Shown here: piece by piece, positions 1 through 64,000 of the stretch
Layout: each line of letters opens with the position of its first letter
Position numbering within the stretch: position 1 is the stretch's first letter
Origin: an uncultured Candidatus Peribacteria bacterium
GTDB lineage: Bacteria; Patescibacteriota; Gracilibacteria; BD1-5; UBA2023
Reading direction: 5' to 3'
NCBI GenBank assembly: GCA_964644075.1
Contig: CAZXUQ010000007.1
Coordinates: 35 to 64,034 of the forward strand
Length of the DNA stretch: 64,000 nt
Notes under the pieces: model-generated
What the model saw: only the letters and a program-made list of their open reading frames with translations
Database searches by the model: none
Told to the model about the DNA's origin: nothing
Made by a program: the position numbers and the translations under genes

Positions 1-556
1 CCGTGATTTTTCGTATCTCTCCCTCTATGAGCATACCCTCGGCAGTCGATGGATCGATCCCGTGCGACGCAAGATAAAATATTGCATCAGAGGAGATACG
101 GTGGATACGACAGGAGTGACCTCACTCGATCGAGTCTGTGGCGACTTCGAGGACAGGACGACCACGTACACGAGCTCCTTCACCGAGGAGGATATTATTT
201 TGGTCGACACGCAGTTTCACATCACTCGATCCTGGAGCTACCCGCCCGATACCATCGATTTCGATATTTGACCCGTCTCATGCGAGAGCGAGAAGATCGA
301 GCGATCCATCAGCGCGACTCCCTTCGATCGAAACGGTCAATTCTAGAACCATATTTGCTCATGTAGCGACCGCGCCACCACGAAATACTGCACCCTCCTC
401 GACGATGAAATGACGGACGTACTTTCCATCATTTCTCGGGATAAGGACATATTTCTGACACTCTCATGCACTGATCCTGATCTCACGAAACTCGATGTCT
501 CCTTCATCGAGGACTGAGGCATGATGCGTATGTATTTTTGGATTTTCGCACTTCAT
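1..556 (-). CDS. sufD: SufB/SufD-family Fe-S cluster assembly protein; N-terminal ~185 codons, gene runs off the left edge
   Basis: Minus-strand frame from ATG (rc at 554-556) reads MKCENPKIHTHHASVLDEGDIEF...NNILLGEGARVRGRPVLEVATDSIEGGHSCRIHRISSDAIFYLASHGIDPSTAEGMLIEGEI. This matches the SufB/D C-terminal signature (xLEIxxDDVxxxHGxxxGxxxxxxxFYLxSRGI). Four in-frame TGA read as Gly. Confidence 0.7.
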
Positions 557-757
557 ATGGCGAAGTATAGAGAGACTCTACGAAATGGCAAAGAGAAATC
601 TTTGGAAAAAGTGAGAAATTTTGATAATATAGAGAAAGTTTCGGGTTTTCAGGGGTTTTTGAAGAATATCTATGAACTTAGTAGGGGTTTGGGGGAAGAA
701 ACTGTTTGAGGCAGATGAGAACAGAAAAAAGAAAGGCAGAGCGAGCGAGTTTTTCTT

Positions 758-817
758 CCACCGAAACTTTTGGATACTTTTGGTTACAAAAGTATCAGGA
801 AAGAGACACCGGATTTC
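758..817 (+). promoter_or_regulatory. Conserved ~60-nt element with a perfect 9-bp hairpin (GATACTTTT-GGTTAC-AAAAGTATC at 773-796), about 60 nt upstream of the T4CP-like gene; copy A
   Basis: The same hairpin and similar flanks recur at 43326-43384 upstream of trxB. In both copies the flanks are oriented relative to the downstream gene. Confidence 0.45.
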
Positions 818-853
818 TTTCCCGTTCTGCAACCAGACAGGCTCAGCCTCGCA

Positions 854-3253
854 ATGACAAAAATCATGAATAATAACCATAGTATCATCACCTACGAAGT
901 ATCCGTCGACCGCGCCAATGAAAAGGGCGTTTTCGTCGCCCGCGAGATGCTCTCGACTCTTCACCATGCGATCGAACACGCGAGTCCATGGTGGAAATTT
1001 TGGACAGAGAAAGTTCACCCAAGTTTTCGTTTCGAAATCGTCGCTCGAGACGGACAGATACGGTTCTTTTTTTCGACAGATCGGGCTTTTGCATCATTTC
1101 TCTCGAGCCAGCTCTACGCTCACTATAGCGATATCGAGCTCATAGAAGTCTCTCACTCACTCGACTCTGAGAAATCCTACAGAGCCAAGGAAGTCACGCT
1201 CGCACACCACTCACTCGAGACGATCAAGCTCTATGTAAATATGAAAGATCGTACTGAAAAAGAATCTGTCGATCCACTCTCATCCCTCACGAGTGCGCTC
1301 GCGAAAGTAGCGAAGTGAGATAGTGCTGGATACATCATAGATTTCTCTCCACTCGAAGATCATGTCTGGCGAACTGAGCACCGCGCGCATATCTGGTGAT
1401 GGCATCTCCCTCTGGGTATCAAGATGCAACTCCTTCACTTCTGGTGATCGATCGGATGGCTCATGCTCCCCATCTCATGGTCGTTTGCTCTCGTAGGATG
1501 GCTCATGCCGAGAGACCAACATGAGACCCATGATGATGAAAAACACGAAAAAGGAAAAGTAGAAACCAAAATAGATACATTCGGATATATGGCCCGTATT
1601 CTCGTGGTGAAGGAAAAGAGAGATGCCCTCAGTGATGAGGTCATGATAAAAGAACTCGCGAGTAGTATGAATATTTTTGCTAACCCAGGGGGCAATAGTT
1701 TCCTCATGAAAAAAACAAAACTTCTCATGAGGCTCCCCCCTATAAAAAAACTCCCAAAATCCTCGATGATCCTCTCGACGACAGAGCTCGCAGGCATCAT
1801 CCATATGCCGACACTCTACGTGAAAACTCCGGGCATCCACTGGGTGACGACACGAAAATTTGAACCACCACATGAGCTCCCGAGTACAGATGCCCCCAAT
1901 ACTCCGATCGGTATGGCGAACTACCGTGGTGGGAAAGAAGGTTTTGGACTCAAACCTATCGATCGCGCTCGACATGTCTATATCATCGGTAAGACCGGTA
2001 TGGGAAAGTCGACGCTTCTCGAAAACATGATCTATACAGATATCCTCAATGGTCGAGGTGTCGCTGTGATCGACCCACATGGGGACCTCGTCGAGACGAT
2101 CCTCGCCAATATTCCGAAGTCACGAACCAACGATATCGTCCTCTTTGATCCTGCCGACCAGGAGTATCCGATCGCGTTCAATATGCTCGAAAATAGTCGT
2201 CCCGAGCTTCGTCCGATCGTGGCTGGCGGACTGGTATCGATCTTTAAAAAAATGTTTGCCGAGAGCTGGGGACCACGTCTCGAGTACATACTCCGTAACA
2301 CTATCCTCACGCTCCTCCTCATCCCTGAGACGACGATGATTTCTATACCGCTCATGCTCACACATGAGGCCTATCGAAGGAAGGTCGTCTCGAAGATCGA
2401 TGATCCGATCCTCGTACAGTTCTGGAATGAAGAATTTGCCAAGATGAGTCCCTCGATGCAGAGCGAGGCGGTGAACCCGATTTTGAATAAAGTCGGGCAA
2501 TTTCTCTCTTCTCCAATCCTCAGAAATATCCTCGGTCAGCCGAAAAATCCCTTTTCTCTGCGATGGATCATGGACAATGGGAAGATCTTTCTCGTGAACC
2601 TTTCGAAGTGACGCATCGGTGAAGATGCCAGTGCACTCCTCTGATCGATGATGGTGACCAAGTTCCAGATCGAGGCGATGACCCGAGCTGATATCCCCGA
2701 GAGTGAGCGTCGAGATTTCGGACTCTATGTCGATGAGTTTCAGAACTTCGCCACTGACTCTTTCGCGACTATCCTCTCCGAGGCTCGTAAGTACAAACTC
2801 TCTCTCACCATGGCGAACCAATATGTCGAACAAATGGCAGAAACCGTACAGGGTGCAGTATTCGGAAATGTCGGATCACTCATCGCTTTCCAGGTAGGCT
2901 ATCATGATGCTGTCACGTTTGCTGAGGTATTTGGCGGGGAAGACGTGATCACTCCACAGGACCTCACCAACCTCCGAAAATACGATATCTATACGAAGCT
3001 TCTCATCGATGGTATGCCTTCGCCAGTATTCTCTGCGACGACGTATGCGCCACTGCGGGACCGTATCGATGTACCTCCACAGCAGACACGTGATGTCCTC
3101 ATGAAGGTTTCTCGAGAAAAATACACCAAGAAAAAAGACTTCGTCGAAAAAAAGATCTTCGACACTGTGGCGAAGATCCGAGAAGAAGAGAAAAAGTATC
3201 GAGAAGAGAAAGAGTCCCACAAAGAGAAGAAGAAAGAAGGAAAAAAGGAGTAG
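854..3253 (+). CDS. VirD4/TraD-type coupling-protein-like ATPase, paralog 1 (about 799 aa)
   Basis: Three same-frame ORF fragments (770-1318, 1463-2611, 2648-3253) joined only by TGA. Motifs: Walker A IIGKTGMGKST, DPHGDL, Walker B-like LYVDEFQNF, SEARKYKLSL, GNVGSLIAFQVG (TraG/TraD C-terminal-type module). Central hydrophobic segment and K/E-rich tail. ATG at 854 chosen; the TTG at 770 lies inside the upstream hairpin. Confidence 0.8.
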
Positions 3254-3259
3254 CAAACT

Positions 3260-3772
3260 TTAAGCTGGAGGATTCATAATATCTCTAACTACTTTTTTTG
3301 TTTCTTCTGCACTCCGTGCAAGTCTTACCTTATCACATATTCATTGAAAAAATATTATGAGGTTTTTATCGGAAACTAAGGTCTGATCTTTTTGTAACCA
3401 TACATATTTTCTGGTTTGTGTATCAATATAACCAAGGTCATACACTCCTGTAAGCAATGGATCTAGTAAGCGGAGTCCTATAATAGCAGCTATCTCATTA
3501 TGAGGGTTACATACTGGGTACTCATTTTCGATATGACGAAAGTATGAGTTGGATCATAAAGAGAGTGAAACAAACTTGGATGATCGTATATCTAGAAATG
3601 CTGCTTCGGATCATCTACTGATAACCCAGTAGTCATCTAGTTTATAAGTTTCTTCATCTATGGTTACATCTGGATAAAATCAAAAGATAACTTTTCTTTT
3701 CTCAGAAAAGTCTTTCGCTTCTTGAAGTTGTTCTTGTAAGATTTCAAAAGGATCCTTGATAAGAAGAGACAT
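3260..3772 (-). CDS. Hypothetical protein (170 aa)
   Basis: 170 codons without TAA/TAG in an AT-rich stretch, checked triplet by triplet, with 4 in-frame TGA. Begins MSLLIKDPFEILQEQLQEAKDF. No recognisable family. Invisible in the standard-code track. Confidence 0.5.
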
Positions 3773-3907
3773 GCGCGGTTTCTATATAAAAATAAGTTCG
3801 AATAACCTAATCATAACCTCTGTTTTGTCAAATTTTTTTCATACTATTCACTATCTGTCAATGACAGAATAGTTTTTGATTTCGAGAAAACTCCCTATAC
3901 TCCTCAG

Positions 3908-4079
3908 GCTCTCCATTCATGGTGGGGAGTGGTGGGCTTTTATATCCCCACCAACTTATTTTTCATTTTTATGAAAATAGTAGTTTCGCTCTCTGTTTGG
4001 AGAGTTCGATTTGCATTCGAGATTGTTCTCGGAAAGTAGATCGAAAAAATCCCCCTAAGTGGTACTATGGGGGATTTTT
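3908..4079 (+). ncRNA. Candidate small RNA, family copy 1 (paralog at 15208-15372)
   Basis: TATACT -10 box at 3896-3901. Nested helices CTCTCC...GGAGAG and GGTGGGGA...TCCCCACC, hairpins TTTTCATTTTTATGAAAA and TCGAGA-TTGT-TCTCGG. Intrinsic terminator ATCCCCC...GGGGGAT plus T-run at 4049-4079. The overlapping 80-aa ORF is not conserved in the paralog. Confidence 0.4.
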
Positions 4080-4157
4080 GATGGTGAGAAGCGATACGCT
4101 TTTATACCAACTTATTTGTCGTAGTTTCGTTCGACATGAGGATTATACCATATTTTC

Positions 4158-5192
4158 ATGAAAATCAAATTTTTCCTTCTCTCGAAAATTGCTTTTTTCC
4201 CTCTTTCTGCTAAAGTACAGAGTATAACTTTGTCTATGTTCAAACTCTTTCTCTCCATCCTAGCCCTCATACTCCCACTCGGAGCGACATTTGCTGCTAA
4301 CCCTACGACCGAGGAGCTCAATCTGAAAACTCCCACCATCAAAACACAGTGAGGTGAATCAGATGCACTCGCGACATTTATCGGACCTGTAGGTGAACTC
4401 TTTTTTATGCCGAGCTTGCGCGATGAGTCGGTGATCAATACATTTTTGAGTATTGCCTTTGCGCTCAAGAACTTTTTCATCGCTATTGCGGTGATATTTC
4501 TCATCATCGGAGTCCTCAAGCTCCTCTTCTCCTGGTGAGATGAGGAAGATATCAAAAAATGGCGGAGAAACATCATATGGACATCTGTGGGTATCGTCGT
4601 CATGCAGATAGCGACATCCGTCTGGCGCACGCTCTACCTCACTGAGTCTACCCAAAATATCGATGGTCGCCTCGGATGGCAGTTTTGGAGCAATATATTT
4701 GAGCCGCTCGTGAACCTCATGCTCATCGTGGCAGGATTTGGTTTCCTCCTCATGATGGTATATGCATTTTACATCATCGTGACGGGTGGTGGCGATGAGG
4801 AAAAACTCAAAAAATGAAAAAATATCGTGATCTACGCTGTGATCGGATTTCTCCTCATACGCATACCCCGTCTTTTTGTCATCGCTATCTACTGAGAACC
4901 GAAAGATGCCTGTAAAGACACGACTCTTTTCTCGATCGGTAACTGTATGATGTGAGAGAAAAAACTCGAGGGAGCTATCGGTATATTTGGAAAGATACTT
5001 TCTTTCGTCAATGGTTTCATCATGCTCATCACTGTAGCTCTCGTCATCTACGCAGGATGGCTCGTGCTCATCTCTGCCTGAGATGAGGAAAAACTCAAAA
5101 AAGCCAAAAATATTGCTCTCTATATCGTCGTCGGTCTCGTGCTCCTCGTCGCCTGACATGCTCTGTTTCGATTTTTTGTTCTCAGAGGGTAG
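4158..5192 (+). CDS. Membrane protein with three tandem VirB2/TrbC-like (T4SS pilin-type) repeats
   Basis: Same-frame fragments joined by TGA. Three helix / short acidic-basic loop / helix units: SGGDEEDIKKWRRNIIWTSVGIVVM, GGGDEEKLKKGKNIVIYAVIGFLL, SAGDEEKLKKAKNIALYIVVGLVLL. N-terminal signal-like MFKLFLSILALILPLGATFA (alternative start 4236). Confidence 0.65.
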
Positions 5193-5231
5193 AAGTTTGC
5201 TTTTTCCTCCTGTTTTCGATATACTCTACAC

Positions 5232-7661
5232 ATGACTGTGGGCGAGCTCATCTTCATTGTCCTGATGACTCTCACGATATCGTGAGTGGTCTATATTTCC
5301 ATGAGGAGAAAAATCGCTCTCAAGCGCTCTCTCGACATGACATTTTTGCGCGTCGTCATCGCTCGCAAGGACTCTGACGCTGATGAAAAAAAGGAAACAG
5401 TAAAAGATTTCCGAGAGCAAATATCGATCATGGAACAGCTCCTCGCGAGTCTCAAGTCACTCTACGCGAGTACGCTATCGGGTTGGCTTTTTGGTCAGGA
5501 ATATCTCTCTCTCGAGTATGTCGCCCATAAACAAGAGATTTATTTCTACATCGTCGTCCCGAAAAAAGCTCGCCTCCTCGTAGAAAAACAAATCATCGGT
5601 TTTTATCCTGATGCTTTCGTCGAGGAAACCCCAGAGATCAATATCTTCGAGGATCGAAGTACCATCGAGGGAGAGATCATGAAGCTCAAAAAAGCAGAAC
5701 AATTTCCGATACGTACCTACCAAAAACTCGAAAGTGATAGCATGAATGCGATCCTCTCTGCTCTCGGAAAGCTCTGAGAAGAAAACTCTGCTGCCATACA
5801 GATCCTCATGCGACCAGTAGATGATGACTGGCAGGAAAAAATCAAAAAACTCATCAGAAAAACTGAGAAAAAACACCATGGAAGTCACTTCTCGTGGAAC
5901 CCACTCGAGTGGATCGGCATACTGATCGACCTTTTTACTCGAGATCCGAGCGAAGAACGAGCAAAAGAAGAACCCAAAGATGACGAAGATCCGATCGATG
6001 ATGAAGGTCTCATGAAGGAAAAAGTGAAAAAAACAGGATATGCTACCACTATCCGCATCATCACGACATGACAGGATCGTGCAAGTGTCCATGCAGAACT
6101 CGAAAATATTATTTCATCTTTTTCCCAGTTTGCCTCCCCAGCGTATAACCGGTTCAAAGCTGTGAAAAGGAAATCTCTCTCTCTGCTCGTACACCACTAT
6201 ATATTTCGTCAGTTTGCCTGGTGGCAACACGCTCCGATCATGAACAGTGAGGAGATCGCCACGCTCTATCACTTCCCTGCGAGTAAATACAACCGACAAC
6301 CAGAGATCCGCTGGCAACGGTTCAAGCTCATAAAAGCACCTACGAATATCCCAAAAGAAGGTCTCTATATCGGGGATAATATTTTTCGTGGTGAGAAAAA
6401 ACCAATTTTCGTAAAAAATGAAGATCGTTTCCGACACTTCTACGTGATCGGACAGACAGGTACAGGAAAATCATCTATCCTCTCGACGATGATCCGTCAG
6501 GATCTGCGTGGTGAGAAATGACTCGCTGTCCTCGATCCACATGGTGATCTCGCTCGCGATACGCTGAACTTCATCCCGAAATCTCGTGCTGACGATCTCG
6601 TCTACTTTGACCCCGCTGACCTCTCTCGGCCGATGGGACTCAATATGCTCGAAGCGGTCAATGATGATGACAAACAGATGGTCGTCGCCGATGCGACCAA
6701 TATCATGATCAAGCTCTTTGGAAATGAGATATTTGGTCCGCGTATCCAGGACTACTTTCGAAACGGATGTCTTACACTCTTGGACTATCCACAGGGATGA
6801 GCCATCACAGATCTGATCCGTCTTTTTACCGATGATAACTTCCAGCGAGAGCGTCGTACCACTCTCAAAAACGCCGTCGTAAAAGCCTGGTGGGACTATA
6901 CCTATGCCAAGATGGGTGATCGAGAAAAGGGTGAAATCATCCCGTATTTCGCAGCGAAATTCGGTCAGTTCATCACCAATACACTCATGCGAAATATCGT
7001 GGGTCAGACAAAATCTGCCTTCGATATCACTGACATCATGAACAATGAGAAGATCCTCCTCGCAACTCTCTCGAAGTGAGTCCTCTGAGACCTCAACTCC
7101 AATCTCCTCGGTCTCATCCTCGTGTCAAAGATCCAGATCGCCGCCATGCGCCGACAAAATATGGCAAAAGAAGATCGAAAAGACTTTTTTCTCTATATCG
7201 ATGAATTCCAAAACTACGTCACTGACTCGATCGAGAGTATCCTCTCTGAGGCACGTAAATACCGTCTCGGTCTCGTGATAGCCCATCAGTACCTCGGCCA
7301 GCTCCAGAAATCCGATGCCCTCACTAAGTCGAACCTCAATCTAAAAGATGCGATATTCGGTAACGTGGGATCGATCATGAGTTACAAGATCGGACCCGAG
7401 GATGCCGAGATGATGGCGAAGCAGTTTGCTCCCGTCTACTCAGATCAGGACTTTATCAATATGGATAAATTTAAGGCAGCGCTCCAACTCTCAGTCGATG
7501 GACAACCAACGGCAGGGTTCTCACTCTCAGTCCCACTCCCGTGGCTTGAGAAATGAGATCCTACAACTGGAAATGCTCTCAAAGAACTCTCTCGACTCAA
7601 GTACGGTCGCGAGCGTGAGTTTGTCGAAAAAGAAATCATTTACCGCATCGGTGCCACATAG
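5232..7661 (+). CDS. VirD4/TraD-type coupling-protein-like ATPase, paralog 2 (about 809 aa)
   Basis: Fragments 5286-5777, 5808-6071, 6162-6521 and 7122-7556 share one frame and are joined by TGA. N-terminal TM helix. Motifs VIGQTGTGKSS, DPHGDL, GLNMLE, FLYIDEFQNY, SEARKYRLGL, GNVGSIMSYKIG. Confidence 0.8.
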
Positions 7662-7663
7662 AT

Positions 7664-8611
7664 ATGAAACGATTAGGATTTCTCTGCATCGCGTTGTTCC
7701 TGCCTTTCTCATGAGCATGGTCCGCTGACCTCACTGACGGGACAGCTTTTAGTGACTATCTAAGTAATGTCGACCTCTACTGCAAAAATCCGAACATGCC
7801 GTGGAATAAAGACGATCTCACTTTTTGAAAAATCACCGTCGACTATGCGCCTTTTTCTCCTGAACTACTCAAAAACACACAAAGTAAGCTCCTCTCGACA
7901 GAGACAGATGCTGGGGAAAAAAGTCGTATAGAAGCCTCTCTCCGAGCCATCAGTACATACGAGTGATATCGAGCTCTCGAGGTTGCTCGCATCACCTACC
8001 AGACTAATATGAATAAGATTTTCTCCTGTGCTGTGGTATCGAGTCGATATGAGAAAATTAATAAACTCATCGAGATTATTAAAAAAGCATTTTCATGAGA
8101 AAAATCCTCTGATATCCTCAAAAAAATAGAGAAAGAACGTCTTCGATACGATCGCCTGCGGACGACGATGAACTGTGGGCTCAATAGTGATGACTCAAGC
8201 TCATATCGCATCATGGATCGACTCAGTGCGAGTGCTACGACAGAGTACTGTAACTACCTCTACTATACGGACTACCTCAAGGCGCAGCTCGAGAATAATG
8301 CTTCCGAGACATCTCGTATCGATGCGGCTCTCGCAGGAAAAAGTGGCTCCCTGAGGACGACCGATCGGGCTCTATCGGTGCTGAGCTCTCGACAGCAATC
8401 GATCGAGCGGGACCTCGCACGTGCTACTGATACTCTCCCGAAAGCACTCGTAGCCTATCGTGAGATGGAACGTACGTATGCCCTCCACCTCGTCCTAGTA
8501 CTGATATATGATGACTATCTGAAGCTCAGAGATAATATTGATCTCTATCTCTCTGCAGTTTCTCAGCTTTTCGAGAAGGCATTCAATGCTCAGGATAAAA
8601 ACAATCGATAA
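7664..8611 (+). CDS. Secreted hypothetical protein (315 aa), translationally coupled to paralog 2
   Basis: Starts 3 nt after the preceding stop. Signal peptide MKRLGFLCIALFLPFSGAWSA. Helical, coiled-coil-like composition. 4 in-frame TGA. Confidence 0.6.
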
Positions 8612-8645
8612 AAAATCTCCCCGAACTTCTGGGGAGATTTTTCTT
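8611..8645. terminator. Bidirectional intrinsic terminator between the secreted-protein gene and rpmE
   Basis: ATCTCCCC-GAACTTCT-GGGGAGAT with an A-run on one side and a T-run on the other. Confidence 0.7.
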
Positions 8646-8859
8646 ATTTCTGGAGATCTTCTGTCTTTTTCTGACGAGCGTAGAATTTGTCCATGGTAGA
8701 GGTTTTGAGGAGAGTCTTCTTTCCTGTGTAGAACGGATGACACTTCTCGCATGTTTCGACTCGGATGTCTTCTTTTGAAGTACTTCCTGTCTCGAATGTA
8801 TTTCCACATGAACAGATTACTTTGACCTGGTTCCAGGCTGGGTGGATAGATTTTTTCAT
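8644..8859 (-). CDS. rpmE: 50S ribosomal protein L31
   Basis: [47 protein letters not shown]: classic L31 with the CxC...CxxC zinc motif. Confidence 0.95.
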
Positions 8860-9015
8860 AGGATGAAAAGGTTAGGAGTATTACAGTCGCTTGATACGAG
8901 TGTTCCTAGTATTTTTTCTGGCGAAATACAAAACCATATGAGTGAAGAACTCAAAGCTGAGAAAGGTATTCGCAGTTTTGAATCATTCAAGAGAAGCAAA
9001 ATTCGCGAGAAGCGA

Positions 9016-9103
9016 GAAATTCGAGGCAGAAAAAAATTTTTGAAGTGAGTTTACTTATCTGTAAATGATCGAGAAAATTTTTTTATAACAAAGAAGTTCG
9101 ATG
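9016..9103. repeat. Dispersed ~88-nt intergenic repeat, copy 1 (copy 2 at 12471-12558)
   Basis: GAAATTCGAGG...GAAGTGAG-TTTAC-TTATC-TGTAAA-TGATCGAGAAAA...ACAAAGAAGTTCG aligns with copy 2. The central hairpin shows a compensatory change: TTTAC/GTAAA here versus CTTAC/GTAAG there. Confidence 0.6.
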
Positions 9104-9118
9104 CTTATCGAGGATTTT

Positions 9119-9203
9119 TGGTGCCCAGGAAGAGACTTGAACTCTTACACCGTAAGGCAACGGCTTCTAAGACCGTCGTGTCTACCAATTCCACCACCTG
9201 GGC
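9119..9203 (-). tRNA. tRNA-Leu (anticodon TAG), class II, CCA encoded
   Basis: Reverse complement GCCCAGGTGGTGGAATTGGTAGACACGACGGTCTTAGAAGCCGT...GGTTCAAGTCTCTTCCTGGGCACCA. Anticodon loop CTTAGAA, long variable arm. Confidence 0.9.
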
Positions 9204-9215
9204 AGACATCCTGTA

Positions 9216-9300
9216 TGGTGGGCCGGGAGGGATTCGAACCCCCGAAGTCGTAGACAAAGGATTTACAGTCCTCCCCATTTGACCGCTCTGGAACCGACCC
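9216..9300 (-). tRNA. tRNA-Tyr (anticodon GTA), long variable arm, CCA encoded
   Basis: Reverse complement GGGTCGGTTCCAGAGCGGTCAAATGGGGAGGACTGTAAATCCTT...GGTTCGAATCCCTCCCGGCCCACCA. Anticodon loop CTGTAAA. Confidence 0.9.
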
Positions 9301-9313
9301 ATATATACAAAAA

Positions 9314-9389
9314 TGGAGCCACCTATCAGACTTGAACTGATGACCGCCGGTTTACAAAACCGATGCTCTACCAACTGAGCTAAGGTGGC
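9314..9389 (-). tRNA. tRNA-Thr (anticodon TGT), CCA encoded
   Basis: Reverse complement GCCACCTTAGCTCAGTTGGTAGAGCATCGGTTTTGTAAACCGGCGGTCATCAGTTCAAGTCTGATAGGTGGCTCCA. Anticodon loop TTTGTAA. Confidence 0.9.
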
Positions 9390-9470
9390 ACGTGGGCGAA
9401 TGATATAAAAAATATCAATACTGTCAAAATTTTTTGTGACTTTTTTTCTTTTTCTCTATAATATGCCCAT

Positions 9471-9926
9471 ATGATAACCATTCTTGCTGTCACTGACGGG
9501 TTCAAACATTTTGGCGAAGCGATAGGCGAATACGGAAAACGAACACAAAAAGTGGTCACTCTGAAGCCGATACGCCCCATTTCTCATACCAATCCCGAGT
9601 ATATCAAGGTCAAGGAAACACTCACCATCATCGAAGCTGTGAGAAAACTCAAAGGAAAAGTCATCCTCCTCGATGAGCGCGGGAAATCACTCTCGACACG
9701 AGCCTTCGCAGAGATGGTCGAGGATGCAAAAAACGAAAGTGATGATCTCATCTTCATCATCTGAGGCAGCTACGGAGTCGATCTGGAGATATTCTCTGAG
9801 GTTCCACATGAGACTTTAAAAATCTCTGATTTCGTCATGCCGCATTCCCTCGCACTCCTCGTCCTCATGGAGCAAATCTACCGAGCCCATGAGATCATGA
9901 AGGGGTCTGGATACCACCATAGTTAG
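9471..9926 (+). CDS. rlmH: 23S rRNA (pseudouridine1915-N3)-methyltransferase RlmH (SPOUT)
   Basis: Size and C-terminal motif LIFIIGG(TGA)SYGV...ISDFVMPHSLALLVLMEQIYRA are typical of RlmH. One in-frame TGA at a Gly of the IGG motif. Confidence 0.85.
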
Positions 9927-10142
9927 AACTCTCAATTGGTTCAACTTCTCATATTTTTCCTTTTGCTTCTTTACTTTCGCGAATTTCTCCTATACCTGAT
10001 CGAAGATTTCCGTAATAAATCCGAAACTGCCTGACGAGCAACGCGAGGAGTTTTTCGGTTTTAGGAAATCGAGATCATAGGGATAACGAAATGAGCGAAC
10101 AAAAGAAGGACTTTTTGTTACTTTTTAGTCATAAAAAGTAGA

Positions 10143-10412
10143 GAAAAAAACAAAAAACCCACGACTGTGGGTACAGCGTGGGCTTAAAATGGGGTGCCGA
10201 ACGCTATACACTGTGAGGACATAAAAATTTGATCCTCGGGTAAACGGACGGTCAGTTGGTTTGGGATGAACTCAATCCCTATTCTCACGAGGAGAATAGC
10301 TCAACTGACCTTTCGGCGTGATTATTTAAAGCGTACTACCATGCCGCTTTTTGCCCAGTGCCGGGCTCATATCCTATCTCCTATGAGAAATACGATATGA
10401 GCCCTTCACCAG
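10143..10412 (-). ncRNA. Candidate structured RNA of unknown class, with intrinsic terminator
   Basis: On the minus strand: 11-bp hairpin GGGCTCATATC...GATATGAGCCC; a 9-bp helix GGTCAGTTG...CAACTGACC enclosing two hairpins (TATTCTC/GAGAATA and GGGAT/ATCCC); then terminator ACCCAC-AGTC-GTGGGT followed by a T-run (rc of 10143-10172). Sits in about 1 kb with no convincing ORF under either code. 5' end not defined. I could not match RNase P, tmRNA, SRP or 6S signatures. Confidence 0.35.
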
Positions 10413-10932
10413 TGTTTTTGATTCTTTCTGTATCATTTGTACAAAAATTGCTCTTTTTGTGTATTGATATGAAATTGGTGAATCTTTGTTTTGGTATTTG
10501 TAGCAGGAAGATCCTGTGAGAGCAGGGTTCCTATTATCAGTCAGTCGAGTCTTGTTAAGGGTCAATCTCTTGCGAGATGACACAGGTAGTATATCAGTTT
10601 TTTTCTAAGAGAGCGAGTCACTCGAGCTTGTCTATTTCAGAGAGAAATGTAATACTATATTTTCATCTCGGGGTTTCCTCTCTGTGATCATAAAACACCC
10701 TTTCTCTATTTTTCGGACAGTTATTGAACCATTTCTGTATAAATATTGTGTATTTGTATAGTATGTGTATACATCTTTTCCTTTCTATAGAGAGAAAAAT
10801 TCATCTATTTCGCCCGAAAAAATATCAAAAAATTCCTCTCCATCCTGTGAAATGTGAGAGGAACACTATATCTAGTGGTATGCTGTATTTTTCCTTTTCC
10901 TTGAGAGGAAAACTTGATCATTTGGTCGAGTT

Positions 10933-11649
10933 TTAAAGATGCTCGAGGGCAAAAGTCATGACGACACCCGCAGTCTCCGTACGGAGCACTCGCTCTCAAA
11001 AACGAGCAAATATAAAACCATTTTCTTTCATTTTTTTACGTTCATTTTCACTCCATCCACCCTCTGGCCCTACCCAGATGCCGATCTCACGATTTATGGG
11101 CATTTTTGTGAGTTTTAGGAGGGTTCCTGTGGTATCGAGGACGATATGTTGTGTTTGGTTGGGTTCTATGACTCGTCATGGGGTCGCCTCGATAGCAGTT
11201 CCTTCGAAAAATTCTATTTCTGGCATGACCATGCCACCACACTGCTCGAGAGCTTCCCGAGCAATCGAGAGGAATCGTGCTTTCTTATTTTCTGAGAGTA
11301 TGAGCTTTTGTGAGTGCTCCGATCGGAAGAAAACAAATCGTTTCACTCCGACTTCGACACCCTTTTCGAGGATGTATTCGATCTTTTCCATCTTGTTTGG
11401 GAGAGCCTGATAGAGCGTAATATCGCGATCTCACTCCGTTTTTGGAAAGCTTCTTCCTTTTCATTTGAGTGAAACTGACTTCTTGGTGATATGTGTGATC
11501 GTGTAGGTATACTCACTTCCATCACCGTCAAAGAGGACAATATCCTCACCTGGAGCCACTCGCATAACACGAGTAAGTTGGTGAACGATGTCAGTATCAG
11601 TGAGTTCGAGATCGATCGTAAGCGGGAATGTGACGTAAAATCGTTGCAT
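10933..11649 (-). CDS. rsmE: 16S rRNA (uracil1498-N3)-methyltransferase RsmE
   Basis: MQRFYV...VHQLTRVMRV..GEDIVLFDGDG N-terminus and C-terminal IGIWVGPEGGWSENE...ERVLRTETAG motif. Fragments 11461-11649 and 11176-11391 joined by TGA. Confidence 0.85.
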
Positions 11650-11742
11650 ATTTCTAAGGATAAGTTGTCATGCTGACGAAGGAAGCATCTGCTCAGGAAC
11701 AGGGCAGATTTCTTGTTCCTCGGAATGACAAACAGAGTAAAT

Positions 11743-12267
11743 TTAGTGTTTCATCATCTTATAGATGTCTACTGGAAGGAGGAGGAGATCGAGAGTGATC
11801 TTGCCCGCGAGCCAGAGGAGAAAGAGTGACCCCTGTGCGACTCAGTAGACAAATCCTGCCATATCGATCACGATATTATCTCCGAGTTTTTGGCGCTCGA
11901 AAAACTGCGTGACTGGATGGTTTGCGAGTGGAAATTCCTGTGGGTCAAATATATATTCTGGTTTGATAACTGTTCGTTTTTCGTGCTCTTTATCCTCGAT
12001 ATGTTCGAGGACATCACTATAGGTGTCGATGCTGATATCGCCAGTTCTGAGTGCTTCCTTGATTTCTGACTTGAGACTGTCGAGAGATCTCCCTGTCTCG
12101 ATACGACGCTGGAGTTCGTGGACATCGAGTTTCTTTTTTGATCGGATCTTCTCTTTCCCTTTTTCGAAGGATTCCTTCCTCTCCTCGATGACGATCGTCT
12201 CTCGTTCTTTATTTTCACGGATGCGCTTTCGGGCCTCATCGTAGGCTCCTGGATTTTCTCATGGCAT
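11743..12267 (-). CDS. Hypothetical protein (174 aa), charged N-terminal half and C-terminal hydrophobic helix
   Basis: Continuous minus-strand frame MPG(TGA)ENPGAYDEARKRIRENKERE...FVYG(TGA)VAQGSLFLLWLAGKITLDLLLLPVDIYKMMKH ending at TAA. Lies downstream of sufB. Confidence 0.5.
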
Positions 12268-12470
12268 AAGGAAAGTATAGAGAAAAAGTTAAATTTTCAA
12301 ACTTTTGTCATCCCGTAGGGATCTCTTTCAATATCACCTCATTCCCATATGTCAGATATGGTTTTTGTAAGAAAAAAAAACAGATTTTCACAATCCCATG
12401 CAAATAAGCAAAAGAAAGGGCGACTCCTTTGCTTCACTACGGAACGACAAAAAAAATTTCTTAGAACCAA

Positions 12471-12558
12471 GAAATTCGAGGAAGTAAGAATTTTTCGAAG
12501 TGAGCTTACTCTCTGTAAGTGATCGAGAAAAATTCGCAACTGACAAAGAAGTTCGCAG
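12471..12558. repeat. Dispersed ~88-nt intergenic repeat, copy 2
   Basis: See 9016-9103. Lies immediately downstream of the sufB stop. Confidence 0.6.
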
Positions 12559-12571
12559 GTTATAAAAATTT

Positions 12572-13987
12572 TTATACTCACTCCATTTCCATGCCTATGA
12601 GTATATTCATCTCCGCCGCATACTCGAGTGGGAGCTCCTTCATGAGCGGTGACACAAATCCTCTCACGATAAGTGTCTTTGCCTCATCCTCTGGGATCCC
12701 ATGTGACTCGAGGTAAAAGAGTACATCCTCACTAATCTTCCCGACGCTTGCCTCATGTGCGACCAGCGCATCATCGGTCGCGACACGGATATCTGGGATC
12801 GTATCGGATCGAGACTGGGGATCGAGGATGAGTCCATCACAGTCGATCTTTGCGACTGCGCCTTCTGCCGATTTTTTGATATCGAGAAGTCATCGGTATG
12901 TCGATATTCCTCCATTTTTCGAGAGAGATTTCGAGACGACTTCACTGGAAGTATGTTTACCGATGTGGATAACTTTCGCTCCAGTATCGGTATTTTGATC
13001 CTTGTTGGCGAATGCAATACCATAGTGGAGCGCTCGTGAGTTATCCCCTTTTAGGATCGAGCACGGATAGAGCATCGTGACTCATGAGCCGAGATTGCCT
13101 CCGATCCACTCGATCGATCCACTATTTTCCACGATAGCACGCTTAGTGTTGAGATTGTAGGTGTCGATTGACCAGTTTTCGACGGATGAGTAGCGCATCT
13201 TCGCATTTTTCCCGACATAGATCTCGACACATCCAGCATGGAGGCTCGCTGTTCCATATTTAGGAGCACTGCACCCTTCGATATAGTGTGCCTCTGCTTC
13301 ATCTTCGACGATGATGAGCGTATGCTCGAACTGTCATCCTGCTTTCACGTTCATACGGAAATACGCCTGGAGAGGATCAGCGATCTTCACGCCCTTCGGA
13401 ATATAGAGAAATGTCCCTCCGCTCCATACTGCTCAGTGGAGGGCAGCAAACATATGATCTGTCGGTGGGACACATTTCATGAAATGTTTTTTGATGAGAT
13501 CTGGATGTGAGTGGATCGCGACAGACATATCTTCGAAAAGGACTCCTTTTTTCGCAAGGTCTTCTCTCAGGTTATGGTAGACAACTTCACTATCATACTG
13601 GGCTCAGACTCAGGCGAGCACTTTCCGCTCTGCCTCAGGGATACCGAGTCGTTCAAAAGTGTTTTTTATATTTTCTGGCACTTCGTCCCAGGACTTTGTA
13701 TCTCATGCACCTTCAGGCTTCGCGAAATAGTAAATACTTTCGAGGTCGAGCTCTGAGAGAGATGGTCACCACGTCGGTTTTGTAAATTTTTTATAGAGCT
13801 CGAGGGATTTCAGACGATGTTCGAGCATCCAGCCTGGCTCTTTATTTGACTCTGAGATTTGTCTCACGACTTCTTCGTCGAGTCACTGCTTTGTTATTTT
13901 TTGGTAGTTCACAATATCACTCCCATCAAGTGTCGCCCGAGAGATGTCTCCAAATGCATGAATGTCGTCTGTATTGGTTGTAGTCAT
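12572..13987 (-). CDS. sufB: Fe-S cluster assembly protein SufB
   Basis: Full-length SufB-like translation ([14 protein letters not shown]...KPTWG...[25 protein letters not shown]...[22 protein letters not shown]...[34 protein letters not shown]). More than 10 in-frame TGA, all compatible with Gly. Confidence 0.95.
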
Positions 13988-13988
13988 A

Positions 13989-14717
13989 TTAAAATCCATT
14001 TTGCCTGATATCACTTATGAGCTCTTGTCCGCCATGGCGATCGATTTGTCAAGACTTCATAATGATGACGCGGTCAACATTTATAGAGTCAAGGAGATGA
14101 AAGTTATGAGAAATAATAATAATCATCTTCGACATACTTCGCCACTTATCGATCTCGCGAGAGAGGATATCTATGGCTCCGATATCCAGTCCAGCATCGA
14201 TCTCATCGAGGACGATCACACGAGGGTCCAAGAGAGCAATCTGGAGCATCTCGATACGGCGTTTTTCTCCTCATGAGAATCCGACGTAGAGATCTCGGTC
14301 GAGAAATTTTGGGTCGATACCATAGTCTGGGAGGAGCTTTTCTACTATGCGTCGAAAAACAAATGGTGTCGGTGGTTTGGCTTCTGGATTTTTACGACTA
14401 AATGCATGATTGTAGATCGTGCGAAGATACTCGATGAGGCGAATACCTGGGATTTCTGGAACATTTTGGAACGAGAGAAACATACTTTTTCTCGCGAGTT
14501 CATGTGGCAAAAGGCTACTGATATCCTCTTCATCAAGTCCTACTTCCCCACTCATCGTGTAGCGAGGATGGCGAAAAAGAGCGAATGCGAGTGAGGATTT
14601 CCCACTTCCATTCGTCCCGAGGAGTGCATATACGTGAGCATCCTCGAAAGTATAGGAAATATCAGGGATAATAATTTTATCCTCGACTGAGACAGAGATG
14701 TTCGAGAGACGAAGCAT
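13989..14717 (-). CDS. sufC: Fe-S cluster assembly ATPase SufC
   Basis: ABC ATPase motifs LLGTNGSGKSSL, GFSG(TGA)GEKRR, IVLDEIDAGLD, IIISH. C-terminus after TGA read-through is ...IIMKSGQIDRHGGQELISDIRQNGF. Stop is 1 nt from the sufB start. Confidence 0.95.
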
Positions 14718-14723
14718 GGCGAC

Positions 14724-14751
14724 ATGATAAGGATAGGATGGGAAAAATCAA
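14724..14751 (-). promoter_or_regulatory. Putative sufCB promoter: TTGATT-N16-TATCAT, with the -10 box only 6 nt from the ATG
   Basis: Reverse complement reads TTGATTtttcccatcctatcctTATCATgtcgccATG. The same TTGAxx-N16-TATAxT architecture recurs at other starts and at the sRNA modules. Confidence 0.4.
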
Positions 14752-14797
14752 AACATTTTCACTTTGATTTCATACTTCATTTTTATATACTAGTCGG

Positions 14798-14989
14798 GCT
14801 CCTAGTCCATCTATGGAGCTAGGAGTTATCATTAACCCTCTCATTTTATGAGAAAACTCCTGTATAGATGGCTCCTATTCTTCGGAATTGAGCCAGTCAT
14901 TCTCTTTCGGAGAGTGACAGGTCGGACTCGCAGGAAACTCTTGCGTCAGTACCGATAACAGAAAAAGAGCCTTCGTAGGGCTCTTTTTC
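14798..14989 (+). ncRNA. Candidate small RNA with consensus promoter and intrinsic terminator
   Basis: TTGATT (14764-14769), 16-nt spacer, TATACT (14786-14791). Hairpins CTCCTAG...CTAGGAG, TCTCATTTTATGAGA, GTCATTCTC-TTTCG-GAGAGTGAC and CGCAGG-AAACT-CTTGCG. Terminator AGAGCC-TTCGTA-GGGCTCT plus T-run at 14966-14989. No conserved ORF. Confidence 0.4.
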
Positions 14990-15207
14990 TTTGGAGTTAT
15001 CGCTAACAATCCTGTATAGATTTCGTCTTTCGACGACAGAAGCAGTATATATCACTTCCTAGAAAAATCAAAACTTTTTCCGAAAACTCACGAAAAATCC
15101 CTTCAGAAATGAGGGGATTTTTTATCTTTTCTAAAAACCAAAAGCCCTCGCATGAAGCGATGAAAGGGTCGGTTTGAATTCTGGAAAAGTTTCCATATAC
15201 TCTAGCT

Positions 15208-15372
15208 GCTCTCCACTCGGGTGGGGAGTGGTGGGCTTTTATATCCCCACCGAATACTTTTCATTTTTATGAAAATAGCTATTACATTCTCCGTTTGGAG
15301 AGTACGACTGGCTTTCGAGATCACTCTCGGGAAATAGTCATGAAAAAGACCCTTCTTCAGAGGGTCTTTTTC
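15208..15372 (+). ncRNA. Candidate small RNA, family copy 2 (paralog of 3908-4079)
   Basis: TTGAAT (15174-15179), 16-nt spacer, TATACT (15196-15201). Near-identical core GCTCTCCA.TC..GGTGGGGAGTGGTGGGCTTTTATATCCCCACC...TTTTCATTTTTATGAAAATAG...TTTGGAGAG...TTCGAGAT..CTCTCGG. The terminator has a different sequence but the same structure (GACCCT-TCTTCAG-AGGGTC plus T-run). Confidence 0.45.
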
Positions 15373-15480
15373 TTTGGTAGAGCAGTGAAGCTTTTACCAC
15401 CGAATACTTGTCGCTATTACATGACAATAGTATTATATCCCTCTTTCTCGAGAAATCAAAACTTTTTCTGAAAAGTCACC

Positions 15481-15506
15481 AAAAATCCCCCCGAAAATCG
15501 GGGGGA
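15481..15506 (-). terminator. Intrinsic terminator of the S-layer-like gene
   Basis: CCCCCCG-AAAAT-CGGGGGG followed, on the minus strand, by a T-run. Lies 36 nt after the stop. Confidence 0.7.
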
Positions 15507-15541
15507 AGATTGGACTTTAAAGAGAGAAGTTACCTAAAAAG

Positions 15542-18508
15542 TTAAGGAGCAGATGTAGCAGAAGCATTTACTTCAGTACCAACATCGTATGATCGGTTAA
15601 CTGCAACTCCATTAACAACATATGAAACGTTGCTAGCAGAAATAGTTACCTGATCTCCTGTTGCCCAACCTGGAACTGTATGCATGTATACTTCGAAGCT
15701 TGTTGAAGAGTTCTTCGTAAGTGGAACAGGTATTGTTGAAAGGTTGGCAAAGTAGAATGTACCAGTTACTCCTGCATTTACCGCTGTAACTGCATTGGAG
15801 TATCCTGAGTTTGTACAAGCATTTGTACCATTGCTGCTTCCACCAACTTCTCTTATACAAAGAAGGCTGTTGATAGTAGGAGCTGTTCCATTTGCAGTAT
15901 AGCGATACTTAAATTCGAGAGTAATACCCGAAAGAGTAATGCCTGTATTTGAGTCACCATTTGTAATGGTAATCTTAGCAATCGCCTTAGTACTTGCAAG
16001 AAGTTTAACAGAATCAACCTTGATTGAAGGTGGAACTACACTAATAGTGTAAGCCTTCATAGTTGATGTAAACGGTGGAAGAGCGACTGTAGCACCTCCA
16101 TTTACAGTAGTAACTGTAATATTTGTAGGGCTAATAATCTGGAGCTGAACTCCTGAACCGTAGATTGAATCAAGAGTCTTAACTGTAGTAAATACTACCT
16201 TAATATTCTGATCTTCATCCTTAGCAATGTCATTAGTCATACTATCTACAGTAACTGTGTTACCTGAAAGAGTGACTGTACCCTGAAGTTTTGCATCAGT
16301 GGCAACATTTCGAAGCTCAATGCTAGATGCATCTACAACATCTGAAAGAAGAGCTGAACCAATATTGTTAATAACAATCTTCGTTACACGAACTGCATCG
16401 CCTTCAGCACGAAGAGCGAAGCGTCCAACTTCCTGATTTGTCGTAGAAGAAATCTTATCGTTAGAATTTCCTGTGTTTACAGTAGCATTCTTGAGAGTAA
16501 GAGTAGGAGCCTGGATAGTAGTCTTATCACCAGTTACTGTATCAGTAAGAAGAGAAACTGCATTGTTAGCAGCATCACGAACATCCGCAAGTTTTACTTG
16601 GAATGTATAGTTCTGTGAACCAGCAACTGTGTTCTTGATAGAAGAACCAACGATAGTAATACGACCAGATGTGGCAGTATCAACAGGGATAGAGACGGTT
16701 TTAGTAATTGCATATGTAGCACCTGTAAAATCAGCAGAAGTGATTGTAGCAACTTCTGAACCATTTACTTTGACAGAGAGCTGATCATTAGCAAACGCAT
16801 ATACACCAGAGCTTGTTCCAGATGGAGTAATAACGAGCTGGCGAACATTGAGAGGAACTGTAGAAGTTACTTTTCCATCAAAGAGAGTCACGTTAGATGC
16901 TCCTGGGGCAACAGTCTGATTAACAGATGATTGCTTAGTATAAGTTACATCAACATTAGAGAAAGTAACAACTTCTGCAAATGATGCATACCCAGTAGTT
17001 GTGGTAGCATATCCTGTGGCAACCTCCGTAGCTGAAACATCAGAAGATGATTCGATCTTGAATCCGAGAGTGTTCGTAGAAGCACTTCCATCAACGAGAA
17101 CGTCAGCCTTGATTTCAAATGCCTGGAAGTTACCAGCAGCAAGAGCTGTAGAGAGACCTGTAACAGAAAGTTTATCTGCAGTTACAGTAGCAGTCCCAAC
17201 AGCAACACCGTTTTTGTATACCTTAACGTTAGCAAACTTCTTCGTAAGATCGTTTGATCCAGAACGAGTAAGAGTGAATCCGTTTACAGTAACATCACGG
17301 CTACCTGCGGTAAGATCTACTTTAGCGATAGTCTGCTGAGTTTTTCCTGGAGTAGCTGTATAGTTGTATGTACCAGCAACAGTTACTGAAGTAGTTACAT
17401 ATGAAGTAGTGTTGAGAAGACCAAGAGTCACTGGAGCACCAGTAACTGTAGTATTATCAGCATTTACAGCAGTAAGAGCAAACTGGTGTTGGCTATTCTC
17501 GGCACCTGAAAGGTTAACGAGGATATCTACAGTCTGAGATGCACCAGCCTTAACAGTAAGTGCAGGGTAGAAGTAGACAGTACCGTTCTGAGAAGTAGAG
17601 TTGTAGAAGTCAGAAGAAGACGATACAACGACACCATTCTGAGCAGCACGGATACCGTTATTTGAAGCGATATCGTTTGCATTACCAAGACCTGAACGAG
17701 TTACAACGAGTGATCGAACAGTAACGTCAGATGCTCCAGCTGTAAGCTTAACAGATCCAACCTTAACGCTAGAAGCGTTCTTTGGAACGTATTGAGCCAT
17801 AGCCTGACCATCGAGGGCAACTGTAAGAGCTCCCATAACTGTACCTGTAGAAGTCGTACCAGTAGATCCACCTGTAGATCCTGAACCAGTGTTTCCACCA
17901 GTAGATCCACCGTTGTCTACCTCGAGACCTGCACATGTAGCAGCTACCTTAAATGCTTCTCCACGAGTAGAGTTTGCATTTGGGCGGAAGTATGAACCAT
18001 CAGCGACACATCCGAGTTCGTTGGCACGGTTAACGTATCCAGCGAGATCTCCGAGACCGTTAAGGTCCATGTAACCAGCGTCTGTAGAAGATGCTGTCTC
18101 ACCGAGTGCTCCGAGGATCATCTTGACCATCTCAGCACGAGTGACATTAGCATTTGGACGGAATGTAGCAGAAGCAGTAGAAACTACACCTGCATCAGCG
18201 AGAGCCTCGATGTAACCACAGAGGTCTCCGAGACCTGTACCTACGTCAGAGTAGACGTCACCAGTACAAGCAACTGAATCAATTCCACCAAGGTTAGCAA
18301 CCACCTTTGCGATTTCCGCGCGAGTGATATTGCTAGAAAGACGGTATCCTGCCTCAGTAGACTGAGTAGAGATTACACCGTTATCAGCAAGCAGTTCAGC
18401 ATAAGGAAGAAACTCTGAAGCAGCAGCAACAAGTGATGCACTTGTAGAAGTAGCCACGAGAGTGACGATCCCCACACTAGAAGCAAGCTTCGTAAAGAAG
18501 TTACTCAT
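15542..18508 (-). CDS. S-layer-like surface protein with three N-terminal SLH repeats (about 988 aa)
   Basis: Signal-like MSNFFTKLASSVGIVTLVATSTSASLVAAA. SLH-type repeats (...ADNGVIS...ITRAEIAKVVANL; YIEALADAGVVS...FRPNANVTRAEMVKMILGAL; ...FRPNANSTRGEAFKVAA). Gly/Ser/Thr linker and long T/V/S/N-rich beta-type body. Uninterrupted even in the standard code (no TGA). ATG at 18508 preferred over the ORF-track start at 18571. Confidence 0.8.
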   Translation of the reverse strand: MSNFFTKLASSVGIVTLVATSTSASLVAAASEFLPYAELLADNGVISTQSTEAGYRLSSNITRAEIAKVVANLGGIDSVACTGDVYSDVGTGLGDLCGYIEALADAGVVSTASATFRPNANVTRAEMVKMILGALGETASSTDAGYMDLNGLGDLAGYVNRANELGCVADGSYFRPNANSTRGEAFKVAATCAGLEVDNGGSTGGNTGSGSTGGSTGTTSTGTVMGALTVALDGQAMAQYVPKNASSVKVGSVKLTAGASDVTVRSLVVTRSGLGNANDIASNNGIRAAQNGVVVSSSSDFYNSTSQNGTVYFYPALTVKAGASQTVDILVNLSGAENSQHQFALTAVNADNTTVTGAPVTLGLLNTTSYVTTSVTVAGTYNYTATPGKTQQTIAKVDLTAGSRDVTVNGFTLTRSGSNDLTKKFANVKVYKNGVAVGTATVTADKLSVTGLSTALAAGNFQAFEIKADVLVDGSASTNTLGFKIESSSDVSATEVATGYATTTTGYASFAEVVTFSNVDVTYTKQSSVNQTVAPGASNVTLFDGKVTSTVPLNVRQLVITPSGTSSGVYAFANDQLSVKVNGSEVATITSADFTGATYAITKTVSIPVDTATSGRITIVGSSIKNTVAGSQNYTFQVKLADVRDAANNAVSLLTDTVTGDKTTIQAPTLTLKNATVNTGNSNDKISSTTNQEVGRFALRAEGDAVRVTKIVINNIGSALLSDVVDASSIELRNVATDAKLQGTVTLSGNTVTVDSMTNDIAKDEDQNIKVVFTTVKTLDSIYGSGVQLQIISPTNITVTTVNGGATVALPPFTSTMKAYTISVVPPSIKVDSVKLLASTKAIAKITITNGDSNTGITLSGITLEFKYRYTANGTAPTINSLLCIREVGGSSNGTNACTNSGYSNAVTAVNAGVTGTFYFANLSTIPVPLTKNSSTSFEVYMHTVPGWATGDQVTISASNVSYVVNGVAVNRSYDVGTEVNASATSAP

Positions 18509-18636
18509 AATAATATATGGGTAAAAGAAATAAAGTGCGGATGACTCCGCGATTTGTTTGTGAAAAGTCATGGTCAGTGACTTTTCGGTGACTTCTCTGG
18601 TCAGGAGAAAGTCGCCTGTCTGTTTTTGAGGCAGAC

Positions 18637-18656
18637 GAGGTTAAAGCTTTAACCTC
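18637..18656. promoter_or_regulatory. 20-nt perfect palindrome GAGGTTAAAGCTTTAACCTC upstream of the S-layer-like gene
   Basis: Read directly. Lies about 130 nt upstream of the start codon, in a 600-nt non-coding leader/promoter region. Confidence 0.35.
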
Positions 18657-19120
18657 AAGTTATTTGCATAACGAGAGGATCTGATCTCCGCTTGATTGGG
18701 AACCAAATCCTCCCCTTGTGCAGTGATATCTTGAGATGACCAAGCAAAGGGAAAATATGATGTTAAAGAACATCCAGAGAGAGACACCTCTCCAAAATAC
18801 GCCAGAATAATATGAAAATATGGGGATAAAGTCAAATAAAAGTGCTCTCTCTTCACGATATTTTCACTCCGAAATATAGTACTCCATGAGAAAAGTAAAA
18901 ATCAACATTGTATTTTTCCCTCAGGTAAGAGAAAAGTACAGAAAAAATCAAAAAATAGTTCCTTTTTCATAAAAAACACATACTATGTGAGCGTCTCCTG
19001 CAAAAAGTAGATCTACGCGAATACACTCGAAAAGACAACAGAATACTCTCGAAACTTCCTATAACTCCAACAATACTCTCGTTCACAGGACTGACGCGTC
19101 TATATTTTTACTGTATCACT

Positions 19121-20635
19121 ATGTCTCTCATGAATATTATCCTCTTAGCCTTTGGAGGATCTCTCGGCGCGGCTATCACATTTTTTTTCGCTCAGAGTAA
19201 GCAGAAATCTGTATGAAACGCTCTCATAAAAGAAGCCGAATGACGAGCAAAAAATATCATCAGTACAGCCGAAGCAAATCGCGATGCCATCAGAAAAGAA
19301 ATCGAAGATGCCAAGAGCGACCTCAAGGATCGTAAAGAGAGTATCACAGAAAGTGAAAACCGTCTCATCGAGAAAGAAAAAAGACTCGATGGAAAATTTG
19401 AAGAAATCGATGCCAAGCGTGTTGCTCTGACAGAGAAAGAACGTACACTCGAGGAAAAACTCGAAATCGCAGACAAAAAGTCTCTCGAGATCGAAAACAA
19501 GCTCGAGTCTGTCGCAAAACTTTCTCAGGATGAAGCCAAAGAACTCCTCATGAAATATACCGAGGAACGCTACGAAAAAGATATCCTCGGTCTCATCGAA
19601 AAGAAAAAGAAAGATCTCAAGACTCGTGAACTCGATGCAACTCGGGAAATCCTTATCAAAAGTATCCAACAATACGCCTGAGAGGTCTGTGGAGAAACAA
19701 CACAGACACTTGTCACGCTCCCAAGCGATGATCTCAAAGGAAAACTCATCGGAAAGGAGGGGCGCAATATCGTCGCTTTCGAAAAAGCAACCTGAGTATC
19801 TCTCATCATCGACGATGCTCCTGACACGGTTTTTCTCTCGAGTTTTGACCTGTTTCGTCGCTACATAGCAAAGAAATCTCTCGAGGAACTCCTCGAAGAT
19901 GGACGTATCCAGCCAGCTCGCATAGAGGAAGTGGTAGAGAAAAACCAAAAAGAAGCAGAAAAACTCATCGCAGACCTCGGGCGCAAAACAGTCGAAGAAA
20001 TGGGCGTGATCGGTATCCCTGACGAGATCCTTCCTCTTATCGGAAAATTTCGATTTCGTACGAGCTATGGGCAAAATATCCTCATGCACTCAAAAGAAGT
20101 CGCCTATATCGCTGAAGCGATCGCGAAGATGATTGGTGCTGATCCAGTACTCGCTCTCAAGGGCGGACTCCTCCACGACCTCGGGAAAGCCATGGATCAT
20201 GATATCGAAGGAACACACCCAGAGATCGGTGGTCGCATCGCTCGCAAGTACGGACTCGATGATAAAATCGTCAATATTATCGAAGGGCACCATGATGACG
20301 TACCACAGATCTGTATCGAGACTAAGATCGTCCAAATCGCCGACGCCATCTCGGCAGTCAGGCCCGGAGCTCGGCGTATGAATGTGGAAGACTACATCAA
20401 GCGTATCCAAGAGATGGAAAATATTGCCATGAGCTATCCATGAGTAGCAAAAGCCTATGCGCTTTCTGCTGGTCGTGAGATCCGAGTATTTGTCGATGCT
20501 GATACGGTATCAGACCTCGAAGCAGAGAAAAGAGCATGAGAGATCGCTGCCCAGATAGAAGCAAACTGCAACTACCCATGAGAGATCAAGGTGATCATCT
20601 ATCGCGAGAAAAAGATCGTAGAATACGCAAAATAA
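19121..20635 (+). CDS. rny: Ribonuclease Y (N-terminal TM, coiled coil, KH and HD domains)
   Basis: [23 protein letters not shown]..., [20 protein letters not shown] (KH), [17 protein letters not shown]...GLLHDLGKA...EGHHDD (HD). Several in-frame TGA. The large antisense ORF 19145-20089 is spurious. Confidence 0.9.
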
Positions 20636-20647
20636 TCACGTTACCCT

Positions 20648-21442
20648 ATGTTTCCCACCATCGAAATTTTTGGAGTTACTTTCTATACGTTCGGCACACT
20701 GATGGCCTGTACATGGTTCTTATTTTTTATACTCCTTCATCGAGCTTCGTGGAAACATGGGATCCATAAGCCAGTATTCGCAGCGATTGTACCCTTTACT
20801 CTTTCGATGTTTTTCTTTGGTCGGTTTTTTTATATCCTCGCTGAGTGGGTAGAACAAAAATTCATTCTCATGGAGCTCGTCCATGGTAATATTGTCTCTT
20901 TCCTTCGACTCTTTTTTATCCCACAGGACTACTTTTTCTCGCTATTTGGTGCAGTGTTTGGATTTTTTCTCGTATTTTTTATCCTCACTGAGGATCATAA
21001 AAAAGATCGTCGTAAATACCTCGATGCTATCATGGAGGCATTTCTCTGGGCTGGACTGCTTGGATATTTCGCTGCGCTTCTCTGAGGACAGATATATGGT
21101 GTCAGCTGGAATTCTCCATTTTCTCTCATATATGATCATAAAAATAGCATAGTAAACTATAGGACGCCTCTTTTTCCGCTCGCTATCGTCTATATACTGT
21201 CCTTGGTTGGGATTATTTTCAGTATAAAAAAACTCTCTCATCTCGACCTCCCTCATGGATATAGAGGATATGTAACCTTAGCGGTATTCTCGGCTGTTAT
21301 TTTCATTCTCGAGTTTTTGAGCGGATCGAGAAAAGATATATTTTACGACTACTTCTCCTTGAGTCTGTCGCAGATTGGGGCTGTCATAGGTATTATCGTA
21401 TCTATTCTCGGCATACTCCGGATATCCAATTCTCGCTTGTAG
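20648..21442 (+). CDS. lgt: Prolipoprotein diacylglyceryl transferase-like membrane protein
   Basis: Seven-TM-like profile collinear with Lgt (GRFFYILAEW, FFSLFGAVFGFFLV, LLG(TGA)GQIYG, YVTLAVFSAVIFILEFL). Two fragments joined by one TGA. Confidence 0.55.
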
Positions 21443-21446
21443 ACAT

Positions 21447-22970
21447 ATGTATTCTCATCCACGGGCACTTTTTCTGGTATTTGGTATTGGTTTGCTTGTG
21501 TGAGTATGCACTTTCACACATACGCCATACCTGCTTTTGTGTGTCTTTTTCGTTTTGGGCATCATATTTTTTTCTCTCGAGAGAGCGCGCCAGGTGGCCT
21601 CGATCATTGCCTGTCTTACGAGTGCGATACTTTCTTGATCATGGATAGCACAAAATGCATATAACACTCATATACGAGAGTATGAGCTCATACGAAGTCT
21701 GACTCACGATTTCCAGTCTGGAGCAGTAAATATCACCTGAGAGGTGAAAAAGGAGGTTTTTCGAAATGATCGTTCTCAGACATATCTCCTCAAGATTACG
21801 AACTTCGACAACTTCGACAACTTCGACACACTTTCGCCATGACTGACAAAATGAGGTTTTCCTTGATGAGAAAAAGAAGATCCCTATATTTTTGTCGAGA
21901 TTCCTGTCAATCTTTCTCTCTGAGTTGGCGAAGAAATCTCATTTCGAGGGAAGGTCAGGGAAGTACTCCATTTTCCTCTCGTCGGGTATGATCGATTTGC
22001 ATTTTTTTCGAAAGGGTATGGTTCTGTCTTTGTCCCGACATTTTCACGGCGAGAGAAAAAAGAGCACGCGACTCTCGCAAGTATACGAAGTGCTGCGATT
22101 AAACTCATACACAAACACTTTCCTCTCGACGTAGCAGGAACAATCCTCGGGATGACAATAGGATCTGTAGAGCTTCTCTGAGATGAGACAAAACATGCAT
22201 TCACACAGAGTGGAATCTCTCACATTCTCGTAGTTAGTGGCTCAAATATTGCTTTTCTCATCCTTCTCGTTTCGTTTTTTCTCAAATACATACCTCTCCC
22301 CACCCGTGTCGTGCAAGTATTGGTTGTTGGGAGTATTCTTTTTTATGGAACACTCGTATCATGGGATATTTCTGTCATACGAGCCGCTATTATGGGTAGT
22401 CTTTCCTATATGATTGCTACGTGAGGGAAGAGAGTTTCCACAAAATCGAGTCTCATACTCGCACTCATACTCCTGACGATCGTAAGCCCACTTGCCCCAC
22501 TCTATGATGCTGGTTTTGGATTATCTTTTTCTGCGACACTCGGAATTCTCCTCTTTGAACCGAGAATCTCAGGGTACTGCTCTCGTATAGGTATACCGAA
22601 ATATATCGAGGAAATCCTTGCTGTCAGTATAGGTGCTATGATAGGAAGTCTGCCAATACTTATCTATCACTTCGAAGCGATAGCACCACTCTGACTCATC
22701 GCAAATTTTCTGATCGCACCAGTAGTCGGATGGATACTTTTTACAACTACCGCTTTTCTTGGGATAGCATCCATTTCTTCTTTGCTTGGATACTATTTTG
22801 GCTACCTTATCTATATACCAACTCACTATCTCCTCTGGGTAAGTGATATATTTGGCCATTTCGAGTCGTATCGGATACCCTCACAGGTGGCTCTTTTTAT
22901 CTCTGTATTTTTCCTCGGGATGTTTATCGTCTGGTTTCTCGTACCAGAAATACGCTTTAAAAAAGCATAG
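21447..22970 (+). CDS. comEC: ComEC/Rec2-family DNA internalisation channel, short form without a metallo-beta-lactamase domain
   Basis: N-terminal TM plus OB-like region, then competence-domain motifs FTQSGISHILVVSGSNIAFL, VIRAAIMGSLSY, YDAGFGLSFSATLGILLF, SIGAMIGSLPILIYHFE. Frame checked line by line; only TGA interruptions. Confidence 0.8.
21801..21827 (+). repeat. Tandem (AACTTCGAC)x3 inside comEC, encoding NFDNFDNFD
   Basis: Read directly. Followed by CACACTTTCGCCA, so the segment carries three TTCGACA and one TTCGCCA heptamers. Confidence 0.9.
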
Positions 22971-23682
22971 AACTTTCTATTTCACGAGAAGTTTTGAGAT
23001 CGCCATCAGCATGTTCGAGAAATTTTTTGAGAGAATTCTCATGGACAGAGAGGATATACTCAGCATATGCAGTTGCTTTCTTCGTATCGATTTCTACGTT
23101 TCTCAGGTGGAGGAAAAAAATAAAAAACGTCGAAAGAGCCTCTCGAGCAAAGACCCTTTTTGGTCCAGAAATGAGTGTCAAAAGTTTTTGGTGCAAAATC
23201 GTAGAGCTCTCCTGATGTCAGAGAAATCGCTCTGTATCGGAAAGCCATAGTGTAATCCACTCTCTGATTGACGGGTCGATCGTCTTATCATCAAAGGCAA
23301 CTCGGTTCGGATAGGTATGAATGTGTGTGTATCTCTCGAGGTCGTCATGTCGACCAAGGTACGTAGCAATATAGAGGGCTGCTTCCCCGAAAAACAAAGA
23401 AATGGCTGAAAGTATATACCGAGAAGAAAATGTTTCTTCGAGAAGTTTTGAGACTACTGGGATGAGCTCTTCGTAGAGGGGGTTTTGGATAAATCGAAGG
23501 AGAACAGCAAAAAGTGCATCGTTATCTCTCTGGGCTTTTTTTTCGTCTTTTTGGGTTTTTTGGAGTTGAGCTTGGGCTTTTTTTGCTTTCTCTTTTTGCT
23601 TTTCACTGACTTCAGGAGCGCCTTCTTTACTCCCAGAAGCACCCTCTGATCACTCGGAGATGTCGATATCGTCGAGAGACAT
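22957..23682 (-). CDS. Hypothetical protein (241 aa), downstream of glyA
   Basis: Continuous frame MSLDDIDISEG(TGA)SEGASGSKEGAPEVSEKQKEKAKKAQAQLQ...ending ...REIESSMLF-TAA. Start 3 nt after the glyA stop. Overlaps the comEC 3' end by 14 nt (convergent). Confidence 0.5.
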
Positions 23683-23684
23683 AT

Positions 23685-24920
23685 TTATGGTATAGGATAA
23701 GCTTCACAAAGGGTCTTTACCTCATTTTTGAGGCTAGTAAGCAGACTATCATCTTGGTGGTTTTTAAGGGCGCGTACGATGATATCTGCGACTTGCTTCA
23801 CTGCGTCTTCTCTCATCCCTCGAGTTGTGATAGCTGGGGTTCAGAGACGAATACCCGATGGGTCGAGTGGCTTGCGTGGGTCGTATGGGATCATGTTTTT
23901 ATTGCAAGATATCCCTGCTTTCTCGAGAGCAAGTTCAGCTTCTTTTCCAGTGATACCAAGTGAACCAAAGACATCAAGAAGAATAATATGGTTTTCTGTG
24001 CCTCAAGATATTACTCTGATGCCATTTTCCATGAATTTGTCAGACATGGCGATCGAATTGTCAATGACTTGTCGAGCATAGTTCTGAAACTCAGGCTTCA
24101 GTGCTTCACCAAATGCTATTGCCTTGGCAAGGTTCGTATGATCGTGTGGACCTCATTGAACTCCAGGGAATACCGCTTTTGCGATATCTGGACCGTATTT
24201 TTCCTTCGCCATGATCATAGCCCCTCGAGGACCACGGAGGGTCTTGTGTGTCGTTGTCGTGACGATATCACAGTAAGGAACAGGATTTTCGATCACTTTT
24301 CCAGCAACCAAACCAGCGATATGAGCAATATCAGCCATGAGTATGGCTCCTGTAGCATCTGCGATAGCTCGAAATCGAGCCCAGTCGAGTGATCGAGAGT
24401 ATGCAGAAAACCCTGCAAGGATGAGTTTTGGCTTATGCTCATGAGCGAGTCGCTCTACTTCATCCATATCAATGCGCTCTGTCTCTCGATCGAGCACGTA
24501 TGGGACAATATTGTAGGTTTTTCCAGAAAAATTGAGTGGGTGACCGTGTGTGAGGTGTCCGCCCTGATCAAGGGAGAGTCCGAGGATAGTATCTCCAGGA
24601 GAGAGAACGGCAAGAAACACTGCGAGGTTCGCTGGCGAGCCAGAAAGTGGCTGAACATTGATATACTCAGCACCAAACAGTGCCTTAGCACGCTCGATAG
24701 CGAGATTTTCTGCCTGATCGATAAACTCCTGTCAGGCGTAGTATCGCTTTCCTGGGTATCCTTCTGAGTATTTATTAGTGAGTATTGAACCATTTGCCTC
24801 GAGGACAGCCTTCGATACATAGTTTTCACTCGCGATGAGCTCGAGCTCATATTTTTGGCGGTTTTCCTCTCCTGTGAGGATATCATATGCTACTGGGTCT
24901 TGTGATTGGATAAAAGACAT
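23685..24920 (-). CDS. glyA: Serine hydroxymethyltransferase
   Basis: [36 protein letters not shown](TGA)G..., [20 protein letters not shown] (PLP-lysine motif). 411 aa with TGA read as Gly. Confidence 0.95.
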
Positions 24921-25011
24921 AAATGAAGTGGTAAGTATAAAGTAAACGCTCGTGCGTCTTTTTTAGTCGAGACGAAGATTTGGGTTTGATAGATATACCA
25001 TGCGTATGAGA

Positions 25012-26256
25012 TTATTTACTAAAGTCGCTTCCGGAAAATGATTCTATTGTTTTTTTGGTGTCTTTGTTTCCTGAGAGAGATTGTATGATTTTATACGCGC
25101 CGTCAAGTTGGCGGTCAAATTTTTGTGAAAAATCTCGATCAAAAAGAGGAATAACAATATCTGGAGTAATACCATTTCCATCGATACTTTTATCTTTTGG
25201 AGTAAACCAACGACCGATGGTGAGTTTCAGGATGCTTCCATCCTCGAGAACAAACGGGGTCTGAACCGATCATTTTCCGTATGTTTTCTCTCCTACGATA
25301 ATGGCACGACCATAGTCCTGGAGCGCTCACGCAAAAATCTCTGTCGCCGAGGCTGAGAGGGAATTGACGATGATAACGAGAGGGGTCTTGGTATTGGTAT
25401 TTGTCTCTTCTGTCGTATACGTCATATACTCCTCAGGTGATTCTCTGTGGTTTTCTCTCGTGCGGACAGCAACCTGATGTGATGGGAGAAAGAGAGAAAG
25501 GAGATCAACAGAAGTATCGAGGTACCCTCAGCCGTTATTTCGGAAATCTAAAATAATCGATGTTGCTCATGAGTGTATGACATTTTCTAGGCTTTTCCTA
25601 AACTCCTCTGTCGTATGGTCTCAGAAAAATGCAACCTCGATATATCAGACAGAACCCGTAAGCATTTTTTCTGTAGTGGACGGAAGTAAAATCATATCTC
25701 TCGTTACGGTGACGCTTTTTTCTTCAAACACGTCTCCATGAAGAAACTTCAGAACTGCTTGTGATCATTTTGGTCAGCGAATTTTTTTTACAGCATCTTC
25801 GACTGACATACCGATGAGTGAAACATCTCCAACATGAGTAATAATATCTCAGGCTCAGAGTCATGCTTTTTCTGCTGGTGACGAGGGGAATACTTTCCTG
25901 ATAATAATCCCTCGCATATGTTCATCTATCACTGCTCAAATCCCTTCAAAATCTCCTCTGAGTACCTCAGAAAATTCTTTTGCTTCTTTTTGTGGAAAGT
26001 AGGTACTATGTTTGTCACCGAGAGCAGAGACCAGGGAAGTGATAACACCATTCTCGATATCTTCTTTCTTTTTGAGAGAAAATTTATAGTACTCTTTTTC
26101 TATTACTTTCTTTACTTCTTCTATTTTTGGAGAGGAAAATATATCAACTGGCGCTCATGTGGATGTTATTTCTTTTGGAGAAATCACCATACCCAGAACA
26201 CCTCCAAGAAGAAAAATAAAAAGTGTGAAGAAAATGTTTTTTTGTGAAAAACTCAT
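25012..26256 (-). CDS. ctpA: S41 family C-terminal processing peptidase (Ctp/Prc-like)
   Basis: No fragment of 60 aa or more appears in the standard-code track, but the minus frame has no TAA/TAG over 414 codons (checked triplet by triplet). N-terminal TM, PDZ-like SPAEKAGLGAGDIITHV, LDFRNNGGGY, VNSLSASATEIFAGAL and TYGKGSVQ catalytic motifs. Confidence 0.85.
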
Positions 26257-26575
26257 GCGAAAAATAGAGAAAAATGAAAGAGAACTTCAGTGTAGGAAAA
26301 TGTAGAGAAAACACAAATCAATATTTTTCTCTTTTTCACAGAAATAGTATTGTAAAAAACTCTAGTAGTGTGGCTTTATCTAGACTTTATTAATAGAAAT
26401 ATTTTGTTTTTTTGTGAAAAATTCCAGGAAGAAAATACCTCGTAATAAAGATAGAATTTTTTTAAAAACGAACCTACTACTAATACTAAAATACATATAT
26501 ATATTTTCTTATTTTTTGGAACACAGATTCTCTTGTAAAAAAGAAAAAACCTGTATACTTTGAGAAAAATATATT

Positions 26576-26806
26576 ATGGTTGTTCCTCCTCTCATTTCTT
26601 CGCGAAAAGAAAAAGAAGATTTTCTTAAGTTTATCGTAGCATCCCTTACTATATCTCCCTCAGAAAAAGATCTTTACAACATCTGTGTGGAAGTGCTTGA
26701 AGGAAATGATTTTGAAACATTTTTTCAAAAAATAGCCATGCAAGTTCAATCACACTGAGAAACTCAAAAAACTTCTATCGAACCACTCACATCAAATTTT
26801 ATCTAA
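26576..26806 (+). CDS. Small hypothetical protein (76 aa)
   Basis: ORF 26576-26758 continues through one TGA to TAA at 26804-26806. First gene of a tightly packed plus-strand gene string. Confidence 0.4.
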
Positions 26807-26809
26807 CCT

Positions 26810-28171
26810 ATGCAATTTCGTGCCGTCTGTTCGAAATGAAATCAGAAACTCACCCTTTCTCTCTCTGCTTCTAGTATCGATGAAGCGCGTTCTTTGCTCC
26901 ATGGACAGGGATATTCTATCATGGAAATCCAGGAAGCATGAAGTGATATTCCAACACAAGAGAGTAGTAGTGATAATTTTTTTTACTTTGATGCCATCAT
27001 TAACGGACAGGTAAAATCATGAAAAATCCAATCTGTAGATGTGTTTAAGGCATATACGAAACTCGTCGACGACCTCGGGTATAATATCCTCTACATCTAC
27101 ACAACCGAGGGGATGAATGAAACACAAAAAAAAGTCATCACTGCAAAAGTAAAAGATGGCTATGTGATGTATAAGCAGAGTATGGGTATAGATATTTCTG
27201 AGAAAAGAATTCAAAGCGAAAAAGAAGTAGCGATGGCAGAGATTTCTCCTATGGTTTTAAGAGAACTAGAAAGTTATAATAGTATTATTGATTCTACCGT
27301 AGAAAAGATCCAAAATCTTTTTCTCAAATATCACAAAACCATCACCCCAGAGAAAAAAAGTGAGCTCGAAGGGATACAGGCAACCCTTGTTCAAACAAAA
27401 TGAACTTCCAATCTCGGAAGAATGAAGAATGTCGTAGAAAATGCTCTTACTGTGGTCGGAAAAGTAGAAGCAGATCTTATAAAATGAGGTGTCGATACAG
27501 AAAAACAAAAACTCCTCGAAGAAACAAACTCTCTCCTCAAAAAGATCTGATCCTCAGAACGTATCGAAACCAACGAAACAAAAGCGGTCGATATCGGAAA
27601 GAGTATCTCAAACTTTTTTGACTCCTTCCAAAAAAAAGATGTCTCAAAATCTGAGCAAAAAAAGAAGGTTGATACCAACTCATTCATCTTTTATAAAAAC
27701 CTTCGTGAACTCGATATCTATAAAAAAAATCTGAACAAAGTGGTTATCGATATCATAAAAGCTTTGTTTTCTTTGCAATTCACACAAGTAAAACGTCTCA
27801 GGCTCAAGAAAAAACTCCTCGAACAAGATATTCAAATCATCGACAACCGAATACACAACAGAAATATTTCCTATACAAAAATCGTAAAAGGAACACAGTA
27901 CTACACGGATATTCTGCTTAAGACATTTCAATCTATCGGAGATATATTTCTCTACTGACTTCTCATGTACACTATGCTGTATATGGTTGTCTCTTCTCTG
28001 CGCGCACTTTTTCCTCAGATCCAGTTTTCTATCGAGACACGCTTCTTCTTTTTTATAGCGATTTTTTCCTGTGTTGCCTTTCTTTTTTCGTTTTTTCGGT
28101 CCATTCTCTCGATCCTTGTCGGACTTGGTGCGTTTCTTTTTCTTTTTGTATTTCTCTCGACCAACTTCTAA
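26810..28171 (+). CDS. Hypothetical membrane-anchored protein (453 aa): two N-terminal GspF/PilC-N-like beta-alpha units, a coiled coil and C-terminal TM helices
   Basis: MQFRAVCSKG(TGA)NQKLTLSLSASSIDEARSLLHGQGYSIMEI and FYFDAIINGQVKSG(TGA)KIQSVDVFKAYTKLVDDLGYNILYI repeat the same pattern. K/E-rich middle. Three hydrophobic helices at the C-terminus. Confidence 0.5.
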
Positions 28172-28174
28172 ACA

Positions 28175-29377
28175 ATGTATGCACTTATCATCGCCATACA
28201 TGCAATCTTTGTCTGAGTAGCACATTTGCTTGGGTACCGTATTTTTGAGTGAGTGTTCCTCCTTCTCGGGTGTTTTTTTCTCTTTTACTTCTCTCCGCTT
28301 TTTTTCCTCGACCAAGAAGAGAAAAAATCCGAAAAAAATATTGCTTCACTGGGTGAGTTTTTTACGAGATTTTCTCTTAAAGAATCTATTATTCTCCCTC
28401 TTTCATTTTTTTATATCGGTCTCTATCTCTTGTTTTTCTCTATTTTTTGATCGAGAGAAAGTTTTATCTTCATCCATAGTGCTATTGTCATCGGTCTCTA
28501 TCTCTTGTTTTTCGGGTATACTCTCGCATTTTACTGGAAACATGATACGTATTTTGAGAGTTTACGATTTCAGAGTGTTTTTACTCTCGTGACGACTCTC
28601 CTTCTCCTCTTGTACTGATGGTACAACGATGTTATGAACCCGAGTCTTCTCCTTCTCCTCATTTTCCTTTGAGTGATTTCGAGTGTATTTCTTCTCTCCT
28701 ATACAAAAAAAGAATCCACTCTTTTTATCACCCTTCTTCTCCTTTCTTTTTATGCCATTGTCTCCCTTCTGAGTAGTATTTTCTTCTGAGAGATGAGTCT
28801 AACTTGAGTCATAACAGTCTTCTTCATTTTTTCTCTCCTCGTATTTGAGTACTTTCCGAAAATCCCAATCTTTTCTCTTTATAGTGAGATTATCCGACGA
28901 ATTTCTCTCGCTATCACTCTCATGTTGGTGAGTGTGCTTATTTTTCTAGTATTTCGCTCTATGGAGACGCTTGCTATCCTTTGTCTCGTATGAGCGGTTC
29001 TCTTTTTTCTCTCGATCCACATACGCTTCACGAATTATATCACGTATGTATGAGCTCTGGTATTGATATTTTTTCTCTACTCGATGATATTTTCCGGACT
29101 CATAGCAGCAGGGGCTCCGTTTCCGACATTTCTTTTTGTCTTCTTCCTTTCAGTGCTCCTCCTCTCGATGAGTTATCTTATCGAGGAGGCGCATGATTAT
29201 GACTTCATTATCCTTCACTATTCGTCCATTGCTTTTAGTAGTATTGCCTCGATTTATGTCATATTTTTTGTATCATGGGGTGACGATATTCTTTTTATGT
29301 TAGCACTTTGTGTATTTGGTATCGCTCTCCTTCTTTTTCTCTCATACTTTCGTTTTCGTAACCATAAACACGCCTAA
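28175..29377 (+). CDS. Polytopic integral membrane protein (about 400 aa), no recognisable family
   Basis: Ten or more hydrophobic segments (for example LLGCFFLFYFSPLFF, IVIGLYLLFFGYTLAFYW, LIAAGAPFPTFLFVFFLSVLLL). Continuous frame with TGA only, ending at TAA 29375-29377. Confidence 0.55.
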
Positions 29378-29380
29378 TAT

Positions 29381-30775
29381 ATGATCACTCGTATCACCGA
29401 CCTCAAAAAATCCAAAGCCCACACACTCACGATCGAGTACATTGATGCAAAATCTGGGGAATACTATAAGAAACTCGGCTTTGATCCTCGTATTCTCGAG
29501 CAGGCAGCAAAAAACCACGCTCTGAAAAAGGACGCTGAAAAAACCATGACATTTTATGGAGACTTTTTCTGAGCGAAAAAAATCGTAATTTTTTTCCCAA
29601 AAAAGGATAGTCTCACTGATGATCGCGCAGATCACCTCAGAAACATAGAGAAAAACACGTTATACGTCCCTGCAAGTGATTTTACGAGCGCTTTCGAGAC
29701 ATATGTCCTCTCCACATATGTCTATGATCGTTTCCTCTCGAAAAAAGAGGAAAAATCTCTTTCTCTCTATGTTCCACCAAACGAGAAGGAGTGAGTCGAA
29801 GCAACAATTCCCCTCCTTGAAGCGATCATAGCGACGAGAGACATCATCAACCAACCCCCGACAGACACTCGTCCAGAGGCATTTGTCGAGTATATCGAGG
29901 CTATCAAGTGGAAACACTTCAAACTCCGTATCATTGATGCGACCGAGCTCAAGAAACTCGGATGTAACCTCCTCCTTGCTGTCTGAGCAGGAAGTGACTA
30001 TCCACCGTATATGGTCATCCTCGAGCGCATCAATGATAAAAAAAAGGATACCTATGCTCTCATCGGAAAGGGGGTGACATTTGACGCTGGAGGGATACAA
30101 ATCAAGCCCGACACTGCTATGCTCGATATGAAGTGTGATATGTCAGGAGCGGCAGGGATGCTCGGGGTAGCTCGGTATCTCGATACTTTCGATACTCTCC
30201 CGGTGAATCTCATCATCGGCCTCGGTATCACAGAAAATATGACCTGAGGCAAGGCATTCAAACCACTGGATATCTATAAAGCCTACAATGGTACTACAGT
30301 AGAAATCCACCACACAGACGCGGAAGGACGTCTCGTACTCGCTGATGTCATGTGATATATCGACGATAAATACGCACCAAAACACATGATCACCATGGCG
30401 ACACTCACAGGAGCGTGTGTCTATGCGCTCGGACATGATATCGCCGGAATTATGGGTGATGATGAGAGCGTTATCAAGGCACTCATGAATGCAACATCCC
30501 CATATGAGCCCCTCTGGAGACTCCCACTCAATGAAAAACTGAAAAAATCTCTCAAAACAGATATAGCGGACCTCAAAAATGTGGCGCGATCAGAAAAAGC
30601 AGGATCGTCTATCGGTGGAGCGTTTCTCTCCTACTTCCAGGGTAAATCCAAACTGACGCATCTCGATATCGCTGGACCAGCATATCGCGAGACGACGTGG
30701 GGGTATATGCCAAAGTGAGCGACAGGATGGTGAGTGAAAATCCTCTCAGAGTTTATACTCGGACTCAAGAAATAA
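29381..30775 (+). CDS. pepA: M17 leucyl aminopeptidase
   Basis: [44 protein letters not shown] motifs. Three same-frame fragments joined by TGA. Confidence 0.9.
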
Positions 30776-30778
30776 ACC

Positions 30779-31324
30779 ATGTCAGTACAGATTACATATT
30801 TCGTTCACGGTACGACAAAAGATAATGAAGATGGGATATCTTCAGGTTGGTCAGATGTAGAGCTTTCTGAGCTTTGACGAGAGCAGTCTCGGAAGCTCTG
30901 AGAACTTACACAAAATAGTTTTTTTGATGCAGTTTTTTGTTCTGACCTTATTCGAGCAGTAGAAACTACTCAAATTGCTTTCGAGGGAAAATATCCTATT
31001 TTTCGAGACCCTCGTCTTAGAGAGTGCGATTATGGGGAATACAACGGAAAACCTTCACAAATTGTCGAACCAATACAAGAAAAATCTATACATACTCCAT
31101 TTCCTCACTGAGAATCTTACGAAGAGGTAAAAATCCGCATAGAAGACTTCCTGGGCTATATAGTAGAAAACTACCAAGGTAAACATATCGCAATAGTTTC
31201 ACATAGGGCTCCACAACTTGCCCTAGATGTCATACTCCACTGAAAATCATGGGATCAAGCATTTCAAGAAGATTGGCGAAAGATATGAGCCTGGCAAGCA
31301 GGATGGTCCTATACTCTTGACTAG
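30779..31324 (+). CDS. Histidine phosphatase family protein (phosphoglycerate-mutase-like)
   Basis: Frame-verified start MSVQITYFVHGTTKDNEDGISSGWSDVELSELG(TGA)REQ, with H at the catalytic RHG-motif position, and later IAIVSHRAP. Confidence 0.7.
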
Positions 31325-31325
31325 C

Positions 31326-31937
31326 ATGAAAATTCTCAAAATTTTGAAAGACATATTTCTCGAGGAGGATGGGAGGGGACTTTCGCCATCTTCGCCAAAA
31401 AATCTCACAACACACTATCGTGGCGAACTTCGACATATCGAGTGTGATGAAATCTGTACATGAGGAGAATATGCAGAACTAGAAAAGAAAATTGAACGAT
31501 ATAAATACCACTCAGACCGCTCTCTTTCTCGAGAGCTTGGCCAAGTTTTGGCGAAGTGTGTCGAAGTTTCTCGCCTTTATGGCGAATACGATGACTGGGT
31601 CGTTGTGCCTGTTGCGATGCACTGGAGCCGGTATATTCTCAGAGGATTTCACCACACGGGGTACTTGGCAAAAGTTTTTGGAAAAACACATAATCTCCTC
31701 TATAGGCCGCTTCTCTCTACACGCTATACCCCTCGCCAATCCAAACTTTCTCGAACGCTACGAATAAAAAATAAAAAGAATTCATTTTCCATAAAAAATG
31801 GGTATACTGTCCCCTCGCATATCATCCTCATCGATGATGTGGTTTCTTCTGGATCTACGCTTCATGAAGCATCTACTGTTCTCAAGGCTGCTGGAACCAA
31901 AGTTGTCATTTGTTTTACCCTCGCATCCAACCAATAA
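31326..31937 (+). CDS. comFC: ComF family protein (phosphoribosyltransferase-type)
   Basis: C-terminal PRTase loop [26 protein letters not shown] and ComF-type middle region [18 protein letters not shown]. Confidence 0.75.
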
Positions 31938-31939
31938 TC

Positions 31940-34786
31940 ATGTCAGAATTCATAGAAATCATCGGAGCAGAGACGCATAATCTCAAAAATGTCGATCTCA
32001 AAATCCCAAAAAACAAACTCGTCATCATGACGGGAGTTTCGTGATCAGGGAAGTCGTCACTTGCTTTTGACACTCTCTATGCTGAGTGACAAAAACGCTA
32101 TCTCGAATCCCTCTCAACCTATGCTCGTATGATCGTCTCTGAGACGTCTAATGAGACTAAAGTGAGAGAAATACGATGACTTTCGCCAACGATCGCCATC
32201 AACCAAAAAACCGTATCCAACAATCCTCGGTCGACTGTTGGAACCATCACGGAAATCTATGATTACTATCGCCTCCTCTATGCGACTATCGGTCAAGCAT
32301 ACTGCCCCAACCACCCCCATATTCCTCTCAAAAAAGACACTCTTCAAGATGTTGTCAGACATGTGTCGAAGTTTGGCGAAGGAGCAAAATTCCATATTAA
32401 CATACGGCTTCCAGCGGATAGAACATTCGACAGTGTCGAAGATGTGGCGAAGTATGTCTGAGATACTGGATTTGTACGATTTCAGATAGGGAAAAACGTC
32501 TACTCTGTAGCTGACTCAAACCAAGGAGATAAGTATACTGGATGATGATATATCATCATCGATCGATTGGTTACCAAGACAAGCGATGAGGAGAGACATC
32601 AATTCGAAACCCGTCTCAAGGACTCCTTGTCACTTGCCTTTGCTCGGTGAGAAGGCGCCCTTTCTCTCTATGAACTCGACACAGAAAAAGAAACACTTTT
32701 CCACCAAGATCCTGCTTGCCCGATCTGTGGGTATACACAAAAAGATCTCAATCTCTCGAACTTCTCTTTTAATTCTCATCATGGCGCCTGTGAGACCTGC
32801 CATGGTATTGGTTCTTTTATGACATTCCGTGAGGAGGATATCGTCAATCCTCGTCTCAGTCTCGCTGAGTGAGCCCTCCTTCCATGGTCACAACACCCTT
32901 ACTACACAGCTGTCCTTGAGGTGGTAGGAGCACACGAAGAAATCGACATGCATGTACCATTTGGCGAACTTGGCGATCGTGAAAAAAAGAAAATCCTCTA
33001 TGGAGTTACAGGAACTTTTGATATCCCCTATGTCTCAAAATATGACGAAGGAAAGTCTCATAGGGCAAAGTACGAAGGACTCATCCCAAACCTAGAACGA
33101 CGGTATCGAGAAAGTGATATGGGAAATGATGCGTTCTTTAAACGTATTCAAATGTTCGCCACAGAACAAACGTGTCGAAGTTGTGACGGACATAGGCTCA
33201 AAAAAGAGTATCTTTCCGTGTTGGTATGAGGAAAAAATATTGGCGAACTTACCTGACTTTCTGTCGAAGATTCGAGAAAATTCTTTGATACACTGACATT
33301 TACAACTGAAGAAAAAGTCATCGTCGGAAGTATCATGAAGAATGTCACAGAACGACTCGAGTTCCTCTCGGGAGTCTGACTCGACTATGTGACTCTGGCT
33401 CGTCGTGCGAATACCCTCTCAGGATGAGAGAGTCAGCGTATACGACTCGCTACACAGATCGGTACACGACTCGAGGGTATTATCTATGTCCTCGATGAGC
33501 CATCGATCGGACTCCATCCCCGAGATAACCAGATGCTCATCTCTAACCTGAAGCGCCTGGCGAGTATTGGCAATAGTGTCGTAGTTGTCGAACATGATGA
33601 AGATATCATGCGAGAGAGTGACTATATCATCGATATTGGTCCTCGAGCATGAGTTCATGGTGGTGAGGTCGTCTTCGAGTGAACCTACGATGCCATGACC
33701 AAAAAACCTACCACAGAAACTGGGGAATACCTCTCAGGAAAAAAACGTGTCGAACGTCGACACTTCGTCGACAAACTTTCGCCATCATATATTTCGATAC
33801 TGTGAGCGGAGGAAAACAATCTGAAAAATATTAATGTCCGTATACCACTCGGATGTCTGACAGCAGTTACTGGCGTCTCATGATCGGGGAAATCCTCACT
33901 GATCATCGATATCCTCTCTGTTGCACTCCAAAACCACTTCAATGGTTCGACAAACCCTGTCGGAAAACACCGAGCAATCGAAGGCATCGAAAATATCGAT
34001 AAGGCGATCATTATCGACCAATCGCCGATCGGTAAAACTCCGCACTCAAACATCGCGACCTATACGTGAGTATTTACCTATATCCGAGAAGTCTTTGCCG
34101 CGAGTCATGAGGCACAAAAACGGGGGTATGGACCGGGAAGATTCTCTTTCAATACGAAAGGATGACGCTGTGAAGTCTGTGAGGGAAGTGGAGTCAAAAA
34201 GATAGAAATGCACTTTCTCCCTGATGTGTATGTCGAGTGTGAGTCCTGTGGCGGGACGAGGTACAACCCTGAAACACTCGATGTAAAATTTAAATGAAAA
34301 AATATCGCAGAAGTGCTCGATATGACGGTTTCTGAGGCGTGCGAATTTTTCACAGCATTTCCGCGTATCAAGCGTGTCCTCGATGTCCTCGATGAGGTCG
34401 GTCTCGGGTATATCAAACTCGGACAGTCTGCGCCTACTCTCTCAGGATGAGAGGCCCAACGTATCAAGCTCGCCTTCGATCTCGCGAAACGATCGACAGG
34501 AAAAACCCTCTATATCCTCGATGAACCAACGACAGGACTCCATTTTTCGGATGTACAGAAGCTCCTCGATATCCTCGACGCTCTCGTACAAAAAGGGAAC
34601 TCTGTCCTCATCATCGAACACAACCTCGATATGATAGCGAATGCTGATGCTATCATCGATATATGATCTGAATGAGGAGATCGCGGTGGAAACCTCGTCT
34701 TTGCTGGTCCACGGGAAAAACTCCTCAGCGTAAAGGAAAGTCACACAGCAGACGCTCTCAAGAAATACCTCTCACATCATAAATAA
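31940..34786 (+). CDS. uvrA: Excinuclease ABC subunit A
   Basis: 948-aa collinear UvrA. Both Walker A loops read GVSG(TGA)SGKSS, both LSGGE(S/A)QRI signatures have a TGA Gly, Zn-finger cysteines are present. About 22 in-frame TGA by hand count; none disrupts conservation when read as Gly. Confidence 0.97.
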
Positions 34787-34810
34787 TCCCTCCGATCGGA
34801 GGGATATTTT
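34787..34810. terminator. Bidirectional terminator between uvrA and the giant surface-protein gene
   Basis: TCCCTCCG-AT-CGGAGGGA followed by a T-run. The convergent gene's stop codon is at 34811-34813. Confidence 0.7.
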
Positions 34811-37800
34811 TTACTGAACGACAATTTCTTCATAGATCATGCTGACGCCATGTTCACGAGAGAGAATGTCTTTATTGATGACTGGGGCATTTGCCTCTGT
34901 TTTTCCCTGGGCTGCATCGAGGAGTTTTATAGCTTCCCCGTAGGTAATAGAGTCATCTCCACGGAAGCTCGGCATATCAGGATTGATCCACCCCATGACG
35001 ATACCAAATACGATATACTTACGGAACTCAGAGTTTCCGACATCACGGAACTTCATGACGCTATCCATGTCTGACATTTCCTCAAATCCATAGGCAAGAG
35101 AGAGGACTTTCATAAACTCGTTTCGTGTCATCGGACGCTCAGGATCAAACTTCTTTGTATTTTTTACATACCCACTTTCTATCATCGCAGTGATAGCTTC
35201 CTGGTAGTCAGAGTTGTCGATGTCTGACACGATGATATCTTGTGTCGAAGTTGTCGAAAGTGGAGTTTGTGCCTCTGTATGCACTCCTTCTGGAGTATTT
35301 CTGAGGAGACGTTCGAGAGCGGTTATTCCAAGTTGCATATTTGGATTACTTGATACAGTCGAAGTTGCCTGATTTGCCGAAGGGACAAGTGGAACTCCAC
35401 CAATGATGTTTCCACCTCCGCCCCCTCCACCTCATGTACTTGGTGCAATGACAACCGGAGCTGGCACTACCACATTTACGATACGGGATACAGGAGTTGC
35501 CTGATTTCCTACACTATCAGAAACTGTATATACTAGAGTGTATGATCCTGTCAGTGATGTATTCACAGAACCTGATCGAGTTACCATTCCTGTGATATTA
35601 CCATCGACATTATCTGTCGCGACTACTCACATGTCTGTGTAGGTTGTACCCTGAGTGACCGTCGTAGGACTCGTACCGAGGAGCGTGATCACTGGTGCCG
35701 TCGTGTCGATGTTCGCCACATTTGCCACTACTGATCCTGTATTTCCAGATGCATCCTGAAATGTAAAGGTAAATGAACCATTTGAACTAAATACATAGTT
35801 CGAATTTCCAGTATTATTGGTAATCGTAATCAACTCACTTGCTCCCGTAAGAGTCGCTGTCACACTTCCACTTGTTGTCGAAAGTGTCGAATATGTCACA
35901 CTGGCTGTCGGAGGAGTAGTGTCGACGACATGGATGGTACGGACTGCCCCTGTACCGACATTCGATGAACTGTCCGTATATTCATATGAAACAATATACG
36001 TTCCCAGTGCTCCTGTATTTACACTTCCACTATTGTACCCTGAGATGAATCCACTTCCATCGACATTATCTGTCCATGATGCCCCATCATCGACAAACCC
36101 TGACCCGAACTCAACATTGACTGTCGCAGCTCCTGAGAGTGTGATGACAGGAGGAGTGGTGTCTGGTGCAGCAAGGACATTGACTGTACGGAATGCTATG
36201 CCAACATTTGAAGAGCTATCAGTGTAACGGTACTCAATCATATACGTGCCTACAGTATTGGTATCTACAGATCCAGAGTAGACTCATACTGTGCCAGAGC
36301 CATCATATGCATCGGTCCAACTTGCTCCACTTTCCGTATAAGTGTCACCTACCACGAGTGTAATAAGAGAACCACCTACGGCTACTACACTTGGTGCTGT
36401 CGTATCTTGTACTATGATTGTTCTATCGGCTCCTGTACCAACATTTGAAGAGCTATCCGTATATTCGTATGACACAGTATAGGTTCCGAGTGCCCCTGTG
36501 TTGACGGATCCACTCGTATATCCTGGTATAAATCCACTTCCATCGACATTATCTGTCCAACTCGCTCCATCATCGATAAAATCATTTCCATACTCGACAT
36601 TGACTGTCGCAGATCCAGAAAGAGTAATCACTGGAGGTGTGGTATCTGGAACTGGTATGATGTTCACACTACGAGACGTCGATCCTGTATTTCCAGAACT
36701 ATCTACATAGTTGTATCAGATAGTATATGTACCTACAGTGTTTACATCGAGAGTTCCACTGTTGTAACTCGGTATCACTCCTGCACCATCGTGAAGGTCT
36801 GTCCATGTGGCACCAGAGTCGCTAAATACACTACCGGAGAGGAGAGTAATCATACCAGAACCAACGAGTGTCACTACTGGCACTGTCGTATCTACGACAT
36901 TGACTGTACGAGAAACTGAACCCGTATTTCCAGAACTATCGATGTATCGGTAACCGAGCGTATATGTTCCGAGTGTTCCTGTATTGACCGATCCAGTTGT
37001 CGCTACTGGGATGAGCCCTGACCCATCGTAAGCATCTGTCCATGATGCACCATCTTCACTATAGTCATTTCCATACTCGACATTGACTGTTGCAGATCCA
37101 GACAGGGTGACAACTGGTGCCGTCGTATCTACGACACTCACAGTTCTCGTTACAGTTCATGTATTTCCTGATATGTCTGTGTAGGTATACTCAAGAGTGT
37201 AATTCCCGAGTACTCCCGTATTTACTGCCCCGCTCGTCGCACTTAGGATCACTCCTGCACCATCGTGAAGGTCTATCCATGATGCTCCGAGTTCGACATA
37301 TGCATTCCCATATTCGACATTCAGAGTTGATGATCCAGAAAGGGTGACGACAGGATTGGTCGTATCGATAACACTGACTGTACGACTCGTGGATCCTGTA
37401 TTCCCCGCACCATCTGTATAGCTATACTCGAGTATATAGGTTCCGAGTGCCCCGGTATTTACACTTCCACTTGTTGCAGTAGCAATATATCCAGAACCGT
37501 CGATATTGTCTGTCCAACTCGCCCCATCTTCACTATAGTCATTTCCATATTCGACATTGACTGTCGCAGATCCAGAAAGAGTGACAACTGGAGGAGTCGT
37601 ATCTGGTGCAGAAAGGACATTGACGGTACGAGAAACTGAACCTGTATTTCCAGAAATATCAGTATATTCATATGCGATCGTGTAGGATCCAGTACTATTG
37701 GTGTCGAGAAAGCCACTATTGTAACTCGGGATCACTCCTGCACCGTCATGGAGGTCTGTCCATGATGCTCAGACATCCGTATACCCACTTCATACGAGGA

Positions 37801-40800
37801 TACTCACGAGAGCAGCTCCAGAAAGAGTGACGACTGGAGCGGTCGTGTCCTCTACTACTACTGTACGAGTAGCTCATGAACTATTCCCCGCATCATCTAC
37901 CTTCAGATACTCGAGCACATACGTTCCAAGAGATCCAGTATTTACGCTTCCTGAGAGAGCAAATGACCCTGGAGTTCCATAGCTTCCTGTGAAAACATTT
38001 CATGAACCATCGACGTTATCTGTCCATGAAGCACCATCCTCACTATAGTCATTGCCATACTCGACAGAGACTGTCGCAGATCCTGAGAGTGTTACTACGG
38101 GTGCTAATGCGTCAGTTACCGTCACTGTACGAAATCCCATACCGACATTTCCTCAGCCGTCAGTGTAACGATACTCAAGAATATATACTCCTGGAGTATT
38201 TATATCGACCGCTCCAGTATATGGAGTCGCGAGAAATCCAGAACCATCGACGTTATCTGTCCATGTGGCTCCACTTTCTGTATAGCTTGCACCTTGGTTT
38301 ATCGTCACGAAGTTTCCTCCTACTGGAATGACACTCGGCCCTGTCATATCAGCGACAGTGACGCTACGAGTAACCTGGACTGCAGGATTGCTCGCAGCAT
38401 CTGTCACATCGTATGTGATGATGTACGTACCAGTATGACTCGTATCGACTGTTCCACCAGTCATGATGCTGGCTGTGATATCCCCGTCGACATTATCGAG
38501 TGCTGTCGCTCCACTATCCACATAGATAGATCCATGAGCCACTATCATCGTTCCTGATCCGATGAGGGTGATGACGGGAGGGGTTGTGTCTGGTGCAGCT
38601 ATGACGTTTACTGTACGACTTATTGACCCTGTATTTCAGGAACTATCTATATATCGATAGCTGAGTACATATGTCCCGAGAGATCCAGTATTTACTAACC
38701 CACTATATGGTCCCGAGAGATTTCCCGATCCATCGTGGACATCACTCCATGATGCTCCTGACTCTGTATAGATCGAGTTTTGGTATATCGTGAGGTTTCC
38801 TGATCCGATGAGCGTCACGGTGGGAGCGGTAGTATCTACGACATTCACAGTCCTTCCTGTCGAAGTACTATTCCCCGCACCATCTGTGTAGCTGTACTCG
38901 AGCATATAGGTTCCGAGTGCTCCTGTATTTACGCTTCCACTTGTTGCGGTAGCAATAAACCCAGAACCATCTACATTATCTGTCCAACTCGCCCCATCAT
39001 CGACAAACCCTGACCCAAACTCGACATTGACTGTCGAAGATCCTGAGAGCGTGATTACCGGTGCTGTCGTGTCGATGTTCGCCACGCTTGCCACTACTGA
39101 TCCTGTATTTCCAGATGCATCCTGAAATGTAAAGGTAAATGAACCATTTGAACTAAATACATAGTTCGAATTTCCAGTATTATTGGTAATCGTAATCAAC
39201 TCACTTGCTCCCGTAAGAGTCGCTGTCACACTTCCACTTGTCGTCGAAAGTGTCGAATATGTCACACTGGCTGTCGGAGGAGTTGTGTCTCGCACAACTA
39301 CACTTCGTGTCGCACCAGAGCTATTTCCTGAACTGTCTACTTTCAGGTACTCGAGCGTATACGTTCCGAGTGCTCCTGTATTTACACTTCCTGAAACAGC
39401 AAATGATCCTATGTTCCCATATGTTCCTACAAAAGTATCCCCAGAACCATCTACGTTATCTGTCCATGATACTCCTGGTTCCATATAATCATTCCCAAAT
39501 TCTACATACTCAATCATGGATCCAGAGAGTACTACTACTGGAGGAGTGTTATCTGGTGCAGCTATGACGTTTACTGTACGACTTGTTGACCCTGTATTTC
39601 CTGCACCATCTGTATAACTATATTCCAGTATATACGTTCCGAGTGCTCCTGTGTTGACTGATCCACTCGTCGCACTCGGGATAGTTCCTGATCCATCATG
39701 GATATCATTCCATGATGCTCCTGGGTCAGTATAGGTACTGCCAATAATGATGCTATCTGGATCTGCTCCTGAGAGGGTTACAGTAGGCGCAGTAGTATCT
39801 ACGACATTCACAGTCCTTCCTGTCGAAGTTGCATTTCCTGCATTATCTACTTTCTTATAATCCAGACTATACGTTCCAAGAGATCCAGTATTTACGCTTC
39901 CTGAGAGAGCAAATGACCCTGGAGTTCCATAGCTTCCTGTGAAAACATTTCATGAACCGTCTACATTATCTGTCCATGACGCACCATCTTCTGTATAGTC
40001 ATTTCCATATTCGACATTGACTGTCGAAGATCCAGAAAGAGTGACGACTGGAGGAGTCGTATCTCACCCCATTCCATATGATACTATCATAGATGCACTC
40101 CCCACGCCTACGTAATTTTGACTAAAATCATATCCTCCTGCTTGGTACTCGAGTCTTTGTGTAGCTACAGAGACTACGTTTCCAGTCGTCCAAACGGGAG
40201 AATTGTCTATATAAACCTCGTAATCTGTATGTCCAGTGTTTGGTGTGAGTGTTGTTAGAGCATCAGAGAGAGTCGAGTTTCTAGTATCAAAAATAAATAC
40301 TCCTCCTGTTTCGGTGATCGTCTGTCATGTAGTTGTTCCTACTCATCCACAAACAGATATAGATCCAATATCACGTAAACATACGGATCCGACAAAACTT
40401 CCTACTCCACCAGTCATACTTACTAAAAGAGTTACCCCAGATATTGTCATGCCAGTATTGCTATCTAAATTGGTCACGTGGATTTTTCCTATCGGAGCAC
40501 CATTCTGAAGACCACCAGAGTGCCCAGTGAGTACAACGGCTGGAACGGTGATAGATGCTGTATAGAGCTTCATAGCAGAAAGCATACTATCGTCGACAGC
40601 GAGTGGTGAGCTATCTGCATCTTTTACGATACTGATCATACCAGAGTTCGTCGAGAGACGAAGGGTTTGTCCATAGTATGGTTCCACTGGGCCAGCCTGG
40701 ATCACTACTTTATAGTTCGTCGTCGTATATCCAGGAGTGATAGAGTTCACTCATGAGAAACTGATCGTCTGTCATGAGATAGTCCCGACCGCGAGAAGTG

Positions 40801-41701
40801 TGTTTCCAGAGACTTCTCGAAGTTCCACGCCTGTCGAGTATGATGCGAGATTAGAGAGGTAACTGGTTCCTATATTTTCGAGATCGATATTTTCGAGACG
40901 TATAGGATCGATACCAGCAGAAACACCAAATCTTCCTACCTCCTGACCTATACCGTTTGAGTATATTTTATCGTTTGATGGAGGAGCGACCGTCGCATTT
41001 CTGAGGTTGGCAGGACTGACCACATCTACTCGTCGAGTTGCACCAGAGCTATTTCCCGCATTATCCACCTTCATATAGTCTATATAGTATACTCATACTG
41101 TGTTTGTATCCACGCTTCCACTGACGGCGAATGATCCTGGAGTTCCATATGTTCCTGTGAAAGTATCCCCAGATCCATCCACATTATCTGTCCATGACGC
41201 ACCGGGTTCCATGTAGGTTCCACTCAGTGCGACGGATATATTGCTACCAGAAAGGGTGACAACAGGGGGAGTTGTGTCGGGTGGAGGGAGTGTCGTGATC
41301 GTAAATGTAGCGTTGGATGCTGGATTAGCAATCTCACCACTTCCATTGTACGCTCCTGTGAGCGACACTGTAGCTACTCCATCGACGGAACCACTTCCGT
41401 CATCCATATTGACCGTGTAGTCATAGGTAAATATCGTACCACTTCCGAGGTCTGTCATAGGAGCATCAAATACATCCATCCATCCTGGCTGATCGATAGT
41501 GATGAGTGGAGTTCCTACCACGGTATCTGTATAGGTAGCCGTGATCGTGAGTGTTCCTGTGCCCGTAGGATTACTCGAATATCAGAGTGCTACATCTGGA
41601 CTTGTAGCGTGAGCGATATTGAGAAAAGGGGAACAGAGTGATGTCATAAACGTGATGAGCGTCACGAGACTCGTGCTCCTTCGGAGAGAAAAGGTATACA
41701 T
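34811..41701 (-). CDS. Giant surface protein (2296 aa): signal peptide, S-layer-like module, about 14 Ig-like (DUF5011/HYR-type) repeats, Gly-rich linker and two C-terminal SLH repeats
   Basis: Ten listed minus-strand fragments all share one frame. The three unlisted gaps were checked triplet by triplet and contain only TGA. N-terminus [32 protein letters not shown]. Repeat unit DTTPPVxTLSGSxTVNVEYGxxYxDxGASWTDxxDGSG...GSVNTGxLGTYTLxYxYTDxxGNxxSxxRTVxVxD. C-terminus [44 protein letters not shown] (SLH). Confidence 0.85.
35695..35917. repeat. 223-nt intragenic repeat, about 98% identical to 39061-39283
   Basis: Hand alignment shows 4 mismatches. Encodes ...[72 protein letters not shown]. Confidence 0.85.
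39061..39283. repeat. 223-nt intragenic repeat, partner of 35695-35917
   Basis: See partner. A further 90-nt identical pair lies at 37919-38008 and 39869-39958. Confidence 0.85.
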
Positions 41702-41823
41702 ATGGATATGTGTATGGATATAAATACCCATAGAGACTACTCCATACAAAAAAATATAGCAATCTTCTTACCTTGTTTTCTGAGGAAAATGAATTGACAA
41801 AAATGTATTATAAATTCTATATA

Positions 41824-42351
41824 CTATATAGATATTTTTCCTCGAAATCCACGAGCCGCGTAGTATGAGTCAGCACCATTGTGGTAGAGAAAAACCGTAT
41901 CATAGCGTCGATCACAGAAAAGTGCACCACCGAGCTTTCGTACGTTCTCTGGTGTAGCTACCCAAGATGAGCTCTTGGTATCGAAAATGTCGAATGTTTG
42001 GAGTACTCTATATTCTTTTTCGTTTAGGAGGAAAATGCCGATTTCCTTCGCCATTTCATCGACAGAGTTTTTTGGTTTGTTTTCTTTGCGAGCATCGAGT
42101 GCAGCTCGGTCGTAGCAGAGACTGCGGCGTCCTGATGGACTCTCGACCGAGCAGTCGACGAATATGATCTCGCCACTTTCGCCAACGAGCTCGACGACAT
42201 CTGGCTCTCCACCCGTCTCTTCCATACGTTCGAGTACAGCGAGCCTTTCTGGATTTTCTATGAGTTTCTTTTCGACATCATCCCATGAAATATGCGGGTG
42301 GCGGTGAGGGTGGATGAGAAAGCGAGATTTGAGGATTTCGAGAGTTTGCAT
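41824..42351 (-). CDS. DUF4256 family protein
   Basis: MERTGGEPDVV-type motif (RMEETGGEPDVVELV), CSVESPSGRRSLCYDRAALDARKENKP, TKSSSWVATPENVRKLGGALFCDRRYDTVFLYHNGADSYYAARGFRG. As far as I recall this matches the DUF4256 family. No TGA. Confidence 0.7.
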   Translation of the reverse strand: MQTLEILKSRFLIHPHRHPHISWDDVEKKLIENPERLAVLERMEETGGEPDVVELVGESGEIIFVDCSVESPSGRRSLCYDRAALDARKENKPKNSVDEMAKEIGIFLLNEKEYRVLQTFDIFDTKSSSWVATPENVRKLGGALFCDRRYDTVFLYHNGADSYYAARGFRGKISI

Positions 42352-42359
42352 AGAGAAAT

Positions 42360-43277
42360 CTAGTGACCCATCCTGAGAATATCTTCATGGATCGAGTTCG
42401 CAGCGAGGCATCCCTCTGCAGCACTCATGATCGTTTGGCGGAACTTATTGGAGTTGGTTGTGACATCGCCTGCGCCATAGAGACCCTTTACGGTTGTTTC
42501 TTGGCGTTTATCTACGATGAGACATCCTTCACCGTCCTTCTCTGGCCCGAGCCCATCGACGATACGGGTAAATGGAGTCGATCCGATCGCGACGAATACG
42601 CCATCGACAGGAAGAGTTTCCCCATTCGTGAGCCGTACTCCAGTGACTCCCATCATCGATCCGATGACCTCAGTTGCCTGCGTGTTCATATGGATCACGA
42701 TGTTAGATTTTGCTTTTGCTTTCTCGACCCAGATATCCTCAGCGCGTATGCGGTCTGAGCGGACGAGTATGTGGACTTCTTTACATATCTCAGCGAGGTA
42801 GAGTGACTCAGTGATCGCAGTGTTTCCTGCACCGACGACAGCGACGGTGAGATTTTTATAAAAATTCCCATCACACGTCGCACAGTAGGAAACCCCCTGT
42901 CCATAGAACTCCATTTCGCCAGGGATACCGAGTTTTTTGTACTCGTTTCCTGTGGCGAGGATGATACGATGCGCCTCATAGATATCTCATTTCTGAGTAC
43001 TTACACTGAAGTGATCTTCGCCAATCTTCGCCACACTTTCGACACGATCCTGGATGAGTGTCGAACCAGCAGTTTCTGCATGTTTACGGAAATTTTCCAT
43101 GATTTCTCCACCTGGAGCTGAGAGTGTACCAGGATAGTTCTCCACACAGTGGGAAGTCGCGAGAGCACCTCCAGGCATCTCACCGATGATGAGATTGGAG
43201 AGTTTGTAGCGGGAGGCGTACATACCAGCAGGGAGACCAGCTGATCATGCACCGATGATGATGACGTCGTAGAGCAT
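42360..43277 (-). CDS. trxB: Thioredoxin-disulfide reductase
   Basis: MLYDVIIIGAG(TGA)SAGLPAGMYA (FAD GxGxxG), redox-active CATCDG, VVGAGNTAITESLYL (NADPH site), GLYGAGDV. Confidence 0.93.
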
Positions 43278-43325
43278 ATTTATGGTAAGTGGTTATAGTA
43301 TTTTTGTCATTCTGGACTTATTCCA

Positions 43326-43384
43326 GAATCCGGTTTTCTTCCCGATACTTTTGGTTACAAAAGTATCCAAAACTTTCGGGGTGG
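43326..43384 (-). promoter_or_regulatory. Conserved ~60-nt hairpin element, copy B, about 65 nt upstream of trxB
   Basis: GATACTTTT-GGTTAC-AAAAGTATC at 43344-43367, with flanks matching the reverse complement of the flanks at 758-817. Confidence 0.45.
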
Positions 43385-43568
43385 CAACAGAGCATTTACA
43401 CGTTCATTCTCGATACTTGATTTTCACATCATTGCCACGTGCGAACCCCGATTGATACGTCGTTCGGGAAATTCCGAACCTTTGTAGTTCACAGATATTC
43501 AAGGAAGAGCAGGAAATTTCATATAATGAGATTTAGTCTCATTATATGAAAAATAAAATTATTGCAAT

Positions 43569-44120
43569 CTATACTGCTTGTTTTTCTGGAGAAATTTTTG
43601 GGGTATGGGCGTTTCTGTACTCCTGGATAATATTGTTGATACGACGGCAGTTTTCTATCGGGTCTGGTGCATAGCCGACGATCATGTTCGATGTCTCACT
43701 TGCGGTATGGATATGGACATCTCAGAAGCCAAATATCGTCTGAAAAATCCCTGCTGTATGCGCATTGACCTCCTGTACTCGATCGAGAGAACACTCCGTG
43801 ACACTCCGAGAGAGAGCAGAAATCTGCTCGATACCGATGACGCGAGAGTCAGTGATGATGAAGATATCGAGTTCGTCATTGATCCAGTCGAGGAGGATAA
43901 ATGTGAGAAATATAATCCAGTAGAGAGCGAGTCCTCACCAGTAGAGCGCACTTCCTATGATATCGATGATCACACTCTGGTATGCGAGGAGGATCCACGA
44001 ACTGATGAAAAGTGCTACAAAATAGAGAAAATGAAACACCAAGATAATCCAGTGACGATGGAGTGTCATGAGGATTTGTTCATTGTCCTTTAGGAGTGAG
44101 ATGTGTTCTTTTTTGACCAT
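43569..44120 (-). CDS. Bacterial PH-domain (bPH_2/YdbS-YdbT-like) membrane protein
   Basis: LLKDNEQILMTLHRHWIILV, two TM helices, then FIITDSRVIGIEQ...GDVHIHTASE typical of the membrane PH-domain family. Start overlaps the tsaB end by 31 nt. Confidence 0.6.
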
Positions 44121-44659
44121 GTGATGTGTGGATCTTTGAGATAGATAGGACTGAGTTTTTCCTCTCTTTCTTTGCTCGCGAAGACCGAGGAAATCTCTGT
44201 GAAATTATAGGTATATTCTATGAAGTTTTGACCGTCTGTAAAATCATTTTTTTCACCATACCCGACATAGTCTCCCTTCGCCAACTTCGACATGTCTGAC
44301 ATGTCGAACATCTCTGTCGATCATGGCGAAGTTCTGATGATATATTCTCGATCATTGGCCTTCATTACAGGAGTTCATAGACTGATAATGTCGAAGAAGT
44401 GGCAGGATTTGAGTACTATATTTTTCGACATGGCGAGAGTCGAGAGAGTGAGCGTGACGATACGCATCCGAGTAAAGGCTCATGGCCCCACGATGCACCA
44501 GATTTCTCTGAGTTCATATTTTTGAGTCAAACTCACTATTTCTTCAGGAAACTGCGAAAAATCATCACCCCTTGGGATGACCCCATGCTCGATGATAGTT
44601 GTCCCTTCGAGAACGAAGAGTTCGATGTCAGTACCGACAGGATTGATAAAGAGAACCAT
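44090..44659 (-). CDS. tsaB: tRNA t6A biosynthesis protein TsaB (YeaZ)-like
   Basis: MVLFINPVGTDIELFVLEG...IWCIVGPGAFTRMRIVTLTLSTLA (GPGSFTGLRIG-type motif). The listed fragment 44090-44311 extends upstream through 3 TGA. Confidence 0.65.
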
Positions 44660-44697
44660 AGCGACACTATATCGAGATTTTCTTTTTTGTCATGTTT

Positions 44698-46209
44698 TTA
44701 GCTCCCACGGTAGGAGAGGGCTTCGAGGATATGTTTCACTCCGACATCCTCTGATCCGTCGATATCTGCGATCGTCCGTGCCACTCGGAGGATGCGGTAG
44801 TAGACGCGTGTCGAGAGATGAAGTCGCTCTGTCGATGATATCGCGATGGCTCGGGCCTCGTCAGATATCCGAGCAAATGTCTCGATGTCTTTGTTCGACA
44901 TTTCTGCATTTCGATGGATGTGAGATCCATGAAATCGTGCTCGCTGGAGTCATCGTACATTTTCCACACGCTGTGCATACTCGAGTGTCGACCCGCCACT
45001 TCACTGCTTCTCAAGTTCACCCAGACGCACTCGAGGAACCTGGATAAAAATATCGATACGGTCAAGTATCGGTCAAGAAAGCCTCGAACGATACCGCTCG
45101 ATCGCCACACTCGTACATATACACGGCTTTTCTCGATCACCGAGAAATCCACATGGACATGGGTTCATCGCTCCGACGAGAGAAAATCTCGCGGGATATC
45201 TCGCACTCTGGTTCACTCGATTGATCGTGATCTCACCGTCCTCGAGTGGCTGGCGAAGTGTCTCGAGGATATGCTTGTCGAACTCGAGGAACTCATCGAG
45301 GAAGAGTATCCCTCGGTGTGCCAGAGAGATCTCTCCTGGTCGAGAGTCTCGACCACCACCGATGATGGATGCTTCGCTCGCTGTGTGGTGGATGATGCGA
45401 AATGGTCGCTCGCGGATGATAGGAGTATCTCTCGAGAGGAGTCACGCGACCGAGTATATGCGCGAGAGCTCGATCTGCTCCTCGATATCCATAGAGGGAA
45501 GTATCCCAGCAAGAGCCTTGGCAAGCATGGTTTTCCCACTTCATGGAGGTCACTGCATGAGGATGTTGTGTCCTCAGGCTGCCGCGATGAGGAGTGCTCG
45601 CTTCGCCTGCTCCTGTCCGTGGATCGAGGAAAAGTCCACTCACATATGACTCCGCGGGAGGCTCGACATGTCGAGTGGTGGTACTGGAGTCAGGGGCTTC
45701 TCACCAGTGAGGAGTGCGACGGCCTCACGGAGAGACTCGAGTGGGATGATATCGACATCAGGGATGACTGAGGCTTCTCGTGCGTTCTCTCTCGGGAGAA
45801 ATACTCTCCGTATCCCGATCTCACGAGCGAGTATCGTGGCAGGGAGGGCTCACTGGACTGGTCGTACTCCTCCATCGAGGGCGAGCTCTCCGAGAAAGAG
45901 GGAACTCGATAGGATAGATGCGTCGAACTCGATCTCCTTCGCGAGGATACCGAGGGCGATCGGGAGGTCATAGAGAGGTCATTTCTTCCTCTGGTCTGCT
46001 GGTGCGAGGTTCACGGTGATACGTGCTCAGCCAGGGAAGCTATATCATGAGTTCTTCACAGCGCTCCGTACACGCTCACGTGACTCCTGGATCGCAGCAT
46101 CTCCGAGTCCGACGACGGTGAATTGTCCCATCCCGGTGACGACATCGACCTCTACTTCGACGAGTTGCCCTGAGATCCCAGCGAGAGAGGTGGAAAAAAG
46201 TTTTTGCAT
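44698..46209 (-). CDS. comM: ComM/YifB family Mg-chelatase-like AAA+ protein
   Basis: 503 aa. N-terminal Lon-like domain (GLGDAAIQESRERVRSA), Walker A LMQG(TGA)PPG(TGA)SGKTMLA, GILFLDEF, C-terminal YYRILRVARTIADIDG. Frame checked line by line, only TGA interruptions. Confidence 0.93.
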
Positions 46210-46332
46210 ATACCGAGTATATCCACCAATTCTTAAATATTTCTTAAATCTCGTAAGGAATTTTTAGAAAAAGCACTTGACAGAATATGTAAAAGTATAT
46301 TATATAATTCCTTATTTGTTTTTTTACCTAAT

Positions 46333-46965
46333 ATGAGTAGTGTAAATAGTTCATCAGAAACTCTTCATCCGCTTTCCTTCAATGCTGGACCAGATAGTAC
46401 TGCAAGTGATTATAGCAATCCAGATATTCAAAAAGCATTTCTCCACCTTCCAAAAGCAGATCAGGAGGCTCTTATATGGATTCATCAGAGACAAGCAAAT
46501 ATTCTCAATAGTGCGACTCTTTTCTGACTTACCCTCGACGAGAAACAATCTATCGAGAAAGATATCACAGCACAAAAGCCAATCTGAGTTGGAGAAAGTA
46601 CTCTTGCATATGAGAAATTTTTGAAGCATATCTTTCCAGGAAAATCCGTAACATTTCCATATCTGGCCGATTATGCTGATGCAGTTAAAATCGTCGGAGA
46701 ACTGAGTAAGCTTTTTGAGAAAACAGTAAAACTCCCGAGCAAAGAACAAGCCATAGAATCCCTCAAGGGCAATAAGCACTTCACAGGTTATCGTGATGCA
46801 ATGAGTGGGGAGATCATGGAGAATGCTGAACATGGTTATGCGTGGATCTTTGGTGAGATACTTTTCGACAATGCTTTCTATTTCTGGCACAATCGCAATG
46901 GTGATTCGTATCATGGCTGGTTCAGTCCTCTCTATGGTCGCTCTGTGATCCCAGTCTTTGGATAG
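46333..46965 (+). CDS. Hypothetical cytoplasmic protein (210 aa), first gene of T4SS-like locus 2
   Basis: Two same-frame fragments joined by TGA. TTGACA box at 46277-46282 upstream. Hairpin terminator TCCCTCCG-TCC-TCGGAGGGA plus T-run downstream (about 46996-47025). Preferred over the antisense 255-aa ORF. Confidence 0.5.
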
Positions 46966-47201
46966 GTTTTGATCCGACTCTTTGACACTTTGTCTCTTTT
47001 TCCCTCCGTCCTCGGAGGGATTTTTCAAGGGCGATACTCTTGTCATGAGATAAGTATATCTTCTAAAATACTTTCGATCACAGAAATCCAGAGAAAAACT
47101 CTTTCGTGCAGTATTTCGCATTTCTGTAAAGTCGAAATACCCCTCTCTATTTGGAAGTGGGGTTGTTTTCTGGTACTATCAGAGGAGTTATCACTTTTTT
47201 C

Positions 47202-50201
47202 ATGTTTACGAGACTCATCGCATCACTCCTCATCCTCTTCGCATCACTCGACACCTATGCCATCCAGACACGTGTCGCGACCGCGAAGGAGCAGGAGAAA
47301 GGGGTATTTTCTGTCATCTGGGATACTATCCTCTACATCGCAGAAAACATCGTCACGATCACTCTTTTTATCCTCATTGCATGGATGTTTCTCCGCGTCA
47401 TGCGCCTCGCCTATGAGGTTCTCATGGCCAATCGTCTCGTCTATCTCAAGGTCACACTTCCACGTGCCGACTCCAAGCTCGACAAGGAACGTGAGACAAA
47501 AAAAGATTTCAAAGAAAAGGTCGGTATCATGTCGGTATTTTATAAATCGGTTCACAACCTCACACAGGCAAGTGCTTTCGATACGCTCATGAATTTTATT
47601 TTTCGCCATGCGAAGATTTCTCTCGAGCTCATGTACCATGATGGGCAGGTGCATTTTTATGCTGTCGGATACAAGGAACACCTCTCCCTCGTCGTCCAGC
47701 AGATCACCTCGAACTATCCAGACGCTGAGGTCAGAGTCATCGCAAAAAAAGACTTCCCAGAGATCAAGCCACTCGGTTTTACCCTCCAGGCAGCATCCAT
47801 CTCCAAGGAAAATGACGATATCTATCCGATCAAGACGTATAAATATTTCGAAGATGACCCACTTTCGACTTTTACCAATAATTTTTGATCACTCAAAAAA
47901 ACCGACGTCGCATCGATCCAGCTCGTCGTGAAACCACTCGGTCACTCGTGGAACCGCAAGGCAAAAAAAGCTGCCTGACTCGTGGCGAAATGAGAATACA
48001 AAAAAGGGATAAAATCAGGACTGATCGCCATGATATTTAAATGAATTACTGCGCCGATCTCATGGCTCCTCTACCGATTTATCAAAAACGAAGAAACCTC
48101 TACCAATGCTCCAGGTGCGAGCGGGGGAGACTCGTACAAGATATTTAACCAAGCAGAAACTGAGGCACAAAAGATGGTCGGTGAGTCTGCGGGTCAGCCA
48201 GGATTTGCTGCATCTATGCGTATCCTCGTCTCCTCAGATACAGGAGCATCAGCTCGTAGTGCTCTCCAGAACCTCGTCGCTGCTACCTCGATATTTACCG
48301 ACGAGTACAACAACCGTCTCGGAAACCCACAGATGGTCGAGGATCCACTCAGGTTTATCTTCACGCCACTCCGGTATTTCGCGTATCGATTTCGCTTGGT
48401 GTGAGTATTTCAGTGAGTGAGCAATTTCTCCTGTGATGAACTCTCGACGCTCTATCACTTCCCCGATATCAACTATAATAAATCTCCGATCATCTCGTGG
48501 CTCGAGTATAAGATGCTCGCTCCTCCAGCAAATCTCAAGTTCCCGAAAGAACCACTGATCATGAAGGACTACAAGCGTGACAAAGACGGTCATATCTATA
48601 CTGAGGATGGCTCGCTCCTCCAGGTCGATAAAAATAAAAATCTCCTGCGAAATGCCGACAAAGACCTCATCGCTCTCGATGGGACTGTCATCCCAGTTGC
48701 CAAAGAGTGAGAAGCGATCTGACGCCCTCTCGAAAGTGGAAAAACACCAGTTCAGATCGATGAACAGAGAAAACTCCAGGGATTTTCTCTCTACAAAGAT
48801 GGGGTCCTCATGGGATGGAACGAATACCGAAATGTGAAAACTCCCGTGTACTTCTCTAAAAAAGATCGAGGACGTCATCACTATATCATCGGTAAATCTG
48901 GATGAGGAAAGTCAGTATTCATCGGATACCTCGCGCGTCAGGATCTCTGGGCAGGTGAGGGACTCGGTGTCATCGACCCGCATGGTGATCTCGTGGAGGA
49001 TATCGTCGCATTCACACCAAAAGAACGTGCGAAAGACATGATCATATTTGACCCAGCAGATTACGAGCGTCCTATGGGGCTCAATATGCTCGACCTCATC
49101 TCGACGGATCCAAACCTCCGCACGATAGAAAAAGACCGAGCCGCGCTCGACGCGACATCGATATTTATCAAGATGTATGGAGATGAAATATTTGGACCTC
49201 GTATCCAACACTACTTCCGCAATGGATGTCTCACGCTCATGGATGACGATGAAGATGGTGGAACTCTTATCGATGTACCACGACTCTTTGTGGATGAAGG
49301 ATTTATGAAATATAAAGTTTCAAAGGTAAAGAATGTCATGGTAAAAGCATTTTGGGAACATGAATATGCACAGACGGGTGATCGAGAAAAACAGGAAATG
49401 ATCCCATTTTTCTCAGCAAAATTTGGACCATTTATCACCAACGCGACCATGCGAAATATCATCGGTCAGACAAAATCAGCGTTTAACCTGCGTCAAGTGA
49501 TGGACGAACAAAAAGTCCTCATGGTAAACCTCTCAAAAGGAAAAATCGGTGACCTCAATGCCCAACTCCTCGGTCTCATCATGGTCTCAAAGATCAATAT
49601 GGCTGCGATGTCGCGCGCTGATATGCCAGAGGACCAGAGAAAAGACTTTTTCCTCTATGTCGATGAGTTTCAAAACTTCGCAACCGATACCTTCGGTGAG
49701 ATCCTCTCCGAGGCTCGTAAATATCGACTTGCTCTCATCATGGCGCATCAGTTTATCGCACAGATCGGCGGGTCCTGAGATAAGCAAGGAAAATGAGGAA
49801 AGCCATCGATCAAGGATGCTGTCTTTGGAAACGCCGGTACGATCATGTCGTTCAAAGTCGGTGCTGAAGATGCAGAGTACCTCGAAAAAGAGTACGCCCC
49901 AATGCTCTCACAGCAGGACATCATCGGGATCGCGAACTTTACAACCTACTGTAAACTCAATATCGATAACGCGACCACTCGACCATTTGACCTCAAGACA
50001 ATCTGGGATAACACGTATAAAAACGCAGAAGTATCGAAAATCATCAAAGAATACTCTCGAAAAATGTATGGTCGTAAAAAAGAATACGTCGATATGGAGA
50101 TCGAGGCTCGTATGTGAGTCCTCAAAGACGATCCTATCGAAGAAAATAATGGACAATCAACCTCAACAGAAATAACGCCTTCTACAGAACCACCATCATA
50201 G
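47202..50201 (+). CDS. VirD4/TraD-type coupling-protein-like ATPase, paralog 3 (about 999 aa, with extra insertions)
   Basis: Six same-frame fragments joined by TGA. Signal/TM N-terminus. Motifs IIGKSG(TGA)GGKSV, DPHGDL, GLNMLD, FLYVDEFQNF, SEARKYRLAL, GNAGTIMSFKVG. Collinear with paralog 2, for example GDEIFGPRIQHYFRNGCLTL. Confidence 0.8.
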
Positions 50202-50358
50202 TTTTTCTTTTGTCATCCTGGAGGGATCCCTTTCAAAACGATAGAAAAGAGTGTTACTAACCAAAATCTCTTAAGCAAATGAAAAAGCTATTCCTCTGCT
50301 CCGTTCCACTTCGCGACGGAATGACAAAATTACAATAGTTTGAATCTTTACTTCTTCC

Positions 50359-51570
50359 ATGCTTCATAAGATCCTCCCTGTCATCATCGCTCTCCTCGTC
50401 GTCCTCGATAGTTATATTATCGCAGGATTTTGAGGAAGTGGACCGTTTGTTTCTATGATACAGAGTTGGACACCGTTTGTTTTTGGATCGATCGTCGTCG
50501 CGCAGATCCCACTGCTCTACTTCGTCGTGTATAAGGCGTACATCTGACCAGTCCAGCACCTCAATCAAAGTATCGCCAAGTTTATGACTGGTATCGATGA
50601 GGAGCCCGATCTCGAGCAAAATAGCTGGAGCAAGGGGATGAACTATATCATCGGATTTTTCGTAAAGAGTCTCCAGATTTTGAAGGTGTTCAAACAGGAG
50701 CTCCGAGATGGACGCAAGCTCCGATCTGAGGTCGAGATCGCGAGTGAAATCCAGAAACATGTCATGGCAGATGAATCGACCGTCATCCCATCGCTTGAGA
50801 TCGCCCTCGCGAGTGCTCCTGCGAGCGAAGTCGGAGGAGACTCACTCGATATCATCCCAGGAAAAAATGGAAACTACTACATCTATATCGGTGATGTGAC
50901 GGGACATGGCGTCCCGAGCGGGTTCGTCATGATGATGGTGAACGCACTGGTATCAGCATTCGTCTCGGGAGAAGAAAGTAGTGCTCGAGTGCTCTCCGAG
51001 ACCAACCGCATCCTCAAGCCTCGTATCAAGCAAAATATGATGATGACTTGTGTGATGCTCAGATGGAACGAGACGACAAAATCTCTCTACTATACCTGAG
51101 GTGGTCACGAATATCTCCTCGTCTATAAAGCAAAAGAAAATAAAGTCTATAAAATAAAATCCTGATGAGTGGCTATCGGAATGGTCCGTGATGCGTCCAA
51201 GGCACTCATCGAACAGCAGATCCTCTTCGAAAAAGATGATGTCATCATCCTCTATACTGATGGTATTACCGAGGCTCGTTACCGCAGTGAGCAAAATTGA
51301 CTTCTTTTCGGAATCGATAGAATAGTCGAGTCCATCATGAAGGTCCAGACGAAATCCTCAGAGAATATCTTCCGTCAGATCACTATCGATCTCTCCTCAT
51401 TTATGGGCTACAAACACAAACAGTATGATGATATCACACTTTTCGTAGCACGAAATGTCGGATCCTGAGGTATCACGCTCGGTAAGATCCCACAAATGAT
51501 CAATCCGACCAATATCACAGAATGGAACTGGTGAGTACAACAGAAAACCGATGAACCGATCATTCAATAA
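50359..51570 (+). CDS. Membrane-anchored PP2C/SpoIIE-type serine/threonine phosphatase
   Basis: Two N-terminal TM helices and a linker, then the PPM motifs EIQKHVMA, EVGGDSLDI, IGDVTGHGVPSGFVMMM, LYTDGITEA, DDITLFV. Confidence 0.75.
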
Positions 51571-51584
51571 TATTTCTTTTCCCT

Positions 51585-53558
51585 ATGGCGGTACCCTCTC
51601 TCGCAGATCTCGTAAAAATAAACTACACTGGCGATGTCGAATGACTCGAATCAGGAGTAGTGAATTTCGTCGGCTCAGATGGTATCTCTCAGGGTGCCTC
51701 TCTTGCCAACCCTGCTGATATCACACCACTTCCTCCTCCTTCGCCAGTTTCGCCAACTTCGACACCTTCGCCAAAAATCCCACTCGATCTCGATGATCCT
51801 GACCGCAAGCTCACCAAAGAAGAAGCTCTCGAACTCAAAGAAGCAGAAAAAGAATATAAAGAAGCTCTCGCCTACGTCAAAGACATGATCGCTCCTGCGA
51901 TGATGCGCATTGACGCGACCAAACTCCAGATCGGAGATACCTATGTACGTACGATCTTTACCTATGCCTATCCTGATGTTCTCGAGTGAAATTGGCTCTC
52001 ACCGCTCATCAACTGGGATGTGAAGTGTGATGTGTCGATGTTTATCTATCCAGTAGACTCTGCTCGAGTCATGCGCTACCTCCGTAAGCGTCTCACCCAG
52101 CTACGGTCTCAGTACTCGATCAACCGTGAGAAATGACTCATCTCTGATCCGCACCTCGATGCGCAGATGCAAGATGTCGAAGAACTCCAGGTATCACTCA
52201 CGCGTGGTCAGGAGAAATATTTCCACTTCTCACTCTATATCACGACGTATGCAGAGAGTGAAGAGGAGATGAAGCGACTCTCCAATACCCTCGATGTCAT
52301 GCTCGCAGGACGAAACATCCTCACAAAGCAGGCATTTCTGCGTGCTGAGCAAGGATTTGTCGCGACGGGTCCATTTGCTCGAGACGAGGTCAATGTATTT
52401 CGAAATATTTCGACGAAGGGGCTCTCGACGACATTTCCATTTTCCTCGAATTCACTCTCTCAGGATGATGGGATATTCTACGGGATCAATACGCACAATA
52501 ACTCTCTCATCATCTTCGATCGGTTCAAGACAGAAAATGCAAATATGTGTGTCTTCGCGAAGTCAGGATGAGGAAAGTCGTTTGCTGTAAAACTCGAAAT
52601 CCTGCGCGCTCTCATGCTCGGAACGGATGTGATCGTCCTCGATCCAGAAAATGAGTACCGCGCCCTCGTCGATACAGTCGGTGGAACCTACCTCAATATC
52701 AATCTCAACTCAGATGAACGTATCAATCCGTTCGACCTCCCACGATCACTCAAAGATACCGACACACATCCTGGAGATCTGCTACGAGGTGCTGTGGTGA
52801 ATATGATCGGTCTCCTTCACCTCATGCTCGGTGAGATCACGCCAGGTGAAGAGGCGATCCTCGAACGCGCCCTCATCACGACCTACTCGCTCAAAGGGAT
52901 CACGATGGAAGATGACTCGATCGAAAACAAAGAAATCCCACTTATGAAAGATTTCGTCTCCGTCCTCGAGACGATGGATGGTGCGAAGGGCCTCGTCGAG
53001 CGCCTTGATAAATATGTAAATGGAGTGTTTGCCTGAGTGTTCTCTCAGTCGACCAATGTCGATCTCAAGGAAGGCCTCGTCGTCTTCTCAGTACGTGATC
53101 TCGATGAGATCCTCCGACCGATCGCTATGTACATCCTCCTCAACTATGTATGGAACGTCGCTCGTTCGAGTGAAAAAAAGCGAATGCTTGTCGTGGATGA
53201 AGCGTGGAATATTATGCAGTATGAGGACTCAGCAAAATTCCTCTTCGGACTCGTGAAACGTGCTCGTAAGTATGGACTCGGTGTCACGACGATCACACAG
53301 GATGTCGAGGATTTCATGCAGAACCAATATGGAAAAGCTATCGTGACGAACTCATCGATCCAACTGCTCCTCAAACAATCACCAGCCTCTATCGATATCC
53401 TGCAGGATATATTTAAGCTTACCGAACAAGAAAAATATATCCTCCTCAATGCCTCTGTCGGTACAGGACTCTTTTTTGCCTGAGGAGAACATGTGGGTAT
53501 CCAGATCCTCGCATCGTATTTCGAAGAGAAGATCATCACGACCAAGCCAGCAGTATAG
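51585..53558 (+). CDS. virB4: VirB4/TraC/CagE-type type IV secretion ATPase
   Basis: Four same-frame fragments joined by TGA. Walker A VFAKSGG(TGA)GKSFAVK, VVLDPENEY, Walker B MLVVDEAWNIM, RKYGLGVTTITQDVEDF, LLLKQSP. Proline-rich N-terminal linker. Confidence 0.85.
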
Positions 53559-53680
53559 AAAATATATAGAAATAGAAAAAACGTAAAAGTCTCTCCTAAT
53601 ATGAGAGATTTTTTATTATTTTTTTGTTTATCATTCGAAAGTATGCGACACTATATGTACATTATTTTTTATTAGTACGT

Positions 53681-54343
53681 ATGAAATCTCTCGTCTCCCT
53701 CCTTGCCCTCGTCTCCCTCACTACCCTCACCCTCAGTGCCTCCCTCGTCTCTGCTTCTCAGATCGGTACCGGTACCGTTGTCGGAAGTGGTGCCCTCACA
53801 GCTCCAATTAACTGGAACGATACATTCGTCTCTTCCTCTGCCTCTGGTAGTATCAATGGTATCGTCGTCACAGGTCGTATCCTCCCAACACTCAATATGA
53901 CGATTTCTGGATCTGGTACGATCGCTCTCGGTAACCTCTCCAGTGCAGCAGCTTCTACTGGTTCAGTCAGTATCGAAATCGGTACAAATGCTATCAATGG
54001 AGCCTCAGTAACAGCACGTTCTACGAACGCTGGTATGACCAATACCTCTTCTGGTGCTATCGTTATCAACAGCCTTTCTGCAGATGGATTTGCAGATAGC
54101 TATAAATTCGTATCATCAGCAGCAGCCACAGACTCTACTGCTCCTGGATTCTCTCAGACAGCAGCACTCAATACAGAAGTCAACAACAACACTACCAACC
54201 ATGCAGTCTATAGCTGTACTCGTCCTCAGCCACTCACTGGTGTCGATGACATCACTTTCTCTGTCGTCGCACAACCAAATGCACAGACTCCAGCAGGGGA
54301 TTACCGAGATGTTGTCGTTATTACGGTAAGTGGGAACTTCTAA
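53681..54343 (+). CDS. Small secreted Ser/Thr/Ala-rich beta-type protein (possible fibre or pilin-like subunit)
   Basis: Signal peptide MKSLVSLLALVSLTTLTLSASLVSA. C-terminal AGDYRDVVVITVSGNF resembles the terminal strand of fimbrial/SCPU-type subunits. No TGA and no sorting signal. Confidence 0.55.
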   Translation: MKSLVSLLALVSLTTLTLSASLVSASQIGTGTVVGSGALTAPINWNDTFVSSSASGSINGIVVTGRILPTLNMTISGSGTIALGNLSSAAASTGSVSIEIGTNAINGASVTARSTNAGMTNTSSGAIVINSLSADGFADSYKFVSSAAATDSTAPGFSQTAALNTEVNNNTTNHAVYSCTRPQPLTGVDDITFSVVAQPNAQTPAGDYRDVVVITVSGNF

Positions 54344-54362
54344 TATAGTATCTGTCAATCCA

Positions 54363-54391
54363 AAAACCTGAGAATTTCTCAGGTTTTTTTG
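54363..54391 (+). terminator. Intrinsic terminator
   Basis: AACCTGAGA-ATT-TCTCAGGTT plus a T-run. Confidence 0.75.
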
Positions 54392-54438
54392 CAGAAAAAT
54401 ATATAGATATGATAGTCTAAGGATATAACTATTTTTCT

Positions 54439-57400
54439 ATGTCTTCTCTTACGCAAAAATCTCTCTCTGGACTTCTCGCCTTTGTCCTCAGCTTCGAGTC
54501 GATCATCTCGATCGCTCTTATTTCATCTGTCTCACTTGCGAGTGTAGAGACGACATTTGCTACCCCGAGCTCCTACTCGAAAAAAGCCTATCTCCAGGTA
54601 GCACCGAGCACACTATGAGCGAGTCTCGATCCATCGACAGGGAACTGGTATATGGATACTCCGACTTCCTCAGTCTCTTCTGGTCAGACATACCGATATG
54701 TCCTCGATATGTCGAGCGCGAGTGATGATATGCCGAACTATGATGTCGCGGTCAGTGACTATCTCGCACTCGGGCATACTGGTGTGACTTCACCACGCGT
54801 TCCGACAGCATCGGGATGGGCAGTTCTCGGTACTCCGACTGTCGGCACTCCGACAACGATCGCAAGCTGGACACATGCGAGTGGAGCGGTGCGAAATGTC
54901 ACAGACTCATGAGTACTTCAGTGGGTCGGTGGGCAAAATAAACAAGCTGGAAACCTGAGCGTCACGACACCACATCAAGCAAATCCCCTTACTCTTACGG
55001 GTATCCAGTCTCTTGCAGGACTTGACTCGAGCACGACCGATGGGTTCACCTCTCAGACACTCATAAACGGAAGTGGTGATGTAGTGATCTTTTCCGTCAG
55101 CCATAATAATAGTATCCTCATCCGAGCCGCTAATATGACGAATGGTGTCTATACATCGACACCTTTTCTTTCCGGAACTGGATATACATCGGAAAATAAT
55201 GGCATCATCCTCCAAGATACGACCAATAGGGACAAAATATATATCCTTAGACATGACAATGTATACACCTGTTATGACATTTCTCGAAACCCTTCTCATG
55301 CAGTTACAACTTGTACTCCAGCGACGTTCACTGTCTCTCCTGTCTCATTCTCTCCTCGCACAAGTAGTGGAGCGTGGCTCCCTTCCTCTACAGCTTTCGC
55401 GATCGTCGCAGACCGACTCTATGCCTGAGTTCTCGGCACTGATGGAGATACCTACTTGACTTGTACGACGACAGCATGATCTCACTGTGGTGAGTGGCGT
55501 GTCGGTACGGGGACAGATTTTGGGACATCGTTTCATAAACACTCGACACAGCTCACGACCGAGAAATTTGCTTTCGCACTTTCGAATGGACTCCAATACT
55601 GTATCCGAGAAGTCGCATCTGGGTCACTCGCTCTCTGTGATGGAACAGCACTTCCACCGACTGGAGCGGATATCACATCTTTCGCGAGAAATATAGGAAC
55701 AGCGGGAGGACTTTTTTACCCGCCTCCAGGAGATCCTGTAAGACTCGGATGGACGGTCTTTCCTCGCGTCGAAAACGGAAGCACGACGGGATACTGTTAT
55801 AGTGACAAGACAGCATCATATATCGGGAATGCTTCTGTCTGTCGAGATCTTTCGGATGCCCTGGTTCCGACCGATAGTCCTGCGGGTCCAAACTTCCACA
55901 ACGTCGTCTGAGTGATCCCATGAAGCTCTCGTGTTCTCATCAACCATAGTTCCACTTCAGGATATTTCGGTCCTCTTCCGACGTGTTATGACTTCTCTAC
56001 TCATAGTACTTGTGGAAATACAGTCAACTGGAGACAAGACGAATATGGAGGATCATTTATCTCACCGACCTGTTATGTCACGATGGATGATGGTGCTGCT
56101 TATGGAAATATCAGCTCGTTTGCTCTCTATCGGTACTCGACTGGAGCAGTAGGAGAGCCACTCATGACGAGACTCGGTACTCCTATCGGGACACTTACGG
56201 GCGAACTCTACCACAATGGTTCTGGGTATTTGCCAACAGGAAATATGGTAACCAACGAATATAGCTACTCTCAGTCTGATGTCGATGCATGTAACGCAGG
56301 ATGAGCTCTCGATATCCCCGATCCAAGTCCGACGACTACTACCGTTACCGTCAAAACCCAAGATCCTCTCGGCGTCAATACCTGTGCTCCTGGTCCTGAG
56401 ACGATAAGTTGGGATATGCTTACCATCAGTGCGTTGCCTCTAGGATATACGAGTGCCACAGGAACCATCCTGGATATGAGTGGAAATATTATCGTCGAAT
56501 ATTCATTTTCTCCACTGACAGGACTCACCCAAAATATCACTGCCCAAGTACCCTATGCGAGTTACCCACAGTTTCAGGTGCGACTCGATATCCTCGGAAC
56601 AGGCAGTAGCCTCTCAGGAACGATCATCGCTCTTACTCACACATCGAGTAAGTGAGGTCCTCAGATTTGTTATGATGCGACGGTTACTCAGGCGATGTGT
56701 GACACTCCTCACCCTGTCTCATCTGGTCCACTTGACCCTCTCGATCCGTGGATCGGATCTGGTACCTGGAGTCCAAATATGTTTCGCAGTGTGAGCTCCT
56801 TCAGCGGACTCACAACAAGCACACCGATCATCCTCACTTCTGATGGGACCACTCCAGTATGAGTATCGTGTGCTCCTGTAGAAGTCGGCGGCAATCTCTG
56901 GTACGATGCCGACCACGATGGTATCCAGGATGCGAGTGAGATATTTTTCTCTGGTGCTGCTATCCGCCTCCTCGATCCTCTCGGAAATACGGTCGCGAGT
57001 GGTACAACTGACGCGAGCGGTGGGTATCTGTTTTCCAATATTTCTGGGACCAATACTCTATCAAATATCTACAACCTCTTCCTCCCATCGAGTGCGACGG
57101 GATATAGTATCGTGATCGATAACAGCGCCTGGGCATCTACAGGAGTACTCTTTGGATATACTCCGACCTCATCTCTTCAGTGAGGTGACCGGACTCTCGA
57201 CTCCGACCTCACCACGCTTTCTGGGGGAGTGATGGGTACACCTCTCACGCTTCCCGCCGCTGGGTCATCGGATCTCACGTATGATTTCTGAGTATTTCCC
57301 GATATCGAAATCGGAGATCGTGTCTGGAACGACATCAATGCAAATGGGATCCAGGATGGTGGGGAAAATAGTATCATGAACGCGACGGTAGAACTCCTCG

Positions 57401-60400
57401 ATGCGAGCGGTGCTGTGATCGCCTCAGCTCTGACAGATGGATTTGGAAACTATACTTTCACATCCAATGCCATGACAGGATCGACACCATCCTTCGTCAG
57501 TAACCTCCCTCTCGAGCTCGCAGGATCGTACTTTGTGTGACTTGCGGCTTCGAATTTCACTCCATGAAATACCCTCGATACCGCTATGGGCTGGACTGTC
57601 AGTCCAGGATCGAGATGAGGGAACTCTACTCTCGACTCAGATGCTGATATCACTCTCCCGACCAATTCTCCATCTCTTGGCTATACGACTATGGTGCTTC
57701 ATCCGTTTGGTTTTGCGACGGGAAGTGGACGATATCTCCTTCATGATATCGATTTCGGAGCATATCTCGGTTTCGACATTTCTCTTAAAAAATATATCGA
57801 TACTGTTGCTCCATCCTCAGATGCAGATACGAGCGGAAGTGGTGTGTATGAGGGCCTTGGAAGTGCCCTGACCTATATCATCCGCGTATCCAATCTCGGA
57901 CCTGGTCAGACCCACGGAGAAACCGTCGTCACTGATACGCTCCCGAGTGGAGTCACGATGACGAGTCTCCCGAGTGGATCAGGATGGTCATGTAACGCCA
58001 GTGGTGCTGACATCACGTGTCGATCGACAGATATAGTCCTCGGAAGTAGTGCCTATAGTGACATCTCTATCCCCGTCACCGTCACTGCGAAAGATGCTAT
58101 CCTCACCAATACTGCCCTCGCAACCAATCTCGAAGAACTCCCAGGACAAACATCGAATAACACTGATCCTGCTGTATCTCTCGTTGTACCAGTTATCATC
58201 GGAGACCGCGTCTGGAACGACACTAACCGAAATGGTATACAGGACAGTGGAGAAACTGGTATCCCTCTCGTCCACGTCTCTCTCCTCGATGCGAGTGGTG
58301 CTGTCGTCGCGACTGCGGTCACGAACGTCAGTGGTGTCTACACCTTTTCGAGTGAGTCTGGATCGACGAGTCCAGATGGTTCCTATGTGCGAAATGCACC
58401 AATCATCCCATGAGCAAACTATACGATCTCCCTCGATGCTTCGAACTTCACGAGCGGGACACTTTCTGGCAGCTACCGACCGAGTCCTACAGGCGCGGGT
58501 ACTCCGACGACCGACTCTGATGGTCAGCCGACCGCGACCCCAGGTACCACTGGTGTAAATTCACTATCGTTTTCTGCGCCTCCTGTGACAGCGCTCGCGA
58601 GTGCACGTACGGATACGAGCCGAGATTTCGGATTGTACCAGGATTTCGATATGCGCGTGACGAAGTATATGAGCATCTTCTCATGAGCCCTCCAGGACGC
58701 GAACTCTCCAGCGACGAGTTCAGGAGATGTAAATAGTCTCTGATATGGAGATACATTTCTCTATACCGTCCGTGTTACCAACCTCGGACCTGGCCCACTC
58801 CTCGGCACGACGTACGTCTCTGATACGCTCCCGAATGGAGTCACACTCGATCCGAGCTTCGTTGCTCCAAGTGGATGGAGCTGTAGTGTCAGCGGACAAA
58901 ATATCCTCTGTAACACTGCGACCGGAGCTCTCTCTGGTGCGAGCCTCACAGATATCGTCTTCCCAGTCCATGTCACGCTCACCGATGCTGTCGGTGCACA
59001 GAGTCTCACCAACACCGTCTCGGTATCCAATAGTGCTGAAATCTCGATCGCTCACAATCCTGCAAACACTGGTAACCCGAGCAATCCTGGAAACCCAAGT
59101 GATCCAAATGCTCCGAACCCGAGCACGCCCGAGTGACAAAATAACACTGATACCGCAGTCGTAAGTATCTATCCTGTGACTGTCTGAGACCGTGTCTGGA
59201 ACGACGCAAATCGAAATGGTATACAGGACAGTGGAGAAAGTGGGATTGCCTCTGTCGTGATCGATCTTTCTCTCTCTGGTACGACGATCGCGAGCGCGAC
59301 GACCGATGCTTCATGAGCATTTCTCTTCTCGAGTGCGACGGGAGTGAGCACGACATCTCGCGTCTATGGTATGCTCTTTGCGCCGAGTGCGACGGGGTAT
59401 ACATTCTCCCTTCGTCCATCGAACTTCCTCTCTGGGTGAGTCCTCTACGGTCTCATGCCGACGACGGCTCTCGCATGATCAGATCGTACTCTCGACTCCA
59501 ATCTCACTACCCTCTCGACGATCGCTCTCACTCTCCCTGCGCACGGAGGGGTCGATATGTCGTATGATGCAGGACTCATGACTCCACCTCCAGTACCGTC
59601 GACACCGACTTCATGACCAGGTGGCGGACCATGACCAACGTATGTTCCACCGACGACCTCGACACCTCCATCGACGTCCCAATTCCAGCAACCATTTGTT
59701 CCGATCGGTGTACAGACAATATTCCAACAGACTCCTCATACTCCAGAGAAATCTCCTCGTATCGAAGCGTTCCCAAGCCTCGAACACTATCCATACGGAC
59801 CAGCAGGAGATCAGTCTCTCCTTCCGAACGACCGAGTGAATGGAACTCTTGCGACAGTAAAAAATGTCACGGTAAAGCTTCTCGATAATGGTGGTATCAA
59901 AGGTCTCACGCTCGATCCAAAAACAGGAAAAATCCTCTTTCCTCCGAAAACGGCTCCAGGAAAGTATACTGTCTCATATGCGATCACCGATGTCTCCGAT
60001 CCAAGCAATACAGCCGAGTCGGTCGCTGTCATCATCATCGATCGTGCGAAGCCGACATTTGTCCTTCCGAAAAAACTTCTCGACACGGGGACTCCGATCG
60101 CCAAAAAATGAATTCGCATCATAGCGAACTTCCTCGTCGCGACGAAAGCGATGTTCCCGTCGGCATATGGATTTGCTCATGTCGGAGACGCTCCTCGTGA
60201 TATCGCTTTCTGGAAAAAACACCTCTCCGAAACACTCGGAGGCAAGTACCAAGAAAAAGATAATAATGCCAAAACGTACATCGTCGTGCCATCGATCGGT
60301 ATCGTCACCCCTGTCTATGATATCCTCGATAGCAGTGAGAAGTCGAGCCAAAAAGATTTCGATACTCTCGTCTCATGAGGCGAAATTAAGGTCAATCCAT

Positions 60401-60774
60401 ATCTCCATGACGGTGTCGTCCACTACCCACGATCAGCCAGTGCTGGCGAAGTCGGGAATATGGTCGTCGCAGGACACTCATCCTACTGGAACCGTGATGC
60501 AGGACGCTATAAGACCGTGTTCGGGAACCTGATGGAGCTCGATGCTGGTGAGGAAGTCTGGGTCTACACACAGAGCTCCACAGAGAAATCAGGCTACGCC
60601 CTCCATCGCTATCGTGTCACTGCCTCATACAACACTGATCCGACCAATGTCAGTGTTCTCCTCCCCGATGGAGACAAAAAGATCATCACCCTCTTTACCT
60701 GTACTCCAGTTGGTGGACTCTCGGGTAGATGGATCGTGAGAGGGGAGCTCGTAGAAGAAAATAAGGAAAGTTAG
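54439..60774 (+). CDS. Giant surface adhesin (SdrD-B/Cna-B-like and DUF11 repeats) continuing in frame into a sortase domain (2111 codons, no TAA/TAG)
   Basis: All listed fragments between 54652 and 60774 share frame 1. My manual translation finds only TGA between them. Signal/TM N-terminus, Cys-rich N-terminal region, four GDRVWND.N.NGIQD..E.G repeats, two DUF11-like units ([12 protein letters not shown]..., [12 protein letters not shown]...), Pro-rich stalk, LLDTG at 60076-60090, TGA at 60109-60111, then [18 protein letters not shown] and sortase motifs [22 protein letters not shown]. Confidence 0.75.
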
Positions 60775-60806
60775 ATATCTGAAAAATTTGCATTTTCTCA
60801 CTATTT

Positions 60807-60837
60807 AGAGTAGGATTATGATAATCCTACTCTTTTC
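60807..60837 (+). terminator. Intrinsic terminator after the adhesin-sortase ORF
   Basis: AGAGTAGGATT-ATGAT-AATCCTACTCT followed by TTTT. Confidence 0.7.
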
Positions 60838-60846
60838 ATTTTCCCT

Positions 60847-63078
60847 ATGAAACCCTCTCTCCTTTCCCGCCGTGAGAAACTCCTTCTCGCTCTTCTCACA
60901 TCTACTCTCATCTTCTCAGCTTCCTTCTCCTATGGAGCAGTAAGTCAAACCAAAGTGGATGCTATCATGAAGATGATCAATGAGGGAGCTATGAAATTCT
61001 CAGATATACCTGTCACAGGACAAACCAAATCTGAGAGAACGGCATACTACGAGAAAGTAGATGCAGGACTCTGAGATGCTGTAGAGATGCTTGCAGTGGT
61101 GAGAAACAATATCCGATCTCTCATGTGACTCTCTCCAGCATATACAGCAGATGCTATCATAGGAGATGTCCTCGGTGGAGTTATTGGTGGAGTGAGTGGG
61201 GGGAACAATTGAGGAAATACTGGAAATGGAAACAACGGAAGTGCAACGAGTCCCAACACAAACCCTTCTACAGGCCCTTGGCTCGAGGTAGGAACCATAT
61301 CCTGTCCTACAGGTCTGGATAAACTCCAGACAGCCAATCCATCCACATACAAAAGTGGTGAAAATCCAAACGGGTATCAGTATACATCCACAGCAGGCTC
61401 ATACTACAACGTCAAAGATCACACCAATGCAACAGATACCTCTCTCCCAACATCGTGTATCTGAGGAGAATATTGGGTCAGTCCCACAACAACAGGATGA
61501 CAGTGTAAGCTCTCTACCTGTACTACGATGAAGAACTACTGTCCATCAGGAAAGAAATTCCCTGACTATACAATACTTGACTCATCTGTACCAAACCGAT
61601 TTGATATGCCAATACGTGATTATGCTGACCGAGCAATAACAAATGGAAAGATTGATGTAGGTGCTGCCTTGAAACAACTCGATAAGGTGACAACCGTGAA
61701 ATTCACGATTGCTCCATGGCAGAAAACGAAGGACTCTATTGGTCAATTGGGAATATATGAAACTCCATGAGCAAATCCAGCATTTCGTCTCATCACGATT
61801 TCACGTAATCCGTGCGACTTTAATCCGCGTACCACTCGTGGCTACTCAATAGAAAATTCTTCAAGTCCTAGATTTACTGTAAACGATACACGTGTAGGAA
61901 ACTCACCGTATGACTTTGTTCCACTCAGCACAGGAACATGGTATATAAATATCCTTCCTCTTGACGGATGTGCTGCACCAGGTGCGCCTGCTGGATCTGA
62001 CCAGACATGTATGACCAGACTCAATATATATAATGGTGGGAAAGCCTTTAACGATATAGGGGTACGACCATATACTCCACGGCCACAGGAAGATTTGAAA
62101 GATGGTCTTGTTTCTGGAGACGCCGTGACAGATAATTTTTCTTCTTCCCCATCATCGACCCCTCCTCCTACGACCTTACCACCTGTAACTGCTACCAATA
62201 TGTGTCCTGCTGGGCAGAGTTACCCAGACTCTAAGTTTTGAGACTATCATGACCTCCCGAGTCGGCAGATGTTTAAGAGTACTGATCCTACTCGTACGTA
62301 TACCGTAGAAATGAATATCAAAGATACTACTACTGCAGGGAAACTGGAAGGAGAACTCCCGACACTTACCTATGCCGAAGCCCCTGGAAGTTTGATTACT
62401 GGATGGAATGTCAGTATTTCGAGAAATCCTTGTGACTTTTCATCATCATCACAAACTGTAGTTGCAAATGACGTGATCGGATGGAGGTACTACTCTGTCA
62501 ATGATAAGAGAACAAAACCTGGTATCCTGAACCTTGCACCAGGAAAGTGGTATATCAACTTCAAAGTTGCTCAAAAATGTATCACACCATGAAAACCAGC
62601 AGACTCTCCAAACCAAGATAACTGCGGAATATTCTTCGAACTTCCTGGTTATGGACTTCAGACATACATCAACTATACTCCGACTCTCACCGTACGCGAT
62701 ATCAATAAAAAAATATCTAATACTACCTGTGAACTCACCGTAGCAACCAATATCAGTGGTAACTTTACCAGATATCGTCCGATCTGGAGTGAATACCTTC
62801 CCGAAGTTTCTGGAAACTACTACTATATAGGTGGATCGACTATGGTAAGCAAAGAAGATTACCTCAAACAGCTTTCTCCATGTGGAAGCGGTATCAATGT
62901 AGGAACGACATGAGACTGGATGAATGCAGGAAGATGAGATATCTGTAAAATAGGTACAACCATACTTCGTCCTATTGCTCCAAACAACGACTGTAAAGCT
63001 TTATGTCAGACAATCGGCTGAGGTACTGAAAATGGCGACTGTCGTCCACCAAACGGAAAAGAATTTACAGGTATATAG
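60847..63078 (+). CDS. Secreted Cys-rich hypothetical protein (743 aa) with an internal duplication
   Basis: Signal-like N-terminus. Frame checked line by line. Duplicated module ISRNPCDF...(T/P)G(T/K)WYIN(I/F) at about 61.8 and 62.4 kb. Pro/Ser/Thr linker SSSPSSTPPPTTLPPVTAT. About 30 Cys. Confidence 0.6.
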
Positions 63079-63164
63079 TCTGAGCTCCTTACATTTTTTT
63101 GTAATGAAAACTTGCAAAAAACGAATATTCGCTATACTTGGCGAGTATTCTTTTTTCATTTCTT

Positions 63165-63728
63165 ATGATAACTGCTCTCAAAGCTCGTACTGGTACAGTA
63201 CTCAAAATCGACTGAGGACTCTTCCTCGTGGTCAGACATGAAATGCGTCGTGGTGGACGTGGAGCAACAAACGTGGCTGTACGACTCAAAAACCTCATGC
63301 AAAATGGTATGGCTGATAAGGTCCTCGACTCAGAGGAAAAACTCGAAGATGTTATCCTCGAGCGTGCTAAGGCAGAGTATTTATACTCTTCAGGAGACAC
63401 GTATTCATTTATGAACCAGGAGACGTATGAAACCGTCGACCTCCATGAGGATGATGTCGGTGATGCTGCAATGTATCTCACTGAGGGTGTCGTCGTGGAT
63501 CTCCAGACATTTGAGGGAAAATTTATCGGTATCATCCTCCCACTCAAGGTTACTCTGAAGGTTGTCGAAGCTGAGCCAGCCGTCGCAGGAAATACCGCTG
63601 ATGGTAAGGTTGATAAAGTAGTAAAACTCGAAACAGGTCTCGAGATGCGCGTCCCAGGATTTGTAAACCAAGATGAGTCGATCGTTATCAATACAGAAAC
63701 TGGAGAATATCTCGAACGAGCAAAATAA
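63165..63728 (+). CDS. efp: Elongation factor P
   Basis: MITALKARTGTVLKIDG(TGA)GLFLVV...GRGATNVAVRLKNLMQNG...ETGLEMRVPGFVNQDESIVINTETGEYLERAK is typical EF-P. Confidence 0.93.
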
Positions 63729-63732
63729 TATC

Positions 63733-63760
63733 ATCCCCCGAGAAATCGGGGGATTTTTTT
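63733..63760 (+). terminator. Intrinsic terminator after efp
   Basis: ATCCCCCG-AGAAAT-CGGGGGAT plus a T-run. Confidence 0.75.
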
Positions 63761-63818
63761 AACGATTCACTCAAAGCAATAAAAAATCCTACTCTTTCGA
63801 ATAGGATTTGATTTTTTC

Positions 63819-63902
63819 TGGTGCCCAGAAGAGGACTTGAACCTCCACACCTTACGGCATACGCACCTCAAACGTACGTGTCTACCATTCCACCACCTGG
63901 GC
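63819..63902 (-). tRNA. tRNA-Leu (anticodon GAG), class II, CCA encoded
   Basis: Reverse complement GCCCAGGTGGTGGAATGGTAGACACGTACGTTTGAGGTGCGTA...GGTTCAAGTCCTCTTCTGGGCACCA. Anticodon loop TTGAGGT. Confidence 0.85.
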
Positions 63903-64000
63903 AAGCAAACGCAGTTTGCGAGATACACATACAGAAGACAGATACAGAAAGGATTTTTTTTACATGTTTCTGAGGTAAAAACATCTCCGATGTGTTTGTG

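Follow-up and report, generated by a model that had tools for sequence, protein, structure and literature searches.

The stretch of DNA analysed here (the window; 64,000 nt) encodes ComEC, a ComF-like protein and ComM, together with a type IV secretion system (T4SS) comprising a pilin, VirB4 and coupling ATPases. TGA is a sense codon in these genes. The 176 outgroup residues opposite it include 128 Gly and no Trp, and the assignment of genetic code 25 (table 25) in the original prediction is therefore right. Of the gene identities proposed at the same time, Pfam backs ComEC, the ComF-like protein, ComM, the UvrA context, TrxB and the VirB4-like ATPase, whereas tsaB has no Pfam match and owes its name to reading by eye. 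What had been described as pilus-like machinery is the T4SS (pilin, VirB4 and three VirD4/TrwB-like ATPases) and not a type IV pilus. We identified no receptor candidate (ComEA, DNA-binding pilin or ComP-type), and the window contains no evident gene for a methyltransferase or nuclease.

The word TTCGMCA (M = A or C), counted on both strands, occurs 96 times between positions 1 and 64000 (45 copies on the + strand and 51 on the − strand, approximately 1.5/kb); the context of every copy places more than 90% of them within genes. TTCGCCA accounts for 46 copies (22+/24−) and TTCGACA for 50 (23+/27−), and the sister words TTCGTCA and TTCGGCA occur 13 and 5 times, so that these exact counts bear out the earlier estimates of about 40 for each of the first two words, 10 for the third and 5 for the last. 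Both orientations are mixed in every 8-kb bin of the window, the strand balance is about 1:1, and copy density is 1–2/kb. Repeated DNA within the giant gene g24 supplies only 5 of the 96 copies. The 5′ flank shows weak preferences (W favoured at −3, G avoided at −2 and A avoided at −1), and the information content of the word is approximately 13 bits.

Enrichment under codon and junction nulls

The main alternative named in the original prediction was codon or dicodon bias. We compared the observed counts with a shuffle of synonymous codons within genes that keeps the protein sequence and per-gene codon usage, and with the same shuffle constrained to keep the dinucleotides at codon junctions as well, ranking the words among 8,192 heptamers. 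Under the codon shuffle, the 46 copies of TTCGCCA in the window stand against 12.3 expected (z 12.4, rank 1 of 8,192) and the 50 copies of TTCGACA against 18.7 (z 9.0, rank 3); under the junction-preserving shuffle, the expectations are 17.4 (z 10.4) and 24.5 (z 6.3), and the ranks are again 1 and 3. In eight pooled genomes the two words rank 1 and 2 (195 versus 80 expected and 118 versus 44 expected, z about 17). Overall, TTCGMCA is enriched 3–4-fold relative to a codon-aware null and about 6-fold relative to base composition. TTCGTCA and TTCGGCA lie at the expected level in the window, where all one-mismatch neighbours of TTCGCCA except TTCGACA are near or below expectation. CTCTCGA and other TCGA-rich heptamers no longer rank at the top once junction dinucleotides are preserved.

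Each of the six frame and orientation classes shows an excess of TTCGCCA in the window, and nominally non-coding DNA holds 14 copies of the motif against 2.4 expected, of which about 7–9 are left once uncalled genes are removed. The earlier description of a frame-independent, strand-symmetric, DNA-level motif is thus upheld by the six classes, both strands and intergenic DNA. Because the enrichment survives the nulls and unrelated TCGA heptamers are not enriched to an equal degree, codon/dicodon bias is rejected, an outcome to which the frames and the intergenic copies also contribute. It is true that the genome is rich in NTC codons and in TC/GA dinucleotides (observed/expected 1.41), that TCGA is 2.9-fold over-represented, that ATCGACA and CTCGACA have part of the TTCGACA excess in common and that arrays with a spacing of 9 fall on tripeptide repeats. 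It is nevertheless highly improbable that the motif arises as a by-product, whether from codon usage or codon-pair bias, from repeated amino acids or from base composition, since the codons that encode the motif (TCG, GGC, GCG) are minor ones, code-25 relatives of similar GC lack the motif while relatives at 33% GC carry it, and 23 tandem pairs with spacing 10 or 11 span reading frames. TTCGMCA is a DNA-level recognition word and no by-product of translation.

The motif fills 16–19% of the sites that the protein sequence permits, compared with 1–7% for control words; the filled share is 17–46% in eight code-25 loci (two of them at 33–34% GC), and its median in other loci is 1.8%. Copies sit in synonymous positions and at times also in amino-acid choices. 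Motif content is high in UvrA, UvrB, RadA, ComM, ComEC and ComF, and the richest genes include UvrA (27–44% filled), UvrB (53%), RadA (62%), ComF and ComEC; when pooled, these genome-maintenance and competence genes are filled to 33.6%, versus 16.1% in other genes. The bias is not exclusive to genome maintenance. TrxB is always motif-rich, and GlyA and PepA, poor in the window, are rich in one relative (L081); among motif-poor genes, g35 fills 2 of 68 possible sites, g36 none of 23 and RNase Y none of 11. This gene-to-gene heterogeneity is conserved despite identical background codon usage, motif-rich and motif-poor genes having the same codon usage outside the motif. For uptake sequences, density and gene function are linked only weakly (Findlay and Redfield, PMC2817400).

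Tandem arrays with a period of 9–11 bp

Copies form 15 arrays in the window. The pairs separated by 1–4 nt that had been noticed by eye are real: there are 21 inter-copy gaps of ≤13 bp, against approximately 1.9 expected. Four-copy arrays lie in comEC (21804–21839, + strand, spacings 9, 9 and 11; Pfam Competence domain), where the copies code for F-D-N-F-D-N-F-D-T-L-S-P, and in g33, a VirB4-like gene by Pfam, within a linker rich in Ser, Pro and Thr (51740–51773, + strand, spacing 9 each). The comF-like gene has a tandem pair with spacing 9 at 31382–31397 (+), part of a cluster of about eight copies at 31382–31586, as well as a divergent pair with spacing 8 at 31421–31435 and a tandem pair with spacing 10 that crosses reading frames at 31549–31565 (−). 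In uvrA, a tandem pair with spacing 10 (V-S-K-F-G-E) is found at 32364–32380 (−) and not, as first placed, at 32345–32361, and three copies (+ − −, spacings 8 and 11) at 32426–32451 include the palindromic TTCGACA-G-TGTCGAA; the examples given for trxB, tsaB, comF and virB4 were located correctly. The giant surface-protein gene g24 carries tandem pairs with spacing 9 at 35243–35258 (S-T-T-S-T) and 35876–35891, both on the − strand, and a convergent pair with spacing 12 at 40010–40028 in an internally repeated domain. A tandem pair with spacing 13 (2811–2830, −) and a convergent pair with spacing 10 (3158–3174) lie in g01, a T4SS coupling-protein-like ATPase, and a tandem pair with spacing 10 (14128–14144, +) in the sufC-like gene g10, itself on the − strand. 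A three-copy array with spacings 10 and 11 lies in trxB (43017–43044, +). Finally, the TsaB-like gene (− strand) contains four copies at 44277–44330, consisting of a tandem pair (44277–44292), a perfect 11-bp inverted repeat, TTCGACATGTC-T-GACATGTCGAA, at 44286–44308, and a copy at 44324. The 16-mer TTCGCCAACTTCGACA does occur twice in identical form, as reported, at 44277 and 51749 rather than at 44267 and 51753.

Copies favour a head-to-tail arrangement, as tandem pairs or arrays with a period of 9–11 bp, about one helical turn; this unit is new in this analysis. Among pairs at ≤22 bp, 85 have the same orientation and 13 opposite orientations, and same-orientation pairs peak at 9–11, 18–22 and about 30–33 bp, which suggests helical phasing. 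Of 67 places at which proteins permit a same-direction pair 9–11 bp apart, 48 (72%) carry both copies, compared with 10.4 expected. Such tandem opportunities represent 5.1% of sites when a genome carries the motif and 1.7% when it does not, and phased pairs recur about once per 3.8 kb across the 184 kb of motif-positive DNA that we pooled. Copies seldom form inverted, terminator-like pairs.

Distribution and persistence among relatives

Comparison with related genomes revealed the same TTCGMCA signal in seven related code-25 Gracilibacteria loci (33–45% GC), and no signal in nine other code-25 loci or in about 130 loci from other bacteria. On a UvrA tree, motif-negative lineages separate the motif-positive genomes into two groups; the motif is limited to one code-25 Gracilibacteria clade and a second, separate pair of genomes.

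Copies persist at orthologous sites while synonymous sites are saturated. At common opportunity sites, the probability of a copy in relative L001 is 0.67 given a window copy and 0.12 without one (p = 4e-7), and in L002 it is 0.73 and 0.05 (p = 5e-5). In a codon alignment the trxB triple array is kept at its exact position in the window, L001, L002 and L081, with spacers that vary freely. At some sites the A form replaces the C form or vice versa, altering the amino acid and leaving the motif intact; for example, the middle trxB copy reads TGGCGAA (Ala) in some genomes and TGTCGAA (Ser) in others, and in a strain of about 6% divergence the uvrA substitution 32366 T>G converts TGTCGAA to TGGCGAA (Ser to Ala). 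Turnover is high: across orthologues only 29% of the window's copies are retained. In the strain of about 6% divergence, substitutions strike motif positions about as often as other positions (4 of 63, versus roughly 5 expected). Per-site constraint on the motif is weak over short timescales.

A candidate role in self-recognition

Reading TTCGMCA as an uptake signal is plausible and is our best guess: by analogy with the systems below, the word may tentatively be regarded as a tag by which DNA from relatives is recognised as self on uptake. A sequence-specific protein would bind cooperatively to adjacent copies that share one face of the helix, fragments bearing the tag would be preferentially bound, imported or recombined, and tag-bearing alleles would then spread and be retained wherever proteins tolerate the tag. 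ComEC, the ComF-like protein, ComM and the T4SS are the candidate machinery. A single 7-mer would be a weak mark of self, since it is also found in unrelated DNA (roughly 0.1–0.4/kb), whereas two phased copies (about 26 bits) would form a mark almost exclusive to motif-positive genomes.

Strand symmetry, density, clade restriction, cross-genome maintenance, the motif-rich repair and competence genes and the competence and T4SS genes of the window speak for an uptake signal; the two UvrA-tree groups, the high turnover, the non-exclusive genome-maintenance bias and substitutions that strike the motif about as often as elsewhere speak against one. Canonical DUS and USS are enriched by orders of magnitude, and we know of no close same-orientation tandem arrays as a feature of the classical elements. 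TTCGMCA differs from them in being shorter and degenerate, only 3–4-fold enriched, very uneven among genes and arranged mainly in same-orientation tandem pairs with almost no inverted terminator-type pairs, and its host is a code-25 patescibacterium with a T4SS and no ComP-type receptor identified. The likeness is to a short word present about once per kilobase in both orientations, all frames and intergenic DNA, as in the DUS of Neisseriaceae and the USS of Pasteurellaceae (PMC3630211, PMC2817400, PMC2397512), clade-specific with small flank differences by lineage, maintained across relatives, shaping peptide content and abundant in several genome-maintenance genes of genomes with competence genes.

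HIP1 (GCGATCGC) of cyanobacteria is likewise hyper-abundant, frame-independent and conserved at orthologous sites without a gene-level function. It is a palindromic octamer, 15–300-fold enriched and with known cognate orphan methyltransferases (PMC5861425, PMC4390886), whereas TTCGMCA is asymmetric, weaker, in tandem and has no known methyltransferase. HIP1 is maintained by selection (PMC5861425), is reported to raise transformation (bioRxiv 10.1101/2024.09.10.611283), correlates in abundance with T4SS genes (bioRxiv 10.64898/2026.06.24.733823) and is now proposed to act as the kind of uptake tag suggested above. Selfish or repair-driven accumulation of this kind without uptake, in which a sequence-specific methyltransferase, nicking endonuclease, biased mismatch repair or gene conversion keeps turning near-matches into TTCGMCA, is unlikely. 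The profile (hyper-abundant, frame-independent and conserved, with no assigned function) was long that of HIP1 (PMC5861425, PMC4390886), turnover and weak constraint fit it, and one-mismatch neighbours at positions 6 and 7 stand at 0.34–0.68 of expectation, as if converted; however, deamination products show no consistent depletion (TTTGCCA 1.44, TTCACCA 1.05), the motif is not palindromic, the window has no evident enzyme gene, and neither the 72% filling of possible phased pairs nor the conserved heterogeneity among genes is predicted by a repair bias acting at single sites.

It is also doubtful that the copies are binding arrays for an intracellular, head-to-tail oligomerising protein of nucleoid-organising or winged-helix/response-regulator type, acting in chromosome structure or gene-local functions. 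PhoB/OmpR/WalR-type boxes are 6–7-bp head-to-tail repeats with a short spacer and a period of 10–11 bp, a layout matched by our 7-bp repeat and 3–4-bp spacer, and the helically phased peaks, the filling of both pair members far above independence and the trxB array shared by four genomes agree with it. Yet a regulon has only a few such boxes, at promoters, whereas TTCGMCA, on the order of at least 1000 copies/Mb and nearly all coding, far exceeds any known regulon; we know of no nucleoid protein that imposes a selected 7-mer on coding sequence, and the motif-rich gene set shifts between relatives (GlyA, PepA), which argues against gene-specific regulation.

A polar Chi/KOPS-type motif guiding RecBCD/AddAB or an FtsK-like translocase, although such motifs are over-represented 5–8-bp oligomers read by a DNA-processing machine as a mark of the self chromosome, although the 7-mer length, over-representation and density fall within the range of known Chi sites, and although the window codes for three FtsK/VirD4-like ATPases, is hardly credible, since Chi and KOPS are strongly skewed to one replication strand and do not feature tandem arrays, whereas TTCGMCA is balanced in the window and divides into 118 sense and 181 antisense copies in the eight pooled loci.

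Abundance of TTCGMCA relative to codon-aware nulls

Our analysis shows that TTCGMCA (M = A or C) is an apparently clade-specific, strand-symmetric, DNA-level word that is kept across genomes and favored in tandem. Exact counts over both strands return 46 copies of TTCGCCA (22 plus, 24 minus), 50 of TTCGACA (23 plus, 27 minus), 13 of the sister word TTCGTCA, and 5 of TTCGGCA, in agreement with the by-eye counts of the original prediction; the combined word is split 45/51 between the plus and minus strands. Among the examples offered with those counts, the 16-mer TTCGCCAACTTCGACA does occur twice, but at 44277 and 51749, and a few coordinates were 4–20 bases off.

The 64-kb window has a GC content of 44.8%, and the gene calls made in this analysis (38 genes) cover 90% of it. 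TGA is a sense codon, with ORF lengths growing about 3-fold when it is not counted as a stop; since, of 176 outgroup UvrA residues aligned to it, 128 are Gly and none is Trp, the code is table 25. Three called ORFs, g07, g08, and g28 (9927–12318 and 44399–44701), score low for coding, have an unusual composition, and are probably spurious. On the other strand, g28 overlaps the TsaB-like gene. The 9.9–12.3 kb region lies downstream of the tRNA cluster and may be degraded or non-coding. Scans of the window for tRNAs and Rfam families found four tRNAs only, with no relation to the motif.

As a null, synonymous codons were shuffled within each gene, leaving all protein sequences and the codon usage of individual genes intact. 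Relative to this shuffle, the 46 copies of TTCGCCA compare with 12.3 expected (z = 12.4, rank 1 of 8,192 heptamers), and the 50 copies of TTCGACA with 18.7 expected (z = 9.0, rank 3 of 8,192). Under a stricter shuffle that also keeps the dinucleotides at codon junctions, the expectations rise to 17.4 (z = 10.4, rank 1) and 24.5 (z = 6.3, rank 3), respectively, while TTCGTCA and TTCGGCA match expectation and the remaining heptamers rich in TCGA leave the top ranks. One-mismatch neighbors of TTCGCCA in the window are all near or below expectation, TTCGACA excepted; TTCGACA is less sharply bounded, with ATCGACA and CTCGACA elevated as well. The motif draws on minor codons: TCG accounts for 15% of Ser codons, GGC for 8% of Gly codons, and GCG for 20% of Ala codons. 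Base composition was rejected as a cause, as was inflation by repeats inside genes, which affect 5 copies. This case illustrates that codon-aware nulls can detect weak DNA-level signals within one 64-kb window.

The excess is also largely indifferent to reading frame. TTCGCCA is enriched 2.3- to 7-fold across all six frame and orientation classes, and TTCGACA in three of the six. The reverse-complement codon pairs of the motif are enriched jointly, as a DNA-level rather than a translational cause predicts. In nominally non-coding DNA pooled over eight motif-positive loci (33% GC), we find 14 copies versus 2.4 expected, of which approximately 7–9 are left after stretches with uncalled genes are dropped; the other 299 of the 313 pooled copies are coding, at a density of 1–2 per kb. 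The frame-independent, DNA-level reading first proposed is thus supported, the excess surviving both nulls, on both strands and in intergenic DNA. Its main alternative, codon or dicodon bias, is rejected, in that the excess exceeds the junction-preserving null, is independent of frame and strand, and occurs alongside identical codon usage elsewhere.

Tandem architecture and uneven loading of genes

The core of the motif is 7 bp long, with position 1 accepting A and position 7 strict. Isolated copies show a preference for W at −3, non-G at −2, and non-A at −1, and carry no information on the 3′ side; an apparent C at −4 was rejected as part of the word, being an echo of upstream tandem copies. 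Pairs within 22 bp are in the same orientation in 85 cases versus 13 in opposite orientation, and their spacings peak at 9 bp (26 pairs), 10 bp (11), 11 bp (12), 18 bp (6), and 21 bp (14), with a further peak at around 30–33 bp. The pairs spaced by 10 or 11 bp include 23 that lie across reading frames, and about 35% of copies are preceded, 9–12 bp upstream, by another copy or near-copy. Once per-gene fill and the limits set by the proteins are accounted for, both members are present in 48 of 67 possible tandem pairs, versus 10.4 expected, and possible tandem places per site are three times as frequent as in motif-negative relatives. The spacing peaks and the filling of pairs identify a phased head-to-tail pair or array as the favored unit, from which we infer cooperative protein binding, head to tail, along one face of the helix. 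Two motif copies form a perfect 11-bp inverted repeat at 44286–44308, TTCGACATGTC-T-GACATGTCGAA, which is not a terminator, since it lies within the TsaB-like coding sequence.

At sites where the protein sequence permits the heptamer through synonymous codons alone (hereafter, opportunity sites), TTCGCCA fills 18.8% of 224 and TTCGACA 16.3% of 283 in the window, versus 1–7% for nine control neighbor words. The filled fraction divides the genes into a motif-rich group, comprising uvrA (15 of 34 sites), the comF-like gene (7/13), comEC (5/11), trxB (5/15), the giant surface protein gene g24 (15/49), the VirB4-like g33 (6/19), and g01 (9/31), and a motif-poor group, comprising g35 (2/68), g36 (0/23), g11 (1/28), the RNase Y gene (0/11), and g31 (2/25). 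Because codons outside the motif are used identically in both sets, expression-linked codon bias does not explain this split, and codon usage or expression was rejected as its cause.

The two giant repeat-rich surface proteins, g24 (2,306 aa; 34811–41731, minus strand) and g35 (2,111 aa; 54439–60774, plus strand), are motif-rich and almost motif-free, respectively, though TGA codon use is normal in both. The VirD4/TrwB-like g01 is 29% filled versus 8–9% in its paralogues g03 and g31. Two motif-poor genes, g11 (15542–18571, minus strand; 1,009 aa, surface-layer-like) and g34 (53681–54343, plus strand; 220 aa, secreted), contain no TGA (Gly) codons, versus one per approximately 50–100 codons in the other window genes, and might be recent acquisitions or highly expressed genes.

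Across genomes, UvrA is motif-rich in every positive one (27%–44%), and ComEC, ComF, and ComM are rich both in the window and in the relative L001. In L007, a non-syntenic locus, the richest genes encode a RadA-type protein (8/13) and UvrB (8/15), both Pfam-confirmed. Summed by hand, DNA-maintenance and competence genes are filled at 130 of 387 sites (33.6%) versus 154 of 956 (16.1%) for other genes. This bias toward genome-maintenance and competence genes is suggestive and not exclusive; a strict version of it is only partly true, as TrxB and VirB4 are likewise rich throughout, and GlyA and PepA, though poor in the window, are rich in the relative L081. Findlay and Redfield drew much the same conclusion about functional bias in true uptake sequences (PMC2817400).

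Turnover of copies and distribution among relatives

At opportunity sites shared with the window, the probability of a copy in L001 is 0.67 given a window copy and 0.12 given none (Fisher p = 4e-7); the corresponding values are 0.73 and 0.05 in L002 (p = 5e-5) and 0.38 and 0.13 in L081 (p = 0.049). Codon identity at identical residues is similarly raised at motif positions relative to elsewhere (0.76 versus 0.50 in L001, 0.73 versus 0.46 in L002, and 0.65 versus 0.40 in L081), with no such excess in motif codons in comparisons with the motif-negative loci L003 and L006. The trxB array TGTCGAA-N4-TGKCGAA-N3-TGGCGAA occupies the same codon positions in four genomes while its spacers vary freely, and its middle copy switches between TGGCGAA (Ala) and TGTCGAA (Ser), such that the motif is constant and the protein altered; the same kind of switch occurs at uvrA 32366 in a strain about 6% divergent. 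These Ala/Ser switches, together with the 3-fold excess of possible tandem-pair places, indicate that the motif alters protein sequences.

Individual copies nevertheless turn over readily. Over 143 comparisons of window copies with orthologous positions, 29% are retained, 13% are one base off, and 58% are lost; in the strain about 6% divergent, 10 of 13 copies are intact, 1 has switched form, and 2 are lost, with 4 of 63 substitutions falling at motif positions versus roughly 5 expected. The phylogenetic footprint is a modest rise in identity, from approximately 0.58 in the flanks to approximately 0.65 inside the motif. Given a substitution rate at motif positions like that elsewhere and the high turnover, constraint on any single copy appears weak, a pattern that fits a balance of gain and loss.

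We applied the same pipeline to 160 UvrA-anchored loci from genome and metagenome collections, the metagenome scan contributing only three close relatives. The two motif words are at or near the top of all heptamers in L001, L002, L007, L081, L082, L011, and L108, where fill is 17%–46% versus a median of 1.8% in the remaining loci; nine further code-25 Gracilibacteria loci show 1.4%–6%. The tally is thus 8 positive and 9 negative code-25 loci and approximately 130 negative loci from other bacteria. The GC content of L081 and L082 is only 33%–34%, yet they carry 1–2.2 copies per kb. In 184 kb pooled from the motif-positive loci, TGTCGAA (195 versus 80 expected) and TGGCGAA (118 versus 44) rank first and second, with z of approximately 17, and the words ranked next all overlap them. 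On a neighbor-joining tree of the single gene UvrA, the window, L001, L002, L108, L081, and L082 form a clean positive clade; L007 and L011 form a separate positive pair, with motif-negative lineages intervening. Flank preferences differ slightly between groups. The relatives' loci come from independent assemblies, and the metagenomes containing the window's organism are from wastewater, activated sludge, and freshwater. Six loci (L001, L005, L007, L019, L027, and L029) are from MAG records labeled 'Candidatus Peribacteria'; by our gene calls TGA is a sense codon in L001, L005, L007, and L027, whereas the standard code seems to apply in L019 and L029, and the labels of L001 and L007 look wrong, as both fall among Gracilibacteria on the UvrA tree.

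Candidate roles and further sequence biases

We class TTCGMCA with the hyper-abundant genomic recognition words (DUS, USS, and HIP1), from which its helically phased tandem architecture and host lineage set it apart. Like DUS and USS, it is one short word in excess of composition and codon usage, with nearly equal orientations and no tie to reading frame or coding; however, the excess here is 3- to 4-fold and the canonical ones are much stronger, and terminator-forming inverted pairs of the Neisseria type are infrequent (13 opposite versus 85 same-orientation pairs). Its profile likewise agrees with the picture of HIP1 that is now emerging (bioRxiv 10.1101/2024.09.10.611283; 10.64898/2026.06.24.733823), a word for which improved transformation has been reported in cyanobacteria (bioRxiv 10.1101/2024.09.10.611283). 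Because of these resemblances, and because the window encodes competence and type IV secretion system (T4SS) genes, the leading candidate role, which we advance tentatively, would be self-recognition in DNA uptake or recombination, and the uptake hypothesis of the original prediction is plausible. A lone 13-bit word would make a poor mark of self, whereas phased pairs would scarcely occur outside these genomes, which, speculatively, would explain why pairs are favored. A more specific version, possible but doubtful, is that phased TTCGMCA arrays signal species-selective DNA import or recombination in this Gracilibacteria clade and are read by an oligomerizing, head-to-tail receptor linked to competence or the T4SS.

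Two other explanations appear about equally improbable, each less favored than the uptake role. One is a HIP1-like drive. As in iterated motifs of the HIP1 type, over-abundance is retained at orthologous sites past neutral expectation; TTCGMCA is asymmetric, however, whereas words of the HIP1 type are palindromes with cognate orphan methyltransferases, and no methyltransferase gene was recognized among the window's proteins. An intracellular array-binding protein would find a parallel in response-regulator operators, whose direct-repeat geometry is shared, but the copies here are overwhelmingly coding rather than a handful of promoter sites in a defined regulon. A VSP-type or simple deamination-repair signature is not supported, deamination neighbors not being consistently depleted, and a polar motif of the Chi or KOPS kind is rejected at the scale of the window, orientation being balanced overall and in each 8-kb bin.

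DNA import in Patescibacteria (CPR) is thought to serve mainly nucleotide supply, and to our knowledge self-marking of own DNA is unreported for any CPR lineage; our literature search found no published report of uptake sequences, or of a motif like this one, in Gracilibacteria. Natural competence is known in Saccharibacteria (PMC10633639), and in another Patescibacteria class T4SS genes adjoin comF, recG, and radA (PMC12102498). If the phased-array version is correct, TTCGMCA would represent the first uptake-signal system in Patescibacteria and a new architecture, with cooperative direct repeats in place of one long word. A maintained, cooperatively read clade motif would mean that relatives exchange DNA selectively, or that some other DNA–protein system operates genome-wide, in very small episymbiotic genomes, and phased arrays in donor DNA might boost transformation of these genetically intractable organisms.

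Competence proteins encoded in the window are ComEC, a ComF-like protein, and ComM, alongside a T4SS comprising a pilin, VirB4, and three coupling-type ATPases; neither ComEA nor a type IV pilus or a ComP-like receptor was found within the 64 kb. The T4SS genes form two groups, at 410–8611 and 47202–53558, whose members are the VirD4/TrwB-like paralogues g01, g03, and g31, the VirB4-like g33, and g02, which has two T4SS_pilin domains.

Further biases are present in the window. GAWTC, the TfiI-type site, is strongly avoided (GAATC at 0.37 and GATTC at 0.24 of expectation), with GACTC (2.0) and GAGTC (1.5) over-represented; CTAG (0.14), TTAA (0.17), GGCC (0.19), and CCGG (0.17) are also rare, and this pattern suggests restriction-site avoidance. 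The second most enriched heptamer is ACCAATA/TATTGGT, with 27 sites versus 5.7–8.7 expected, on both strands and in many unrelated genes (for example, at 2817, 31069, 33634, and 53323); L007, L081, and L011 carry it at a similar density (0.3–0.44 per kb), and L001 at only 0.09 per kb.

Follow-up and report, generated by a model that had tools for sequence, protein, structure and literature searches.

A candidate type I toxin-antitoxin-like cassette resembling par(pAD1) in Gracilibacteria

Introduction

What defines the par(pAD1) system is a pair of convergent promoters, a terminator working in both directions, and direct repeats that lie at the initiation site and are transcribed in opposite directions; a YUNR U-turn loop is not found in all par homologues (PMC7472228). 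T1TAdb holds 24 families from 218 species, among which the only families with a 3'-overlapping antisense RNA that pairs outside the overlap are Fst/RNAII and SprA1/SprA1as (PMC8594479). In TxpA/RatA, BsrG/SR4 and YonT/as-YonT, it is through the 3' overlap that the two RNAs pair functionally (PMC8594479).

The locus described here, module A1, lies in a 64,000-nt stretch of DNA that was analysed as a whole (the window). Convergent promoters are found in par (pAD1, Enterococcus faecalis; Fst RNA I/RNA II), in its chromosomal homologues and in Staphylococcus aureus SprA1/SprA1AS, as they are here. Like par/Fst and SprA1/SprA1AS, the module has a bidirectional intrinsic terminator giving a 3' cis-overlap (PMC7472228, PMC8594479). 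It further shares with them oppositely transcribed direct repeats, which create a second, trans complementarity over the initiation site, intramolecular structures at the 5' end of the mRNA, and interaction sites whose sequences are little conserved and vary from one paralog to another. The Bacillus systems TxpA/RatA, BsrG/SR4 and YonT/as-YonT have in common with it a convergent mRNA and antisense RNA and a small peptide. In hok/Sok and aapA1/IsoA1, as predicted for the modules here, the toxin mRNA is highly structured and its initiation region is closed by intramolecular pairing, but unlike here their activation requires processing. To our knowledge, hok/Sok and aapA1/IsoA1 have neither the direct-repeat design nor a common terminator.

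Gracilibacteria are ultra-small, reduced, mostly uncultured, UGA-recoding episymbionts with few recognisable regulators, and our literature search found no paper linking type I systems to Gracilibacteria or Patescibacteria. We report here that the A1 region is probably one of three copies, within the window, of a type I toxin-antitoxin-style cassette similar to par(pAD1). The architecture, coding frame, complementarity, start-codon hairpin, multi-copy and tandem layout and presence or absence between relatives were all read from the sequences.

Results

Convergent promoters and a common terminator in module A1

Module A1 comprises the following features.

3876-3901, plus strand: promoter-like site of the mRNA (TTGATT 3876-3881, TATACT 3896-3901, spacer 14 nt)
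3908-4080, plus strand: predicted peptide mRNA of about 172 nt, its ends inferred from promoter and terminator
3908-3930, 3931-3952, 3960-3977, 3988-4005 and 4006-4044, plus strand: mRNA hairpins H1 to H5, followed by the terminator hairpin at 4045-4079
4044-4080: bidirectional intrinsic terminator common to both predicted RNAs (A-run, stem UCCCCC/GGGGGA, T-run)
4044-4135, minus strand: predicted antisense RNA of about 90 nt, without an ORF
4142-4168, minus strand: promoter-like site of the antisense RNA (TTGATT rc 4163-4168, spacer 15 nt, TATAAT rc 4142-4147)

Convergent mini transcription units with a common terminator had been proposed in the initial annotation, and the sequence backs this arrangement, which is conserved in 11 modules. 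The proposed plus-strand TATACT was present, together with a TTGATT. All modules are preceded by this -35/-10 pair, and GCTC follows 6-7 nt past the mRNA -10 box. On the minus strand, the TATAAT, the TTGATT and the 15-nt spacer were confirmed, but their coordinates had been placed one base off and are given correctly above. Antisense promoter-like sites were found with 16-nt spacers in the other two window modules, A2 and C1, and were also read in other modules; on both strands, the promoter-like pairs of all three window modules match the consensus and lie at matching positions. The spacers of A1 are short (14 nt for the mRNA, 15 nt for the antisense RNA), whereas those of the mRNA promoters in the other modules are 16-17 nt, and this counts against the type I reading. 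Between its two promoters, every module contains a G+C stem with a flanking A-run and T-run, which in A1 (4044-4080) agrees with the intrinsic terminator described before. The terminator loops contain tetramers that fit YUNR, such as CUAA in A1; the motif is too short to carry meaning.

The claim of a highly structured plus-strand region of ~170 nt held for the predicted mRNA. Its predicted fold (3908-4079) is -72.4 kcal/mol against a shuffle mean of -41 (z = -8.87), and none of 200 shuffles equalled it. The corresponding z values were -8.9, -7.0 and -7.0 for the mRNAs of A1, A2 and C1, and -4.3, -4.0 and -4.8 for their antisense RNAs. In the predicted fold of the A1 antisense RNA, a 5' hairpin presents the complement of repeat DRc, and the complements of DRb and DRa and then the terminator follow. 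The 5' ~54 nt of this RNA are the trans complement of 3919-3988, and its 3' ~35 nt are the cis complement of the mRNA terminator.

A conserved small open reading frame

A short ORF starts at the AUG of the predicted mRNA.

3971-4039, plus strand: small ORF of module A1, 22 codons and TAG, MKIVVSLSVWRVRFAFEIVLGK

The plus-strand RNA had been taken for a non-coding sRNA, and a conserved peptide-coding frame had been named in the initial annotation itself as evidence against that reading. Such a frame was found: the 22-codon ORF has the same start, length, stop and frame in all three type A copies (A1, A2 and A3, the last on contig L003). In counts made by reading alignments, not computed, as were the hairpin tables, the A1 and A2 ORFs differ by 6 synonymous and 6 conservative codon changes, and those of A2 and A3 by 5 synonymous changes and 1 non-synonymous change. 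In the type C family, Arg and Leu codons were switched by several bases between C1 and C5 with the amino acid kept. An overlapping 80-aa ORF (3919-4161), pointed out earlier, does exist, and it is not kept in the paralog; we rejected it as a gene on that ground.

In line with the initial annotation, which could assign the locus to no RNA family, searches for known RNAs gave no match to a known family. With Rfam at gathering thresholds, tRNAs alone passed in the whole window, and at permissive E-values the two module regions gave only sub-threshold, terminator-driven matches, the best including rli38 (27 bits against a threshold of 49) and OrzO-P (17.5 against 60). A tRNA/tmRNA scan placed none in the modules.

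The start codon lies in a hairpin

The AUG of A1 forms part of a small A/U-rich hairpin.

3960-3977, plus strand: H3, the predicted start-codon hairpin, UUUUCAU-UUUU-AUGAAAA, with the AUG at 3971-3973

No Shine-Dalgarno sequence was found upstream of the A1 start codon. By inspection, a start-codon hairpin was present in all 12 of the module 5' regions read, with the AUG in the 3' arm in types A and C and in the loop in B3 and B6. The 5' arm of this hairpin and codon 2 change together (AAA/UUU, AGA/UCU, GGA/CCC), a covariation seen by inspection, since loop lengths differ and MAFFT leaves the arms out of register across types. The 5'-terminal hairpin (the H1 stem) also co-varies across module types, with three pairs in which 4-6 sequences are changed on both sides; the intramolecular helices of the type A mRNA showed only 2 compensatory pairs. 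In par, intramolecular mRNA structures conceal the initiation site and shield the 5' end; their counterparts here are supported by prediction and covariation.

Direct repeats make the two RNAs complementary on both sides of the start codon

Three repeat segments surround the start-codon hairpin, and each recurs downstream of the terminator.

3919-3944, plus strand: DRa on the mRNA side, core GCTTTTATA at 3936-3944; second copy at 4081-4106
3951-3961, plus strand: DRb on the mRNA side, CCAACTTATTT, directly 5' of the start-codon hairpin; second copy at 4107-4117
3980-3988, plus strand: DRc on the mRNA side, GTAGTTTCG, codons 4-6, directly 3' of the start-codon hairpin; second copy at 4121-4129
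4081-4129, plus strand: block of the downstream DRa, DRb and DRc copies

Because these are direct repeats within the module, the minus RNA is complementary to both flanks of the start-codon hairpin; in the downstream block, GTC stands where the mRNA-side copy has the hairpin. In DRa, 25 of the 26 positions are pairable with the minus RNA (5 as G-U), and the pairing also appears in the pseudo-dimer fold. A2 and A3 have other letters at DRb, and in each module the downstream copy reproduces that module's own version exactly. Of the 10 pairs in the DRc helix, 6 carry compensatory changes, and one-sided changes are absent. Altogether, the type A intermolecular pairing comprises 23 pairs, 97% of them paired, with 9 compensatory and 0 one-sided changes, whereas slid controls gave 0-1 compensatory pairs. 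The type C pairing comprises 13 pairs (96% paired, 3 compensatory, 0 one-sided), and the type B repeats TTCAGCATAGA, TTTGCCATAGAA, CTGCATCGAA and TCCGTTTTGA were each read to be mirrored by their own downstream copy. Gene conversion homogenising the short repeats could mimic part of this covariation. In pseudo-dimer folds of the type A modules, the 5' part of the antisense RNA pairs with the mRNA and H3 is left as a branch.

The interaction sites have diverged between A1 and A2 within one genome, a hint that each RNA is specific for its cognate partner, as has been reported for paralogs of par (PMC7472228).

These observations bear on the earlier reading of the locus as two convergent non-coding sRNAs that have a common terminator and regulate other genes. 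Such RNAs would explain why both predicted RNAs are strongly structured, why Rfam gave no match and why the 80-aa ORF is unconserved. They would not explain why the short ORF keeps its frame, length and stop within each type with an excess of synonymous changes, including the multi-base Arg/Leu switches, or why the start-codon hairpin co-varies with codon 2, and the minus RNA was found to fit its own partner and no other locus. We therefore consider a pair of non-coding sRNAs very unlikely.

Two further modules in the window

Two more modules of the same design lie between 14764 and 15459.

14764-15071: module C1, with the design of A1 and a different sequence
14764-14791, plus strand: mRNA promoter of C1; predicted mRNA ~14798-14990
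14839-14853, plus strand: start-codon hairpin of C1
14848-14958, plus strand: ORF of C1, MRKLLYRWLLFFGIEPVILFRRVTGRTRRKLLRQYR, 36 aa
14822-14830 and 14858-14869: repeats of C1; copies at 14993-15001 and 15010-15021
14961-14990: terminator of C1
15037 (approximately) to 14961, minus strand: predicted antisense RNA of C1; its promoter at 15044-15071, minus strand
15174-15459: module A2, the paralog of A1
15174-15201, plus strand: mRNA promoter of A2; predicted mRNA ~15208-15372
15269-15337, plus strand: ORF of A2, MKIAITFSVWRVRLAFEITLGK
15235-15241, 15247-15259 and 15278-15287: repeats of A2; copies at 15390-15396, 15397-15409 and 15413-15422
15432-15459, minus strand: antisense promoter of A2

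The region 14700-15560 contains 6 promoter-like sites against 1.5 expected. That the architecture recurs in A2 had been recognised before, and the two copies have a mean column identity of 79% over 389 columns and contain an identical 32-mer and 21-mer, for which 0.00 and 0.02 matches are expected by chance. Module C1, the 22-codon ORF and the co-varying internal direct repeats had been missed in the initial annotation.

The terminator hairpin of A2 (15339-15372) has a sequence unlike that of A1. This different but well-paired stem had been offered as a mark of selection on RNA structure; it is weak evidence for such selection, because any intrinsic terminator is well paired, and we rejected the differing stems as structural covariation, since they represent terminator replacement. 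As judged from the aligned sequences, the places with strong covariation are the pairing of one RNA with the other, the 5'-terminal hairpin and the start-codon hairpin.

Distribution among relatives

We recovered 11 complete modules with three peptide families from seven Gracilibacteria contigs, a small sample from a single clade. Modules occur in tandem arrays (C-A in the window, B-B-A on L003, B-C-C on L023), often upstream of sufC, and also at unrelated sites, such as that on L025. The site upstream of sufC is free of modules in seven close relatives, one of which has a 96% identical SufC, and a relative with conserved gene order (L015) lacks the element at the A1 site. Judged by sequence, the tandem arrays and the presence or absence of modules are the behaviour of a selfish element.

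A covariance model of the 5' region detected a module on which it had not been trained, on L018 (50 bits, E = 1e-6); the rest of the 220 kb scanned gave no match. Scanning a genome collection with the 21-mer TTTTCATTTTTATGAAAATAG gave 8 loci. Only that on L003 (Gracilibacteria) is a genuine module; seven unread loci from unrelated taxa were taken as chance matches of an A/T-rich palindrome. A metagenome scan with the type C peptide alignment found 1 locus (L013), and one with the 22-mer H2 hairpin found 0 matches. Viral contigs scanned with type A, B and C patterns gave 0 matches, and blastn of module A1 against plasmids and phages gave no match.

The sites occupied by the modules bear on two further explanations. 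The module could be a cis-regulatory leader, such as a leader-peptide attenuator, for a neighbouring gene, which for A1 would be the T4SS-pilin-like gene from near 4238; this is suggested by the small ORF, hairpins and terminator lying together upstream of a gene and by weak sub-threshold Rfam matches to Phe_leader (22.6 bits; gathering score, 55). But A2 points at the 3' end of a gene convergent with it, so that no gene downstream could be its target, modules are found in tandem and, on L025, at an unrelated site, L015 keeps the gene order without the element, and a leader needs neither a dedicated antisense promoter nor co-varying repeats; we regard a leader as highly improbable. Scarcely more than conceivable is a small DNA element, mobile or recombinational, whose repeats act at the DNA level, for example as target duplications or recombination sites, and have no RNA function. 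The hot spot of presence and absence between the S-layer gene and sufC, and the junction motif GAAAAATCAAAAC... repeated between units, would fit an element of this kind; the repeats, however, are internal to the unit and not terminal, the start-codon hairpin interrupts them exactly, terminal inverted repeats and a transposase are absent, and the conserved promoters, terminators and coding frame would be left unexplained.

Three peptide families

The encoded peptides fall into families of 22 aa (type A), 30-32 aa (type B) and 36 aa (type C), and the 22-, 32- and 36-aa ORFs are all free of UGA. HMMER on a representative library gave three homologues of the type C peptide; type C homologues are 71-83% identical, with the stop always at the same place. 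A separate homologous-protein search with a 40-aa query gave no candidates, and searches of the peptides against Pfam, NCBIfam, PADLOC, PHROGs and PDB sequences gave nothing at E <= 10. Fst/Ldr peptides have a hydrophobic domain with a PXXXG(C) motif, a conserved Trp and a charged C-terminal tail. The motif is absent from all A, B and C peptides, which have in common with Fst/Ldr peptides only the Trp and the charged tail (the tail in types B and C). YonT has a strongly basic C-terminal tail, which the tails of the type B and C peptides may resemble. Type I toxins are in most cases hydrophobic and shorter than 60 aa, and multi-copy or tandem loci are frequent among them. Types A and C contain a hydrophobic stretch. 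The type B peptides, such as MKKFAIELPYWKHRMIRIEVSDIYMRFVKRRR, are basic and polar, not hydrophobic, and unlike classical membrane-targeting type I toxins, which counts against the type I reading, as does the length of type A, at the short end of the known type I range.

These properties raise the question of whether the peptide is a toxin at all. The same two RNAs could pair and the antisense RNA could tune the level of a small protein with an ordinary role, for example a basic micro-protein that associates with ribosomes, nucleic acids or membranes, or one aimed at the host cell. None of the known toxin families matches the peptides, those of type B are basic rather than hydrophobic, and the sequences indicate that the peptides are under purifying selection, as ordinary proteins are. 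Multiple copies, tandem arrays of mixed type and presence or absence despite 96% SufC identity, however, are marks of accessory or selfish cassettes and not of housekeeping genes, and the suggested cognate-pair specificity of A1 and A2 likewise recalls par paralogs. An antisense-controlled non-toxin protein therefore seems to us a serious but unlikely alternative.

Discussion

In the type I toxin-antitoxin-like cassette that we favour, a sigma-70-type promoter would give a heavily folded mRNA of ~170 nt, which has no Shine-Dalgarno sequence, carries its AUG within the stem of the small A/U-rich hairpin H3 and encodes the conserved 22-residue peptide. The convergent promoter would give an antisense RNA of ~90 nt ending at the same bidirectional terminator. 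Both RNAs are presumably produced, and their pairing presumably represses translation: the antisense RNA would pair in trans with both flanks of H3 and in cis over the terminator, its binding would clamp the base of H3, and the start codon would be kept shut and translation blocked. The antisense-mRNA duplex could also form a substrate for RNase III. If the cassette were lost or the antisense RNA depleted, translation of the mRNA, which is stable and structured, would set in, and growth would be stopped by the peptide, presumably toxic.

Several features set the modules apart from par/Fst. The Gracilibacteria peptides are unrelated to Fst/Ldr, with no PXXXG(C) and no Pfam or NCBIfam match, and the host is a UGA-recoding member of the Gracilibacteria (Patescibacteria group), not a Firmicute. 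Here the AUG itself is hidden in a hairpin, without a Shine-Dalgarno sequence, and the predicted antisense RNA pairs with both hairpin flanks, including codons 4-6, whereas in par the pairing covers the Shine-Dalgarno sequence and the start codon. There are three repeat segments here and two in par. The Bacillus systems differ in another respect, as here the matched and co-varying pairing is mainly a trans contact with the 5' initiation region. It is possible, though we put it forward tentatively, that the modules represent an undescribed RNA-antitoxin (type I) superfamily confined to Gracilibacteria/Altimarinota, the first in Patescibacteria/CPR, with three new peptide families and a new repression geometry, in which an antisense RNA would clamp both flanks of the start-codon hairpin in an organism whose initiation is not led by Shine-Dalgarno sequences. 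On this view at least one family, type B, which is short, basic and not membrane-directed, would have a toxic mechanism unlike that of the pore- or membrane-active type I toxins.

If the type I reading is true, RNA-antitoxin addiction or defence modules extend to the CPR, and the peptides, of 22-36 aa, are three new toxin candidates that can readily be synthesised and tested. The paralog-specific interaction sites are a ready test set for RNA-RNA specificity. The cassette would also be a clean natural case of antisense control through start-codon accessibility in which no Shine-Dalgarno sequence is used.

Architecture of module A1 and its paralogs

Every element that the initial annotation had listed for the convergent transcription units was found in the sequence of module A1 (3876-4168), in which a predicted peptide mRNA and an antisense RNA share a bidirectional terminator. 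The minus-strand promoter-like site TTGATT-N15-TATAAT was present as described, with coordinates one base off; its hexamers lie at rc 4163-4168 and rc 4142-4147. Internal direct repeats, present in each module, were missing from that list. The features are as follows.

3773-4237, intergenic region holding A1, between a minus-strand gene (3260-3772) and a plus-strand signal-peptide protein gene
3876-3901, plus strand, promoter-like site TTGATT-N14-TATACT (sequence match)
3919-3944, 3951-3961 and 3980-3988, repeats, with downstream copies at 4081-4106, 4107-4117 and 4121-4129
3971 (AUG) to 4037-4039 (TAG), plus strand, A1 ORF of 22 codons, peptide MKIVVSLSVWRVRFAFEIVLGK
4044-4080, terminator of both RNAs, A-run/stem/T-run (sequence and fold)
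15269-15337, A2 ORF, start, length and stop as in A1, peptide MKIAITFSVWRVRLAFEITLGK
15092-15123 and 15486-15506, further hairpins resembling bidirectional terminators, between and after modules

The predicted 172-nt plus RNA of A1 folds strongly (z = -8.87), and the ~90-nt minus RNA predicted from the TTGATT-N15-TATAAT site has a z of -4.3. The paralog at 15174-15459 (A2) is real, with 79% mean identity to A1, shared identical blocks of 32 and 21 nt (~0 expected by chance), an equally good fold and canonical 16-nt promoter-like spacers. The A1 spacers (14 and 15 nt; sites 3876-3901 and 4142-4168) are unusually short compared with the 16-17 nt found elsewhere among the modules. Two copies had been reported, and a third module, C1 at 14764-15071, had been missed; it has the layout of A1 and a different sequence, and encodes MRKLLYRWLLFFGIEPVILFRRVTGRTRRKLLRQYR.

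The plus-strand RNA carries a conserved small ORF

The plus RNA, first taken for an sRNA, carries a conserved 22-codon ORF that had escaped notice, with the same start, length and stop in three copies: A1, A2 and A3, the last in a Gracilibacteria MAG (locus L003; peptide MKIVITFSVWRVRLAFEITLGK). By eye in the alignments, from which all codon counts and hairpin tables were read, A1 and A2 differ in 12 codons (6 synonymous, 6 conservative), and five of the six codon differences between A2 and A3 are synonymous. Type C coding regions contain multi-base Arg/Leu codon switches (CGC/AGG, AGG/CGA, TTG/CTT) that leave the amino acid unchanged, indicating that RNA structure alone is an insufficient explanation. 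Type B peptides are 30-32 residues long; they share a conserved LP[YF]WK[HN]R motif, and their C-terminal tails are mostly basic.

In all three peptide types (window 3971-4039 and 14848-14958; L003, L015, L023), a Trp is followed 7-8 residues on by a Glu inside a hydrophobic stretch (WRVRFAFE, WLLFFGIE, WKHRLLCIE), and the mRNA 5' regions align through a GCTC hairpin, GGAG, TTTAT, TAAC and the start hairpin. This shared spacing and these alignable 5' regions hint at a common origin of the A, B and C families.

Related modules

A HMMER search of 1.8 billion representatives yielded three type C peptide homologues (71-83% identity), each located at the C-terminus of an ORF that had been over-called. 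Further type C modules were read in the DNA of L013, L023 and L025, and type B modules occur in L003, L015-17 and L023. A covariance model not trained on L018 found a type B module there (50.1 bits, E = 1.3e-6, a rough value owing to shortened calibration). In total, 7 contigs supplied 11 distinct complete modules and 2 that are cut, a small sample from one clade. Neither a generic promoter and 5'-end pattern nor the covariance model turned up additional copies when the window and ~220 kb of related loci were scanned.

The complete modules have a plus-strand promoter-like site, a GCTC 6-7 nt past the -10 that starts a 5'-terminal hairpin, a start-codon hairpin, the small ORF, the bidirectional terminator, downstream repeat copies and an antisense promoter-like site. 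The 5'-terminal stem co-varies across module types (three pairs, with 4-6 sequences changed on both sides), and the start-codon hairpin, read by eye, co-varies with codon 2 (AAA/UUU, AGA/UCU, GGA/CCC). L018 (2183-2290, minus strand) is the exception: the -10 for its peptide mRNA is degenerate (CTCACT for TATACT), its antisense promoter-like site is unclear and its copies of the DRa repeat are imperfect. This module may be in decay or may have been silenced.

Repeat copies predict pairing between the two RNAs

The mRNA-side repeats differ among the type A copies (DRb: A1 CCAACTTATTT, A2 CCACCGAATACTT, A3 CCACCAATAACTT; DRc: A1 GTAGTTTCG, A2 GCTATTACAT, A3 GTTATCACAT), and in each module the partner copy mirrors that module's own version. 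In the A1 downstream copy, GTC stands in place of H3, the start-codon hairpin. A formal count of the 23 type A intermolecular pairs gave 97% paired, 9 compensatory and none one-sided, compared with 0-1 compensatory pairs in slid controls. The type C repeats (TCCTGTATAGAT / CTCCTGCATAG / CTCCTTTGTAGAT / CTCCTTTATAGAT) are likewise mirrored, with 96% of 13 pairs formed, 3 compensatory and none one-sided; the type C antisense 5' hairpin adds one more compensatory pair. Joint folding of the mRNA 5' part, a linker and the antisense RNA produced an mRNA/antisense duplex from which H3 branches off.

The most likely mechanism on this model is translational repression, in which the antisense RNA would bind on both sides of the start-codon hairpin and clamp it. 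Initiation would depend on start-codon accessibility, not on a Shine-Dalgarno sequence; gene starts in the window, such as those of sufC, a pilin-like gene and RNase Y, are without Shine-Dalgarno motifs.

Genomic distribution and setting

Most modules share a single hot spot (window 14718-15541), flanked by sufC and by the gene for an SLH-domain surface protein; depending on the relative, it holds 0 to 3 modules (L003, L013, L015, L018 and L023 against L009-L012, L014 and L019-L022). Mixed types form tandem arrays (C-A in the window, B-B-A in L003, B-C-C in L023). In seven related lineages the site was a short intergenic region with no module; in module-free L009, whose SufC is 96% identical, 137 nt separate the called genes. 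An extra terminator-like hairpin adjoining the S-layer gene end is kept in relatives without modules (L009). The motif GAAAAATCAAAAC...CAC(G/C)AAAAATCC-hairpin recurs at unit junctions with a spacing of 388 nt (repeat family D17), which suggests expansion by unequal recombination. Among the type A copies, A1 has diverged furthest, and it alone lies away from the hot spot; its site is empty in L015, a relative with gene order kept.

UGA is recoded in the window: the longest open frames reach 2318 aa (tables 4/25) versus 1032 aa (table 11), and sufC and sufB contain in-frame TGA, so table 11 ORF lists are fragmented throughout. The nearest proteins to SufC are named Candidatus Gracilibacteria and Candidatus Altimarinota, a phylum of the Patescibacteria group. 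In L021 (10886-11182), a GIY-YIG domain ORF between sufC and sufB looks like a homing-endonuclease insertion.

Homologues of the signal-peptide protein next to A1 have weak or faint T4SS_pilin Pfam matches; this pilin-like gene occupies ~4238-5192. Three paralogous DUF87/DUF8128 (VirB4/VirD4-like) ATPase genes lie at 410-3253, 5232-7661 and 46932-50264 (repeat families D8, D10, D16, D19). The ATPase/pilin-like neighbourhood is syntenic in relatives and so is probably part of the chromosome, not a mobile element of recent arrival. Two giant ORFs (34811-41749, minus, ~2312 aa; 54439-60774, plus, ~2111 aa) consist of tandem repeats, ~237-483 nt long and diverged from one another (families D1-D7, D9, D12, D14, D20) and probably encode surface proteins. 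Three tRNA genes (Leu-TAG, Tyr-GTA, Thr-TGT) cluster at 9119-9389 (minus), and a separate tRNA-Leu-GAG lies at 63819-63902 (minus).

Comparison with par(pAD1)/Fst-RNAII

The par(pAD1)/Fst-RNAII system is defined by convergent promoters, a terminator that works in both directions, direct repeats that are transcribed in opposite orientations and cover the region where translation starts, and intramolecular structures masking that region (PMC7472228). Among the antisense families overlapping at the 3' end in T1TAdb, Fst/RNAII and SprA1/SprA1as are the two that interact outside the overlap (PMC8594479). All these architectural features of par(pAD1) recur, as predicted elements, in the modules described here. 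The peptides, however, differ from Fst: A, B and C lack the PXXXG(C) motif and matched nothing in Pfam, NCBIfam, PADLOC, PHROG or PDB. The modules had no Rfam match, in line with the earlier failure to place them in a known RNA family, and module A1 had none in plasmid or phage sequences.

We infer that the peptide is toxic from the architecture of the modules, from their variable distribution in multiple and tandem copies, and from interaction sites that have diverged in a partner-specific way. That it is instead a non-toxic small protein seems unlikely, and is kept in consideration mainly because type B peptides are basic, not hydrophobic. In the literature library that was searched, no paper ties Gracilibacteria or Patescibacteria to a type I system. 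The par-type design of the putative system is known; what is new is the peptides, the phylum and the predicted Shine-Dalgarno-independent clamp geometry.

What the first reader, a model, noticed from the sequence alone, without database searches (positions are those of the whole stretch)
15174..15458. sRNA module 3: paralog of module 1 in the suf / S-layer intergenic region
TTGAAT-N16-TATACT (15174-15201) drives the paralogous structured RNA (core GCTCTCCACTCGGGTGGGGAGTGGTGGGCTTTTATATCCCCACC...TTTGGAGAG), ending at the terminator at 15347-15372. On the opposite strand TTGATT-N16-TATAAT (rc of 15431-15458) drives a short RNA homologous to the minus-strand RNA of module 1 (...GCGACAAGTATTCGGTGGTAAAAGC... 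versus ...ACGACAAATAAGTTGGTATAAAAGC...). No plus-strand gene follows, so this is not a 5' leader or riboswitch of a downstream CDS.
Basis: seen in the sequence. Interest (0 to 1): 0.65.

Follow-up and report, generated by a model that had tools for sequence, protein, structure and literature searches.

The report
Tiny peptide gene with antisense RNA
A 290-base cassette in a Gracilibacteria genome carries a conserved 22-amino-acid peptide gene on a tightly folded RNA and, on the opposite strand, a short RNA that pairs specifically with it; this is the layout of a type I toxin-antitoxin system, a kind I found no report of in this bacterial group.

Summary
The interpretation as a non-coding sRNA is only half right.

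**Host.** The window comes from a bacterium that reads UGA as glycine (code 25, Gracilibacteria).

**Plus strand.** The ~165-nt RNA (15208-15372) contains a 22-codon ORF, 15269-15337, encoding MKIAITFSVWRVRLAFEITLGK.
- The ORF keeps its length and frame in all 13 ORF-bearing copies, from at least 8 Gracilibacteria genomes or contigs.
- It shows a coding signature: pN/pS is 0.36 in frame and about 1.0 in the other two frames.

**Minus strand.** The convergent ~85-nt RNA (15425 to ~15340) shares the bidirectional terminator with the long RNA.
- Its gene is an internally deleted direct-repeat copy of the long RNA's 5' region.
- It can form about 47 base pairs on both sides of the start-codon hairpin.
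- These pairs co-vary copy by copy: 17 pairs changed on both sides, and 0 of 500 shuffles matched this.
- Cognate pairs bind much better than non-cognate ones, and modules 1 and 3 are orthogonal.

**Closest match.** This is the architecture of par(pAD1)/Fst-RNA II type I toxin-antitoxin loci. The peptide, however, is unrelated to Fst and is a cationic beta-amphipathic 22-mer, not a transmembrane helix.

**Not shown.** Transcription, translation and toxicity are inferred only.

**Verdict.** Candidate new type I TA-like family in a candidate-phyla-radiation lineage. Confidence 0.55.

The parts
15174..15201 (+). Sense promoter TTGAAT-N16-TATACT. The -10 hexamer ends 7 nt before the first base of the 5' hairpin; putative transcription start is G15208.
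   Evidence: Promoter scan. In 9 of 10 complete copies the -10 is TATACT at exactly 7 nt from CTCTCC; L084 has a variant.
15208..15372 (+). Long RNA of about 165 nt, the candidate toxin mRNA. It contains H1 15208-15229, H2 15230-15251, the AUG hairpin H3 15258-15275, H4 15286-15303, H5 15306-15339 and the terminator.
   Evidence: MFE -72.8 kcal/mol, z=-7.7. The hairpins are kept in 10 copies (alignment A1). nhmmer finds only two copies in the window.
15269..15337 (+). 22-codon ORF from ATG to TAG, encoding MKIAITFSVWRVRLAFEITLGK (net charge +3, alternating hydrophobic/polar pattern).
   Evidence: Same length and frame in 13 copies. pN/pS is 0.36 in frame against 1.0 out of frame; 2 of 1000 column shuffles reach this. 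No Pfam or NCBIfam match.
15343..15371 (.). Bidirectional intrinsic terminator AAAAAGACCC-loop-GGGTCTTTTT, shared by both RNAs. It gives a region of about 30 nt of perfect 3' complementarity.
   Evidence: A-run/stem/T-run is present in 10 of 10 copies. Cofold gives ddG -22.9 kcal/mol for the 3' duplex.
15340..15425 (-). Short antisense RNA of about 85 nt, the candidate antitoxin. Putative start is G at 15425; it ends at the shared terminator.
   Evidence: Conserved promoter and GUC start. Alignment A2. nhmmer finds it next to every long-RNA copy.
15432..15459 (-). Antisense promoter TTGATT-N16-TATAAT.
   Evidence: Scores 10 of 12 consensus positions. TTGayw-N15-17-TATA(A/C)T is present in 10 of 10 copies.
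15220..15287 (+). Target region on the long RNA, in three blocks: 15220-15241 (H1 3' arm through the H2 loop), 15247-15259 (H2 3' arm plus linker) and 15278-15287 (codons 4-7). The blocks flank the AUG hairpin, which is skipped.
   Evidence: RNAduplex gives 47 pairs at -54.8 kcal/mol, against -24.2+-3.6 for shuffled antisense. Covariation counts.
15376..15422 (+). Direct-repeat copy of the 5' region, transcribed in antisense. Blocks: 15376-15396, 15397-15409 (CCACCGAATACTT) and 15413-15422 (GCTATTACAT). Relative to the long RNA, the H2-loop TATCC and the whole H3 are deleted.
   Evidence: Internal repeat 15247-15287 against 15397-15438; read directly from the sequence.
3876..4168 (.). Paralogous module 1: long RNA 3908-4079 (+), ORF 3971-4039 (MKIVVSLSVWRVRFAFEIVLGK), antisense RNA 4135->~4042 (-), antisense promoter 4142-4168.
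   Evidence: Predicted to be orthogonal to module 3.

Best explanation
Module 3 is a par-like type I toxin-antitoxin-type cassette.

**Proposed mechanism**
1. The plus-strand promoter makes an mRNA of about 165 nt. Its only conserved ORF encodes a 22-aa cationic peptide with a beta-strand amphipathic pattern.
2. The start codon sits in a weak A/U hairpin (H3), between a very stable and nearly invariant 5' domain (H1-H2) and the coding-region hairpins.
3. A convergent promoter makes an antisense RNA of about 85 nt that ends at the same bidirectional terminator.
4. The antisense gene is an ancient, internally deleted direct repeat of the mRNA's 5' region. The antisense RNA can therefore pair with the mRNA in two places: at the terminator, and over about 47 bp on both sides of the AUG hairpin.
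5. That pairing would clamp the initiation region. In this organism, which appears to lack Shine-Dalgarno sequences, clamping should block 30S binding and/or mark the duplex for RNase degradation.
6. When the antisense RNA falls, the peptide is made and is inferred to harm the cell.

**Shown here**
- The sequence elements and their conservation.
- The coding signature of the ORF.
- Cognate-specific covariation between the two RNAs.

**Inferred only**
- That both RNAs are made with these ends.
- That the ORF is translated.
- That the peptide is toxic.
- That the antisense RNA neutralises it.
For: **Architecture**
- Convergent promoters, a shared bidirectional terminator, direct repeats flanking the start codon, and 5' hairpins.
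- This is the same list of features given for par(pAD1) and its homologs in PMC7472228.

**Coding signature**
- The 22-codon ORF and its stop are kept in 13 copies.
- On the 8 copies retrieved by a UTR-only pattern, pN/pS is 0.36 in frame and 1.00 / 0.99 in the other two frames. Only 2 of 1000 column shuffles do as well.
- Val9 is encoded by all four synonymous codons (one copy has Leu), as is Val12.
- Net charge is +3 in 11 of the 12 copies scored, and +4 in the twelfth. I counted +4 for L134 by hand.
- An R13Q change is accompanied by A/S15R, which lies on the same face of a beta-strand.

**RNA-RNA pairing**
- Of 47 intermolecular pairs, 88% of cells are paired, against 43-53% when the partner is slid.
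- 17 pairs changed on both sides, against 2-6 when slid; 0 of 500 shuffles match.
- In the helix against H1/H2, 12 pairs vary on one side only and stay G-C or G-U. This argues for RNA pairing rather than mere DNA repeat identity.
- The summed duplex energy of cognate pairs was not reached by any of 200000 permutations.
- Net ddG is -16.9 kcal/mol for cognate pairs and -5.3 for non-cognate pairs.

**Behaves like a selfish, multi-copy module**
- 2 copies in the window and 3 in one MAG.
- Unrelated flanking genes: suf/SLH, a T4SS locus, an RRM-protein gene.
- Tandem arrays with a second peptide family of the same architecture.
- Remnants that kept the antisense gene but lost the toxin start.

**Shine-Dalgarno**
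- The seven gene starts I examined lack an SD and several look leaderless, so the missing SD before the ORF is not an objection.
Against: - There is no strand-resolved transcript evidence. The only RNA data set (X15) gives unstranded contigs of 90-95% identical relatives. Their depth is similar to that of neighbouring genes, and two contigs extend upstream of the predicted start.
- The peptide is atypical for a type I toxin. Its longest uncharged run is 8 residues and it has no predicted transmembrane helix, whereas most known type I toxins are hydrophobic alpha-helical TM peptides (PMC8309996).
- Toxicity is untested.
- The copies are related by descent, so pN/pS and the covariation counts overstate the number of independent events.
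- Because the antisense gene is a DNA direct repeat of the target, some co-variation could in principle come from gene conversion.
- Intramolecular stems are almost invariant, so they are supported by thermodynamics and conservation, with only 2 of 35 pairs compensatory, one in H2 and one in the terminator stem.
Confidence: 0.55

Rival explanations
1. A non-toxic small-protein gene under antisense control. The 22-aa peptide has an ordinary cellular role, for example a membrane- or envelope-associated or stress-induced micro-protein. The convergent RNA is simply its dedicated regulator, and there is no addiction or toxin behaviour.
For: Everything that supports the ORF and the RNA-RNA pairing fits this reading equally well. 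The peptide lacks the hydrophobic TM helix typical of type I toxins.
Against: - There are several diverged paralogs per genome, each with a private and orthogonal antisense RNA.
- Copies sit in unrelated contexts, including a T4SS-type locus.
- Copies occur in tandem arrays with a second peptide family.
- Some remnants lost the peptide start but kept the antisense gene.
- These features fit selfish TA-like modules better than a housekeeping micro-protein.
Confidence: 0.25
2. One reading: a pair of non-coding RNAs, a structured sRNA plus an antisense or sponge partner. The 22-codon ORF would be incidental to the hairpins.
For: - The fold is very stable (z=-7.7).
- The 5' 45 nt are more conserved than the ORF, being nearly identical in 8 copies.
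- H4 and H5 lie inside the ORF, so RNA structure also constrains those codons.
Against: - pN/pS is 0.36 only in the ORF frame.
- Third codon positions are the most variable: 13 of 21, against 6 of 21 for second positions.
- Start, stop and length are invariant in 13 copies, although the region just upstream has indels.
- Substitutions are conservative (R/K, I/V/L, and the charge swap R13Q + A15R).
- There is no Rfam match.
Confidence: 0.12
3. A passive or cis-acting intergenic element: terminator/insulator repeats, read-through of the S-layer or suf transcripts, or a small mobile repeat (MITE-like) with no RNA function of its own.
For: - The module lies between two minus-strand operons and is rich in terminators.
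- It is repeated in the genome.
Against: - Each module is fenced off by separate terminators: 15486-15506 for the SLH gene and 15092-15123 upstream.
- It has its own two conserved promoters.
- Read by eye, the module sequence shows no terminal inverted repeats or target-site duplications at its ends; I ran no inverted-repeat scan.
- The ORF and the sense/antisense covariation have no explanation under this view.
- Copies occur away from suf and S-layer genes.
Confidence: 0.05

Closest known systems
par locus of Enterococcus faecalis plasmid pAD1 (RNA I / Fst toxin and RNA II antitoxin) and chromosomal par homologs (par_EF0409, SprA1/SprA1AS, Fst-Sm/srSm)
   Same: - Convergent promoters.
- One bidirectional intrinsic terminator shared by both RNAs, giving 3' complementarity.
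[quoted passage not shown]
- Intramolecular 5' structures in the toxin mRNA that occlude initiation.
- Paralogs within one cell kept orthogonal by divergence of the repeat sequences.
- Source for par: PMC7472228. Here.
   Different: - No sequence similarity (no Rfam, Pfam or NCBIfam hit).
- The peptide is 22 aa, cationic and beta-amphipathic. It lacks the hydrophobic domain, the PXXXG motif and the charged tail of Fst/Ldr toxins.
- The host is a UGA=Gly Gracilibacteria lineage without evident Shine-Dalgarno use, so what gets sequestered is an AUG hairpin and its flanks, not an SD.
- The complementarity is longer, about 47 bp in three blocks.
Other type I TA systems with convergent, 3'-overlapping antitoxins (the bsrG/SR4 abstract is; txpA/RatA is cited from memory only)
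   Same: A small ORF mRNA and a convergent antisense RNA that overlap at their 3' ends. The antisense RNA controls mRNA decay and/or translation (PMC3834814 abstract).
   Different: As I recall (not checked here), those systems rely on the long 3' overlap. Here the 3' overlap is only the terminator, and the main, copy-specific pairing is at the 5' end through direct repeats.
Cationic beta-hairpin antimicrobial peptides (e.g. arenicin, tachyplesin). This is a resemblance recalled from memory, not tested.
   Same: About 20 residues, net positive charge, alternating hydrophobic and Arg residues (VWRVRL).
   Different: No cysteines and no obvious turn, no secretion signal, no evidence of export. 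This is a lead only.

Membership tests
Type I toxin-antitoxin system (general definition) | Small protein-coding toxin gene (usually under 60 aa) | tested here: met
   A 22-codon ORF is conserved in 13 copies with pN/pS 0.36. Translation itself is not shown.
Type I toxin-antitoxin system (general definition) | An adjacent or overlapping antisense RNA gene complementary to the toxin mRNA | tested here: met
   Conserved convergent promoter. 47 intermolecular pairs that co-vary. Cognate pairs are strongly favoured over non-cognate ones.
Type I toxin-antitoxin system (general definition) | Over-expression of the protein is toxic, and the RNA blocks its translation or destabilises its mRNA | not testable with these tools
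   Needs expression experiments. Only indirect hints are available: multi-copy occurrence, orthogonality, and remnants that keep the antisense gene.
Type I toxin-antitoxin system (general definition) | Toxin is a hydrophobic peptide with an alpha-helical TM domain (true of most, not all, members; PMC8309996) | tested here: not met
   The longest uncharged run is 8 residues. The helical hydrophobic moment is 0.04-0.31, against 0.42-0.63 for a beta-strand period.
par / Fst-RNA II family (Fst/Ldr superfamily) | Convergent promoters with a shared bidirectional terminator | tested here: met
par / Fst-RNA II family (Fst/Ldr superfamily) | Direct repeats (DRa/DRb) transcribed in both directions, flanking and sequestering the initiation region | tested here: met
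   Repeat blocks 15220-15259 and 15278-15287 match 15376-15422. The AUG hairpin lies between them.
par / Fst-RNA II family (Fst/Ldr superfamily) | Intramolecular 5' stem-loop or upstream helix in the toxin mRNA that occludes initiation and protects the 5' end | tested here: inconclusive
   H1 starts at the predicted first nucleotide, and H3 contains the AUG in all copies. Function is untested and there is no SD to sequester.
par / Fst-RNA II family (Fst/Ldr superfamily) | Fst-type peptide: hydrophobic domain with PXXXG(C), conserved Trp, charged C-terminal tail | tested here: not met
   No Pro and no PXXXG motif. 22 aa long. No Pfam or NCBIfam hit at E<=10. It is therefore not filed as a member, only as working like par.
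Any curated RNA family (Rfam 15) | Covariance-model match at or above the gathering score | tested here: not met
   Only tRNAs pass in the window. The best sub-threshold hits at the locus score 17-27 bits against thresholds of 49-90.

The most novel reading that the evidence does not exclude
These cassettes may be more than self-addiction modules. Gracilibacteria would carry arrays of antisense-gated genes for very short cationic beta-amphipathic peptides, a toxin type unlike any known type I toxin. The almost invariant 45-nt 5' domain (H1-H2) would be a functional RNA element in its own right, for example a ribosome- or protein-recruiting platform in an organism without Shine-Dalgarno initiation. 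The peptides might then act on the envelope of the host or prey cell of these episymbiotic bacteria, rather than only on the producer.
Probability: 0.12. Interest if true: 0.8.

Novelty: new member of a known kind. Interest (0 to 1): 0.55.

Why it matters
[quoted passage not shown] A full-text search for 'type I toxin-antitoxin' together with 'Gracilibacteria' found no paper.

**What would be new if the reading holds**
- The par-type RNA architecture would extend to a candidate-phyla-radiation lineage that uses genetic code 25 and apparently SD-less or leaderless translation.
- It would add a new peptide family of only 22 aa with a beta-amphipathic pattern.
- At least two peptide families share the same RNA design and sit in tandem arrays.

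**Practical consequences**
- Annotation pipelines miss these modules. The ORF is too short for gene callers, and the UGA recoding breaks neighbouring genes.
- The natural set of orthogonal sense/antisense pairs is a ready-made test bed for RNA-RNA specificity.

**Limits**
- The mechanism itself is a known one, and nothing here has been shown experimentally.

Tried and rejected
- **Rfam.** The gathering search of the whole window found only tRNAs. The permissive search of 14000-16000 gave only terminator-driven sub-threshold hits such as csRNA, SpF10 and MCS4.
- **Riboswitch or leader.** Rejected. No downstream plus-strand gene exists, and copies lie in unrelated contexts.
- **Table 11 ORF list**. 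It is misleading here because UGA is a sense codon. The listed 58-aa TTG ORF at 15295-15471 is spurious.
- **Peptide family searches.** Pfam and NCBIfam at E<=10 returned nothing.
- **Exact 32-mer of the 5' domain in JGI metagenomes.** 0 hits. A degenerate ORF pattern then found 3 true loci.
- **Viral contigs** and **plasmid and phage collections by blastn**. No match, so there is no evidence of carriage on known mobile elements.
- **RNA-seq evidence.**
  - Two 'rna' look-ups returned no run.
  - The one metatranscriptome, X15, gives only unstranded contigs of relatives, at depths like those of neighbouring genes.
  - It therefore neither proves nor refutes discrete transcripts.
- **Targeting of neighbouring surface-protein or suf mRNAs by the short RNA.**
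  - A window-wide RNAduplex scan puts the cognate 5' region first among transcribed-sense targets.
  - Nothing in the suf or SLH genes appears among the 12 best hits.
- **Intramolecular covariation.** The stems are nearly invariant; only 2 of 35 pairs are compensatory. It is therefore not used as proof of structure.
- **An upstream extension of the ORF.** Rejected, because indels between copies break the frame just upstream of the ATG.
- **MFE cofold of the full RNAs.**
  - It shows only the 3' terminator duplex.
  - The 5' and 3' contacts cannot both be drawn in a nested structure.
  - The 5' contact was therefore evaluated separately.

Full report
**1. Organism and setting**

Under the standard bacterial code the window looks full of broken genes. 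ORFs of at least 150 aa cover about four times more sequence when TGA is not a stop: 167 kb against 38 kb, summed over six frames. TGA falls at the second Gly of the ABC signature in SufC (FS-TGA-GEKRR) and at other glycine-type positions in SufB. The code is therefore 25 (UGA=Gly).

Every related locus found carries the title 'Candidatus Gracilibacteria' or, in three cases, looks like a mis-binned code-25 contig.

The finding lies in the 820-nt spacer between two genes:
- sufC (13989-14789, minus strand; ABC_tran);
- an SLH-domain surface protein gene (15542-18640, minus strand; PF00395).

Extra terminators at 15092-15123 and 15486-15506 fence them off.

**2.

The minus-strand promoter is 15432-15459, one base off.
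- Module 3 aligns with module 1 (3875-4054) at 77% identity over 182 nt, E=3.8e-34.
- The plus RNA folds into five hairpins plus a terminator with z=-7.7; module 1 gives z=-7.9.
- No Rfam family matches.

**3. Relatives**

A pattern taken from the invariant 5' hairpins found 6 copies in four Gracilibacteria MAGs. ORF-based patterns added L122 and L134 from genome contigs, and L126, L127 and L129 from metagenomes.

Together with the two window copies this gives:
- 11 complete modules;
- one copy cut off at its 5' end;
- several partial copies.

nhmmer with the alignment finds exactly two copies in the window, and finds the short-RNA gene next to every long-RNA copy.

The flanking genes differ between copies:
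- suf and SLH genes (window, L019);
- a VirD4/TrwB-like coupling-protein and T4SS-pilin locus (module 1, L119);
- an RRM-protein gene (L084).

The unit is therefore autonomous and not tied to any neighbour.

**4. The long RNA is most likely an mRNA**

It contains an ORF, ATG 15269 to TAG 15337, encoding MKIAITFSVWRVRLAFEITLGK.

- All 13 ORF-bearing copies keep 22 codons, the same frame and a TAG or TAA stop. The segment just upstream has indels that break any longer frame.
- On the 8 copies that were retrieved without reference to the ORF:
  - pS=0.43 and pN=0.16, a ratio of 0.36;
  - the other two frames give ratios of 1.00 and 0.99;
  - only 2 of 1000 column shuffles do as well;
  - variable columns number 9, 6 and 13 of 21 for codon positions 1, 2 and 3.
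- Val9 and Val12 each use all four synonymous codons (at position 9, one copy has Leu instead). Arg13 is replaced by Lys through a multi-base change.
- Where Arg13 becomes Gln, residue 15 becomes Arg, keeping the net charge.
- The peptide has no hydrophobic stretch longer than 8 residues. It has a strong beta-strand-type hydrophobic moment (0.42-0.63 at 170 degrees) and a weak helical one.
- It matches nothing in Pfam or NCBIfam.
- No Shine-Dalgarno sequence precedes the ORF. None precedes the seven other genes I checked either, and several of those look leaderless.

**5. The short RNA is a tailored antisense partner**

Its gene is a direct-repeat copy of the long RNA's 5' region with two deletions: part of the H2 loop and the entire AUG hairpin H3. 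Transcribed from the opposite strand, it pairs with the long RNA in three blocks:
- 15220-15241;
- 15247-15259;
- 15278-15287 (codons 4-7).

Energetics:
- This makes 47 pairs at -54.8 kcal/mol, against -24.2+-3.6 for shuffled antisense.
- After paying for unfolding, the net ddG is -19.1 kcal/mol. The AUG hairpin is left standing between two intermolecular helices.
- The shared terminator adds a perfect 3' duplex (ddG -22.9).

Covariation across 11 copies:
- 88% of pair cells are standard pairs, against 43-53% when partners are slid.
- 17 pairs show changes on both sides, against 2-6 when slid; 0 of 500 shuffles match.
- The two variable blocks have 9 of 13 and 6 of 10 pairs with double-sided changes.
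- The block against the invariant H1/H2 varies on the antisense side only, and stays G-C or G-U. That is what RNA pairing predicts, not mere repeat identity.

Cognate specificity:
- Cognate assignments beat all 200000 random re-pairings.
- Net ddG is -16.9 for cognate pairs and -5.3 for non-cognate pairs.
- Within this genome the cognate values are -20.0 (module 1) and -19.1 (module 3). The cross-pairs give -2.1 and -7.0. The two modules should not cross-talk.

**6. Signals**

- The sense -10 hexamer is TATACT, ending exactly 7 nt before the first base of H1, in 9 of 10 complete copies; L084 has a variant.
- The antisense TTGayw-N15-17-TATA(A/C)T promoter is present in all ten complete copies.
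- So is the A5-6/stem/T5-6 terminator, although the spacers differ.

**7. Interpretation**

The following combination is the one described for par(pAD1) and its homologs (PMC7472228):
- convergent promoters;
- a shared bidirectional terminator;
- direct repeats read in both directions that bracket the start codon;
- 5' intramolecular structures;
- paralog orthogonality through repeat divergence.

I therefore read module 3, and module 1, as a par-like type I toxin-antitoxin-type cassette. The membership test against the Fst/Ldr family fails on the peptide: no hydrophobic domain, no PXXXG motif, no profile hit. It works like par but is not a member of that family.

Additional hints of TA-like behaviour:
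- Several copies per genome.
- Tandem arrays with a second peptide family (32-36 aa, basic tail) built on the same RNA plan, namely a 5' hairpin, an AUG hairpin, and an antisense gene that is a 5' copy lacking the AUG hairpin.
- Remnants in L129, L123 and L135 that lost the promoter and start of the ORF but kept the terminator and the antisense gene.

**8. What is not shown**

- No strand-resolved RNA data exist for this organism in the runs served.
- A wastewater metatranscriptome (X15) contains contigs 90-95% identical to the long RNAs of modules 2 and 3. They are unstranded, two extend upstream of the predicted start, and neighbouring genes of the same relatives are covered at similar depth.
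- Translation, toxicity and antitoxin action are inferences.
- The peptide's non-helical, cationic, beta-amphipathic character departs from what is typical of type I toxins (PMC8309996). This is the main reason confidence in the 'toxin' label is only moderate.

**9. Novelty**

- I found no paper linking type I TA systems with Gracilibacteria.
- The literature held here describes type I systems only in Proteobacteria, Firmicutes and Tenericutes, plus a cyanobacterial candidate.
- The module has no match in Rfam, Pfam, NCBIfam, or the plasmid, phage and viral collections.
- It is best described as a new member, in fact a new family, of a known kind.

**Confidence**

| Claim | Confidence |
|---|---|
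| Real, conserved sense/antisense pair | ~0.9 |
| ORF is translated | ~0.75 |
| Functions as a type I TA system | ~0.55 |

Noticed in passing
window 1-64000; sufC 13989-14789 (-), sufB 12572-14014 (-): TGA is a sense codon. ORF coverage rises about fourfold when TGA is read through. TGA sits at the Gly of the ABC signature FS-G-GEKRR, so the genetic code is 25 (Gracilibacteria/Absconditabacteria). The table 11 ORF tool therefore fragments most genes in this window.
   Followed up: yes
window 14764-15125 (module 2); L019 1990-2533; L027 3640-4000: A second family of cassettes uses the same RNA plan: a 5' hairpin, an AUG hairpin, a bidirectional terminator, and a convergent antisense gene that is a 5' copy lacking the AUG hairpin. 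It encodes 32-36-aa peptides with basic tails, e.g. MRKLLYRWLLFFGIEPVILFRRVTGRTRRKLLRQYR and MKSFSIDLPYWKHRLLCIEMYTRRKRVVKRKR. It sits in tandem with the 22-aa family in three genomes.
   Followed up: partly
window 14717-14751, 4190-4240, 3782-3830, 18575-18640: None of the seven gene starts I checked has a Shine-Dalgarno sequence. Several, such as sufC (TATCAT-6 nt-ATG) and the pilin gene (TATAAC-7 nt-ATG), look leaderless.
   Followed up: partly
window 347-3253, 5193-7661, 47130-50201 (+); 4125-5192 (+): There are three paralogous VirD4/TrwB-like coupling-protein genes (PF10412, PF12696) and a three-domain T4SS pilin gene (PF18895). Module 1 sits inside this T4SS-type locus, and the L119 copy follows an ortholog of the coupling protein.
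   Followed up: partly
window 4561-4680: - The module 3 antisense RNA resembles the coding strand of the T4SS pilin gene at this position. RNAduplex gives -50.9 kcal/mol against the opposite strand.
- The pilin protein here reads ...QIATSVWRTLYL..., compared with the peptide's ...IAITFSVWRVRL.
- This may be chance helped by the palindrome AATAGCTATT.
   Followed up: no
L129 6060-6399; L123 2238-2364; L135 ~3950-4300: These are remnant cassettes that keep only the 3' half of the ORF, the terminator and the antisense gene. In L129a and L123a the 5' hairpins are replaced by unrelated sequence, and the antisense RNA no longer matches its neighbour.
   Followed up: partly
L123 (titled Gallionella sp.), L134 and L135 (titled Sulfurospirillum sp.): Contigs binned to Proteobacteria and Campylobacterota carry the module and show code-25-type ORF statistics. 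They are probably mis-binned Gracilibacteria contigs.
   Followed up: partly
window 34811-41767 (-), 54421-60774 (+): Two giant ORFs of about 2300 and 2100 aa under code 25. They contain many internal repeats of roughly 237-480 nt and are likely surface proteins.
   Followed up: no
window 15208-15214 versus 15286-15303: The 5' end GCUCUCC has nearly the same sequence as the 5' arm of H4 (UUCUCC). It could therefore pair with GGAGAG of H4 (codons 10-12) instead of with H1. This would be a possible alternative long-range conformation, as seen in some type I toxin mRNAs. I did not test it.
   Followed up: no
window 9119-9389 (-), 63819-63902 (-): A tRNA cluster of Leu(TAG), Tyr(GTA) and Thr(TGT), plus a separate tRNA-Leu(GAG). 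The L027 copy of the second peptide family also lies next to tRNA genes.
   Followed up: no

Follow-up and report, generated by a model that had tools for sequence, protein, structure and literature searches.

Chromosomal T4SSs that lack a relaxase have been described in the Patescibacteria, Gracilibacteria included (PMC12102498). In these systems TrsD and VirB3 are not encoded near virB4, VirB6 is absent in Gracilibacteria, and relaxases occur in only ~100 Patescibacteria genomes (PMC12102498). The VirB4 proteins of the 'Patescibacteria clade' are related to those of the MPF-FATA type (Quinonero-Coronel et al. 2025). The Saccharibacteria version of the system, studied in S. epibionticum, is essential for epibiotic growth; comEC of the same organism mediates transformation, is dispensable, and is genetically separable from the essentiality of the T4SS (PMC10633639). 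Among the surface structures of CPR bacteria, Pam pili have been described in a preprint that does not mention Gracilibacteria (Troman et al. 2026; 10.64898/2026.03.03.709456).

We compared these systems with a seven-gene locus from an uncultured Candidatus Peribacteria bacterium, located at positions 46333-63078 of a 64,000 nt stretch of DNA, the whole of which is referred to here as the window. Its ATPase pair can be assigned to the chromosomal T4SS without relaxase that has already been published for Patescibacteria (Wang 2023; Quinonero-Coronel 2025). The initial annotation did not recognize the region as a described system, a view that we abandon because PMC12102498 already covers the chromosomal relaxase-less T4SSs of Patescibacteria and PMC10633639 the Saccharibacteria version. 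We consider it likely that the region is a composite, in which a conserved operon, g2-g3-g4, was joined by later lineage-specific insertions of surface-protein genes.

The T4SS ATPases and their genomic context

Seven co-directional ORFs (g1 to g7) are present on the plus strand under translation table 25; translation with table 11 fragments the region. A codon-usage test was positive for all seven genes and negative for their shadow ORFs. In UvrA, TGA occupies the position of the invariant glycine in the two Walker A motifs (GVS-G-SGKS) and the two ABC signatures (LSG-G-E), and in ComM that of the motif G-PP-G-SGKT, which shows directly that it encodes glycine. The seven genes first reported for the region, every domain call made on them and the reading of TGA as glycine were all upheld, the last on the Walker A and ABC-signature residues. 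Housekeeping genes flank the locus on both sides. Upstream, comM (44698-46209, minus strand; Pfam Mg_chelatase, 302 bits) is part of a trxB-bPH-comM arrangement that is syntenic in ~15 relatives, and downstream, efp (63165-63728, plus strand) was identified by Pfam EFP domains and blastn colinearity. The only nearby tRNA gene, tRNA-Leu, lies beyond efp.

The VirB4 ATPase is encoded by g4 (51522-53558, plus strand), a 678 aa ORF whose true start is likely to be M22 (51585), because its homologues are ~645 aa in length. The protein exceeded the cut-off of the NCBIfam VirB4-like model conju_CD1110 (355 bits, cut-off 325), and matched Pfam P-loop_TraG (86.8 bits) and the VirB4 structure 4ag5 in the PDB (E 9e-47). 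More than 6800 homologues were found, with ~48-51% identity to VirB4 of Saccharibacteria. Identity of VirB4 across many Gracilibacteria representatives amounts to 76-91%, from which we infer vertical inheritance under strong purifying selection.

The second ATPase, g2 (47202-50201, plus strand; 999 aa), is a T4CP of the VirD4/TrwB family, supported by a match to Pfam T4SS-DNA_transf (40.8 bits, gathering score 20.1) and to TrwB in the PDB (E 1e-3). A TM helix (aa 46-64) is located near the N-terminus, the N-terminal domain measures ~470 aa and corresponds to DUF8128 in JGI precomputed Pfam annotation (PF26449 on orthologues), and the P-loop domain spans aa 546-897. In NCBIfam, g2 weakly matched CD1115. 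As it fell below all NCBIfam equivalog cut-offs, we regard it as a divergent T4CP. In line with the initial annotation, the two proteins form a genuine pair of VirB4 and VirD4-family ATPases, of the monoderm (MPF-FATA-like) type.

The order trxB-bPH-comM followed by T4CP-PP2C-VirB4 is kept in the closest relatives. In neighbourhood clustering, the only broadly conserved families were VirB4 (40 loci) and PP2C (39 loci), joined by the T4CP within the subclade of the window (14 loci). On this basis, g2-g3-g4 is a conserved predicted operon. Terminator-like hairpins, which like the promoter call are pattern matches only, are positioned on the plus strand exactly 3' of g1 (47001-47020; 8 bp stem with six GC pairs, followed by a T-run), g4 (53585-53613), g6 (60807-60833) and g7 (63123-63150), dividing the region into the units g1, g2-g3-g4, g5-g6 and g7. 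A promoter-like site follows the g1 hairpin (47040-47069, plus strand; TTGTCA-18-TAAAAT, 10/12 match).

In Pfam and NCBIfam searches, neither the seven proteins nor the scanned flanking ORFs of the window matched a relaxase, integrase, VirB6/8/9/10/11 or VirB1; no relaxase domain was detected in any scanned window ORF, and the same ORF set gave no match to VirB3/PrgI, VirB6/PrgH, VirB8/PrgL or TrsD. A repeat search found no direct repeats flanking the locus or the g5-g7 block; these results are in line with the absences, att repeats included, noted previously. A tblastn search of the window with TrsD-like and PrgI-like proteins of another Gracilibacteria locus (L008) also gave no match. The missing VirB3, VirB6, VirB8 and TrsD agree with the finding that these components are dispersed or undetected in Gracilibacteria (PMC12102498), and genes for VirB3/PrgI-like and TrsD-like proteins may lie outside the window. 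A complete T4SS machine is assumed here.

A second T4SS-related cluster is located at 410-7661 on the plus strand of the window, with Pfam matches to TrwB_AAD_bind, T4SS-DNA_transf and T4SS_pilin. The cluster encodes two T4CP paralogues identified by Pfam, c2 (410-3253, plus strand; 39% identical to g2) and c5 (5232-7661, plus strand; 50% identical), and a fused VirB2-like T4SS pilin, c4 (4158-5192, plus strand; T4SS_pilin PF18895, 58.5 bits, fused repeats), along with c3 (3260-3772, minus strand), a gene of unknown function. In the related loci L016 and L021, a c4 homologue is found between the T4CP gene and the PP2C-VirB4 pair. The initial annotation omitted this cluster.

In being chromosomal and relaxase-less, with a monoderm conjugative-type VirB4, a VirD4-family T4CP and VirB2-like pilins in the genome, the system resembles the Patescibacteria-type T4SS (S. 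epibionticum SEML1_0006-0019; the clade of Quinonero-Coronel et al. 2025). It differs in that TrsD, PrgI and VirB6 are not encoded in this locus, and in that the T4CP gene adjoins virB4, an arrangement reported in that paper for only 148 of 5,713 T4CPs. The proteins g2, g3 and g4 probably form the cytoplasmic-membrane energizing module of a monoderm, MPF-FATA-related, relaxase-less chromosomal T4SS, in which VirB4 and the T4CP are predicted to power assembly and substrate transfer to a host cell. Other parts of the machine would be encoded elsewhere, the VirB2-like pilin and the two T4CP paralogues of the 410-7661 cluster being candidates. By analogy with Saccharibacteria, the substrate is probably protein or other cargo rather than relaxase-bound DNA.

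It was also proposed that the locus encodes a machine for DNA uptake or for attachment to host or prey. Interaction with a host or prey cell is a plausible role for the ATPase module; the DNA-uptake part of the proposal has fared poorly. In that scenario, the ATPases would form a Ced-like or ComB-like uptake machine acting with comEC, comF and comM. In favour of this, no relaxase was found, comM adjoins the locus as a conserved, divergently oriented neighbour, comEC and a comF-like gene are encoded in the window, and g4 and g2 show weak matches to CedB (56 bits) and CedD, respectively. However, the Ced scores are far below cut-offs of 600-700 bits, and the best model for g4 is the conjugative VirB4 CD1110. 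Furthermore, comM is on the opposite strand with the housekeeping gene trxB, and in S. epibionticum comEC is dispensable whilst the T4SS is essential (PMC10633639). We therefore consider DNA uptake to be a quite improbable function of the module.

The closest Gram-positive ICE and plasmid T4SSs (CTn2 CD1110/CD1115, pCF10 Prg and pGO1 Trs) share with this locus an equivalog-level match of g4 to CD1110, the weak CD1115 match of the T4CP, a monoderm envelope and the theme of adhesin-mediated contact. The locus differs from them in lacking a relaxase, a VirB1 hydrolase and a VirB6/VirB8 analogue, and in being chromosomal and vertically inherited. The match to an ICE-type VirB4 and the adjacent T4CP could be taken as signs of a decayed ICE, whose relaxase and integrase have been lost or lie outside the window. 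This origin is extremely unlikely, given that the position between comM and efp is kept across species-level genomes, that VirB4 shows the high identity among Gracilibacteria noted above, that the searches detected no integrase and no att repeats, with the sole tRNA gene in the vicinity beyond efp, and that relaxases are so rare in Patescibacteria (PMC12102498).

A membrane PP2C phosphatase upstream of virB4

Located between the two ATPase genes, g3 (50359-51570, plus strand; 403 aa) encodes a membrane-anchored PP2C Ser/Thr phosphatase of the SpoIIE/RsbU type (Pfam SpoIIE, 140.7 bits, threshold 25), in which two TM helices at the N-terminus precede a catalytic domain at aa 170-365. The four Asp motifs of the metal-binding site (D161, D179, D301 and D357/D358) are all invariant in 39/39 orthologues; judged from these residues, the catalytic site is intact.

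Among the Gracilibacteria species loci (VirB4 identity at least 60%), 37 of 41 have a PP2C gene immediately 5' of virB4, and none of the 29 loci outside the Gracilibacteria clade (VirB4 identity <60%) does. The phosphatase holds the slot that TrsD has in Saccharibacteria, a difference between the two systems. The gene order of L016 and L021 (T4CP, VirB2-like pilin, radA, rpmE, PP2C, VirB4) shows the phosphatase gene to be part of a true T4SS cluster. The presence in a T4SS ATPase operon of a membrane PP2C that is both invariant and catalytically intact looks to be a new observation.

We hypothesize that the phosphatase sets the phosphorylation state of a T4SS component, and hence the activity of the system; this regulatory role, the substrate and the kinase are all predictions. 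A comparable arrangement is the threonine-phosphorylation pathway of the Pseudomonas aeruginosa T6SS, which comprises the kinase PpkA, the PP2C phosphatase PppA and Fha1. As in the T6SS, a PP2C is encoded within a secretion-system cluster, presumably gating activity post-translationally, and the Gracilibacteria phosphatase might act in a manner comparable to PppA. The differences are that the secretion system is of another kind, that the PP2C here is membrane-anchored and of the SpoIIE/RsbU type, and that no kinase or FHA protein was found. More specifically, no kinase, FHA or STAS partner was detected in the scanned window ORFs, and no such family is conserved around virB4 in relatives.

The adjacency of PP2C and virB4 could reflect co-transcription without functional coupling. 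The phosphatase might then be an unrelated regulator of envelope stress or the cell cycle whose gene simply happens to be transcribed together with virB4. Consistent with this, neither a kinase partner nor a phospho-acceptor domain came to light, and in the other Gracilibacteria subclade the upstream genes resemble, on their N-terminal sequences only, cell-division and pilin genes. Against it, the adjacency has outlasted extensive rearrangement of all other neighbours (37/41 loci), and the gene occupies the TrsD slot of Saccharibacteria. We consider the unrelated-regulator explanation unlikely, though by no means negligible, and favour a function of the PP2C in the T4SS.

The genes on either side of the operon

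The initial annotation treated all seven genes as a single surface apparatus. If this were so, the T4SS ATPases would assemble or export g5, g6 and g7. The genes are co-directional, tightly spaced and all written in code 25, sortase-anchored adhesins are used by Gram-positive conjugation systems (PMC12857230), and in one relative (L090) a g5 orthologue and a g7-like gene are only ~3 kb apart. However, in 84 related loci the 10 kb on either side of virB4 contained no homologue of g1, g5, g6 or g7, even with a threshold as permissive as E<=0.01. In the close relative L007, efp begins ~82 nt after virB4, and blastn colinearity with that genome stops exactly at 53558, the end of g4, and resumes at 63160. 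Because efp directly follows virB4 in L007, we interpret the 9.6 kb g5-g7 block as an indel. A terminator-like hairpin is located 3' of g4, the g5 family resides in its own arrays elsewhere, and g5, g6 and g7 carry Sec-type signal peptides, so the T4SS is not needed for their export. With hairpins also at the other unit boundaries, we conclude that a single seven-gene machine is very unlikely, and that g1 and g5-g7 are not conserved T4SS partners.

The preferred composite reading is consistent with the coding scores of the inserted genes (g1 and the g5-g7 block), which are below those of g2-g5. It is possible that the g5-g7 block was repeatedly lost in relatives instead of inserted here. The genes g1 and g5-g7 may serve attachment.

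The orphan ORF g1 (46333-46965, plus strand; 210 aa) lies outside the conserved unit. It had no Pfam, NCBIfam or PDB match, and was absent from 84/84 related loci and from a metagenome scan. Its coding score was +0.19, compared to -0.20 for the antisense ORF, and the AF2 model of aa 86-210 was uninformative (pLDDT 50).

The first gene of the downstream block, g5 (53681-54343, plus strand; 220 aa), encodes a secreted protein that had been taken for a T4SS subunit. Our analysis points instead to a distant Pam-like or chaperone-usher-like pilin, whose family is found in tandem arrays elsewhere. The protein has no Pfam match. A flexible N-terminal stretch of ~50 aa (low confidence) connects its signal peptide with a beta-sandwich at aa 78-220 (AF2 pLDDT 77 overall and >85 for aa 80-220). 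The best Foldseek match was CsuA/B (7zl4; E 4.8e-4, probability 1.0), an archaic chaperone-usher Csu pilin that shares the C-terminal truncated-Ig fold. Sequence similarity to the NCBIfam model CPR_Pam_pilin_C is weak, with an alignment that spans the full model at 21.6 bits (cut-off 55); in the g5 family, 45 of 53 members matched at E<=0.01 (best 1e-6), all under the cut-off. The g5 family normally forms tandem arrays elsewhere in the genome. In relatives, a ~490 aa protein that combines a signal peptide with a TM segment at its C-terminus is encoded after these arrays; it is a candidate chaperone that recalls PamC/PamD, with hints only of fn3_5 and WxLIP_PGBD (E 0.03-0.05).

Unlike PamA and PamB, g5 lacks the N-terminal nine-strand sandwich domain, and the window encodes no Pam-type chaperone, the candidate included. 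A PamA-like or PamB-like identity was ruled out, as only ~50 low-confidence residues precede the C-terminal domain; g5 could resemble the single-domain Pam subunits. We propose that g5 is probably a pilin of the donor-strand-exchange type and distant kin of CPR Pam pilins, and its family looks new for Gracilibacteria, where it has not been reported.

The largest gene, g6 (54439-60774, plus strand; 2111 aa), encodes a secreted adhesin-like protein. Domain and motif calls revealed a signal peptide and Cys-containing N-terminal region of ~800 aa, four SdrD_B and two DUF11 domains, a Pro-rich linker, an Ig-like domain, an LPXTG-like motif and a sortase. The motif, LLDTG (aa 1880-1884; 60076-60090, plus strand), is positioned ~65-70 aa before the sortase domain of the same polypeptide (aa 1949-2105; 60283-60753, plus strand; Pfam Sortase, 75.3 bits, threshold 26.6). 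The catalytic triad is intact, with His in AGHSS (aa 2011-2015), Cys in TLFTC (aa 2084-2088) and Arg in GRWIVRG, and these motifs align across 17 relatives. The motif itself is kept in relatives as LPxTG, LLxTG or LAxTG (family consensus LPxTG), and 27 of 73 relatives carry it in its strict form, where 0.008 occurrences per sequence window would be expected. Combined with the sortase, the motif recurs as a C-terminal module behind differing passenger domains.

The stalk repeats of the SdrD_B/CnaB type, the LPXTG-like motif and the intact triad recall MSCRAMM adhesins (SdrD, Cna) and their housekeeping sortase. Here, however, enzyme and substrate are one polypeptide. A canonical sorting signal is absent: downstream of the motif come a polar linker and the sortase, with no TM or other hydrophobic segment before the catalytic domain and no positively charged tail, and the sortase lacks an N-terminal anchor. 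The sortase also scored below the cut-off of every curated class (best class E, 51.7 versus 160 bits). This recurrent family of giant secreted proteins with their own LPXTG-like motif and an unanchored sortase looks new. The combination of motif and C-terminal sortase without a membrane anchor suggests self-processing, and from its architecture g6 probably cleaves itself at the motif, passing the passenger domain to an amine acceptor.

The final gene, g7 (60847-63078, plus strand), encodes a polymorphic Cys-rich secreted protein (743 aa, 18 Cys) with no Pfam match, for which homologue comparison yielded only two homologues among 5.8 billion proteins. A segment of ~110 aa at the N-terminus is conserved and the rest is variable and module-shuffled. 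The N-terminus is 81% identical to the protein P0241, which carries the g7 module 143-225 at its C-terminus, and in L090 a g7-like N-terminus is located after radA. The protein would represent a fast-evolving, module-shuffled secreted protein.

Implications for secretion and attachment in Gracilibacteria

The seven-gene 'machine' amounts to genes that happen to lie side by side, and we advise against carrying it forward as a new system. Two of its parts lead us to speculate further. The PP2C would switch an essential-type CPR T4SS on and off by way of Ser/Thr phosphorylation, perhaps with its TM and linker region registering contact with the host. As an 'autosortase', g6 would covalently transfer its adhesin of 1,880 aa to a peptidoglycan or protein amine, and the acceptor could be on a host or prey cell, resulting in covalent attachment. 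That both a phospho-switch of the Gracilibacteria T4SS and an autosortase adhesin class exist as undescribed mechanisms is a doubtful proposition when the two are taken jointly.

If g5 is Pam-like, it would widen the range of a recently described family of CPR pili to a class in which that family was unreported. The LPXTG-sortase fusion of g6, if self-processing, would be a natural single-chain sortase-substrate system, with a bearing on attachment by wall-less-host predators and epibionts, and a possible protein-ligation tool. In the one system where this has been tested, epibiotic growth requires the CPR T4SS, and the phosphatase found in the ATPase operon across the class Gracilibacteria represents a testable regulatory handle on this machinery, and a bait for the phosphorylated T4SS component and its kinase.

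Genetic code, gene identities and conservation of the core

All translations were made with table 25, in which TGA encodes glycine; table 11 breaks every gene into fragments. ORFs of at least 150 aa in the window sum to 40,250 aa with table 25, compared with 6,960 aa with table 11. The code-25 usage proposed in the initial annotation is shown directly by invariant glycines encoded by TGA in both Walker A motifs and both LSGGE signatures of UvrA, and in the GPPGSGKT motif of ComM. Public proteins of these organisms often carry Trp in place of TGA-encoded Gly, as in the Walker A sequence 'KSGWGKS' and in 'LPKTW' (seen in an alignment and in matches to our queries), having been translated using code 4. 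Such mistranslation weakens both motif searches and profile models in this clade.

The seven ORFs of the plus strand (g1–g7, 46333-63078) were all present and had positive codon-usage scores, against negative scores for shadow ORFs. The domain identities originally assigned to g2, g3, g4 and g6 were upheld by Pfam, NCBIfam and PDB matches. The g2 gene encodes a T4CP-like ATPase (Pfam T4SS-DNA_transf, 40.8 bits; best PDB match TrwB), g3 a SpoIIE/PP2C phosphatase with two TM helices (Pfam, 140.7 bits) and g4 a VirB4 protein (NCBIfam CD1110, 355 bits against a cut-off of 325; PDB 4ag5, E 9e-47). As VirB4 homologues are ~645 aa long, the true start of g4 is probably M22 (51585); the N-terminus of this VirB4 is rich in Ser, Thr and Pro. 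All four metal-binding Asp motifs of the phosphatase are invariant in 39/39 orthologues, a pattern of sequence conservation that argues for an active enzyme under selection.

VirB4 has >6,800 homologues. Identity is 76-91% for the 120 best cluster representatives, amongst which every named organism belongs to the Gracilibacteria. Across 80 loci from GTDB species representatives, VirB4 identity was 54-87% in those labelled Gracilibacteria or Peribacteria and ~48-51% in those labelled Saccharibacteria. One contig labelled Candidatus Woesearchaeota archaeon (JBAZVA010000054.1, locus L024) carries a Gracilibacteria-type PP2C-VirB4 pair, with VirB4 68-72% identical, and is probably mis-binned.

The synteny comparison suggested by the initial annotation was carried out by running the window proteins against 84 related loci (tblastn, code 25). 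Of the 41 loci with VirB4 identity of at least 60%, 37 have the PP2C gene immediately 5' of virB4; of the 29 loci below 60%, none does. A g2-type T4CP accompanies the widely kept PP2C-VirB4 pair in 14 loci, including all of the closest ones, where trxB-bPH-comM also precedes the T4CP gene. Unsupervised clustering of neighbourhood ORFs recovered VirB4 in 40 loci, PP2C in 39 and T4CP in 14, with each family downstream of virB4 found in six loci at most. The gene order T4CP-PP2C-VirB4 is conserved in Gracilibacteria, is specific to them, and appears to be undescribed so far.

Relationship to the Patescibacteria T4SS

The initial annotation did not recognize the locus as a described system. However, the g2/g4 ATPase pair is a member of the chromosomal, relaxase-less, MPF-FATA-related T4SS of Patescibacteria (PMC12102498). 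In that study, most T4CPs were not encoded close to virB4 (only 148/5,713 near), the TrsD and VirB3 genes of Gracilibacteria were not near virB4, and VirB6 was undetected. TrsD-like genes were directly upstream of virB4 in ~23 of our Saccharibacteria loci, whereas in Gracilibacteria the PP2C gene occupies this position. Two Gracilibacteria loci (L008 and L017) carry TrsD-like and PrgI-like genes 6-8 kb away on the opposite strand, and neither gene was found in the window by tblastn with the L008 proteins. This placement fits the published Patescibacteria T4SS. The Saccharibacteria T4SS is essential for epibiotic growth and has no recognizable relaxase (PMC10633639), which has led to the suggestion that it exports protein or serves some other function (PMC10633639; see also the review PMC12857230).

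A second T4SS-related cluster was identified at 410-7661. It comprises two T4CP paralogues, c2 (947 aa; 410-3253, plus strand) and c5 (809 aa; 5232-7661, plus strand), together with c3 (3260-3772, minus strand; no family given) and c4 (4158-5192, plus strand), a 344-aa protein of two to three fused VirB2-like T4SS_pilin repeats. The 64 kb thus contain three T4CP paralogues, with c2 and c5 39-50% identical to g2 over the NTPase domain. In another Gracilibacteria subclade, represented by L016 (3068-11950) and L021 (2790-11959), the order is comM / T4CP, fused VirB2-like pilin, radA, rpmE, PP2C, VirB4, which ties pilin, T4CP, PP2C and VirB4 into one system. Elsewhere in the window, an AT-rich stretch (26810-29377; GC 0.34-0.40 against a mean of 0.45) encodes two proteins without a family match: a very hydrophobic one of 400 aa, and one of 453 aa whose N-terminal part is Lys/Glu-rich and whose C-terminus is hydrophobic.

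The terms 'Phosphatase', 'SpoIIE' and 'PP2C' are not mentioned in PMC12102498, and our literature search found no paper linking PP2C or SpoIIE with VirB4 in CPR bacteria. By analogy, the T4SS motor may be under post-translational Ser/Thr phosphorylation control through the PP2C protein. PppA, a phosphatase of the T6SS pathway, provides the model for such control. Neither a kinase nor an FHA or STAS partner turned up amongst the scanned window ORFs or the conserved families around virB4.

The initial interpretation is supported in part, and held as regards the T4SS membership of the ATPases. DNA uptake by the ATPase module is a weak reading: the Ced models scored far below their cut-offs, the best model for g4 is the conjugative VirB4 family CD1110, and the T4SS is essential in a Saccharibacteria epibiont (PMC10633639). 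The locus could also be read as a decayed ICE. The absence of relaxase, integrase and att-like repeats noted originally was borne out in the seven genes, the scanned window ORFs and a repeat search of the flanks. This reading is likewise weak, given the 76-91% identity of VirB4 amongst the best 120 representatives and the lack of flanking repeats. Housekeeping genes flank the locus: comM (44698-46209, minus strand) upstream and efp (63165-63728, plus strand) downstream, with uvrA, trxB and a bPH protein nearby. An Rfam scan returned a tRNA and nothing else.

Surface-protein genes juxtaposed to the core

The proposal that the seven genes form one unconventional apparatus was not sustained. No match to g1, g5, g6 or g7 was found in the 84 virB4 loci, even at E<=0.01, and nucleotide colinearity with the related locus L007 covers comM and g2-g4 to 53558 and resumes only at 63160 with efp, the virB4-efp spacer in L007 being ~82 nt. 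The g5-g7 block is also missing from L005, L006, L008 and L014, and these relatives lack g1 too. We conclude that g1, g5, g6 and g7 are juxtaposed surface-protein genes and not T4SS subunits. Repeats around the block were limited to the internal SdrD_B and DUF11 families. Terminator-like hairpins lie on the plus strand exactly 3' of g1, g4, g6, g7 and efp (27 terminator-like sites found against 12.2 expected), and a promoter-like site before g2 matches 10/12; the predicted transcription units would be g1, g2-g3-g4, g5-g6, g7 and efp.

In several relatives, the slot after virB4 that holds g5-g7 in the window is occupied, before a pseudouridine synthase gene, by a protein of ~305 aa (L010 11940-12854; L012 6683-7630; L014 11992-12915; L032 11965-12882; L003/L004), whose N-terminus resembles PilX or a minor pseudopilin (e.g. 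GSALLIGLVxxxL).

The g5 product has no Pfam family, and its 235 homologues, of ~220 aa each, are all unannotated. Of the unassigned proteins for which structure prediction had been advised, g5 gave a beta-sandwich AF2 model (pLDDT 77 overall, >85 for aa 80-220); the model of g1 (aa 86-210, single sequence, pLDDT 50) was unusable. The closest PDB fold to g5 is the archaic chaperone-usher pilin CsuA/B (E 4.8e-4), with the Fim, Pap and Caf1 pilins next, and its family profile found no match amongst PDB sequences. The NCBIfam model CPR_Pam_pilin_C aligns with g5 over its full length (21.6 bits against a cut-off of 55) and matches 45/53 family members at E<=0.01, every score falling below that cut-off. 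Given the CsuA/B-like fold and these family-wide sub-cut-off matches, the best reading of g5 is a Pam-like pilin that is distant from the known family and has a single domain. Pam pili combine donor-strand-exchange pilins with membrane-anchored PapD-like chaperones, and are described mainly from Saccharimonadia and Microgenomatia, with no mention of Gracilibacteria (preprint 10.64898/2026.03.03.709456).

Relatives of g5 occur in tandem arrays of two to three paralogues, followed by a ~490-aa protein and then radA (L085 9171-13065; L088 9216-12244; L090 9187-12207); no array was found near virB4 amongst the relatives examined. The ~490-aa protein (10750-12207 in L090) combines a signal peptide with a C-terminal TM helix and a tail rich in Lys, and is a candidate membrane-anchored chaperone of the PamC/PamD type, for which family searches gave non-significant hints of a PapD/DUF916-like identity. 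This usual partner of g5 assembly is absent from the window. We observed that radA recurs beside surface-appendage loci, both after these arrays and in the L016/L021 T4SS order.

The g7 product is a polymorphic secreted protein. It has no Pfam family, no PDB match and no relative in JGI metagenome contigs, and only two partial homologues (P0241 and P0242) were found amongst 5.8 billion proteins, in uninformative genomic contexts. They share the N-terminal ~110 aa with g7 at 81% identity, as well as a single module found at a different position; a g7-like N-terminus also follows radA in L090 (13630-13836). By eye, the conserved N-terminus consists of a signal peptide and an apparently helical segment. 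The rest of the sequence is Cys-rich and either unrelated between members or built of shuffled modules, as is typical of polymorphic proteins that are surface-exposed or toxin-like. The g1 gene is an orphan, with no relative in Pfam, NCBIfam, PDB or metagenome contigs. A likeness of its C-terminus to the Fibrobacter 'major paralogous domain' found no Pfam support at E<=1 and was discarded.

A sortase fused to its putative substrate

The plus-strand gene g6 encodes four SdrD_B domains, two DUF11 domains and a C-terminal sortase (Pfam), and apart from the N-terminal signal its product has no hydrophobic segment. Queried with the TGA-free last 131 aa, a set of 1.84 billion representatives yielded 2,309 matches to the sortase domain. 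Amongst the best 150, ~15 proteins reach 1,000 aa or more and carry the sortase at the C-terminal end or close to it; they have no more than their last 240-320 aa in common, and the passenger domains differ. Alignment of 17 modules revealed a conserved LPXTG-like motif ~70 aa before the sortase domain (motif and sortase module of g6, 60076-60753, aa 1880-2105; relatives P0243-P0343). The motif reads LLDTG in g6 and LPDTG, LPKTG, LPQTG, LLKTG or LAQTG in others, with W replacing G where databases read TGA as Trp. Of 73 relatives, 27 have the strict motif there, against 0.008 expected per window. The motif is followed by a polar linker (~65 aa) with no TM helix, and then by the sortase domain, which has no membrane anchor.

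The catalytic His, Cys and Arg of the sortase are intact in g6, and we infer that the protein may cleave itself and transfer its passenger domain to an amine acceptor. Family members that carry names come from Gracilibacteria and have no annotation beyond 'DUF11 domain-containing' or 'sortase family', and our literature search found no description of sortase-LPXTG fusions in CPR bacteria or Gracilibacteria. This recurrent Gracilibacteria architecture, of giant secreted proteins with variable passenger domains and a C-terminal motif-linker-sortase, represents a natural substrate-enzyme fusion. Giant surface proteins are unusually numerous in the window. They include one of 2306 aa with 18 Bact_surface_Ig-like repeats (34811-41731, minus strand) and one of 1009 aa that has an SLH domain and is probably an S-layer protein (15542-18571, minus strand). 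The phosphatase embedded in the T4SS core and the LPXTG-sortase fusion represent the most interesting leads from this locus.
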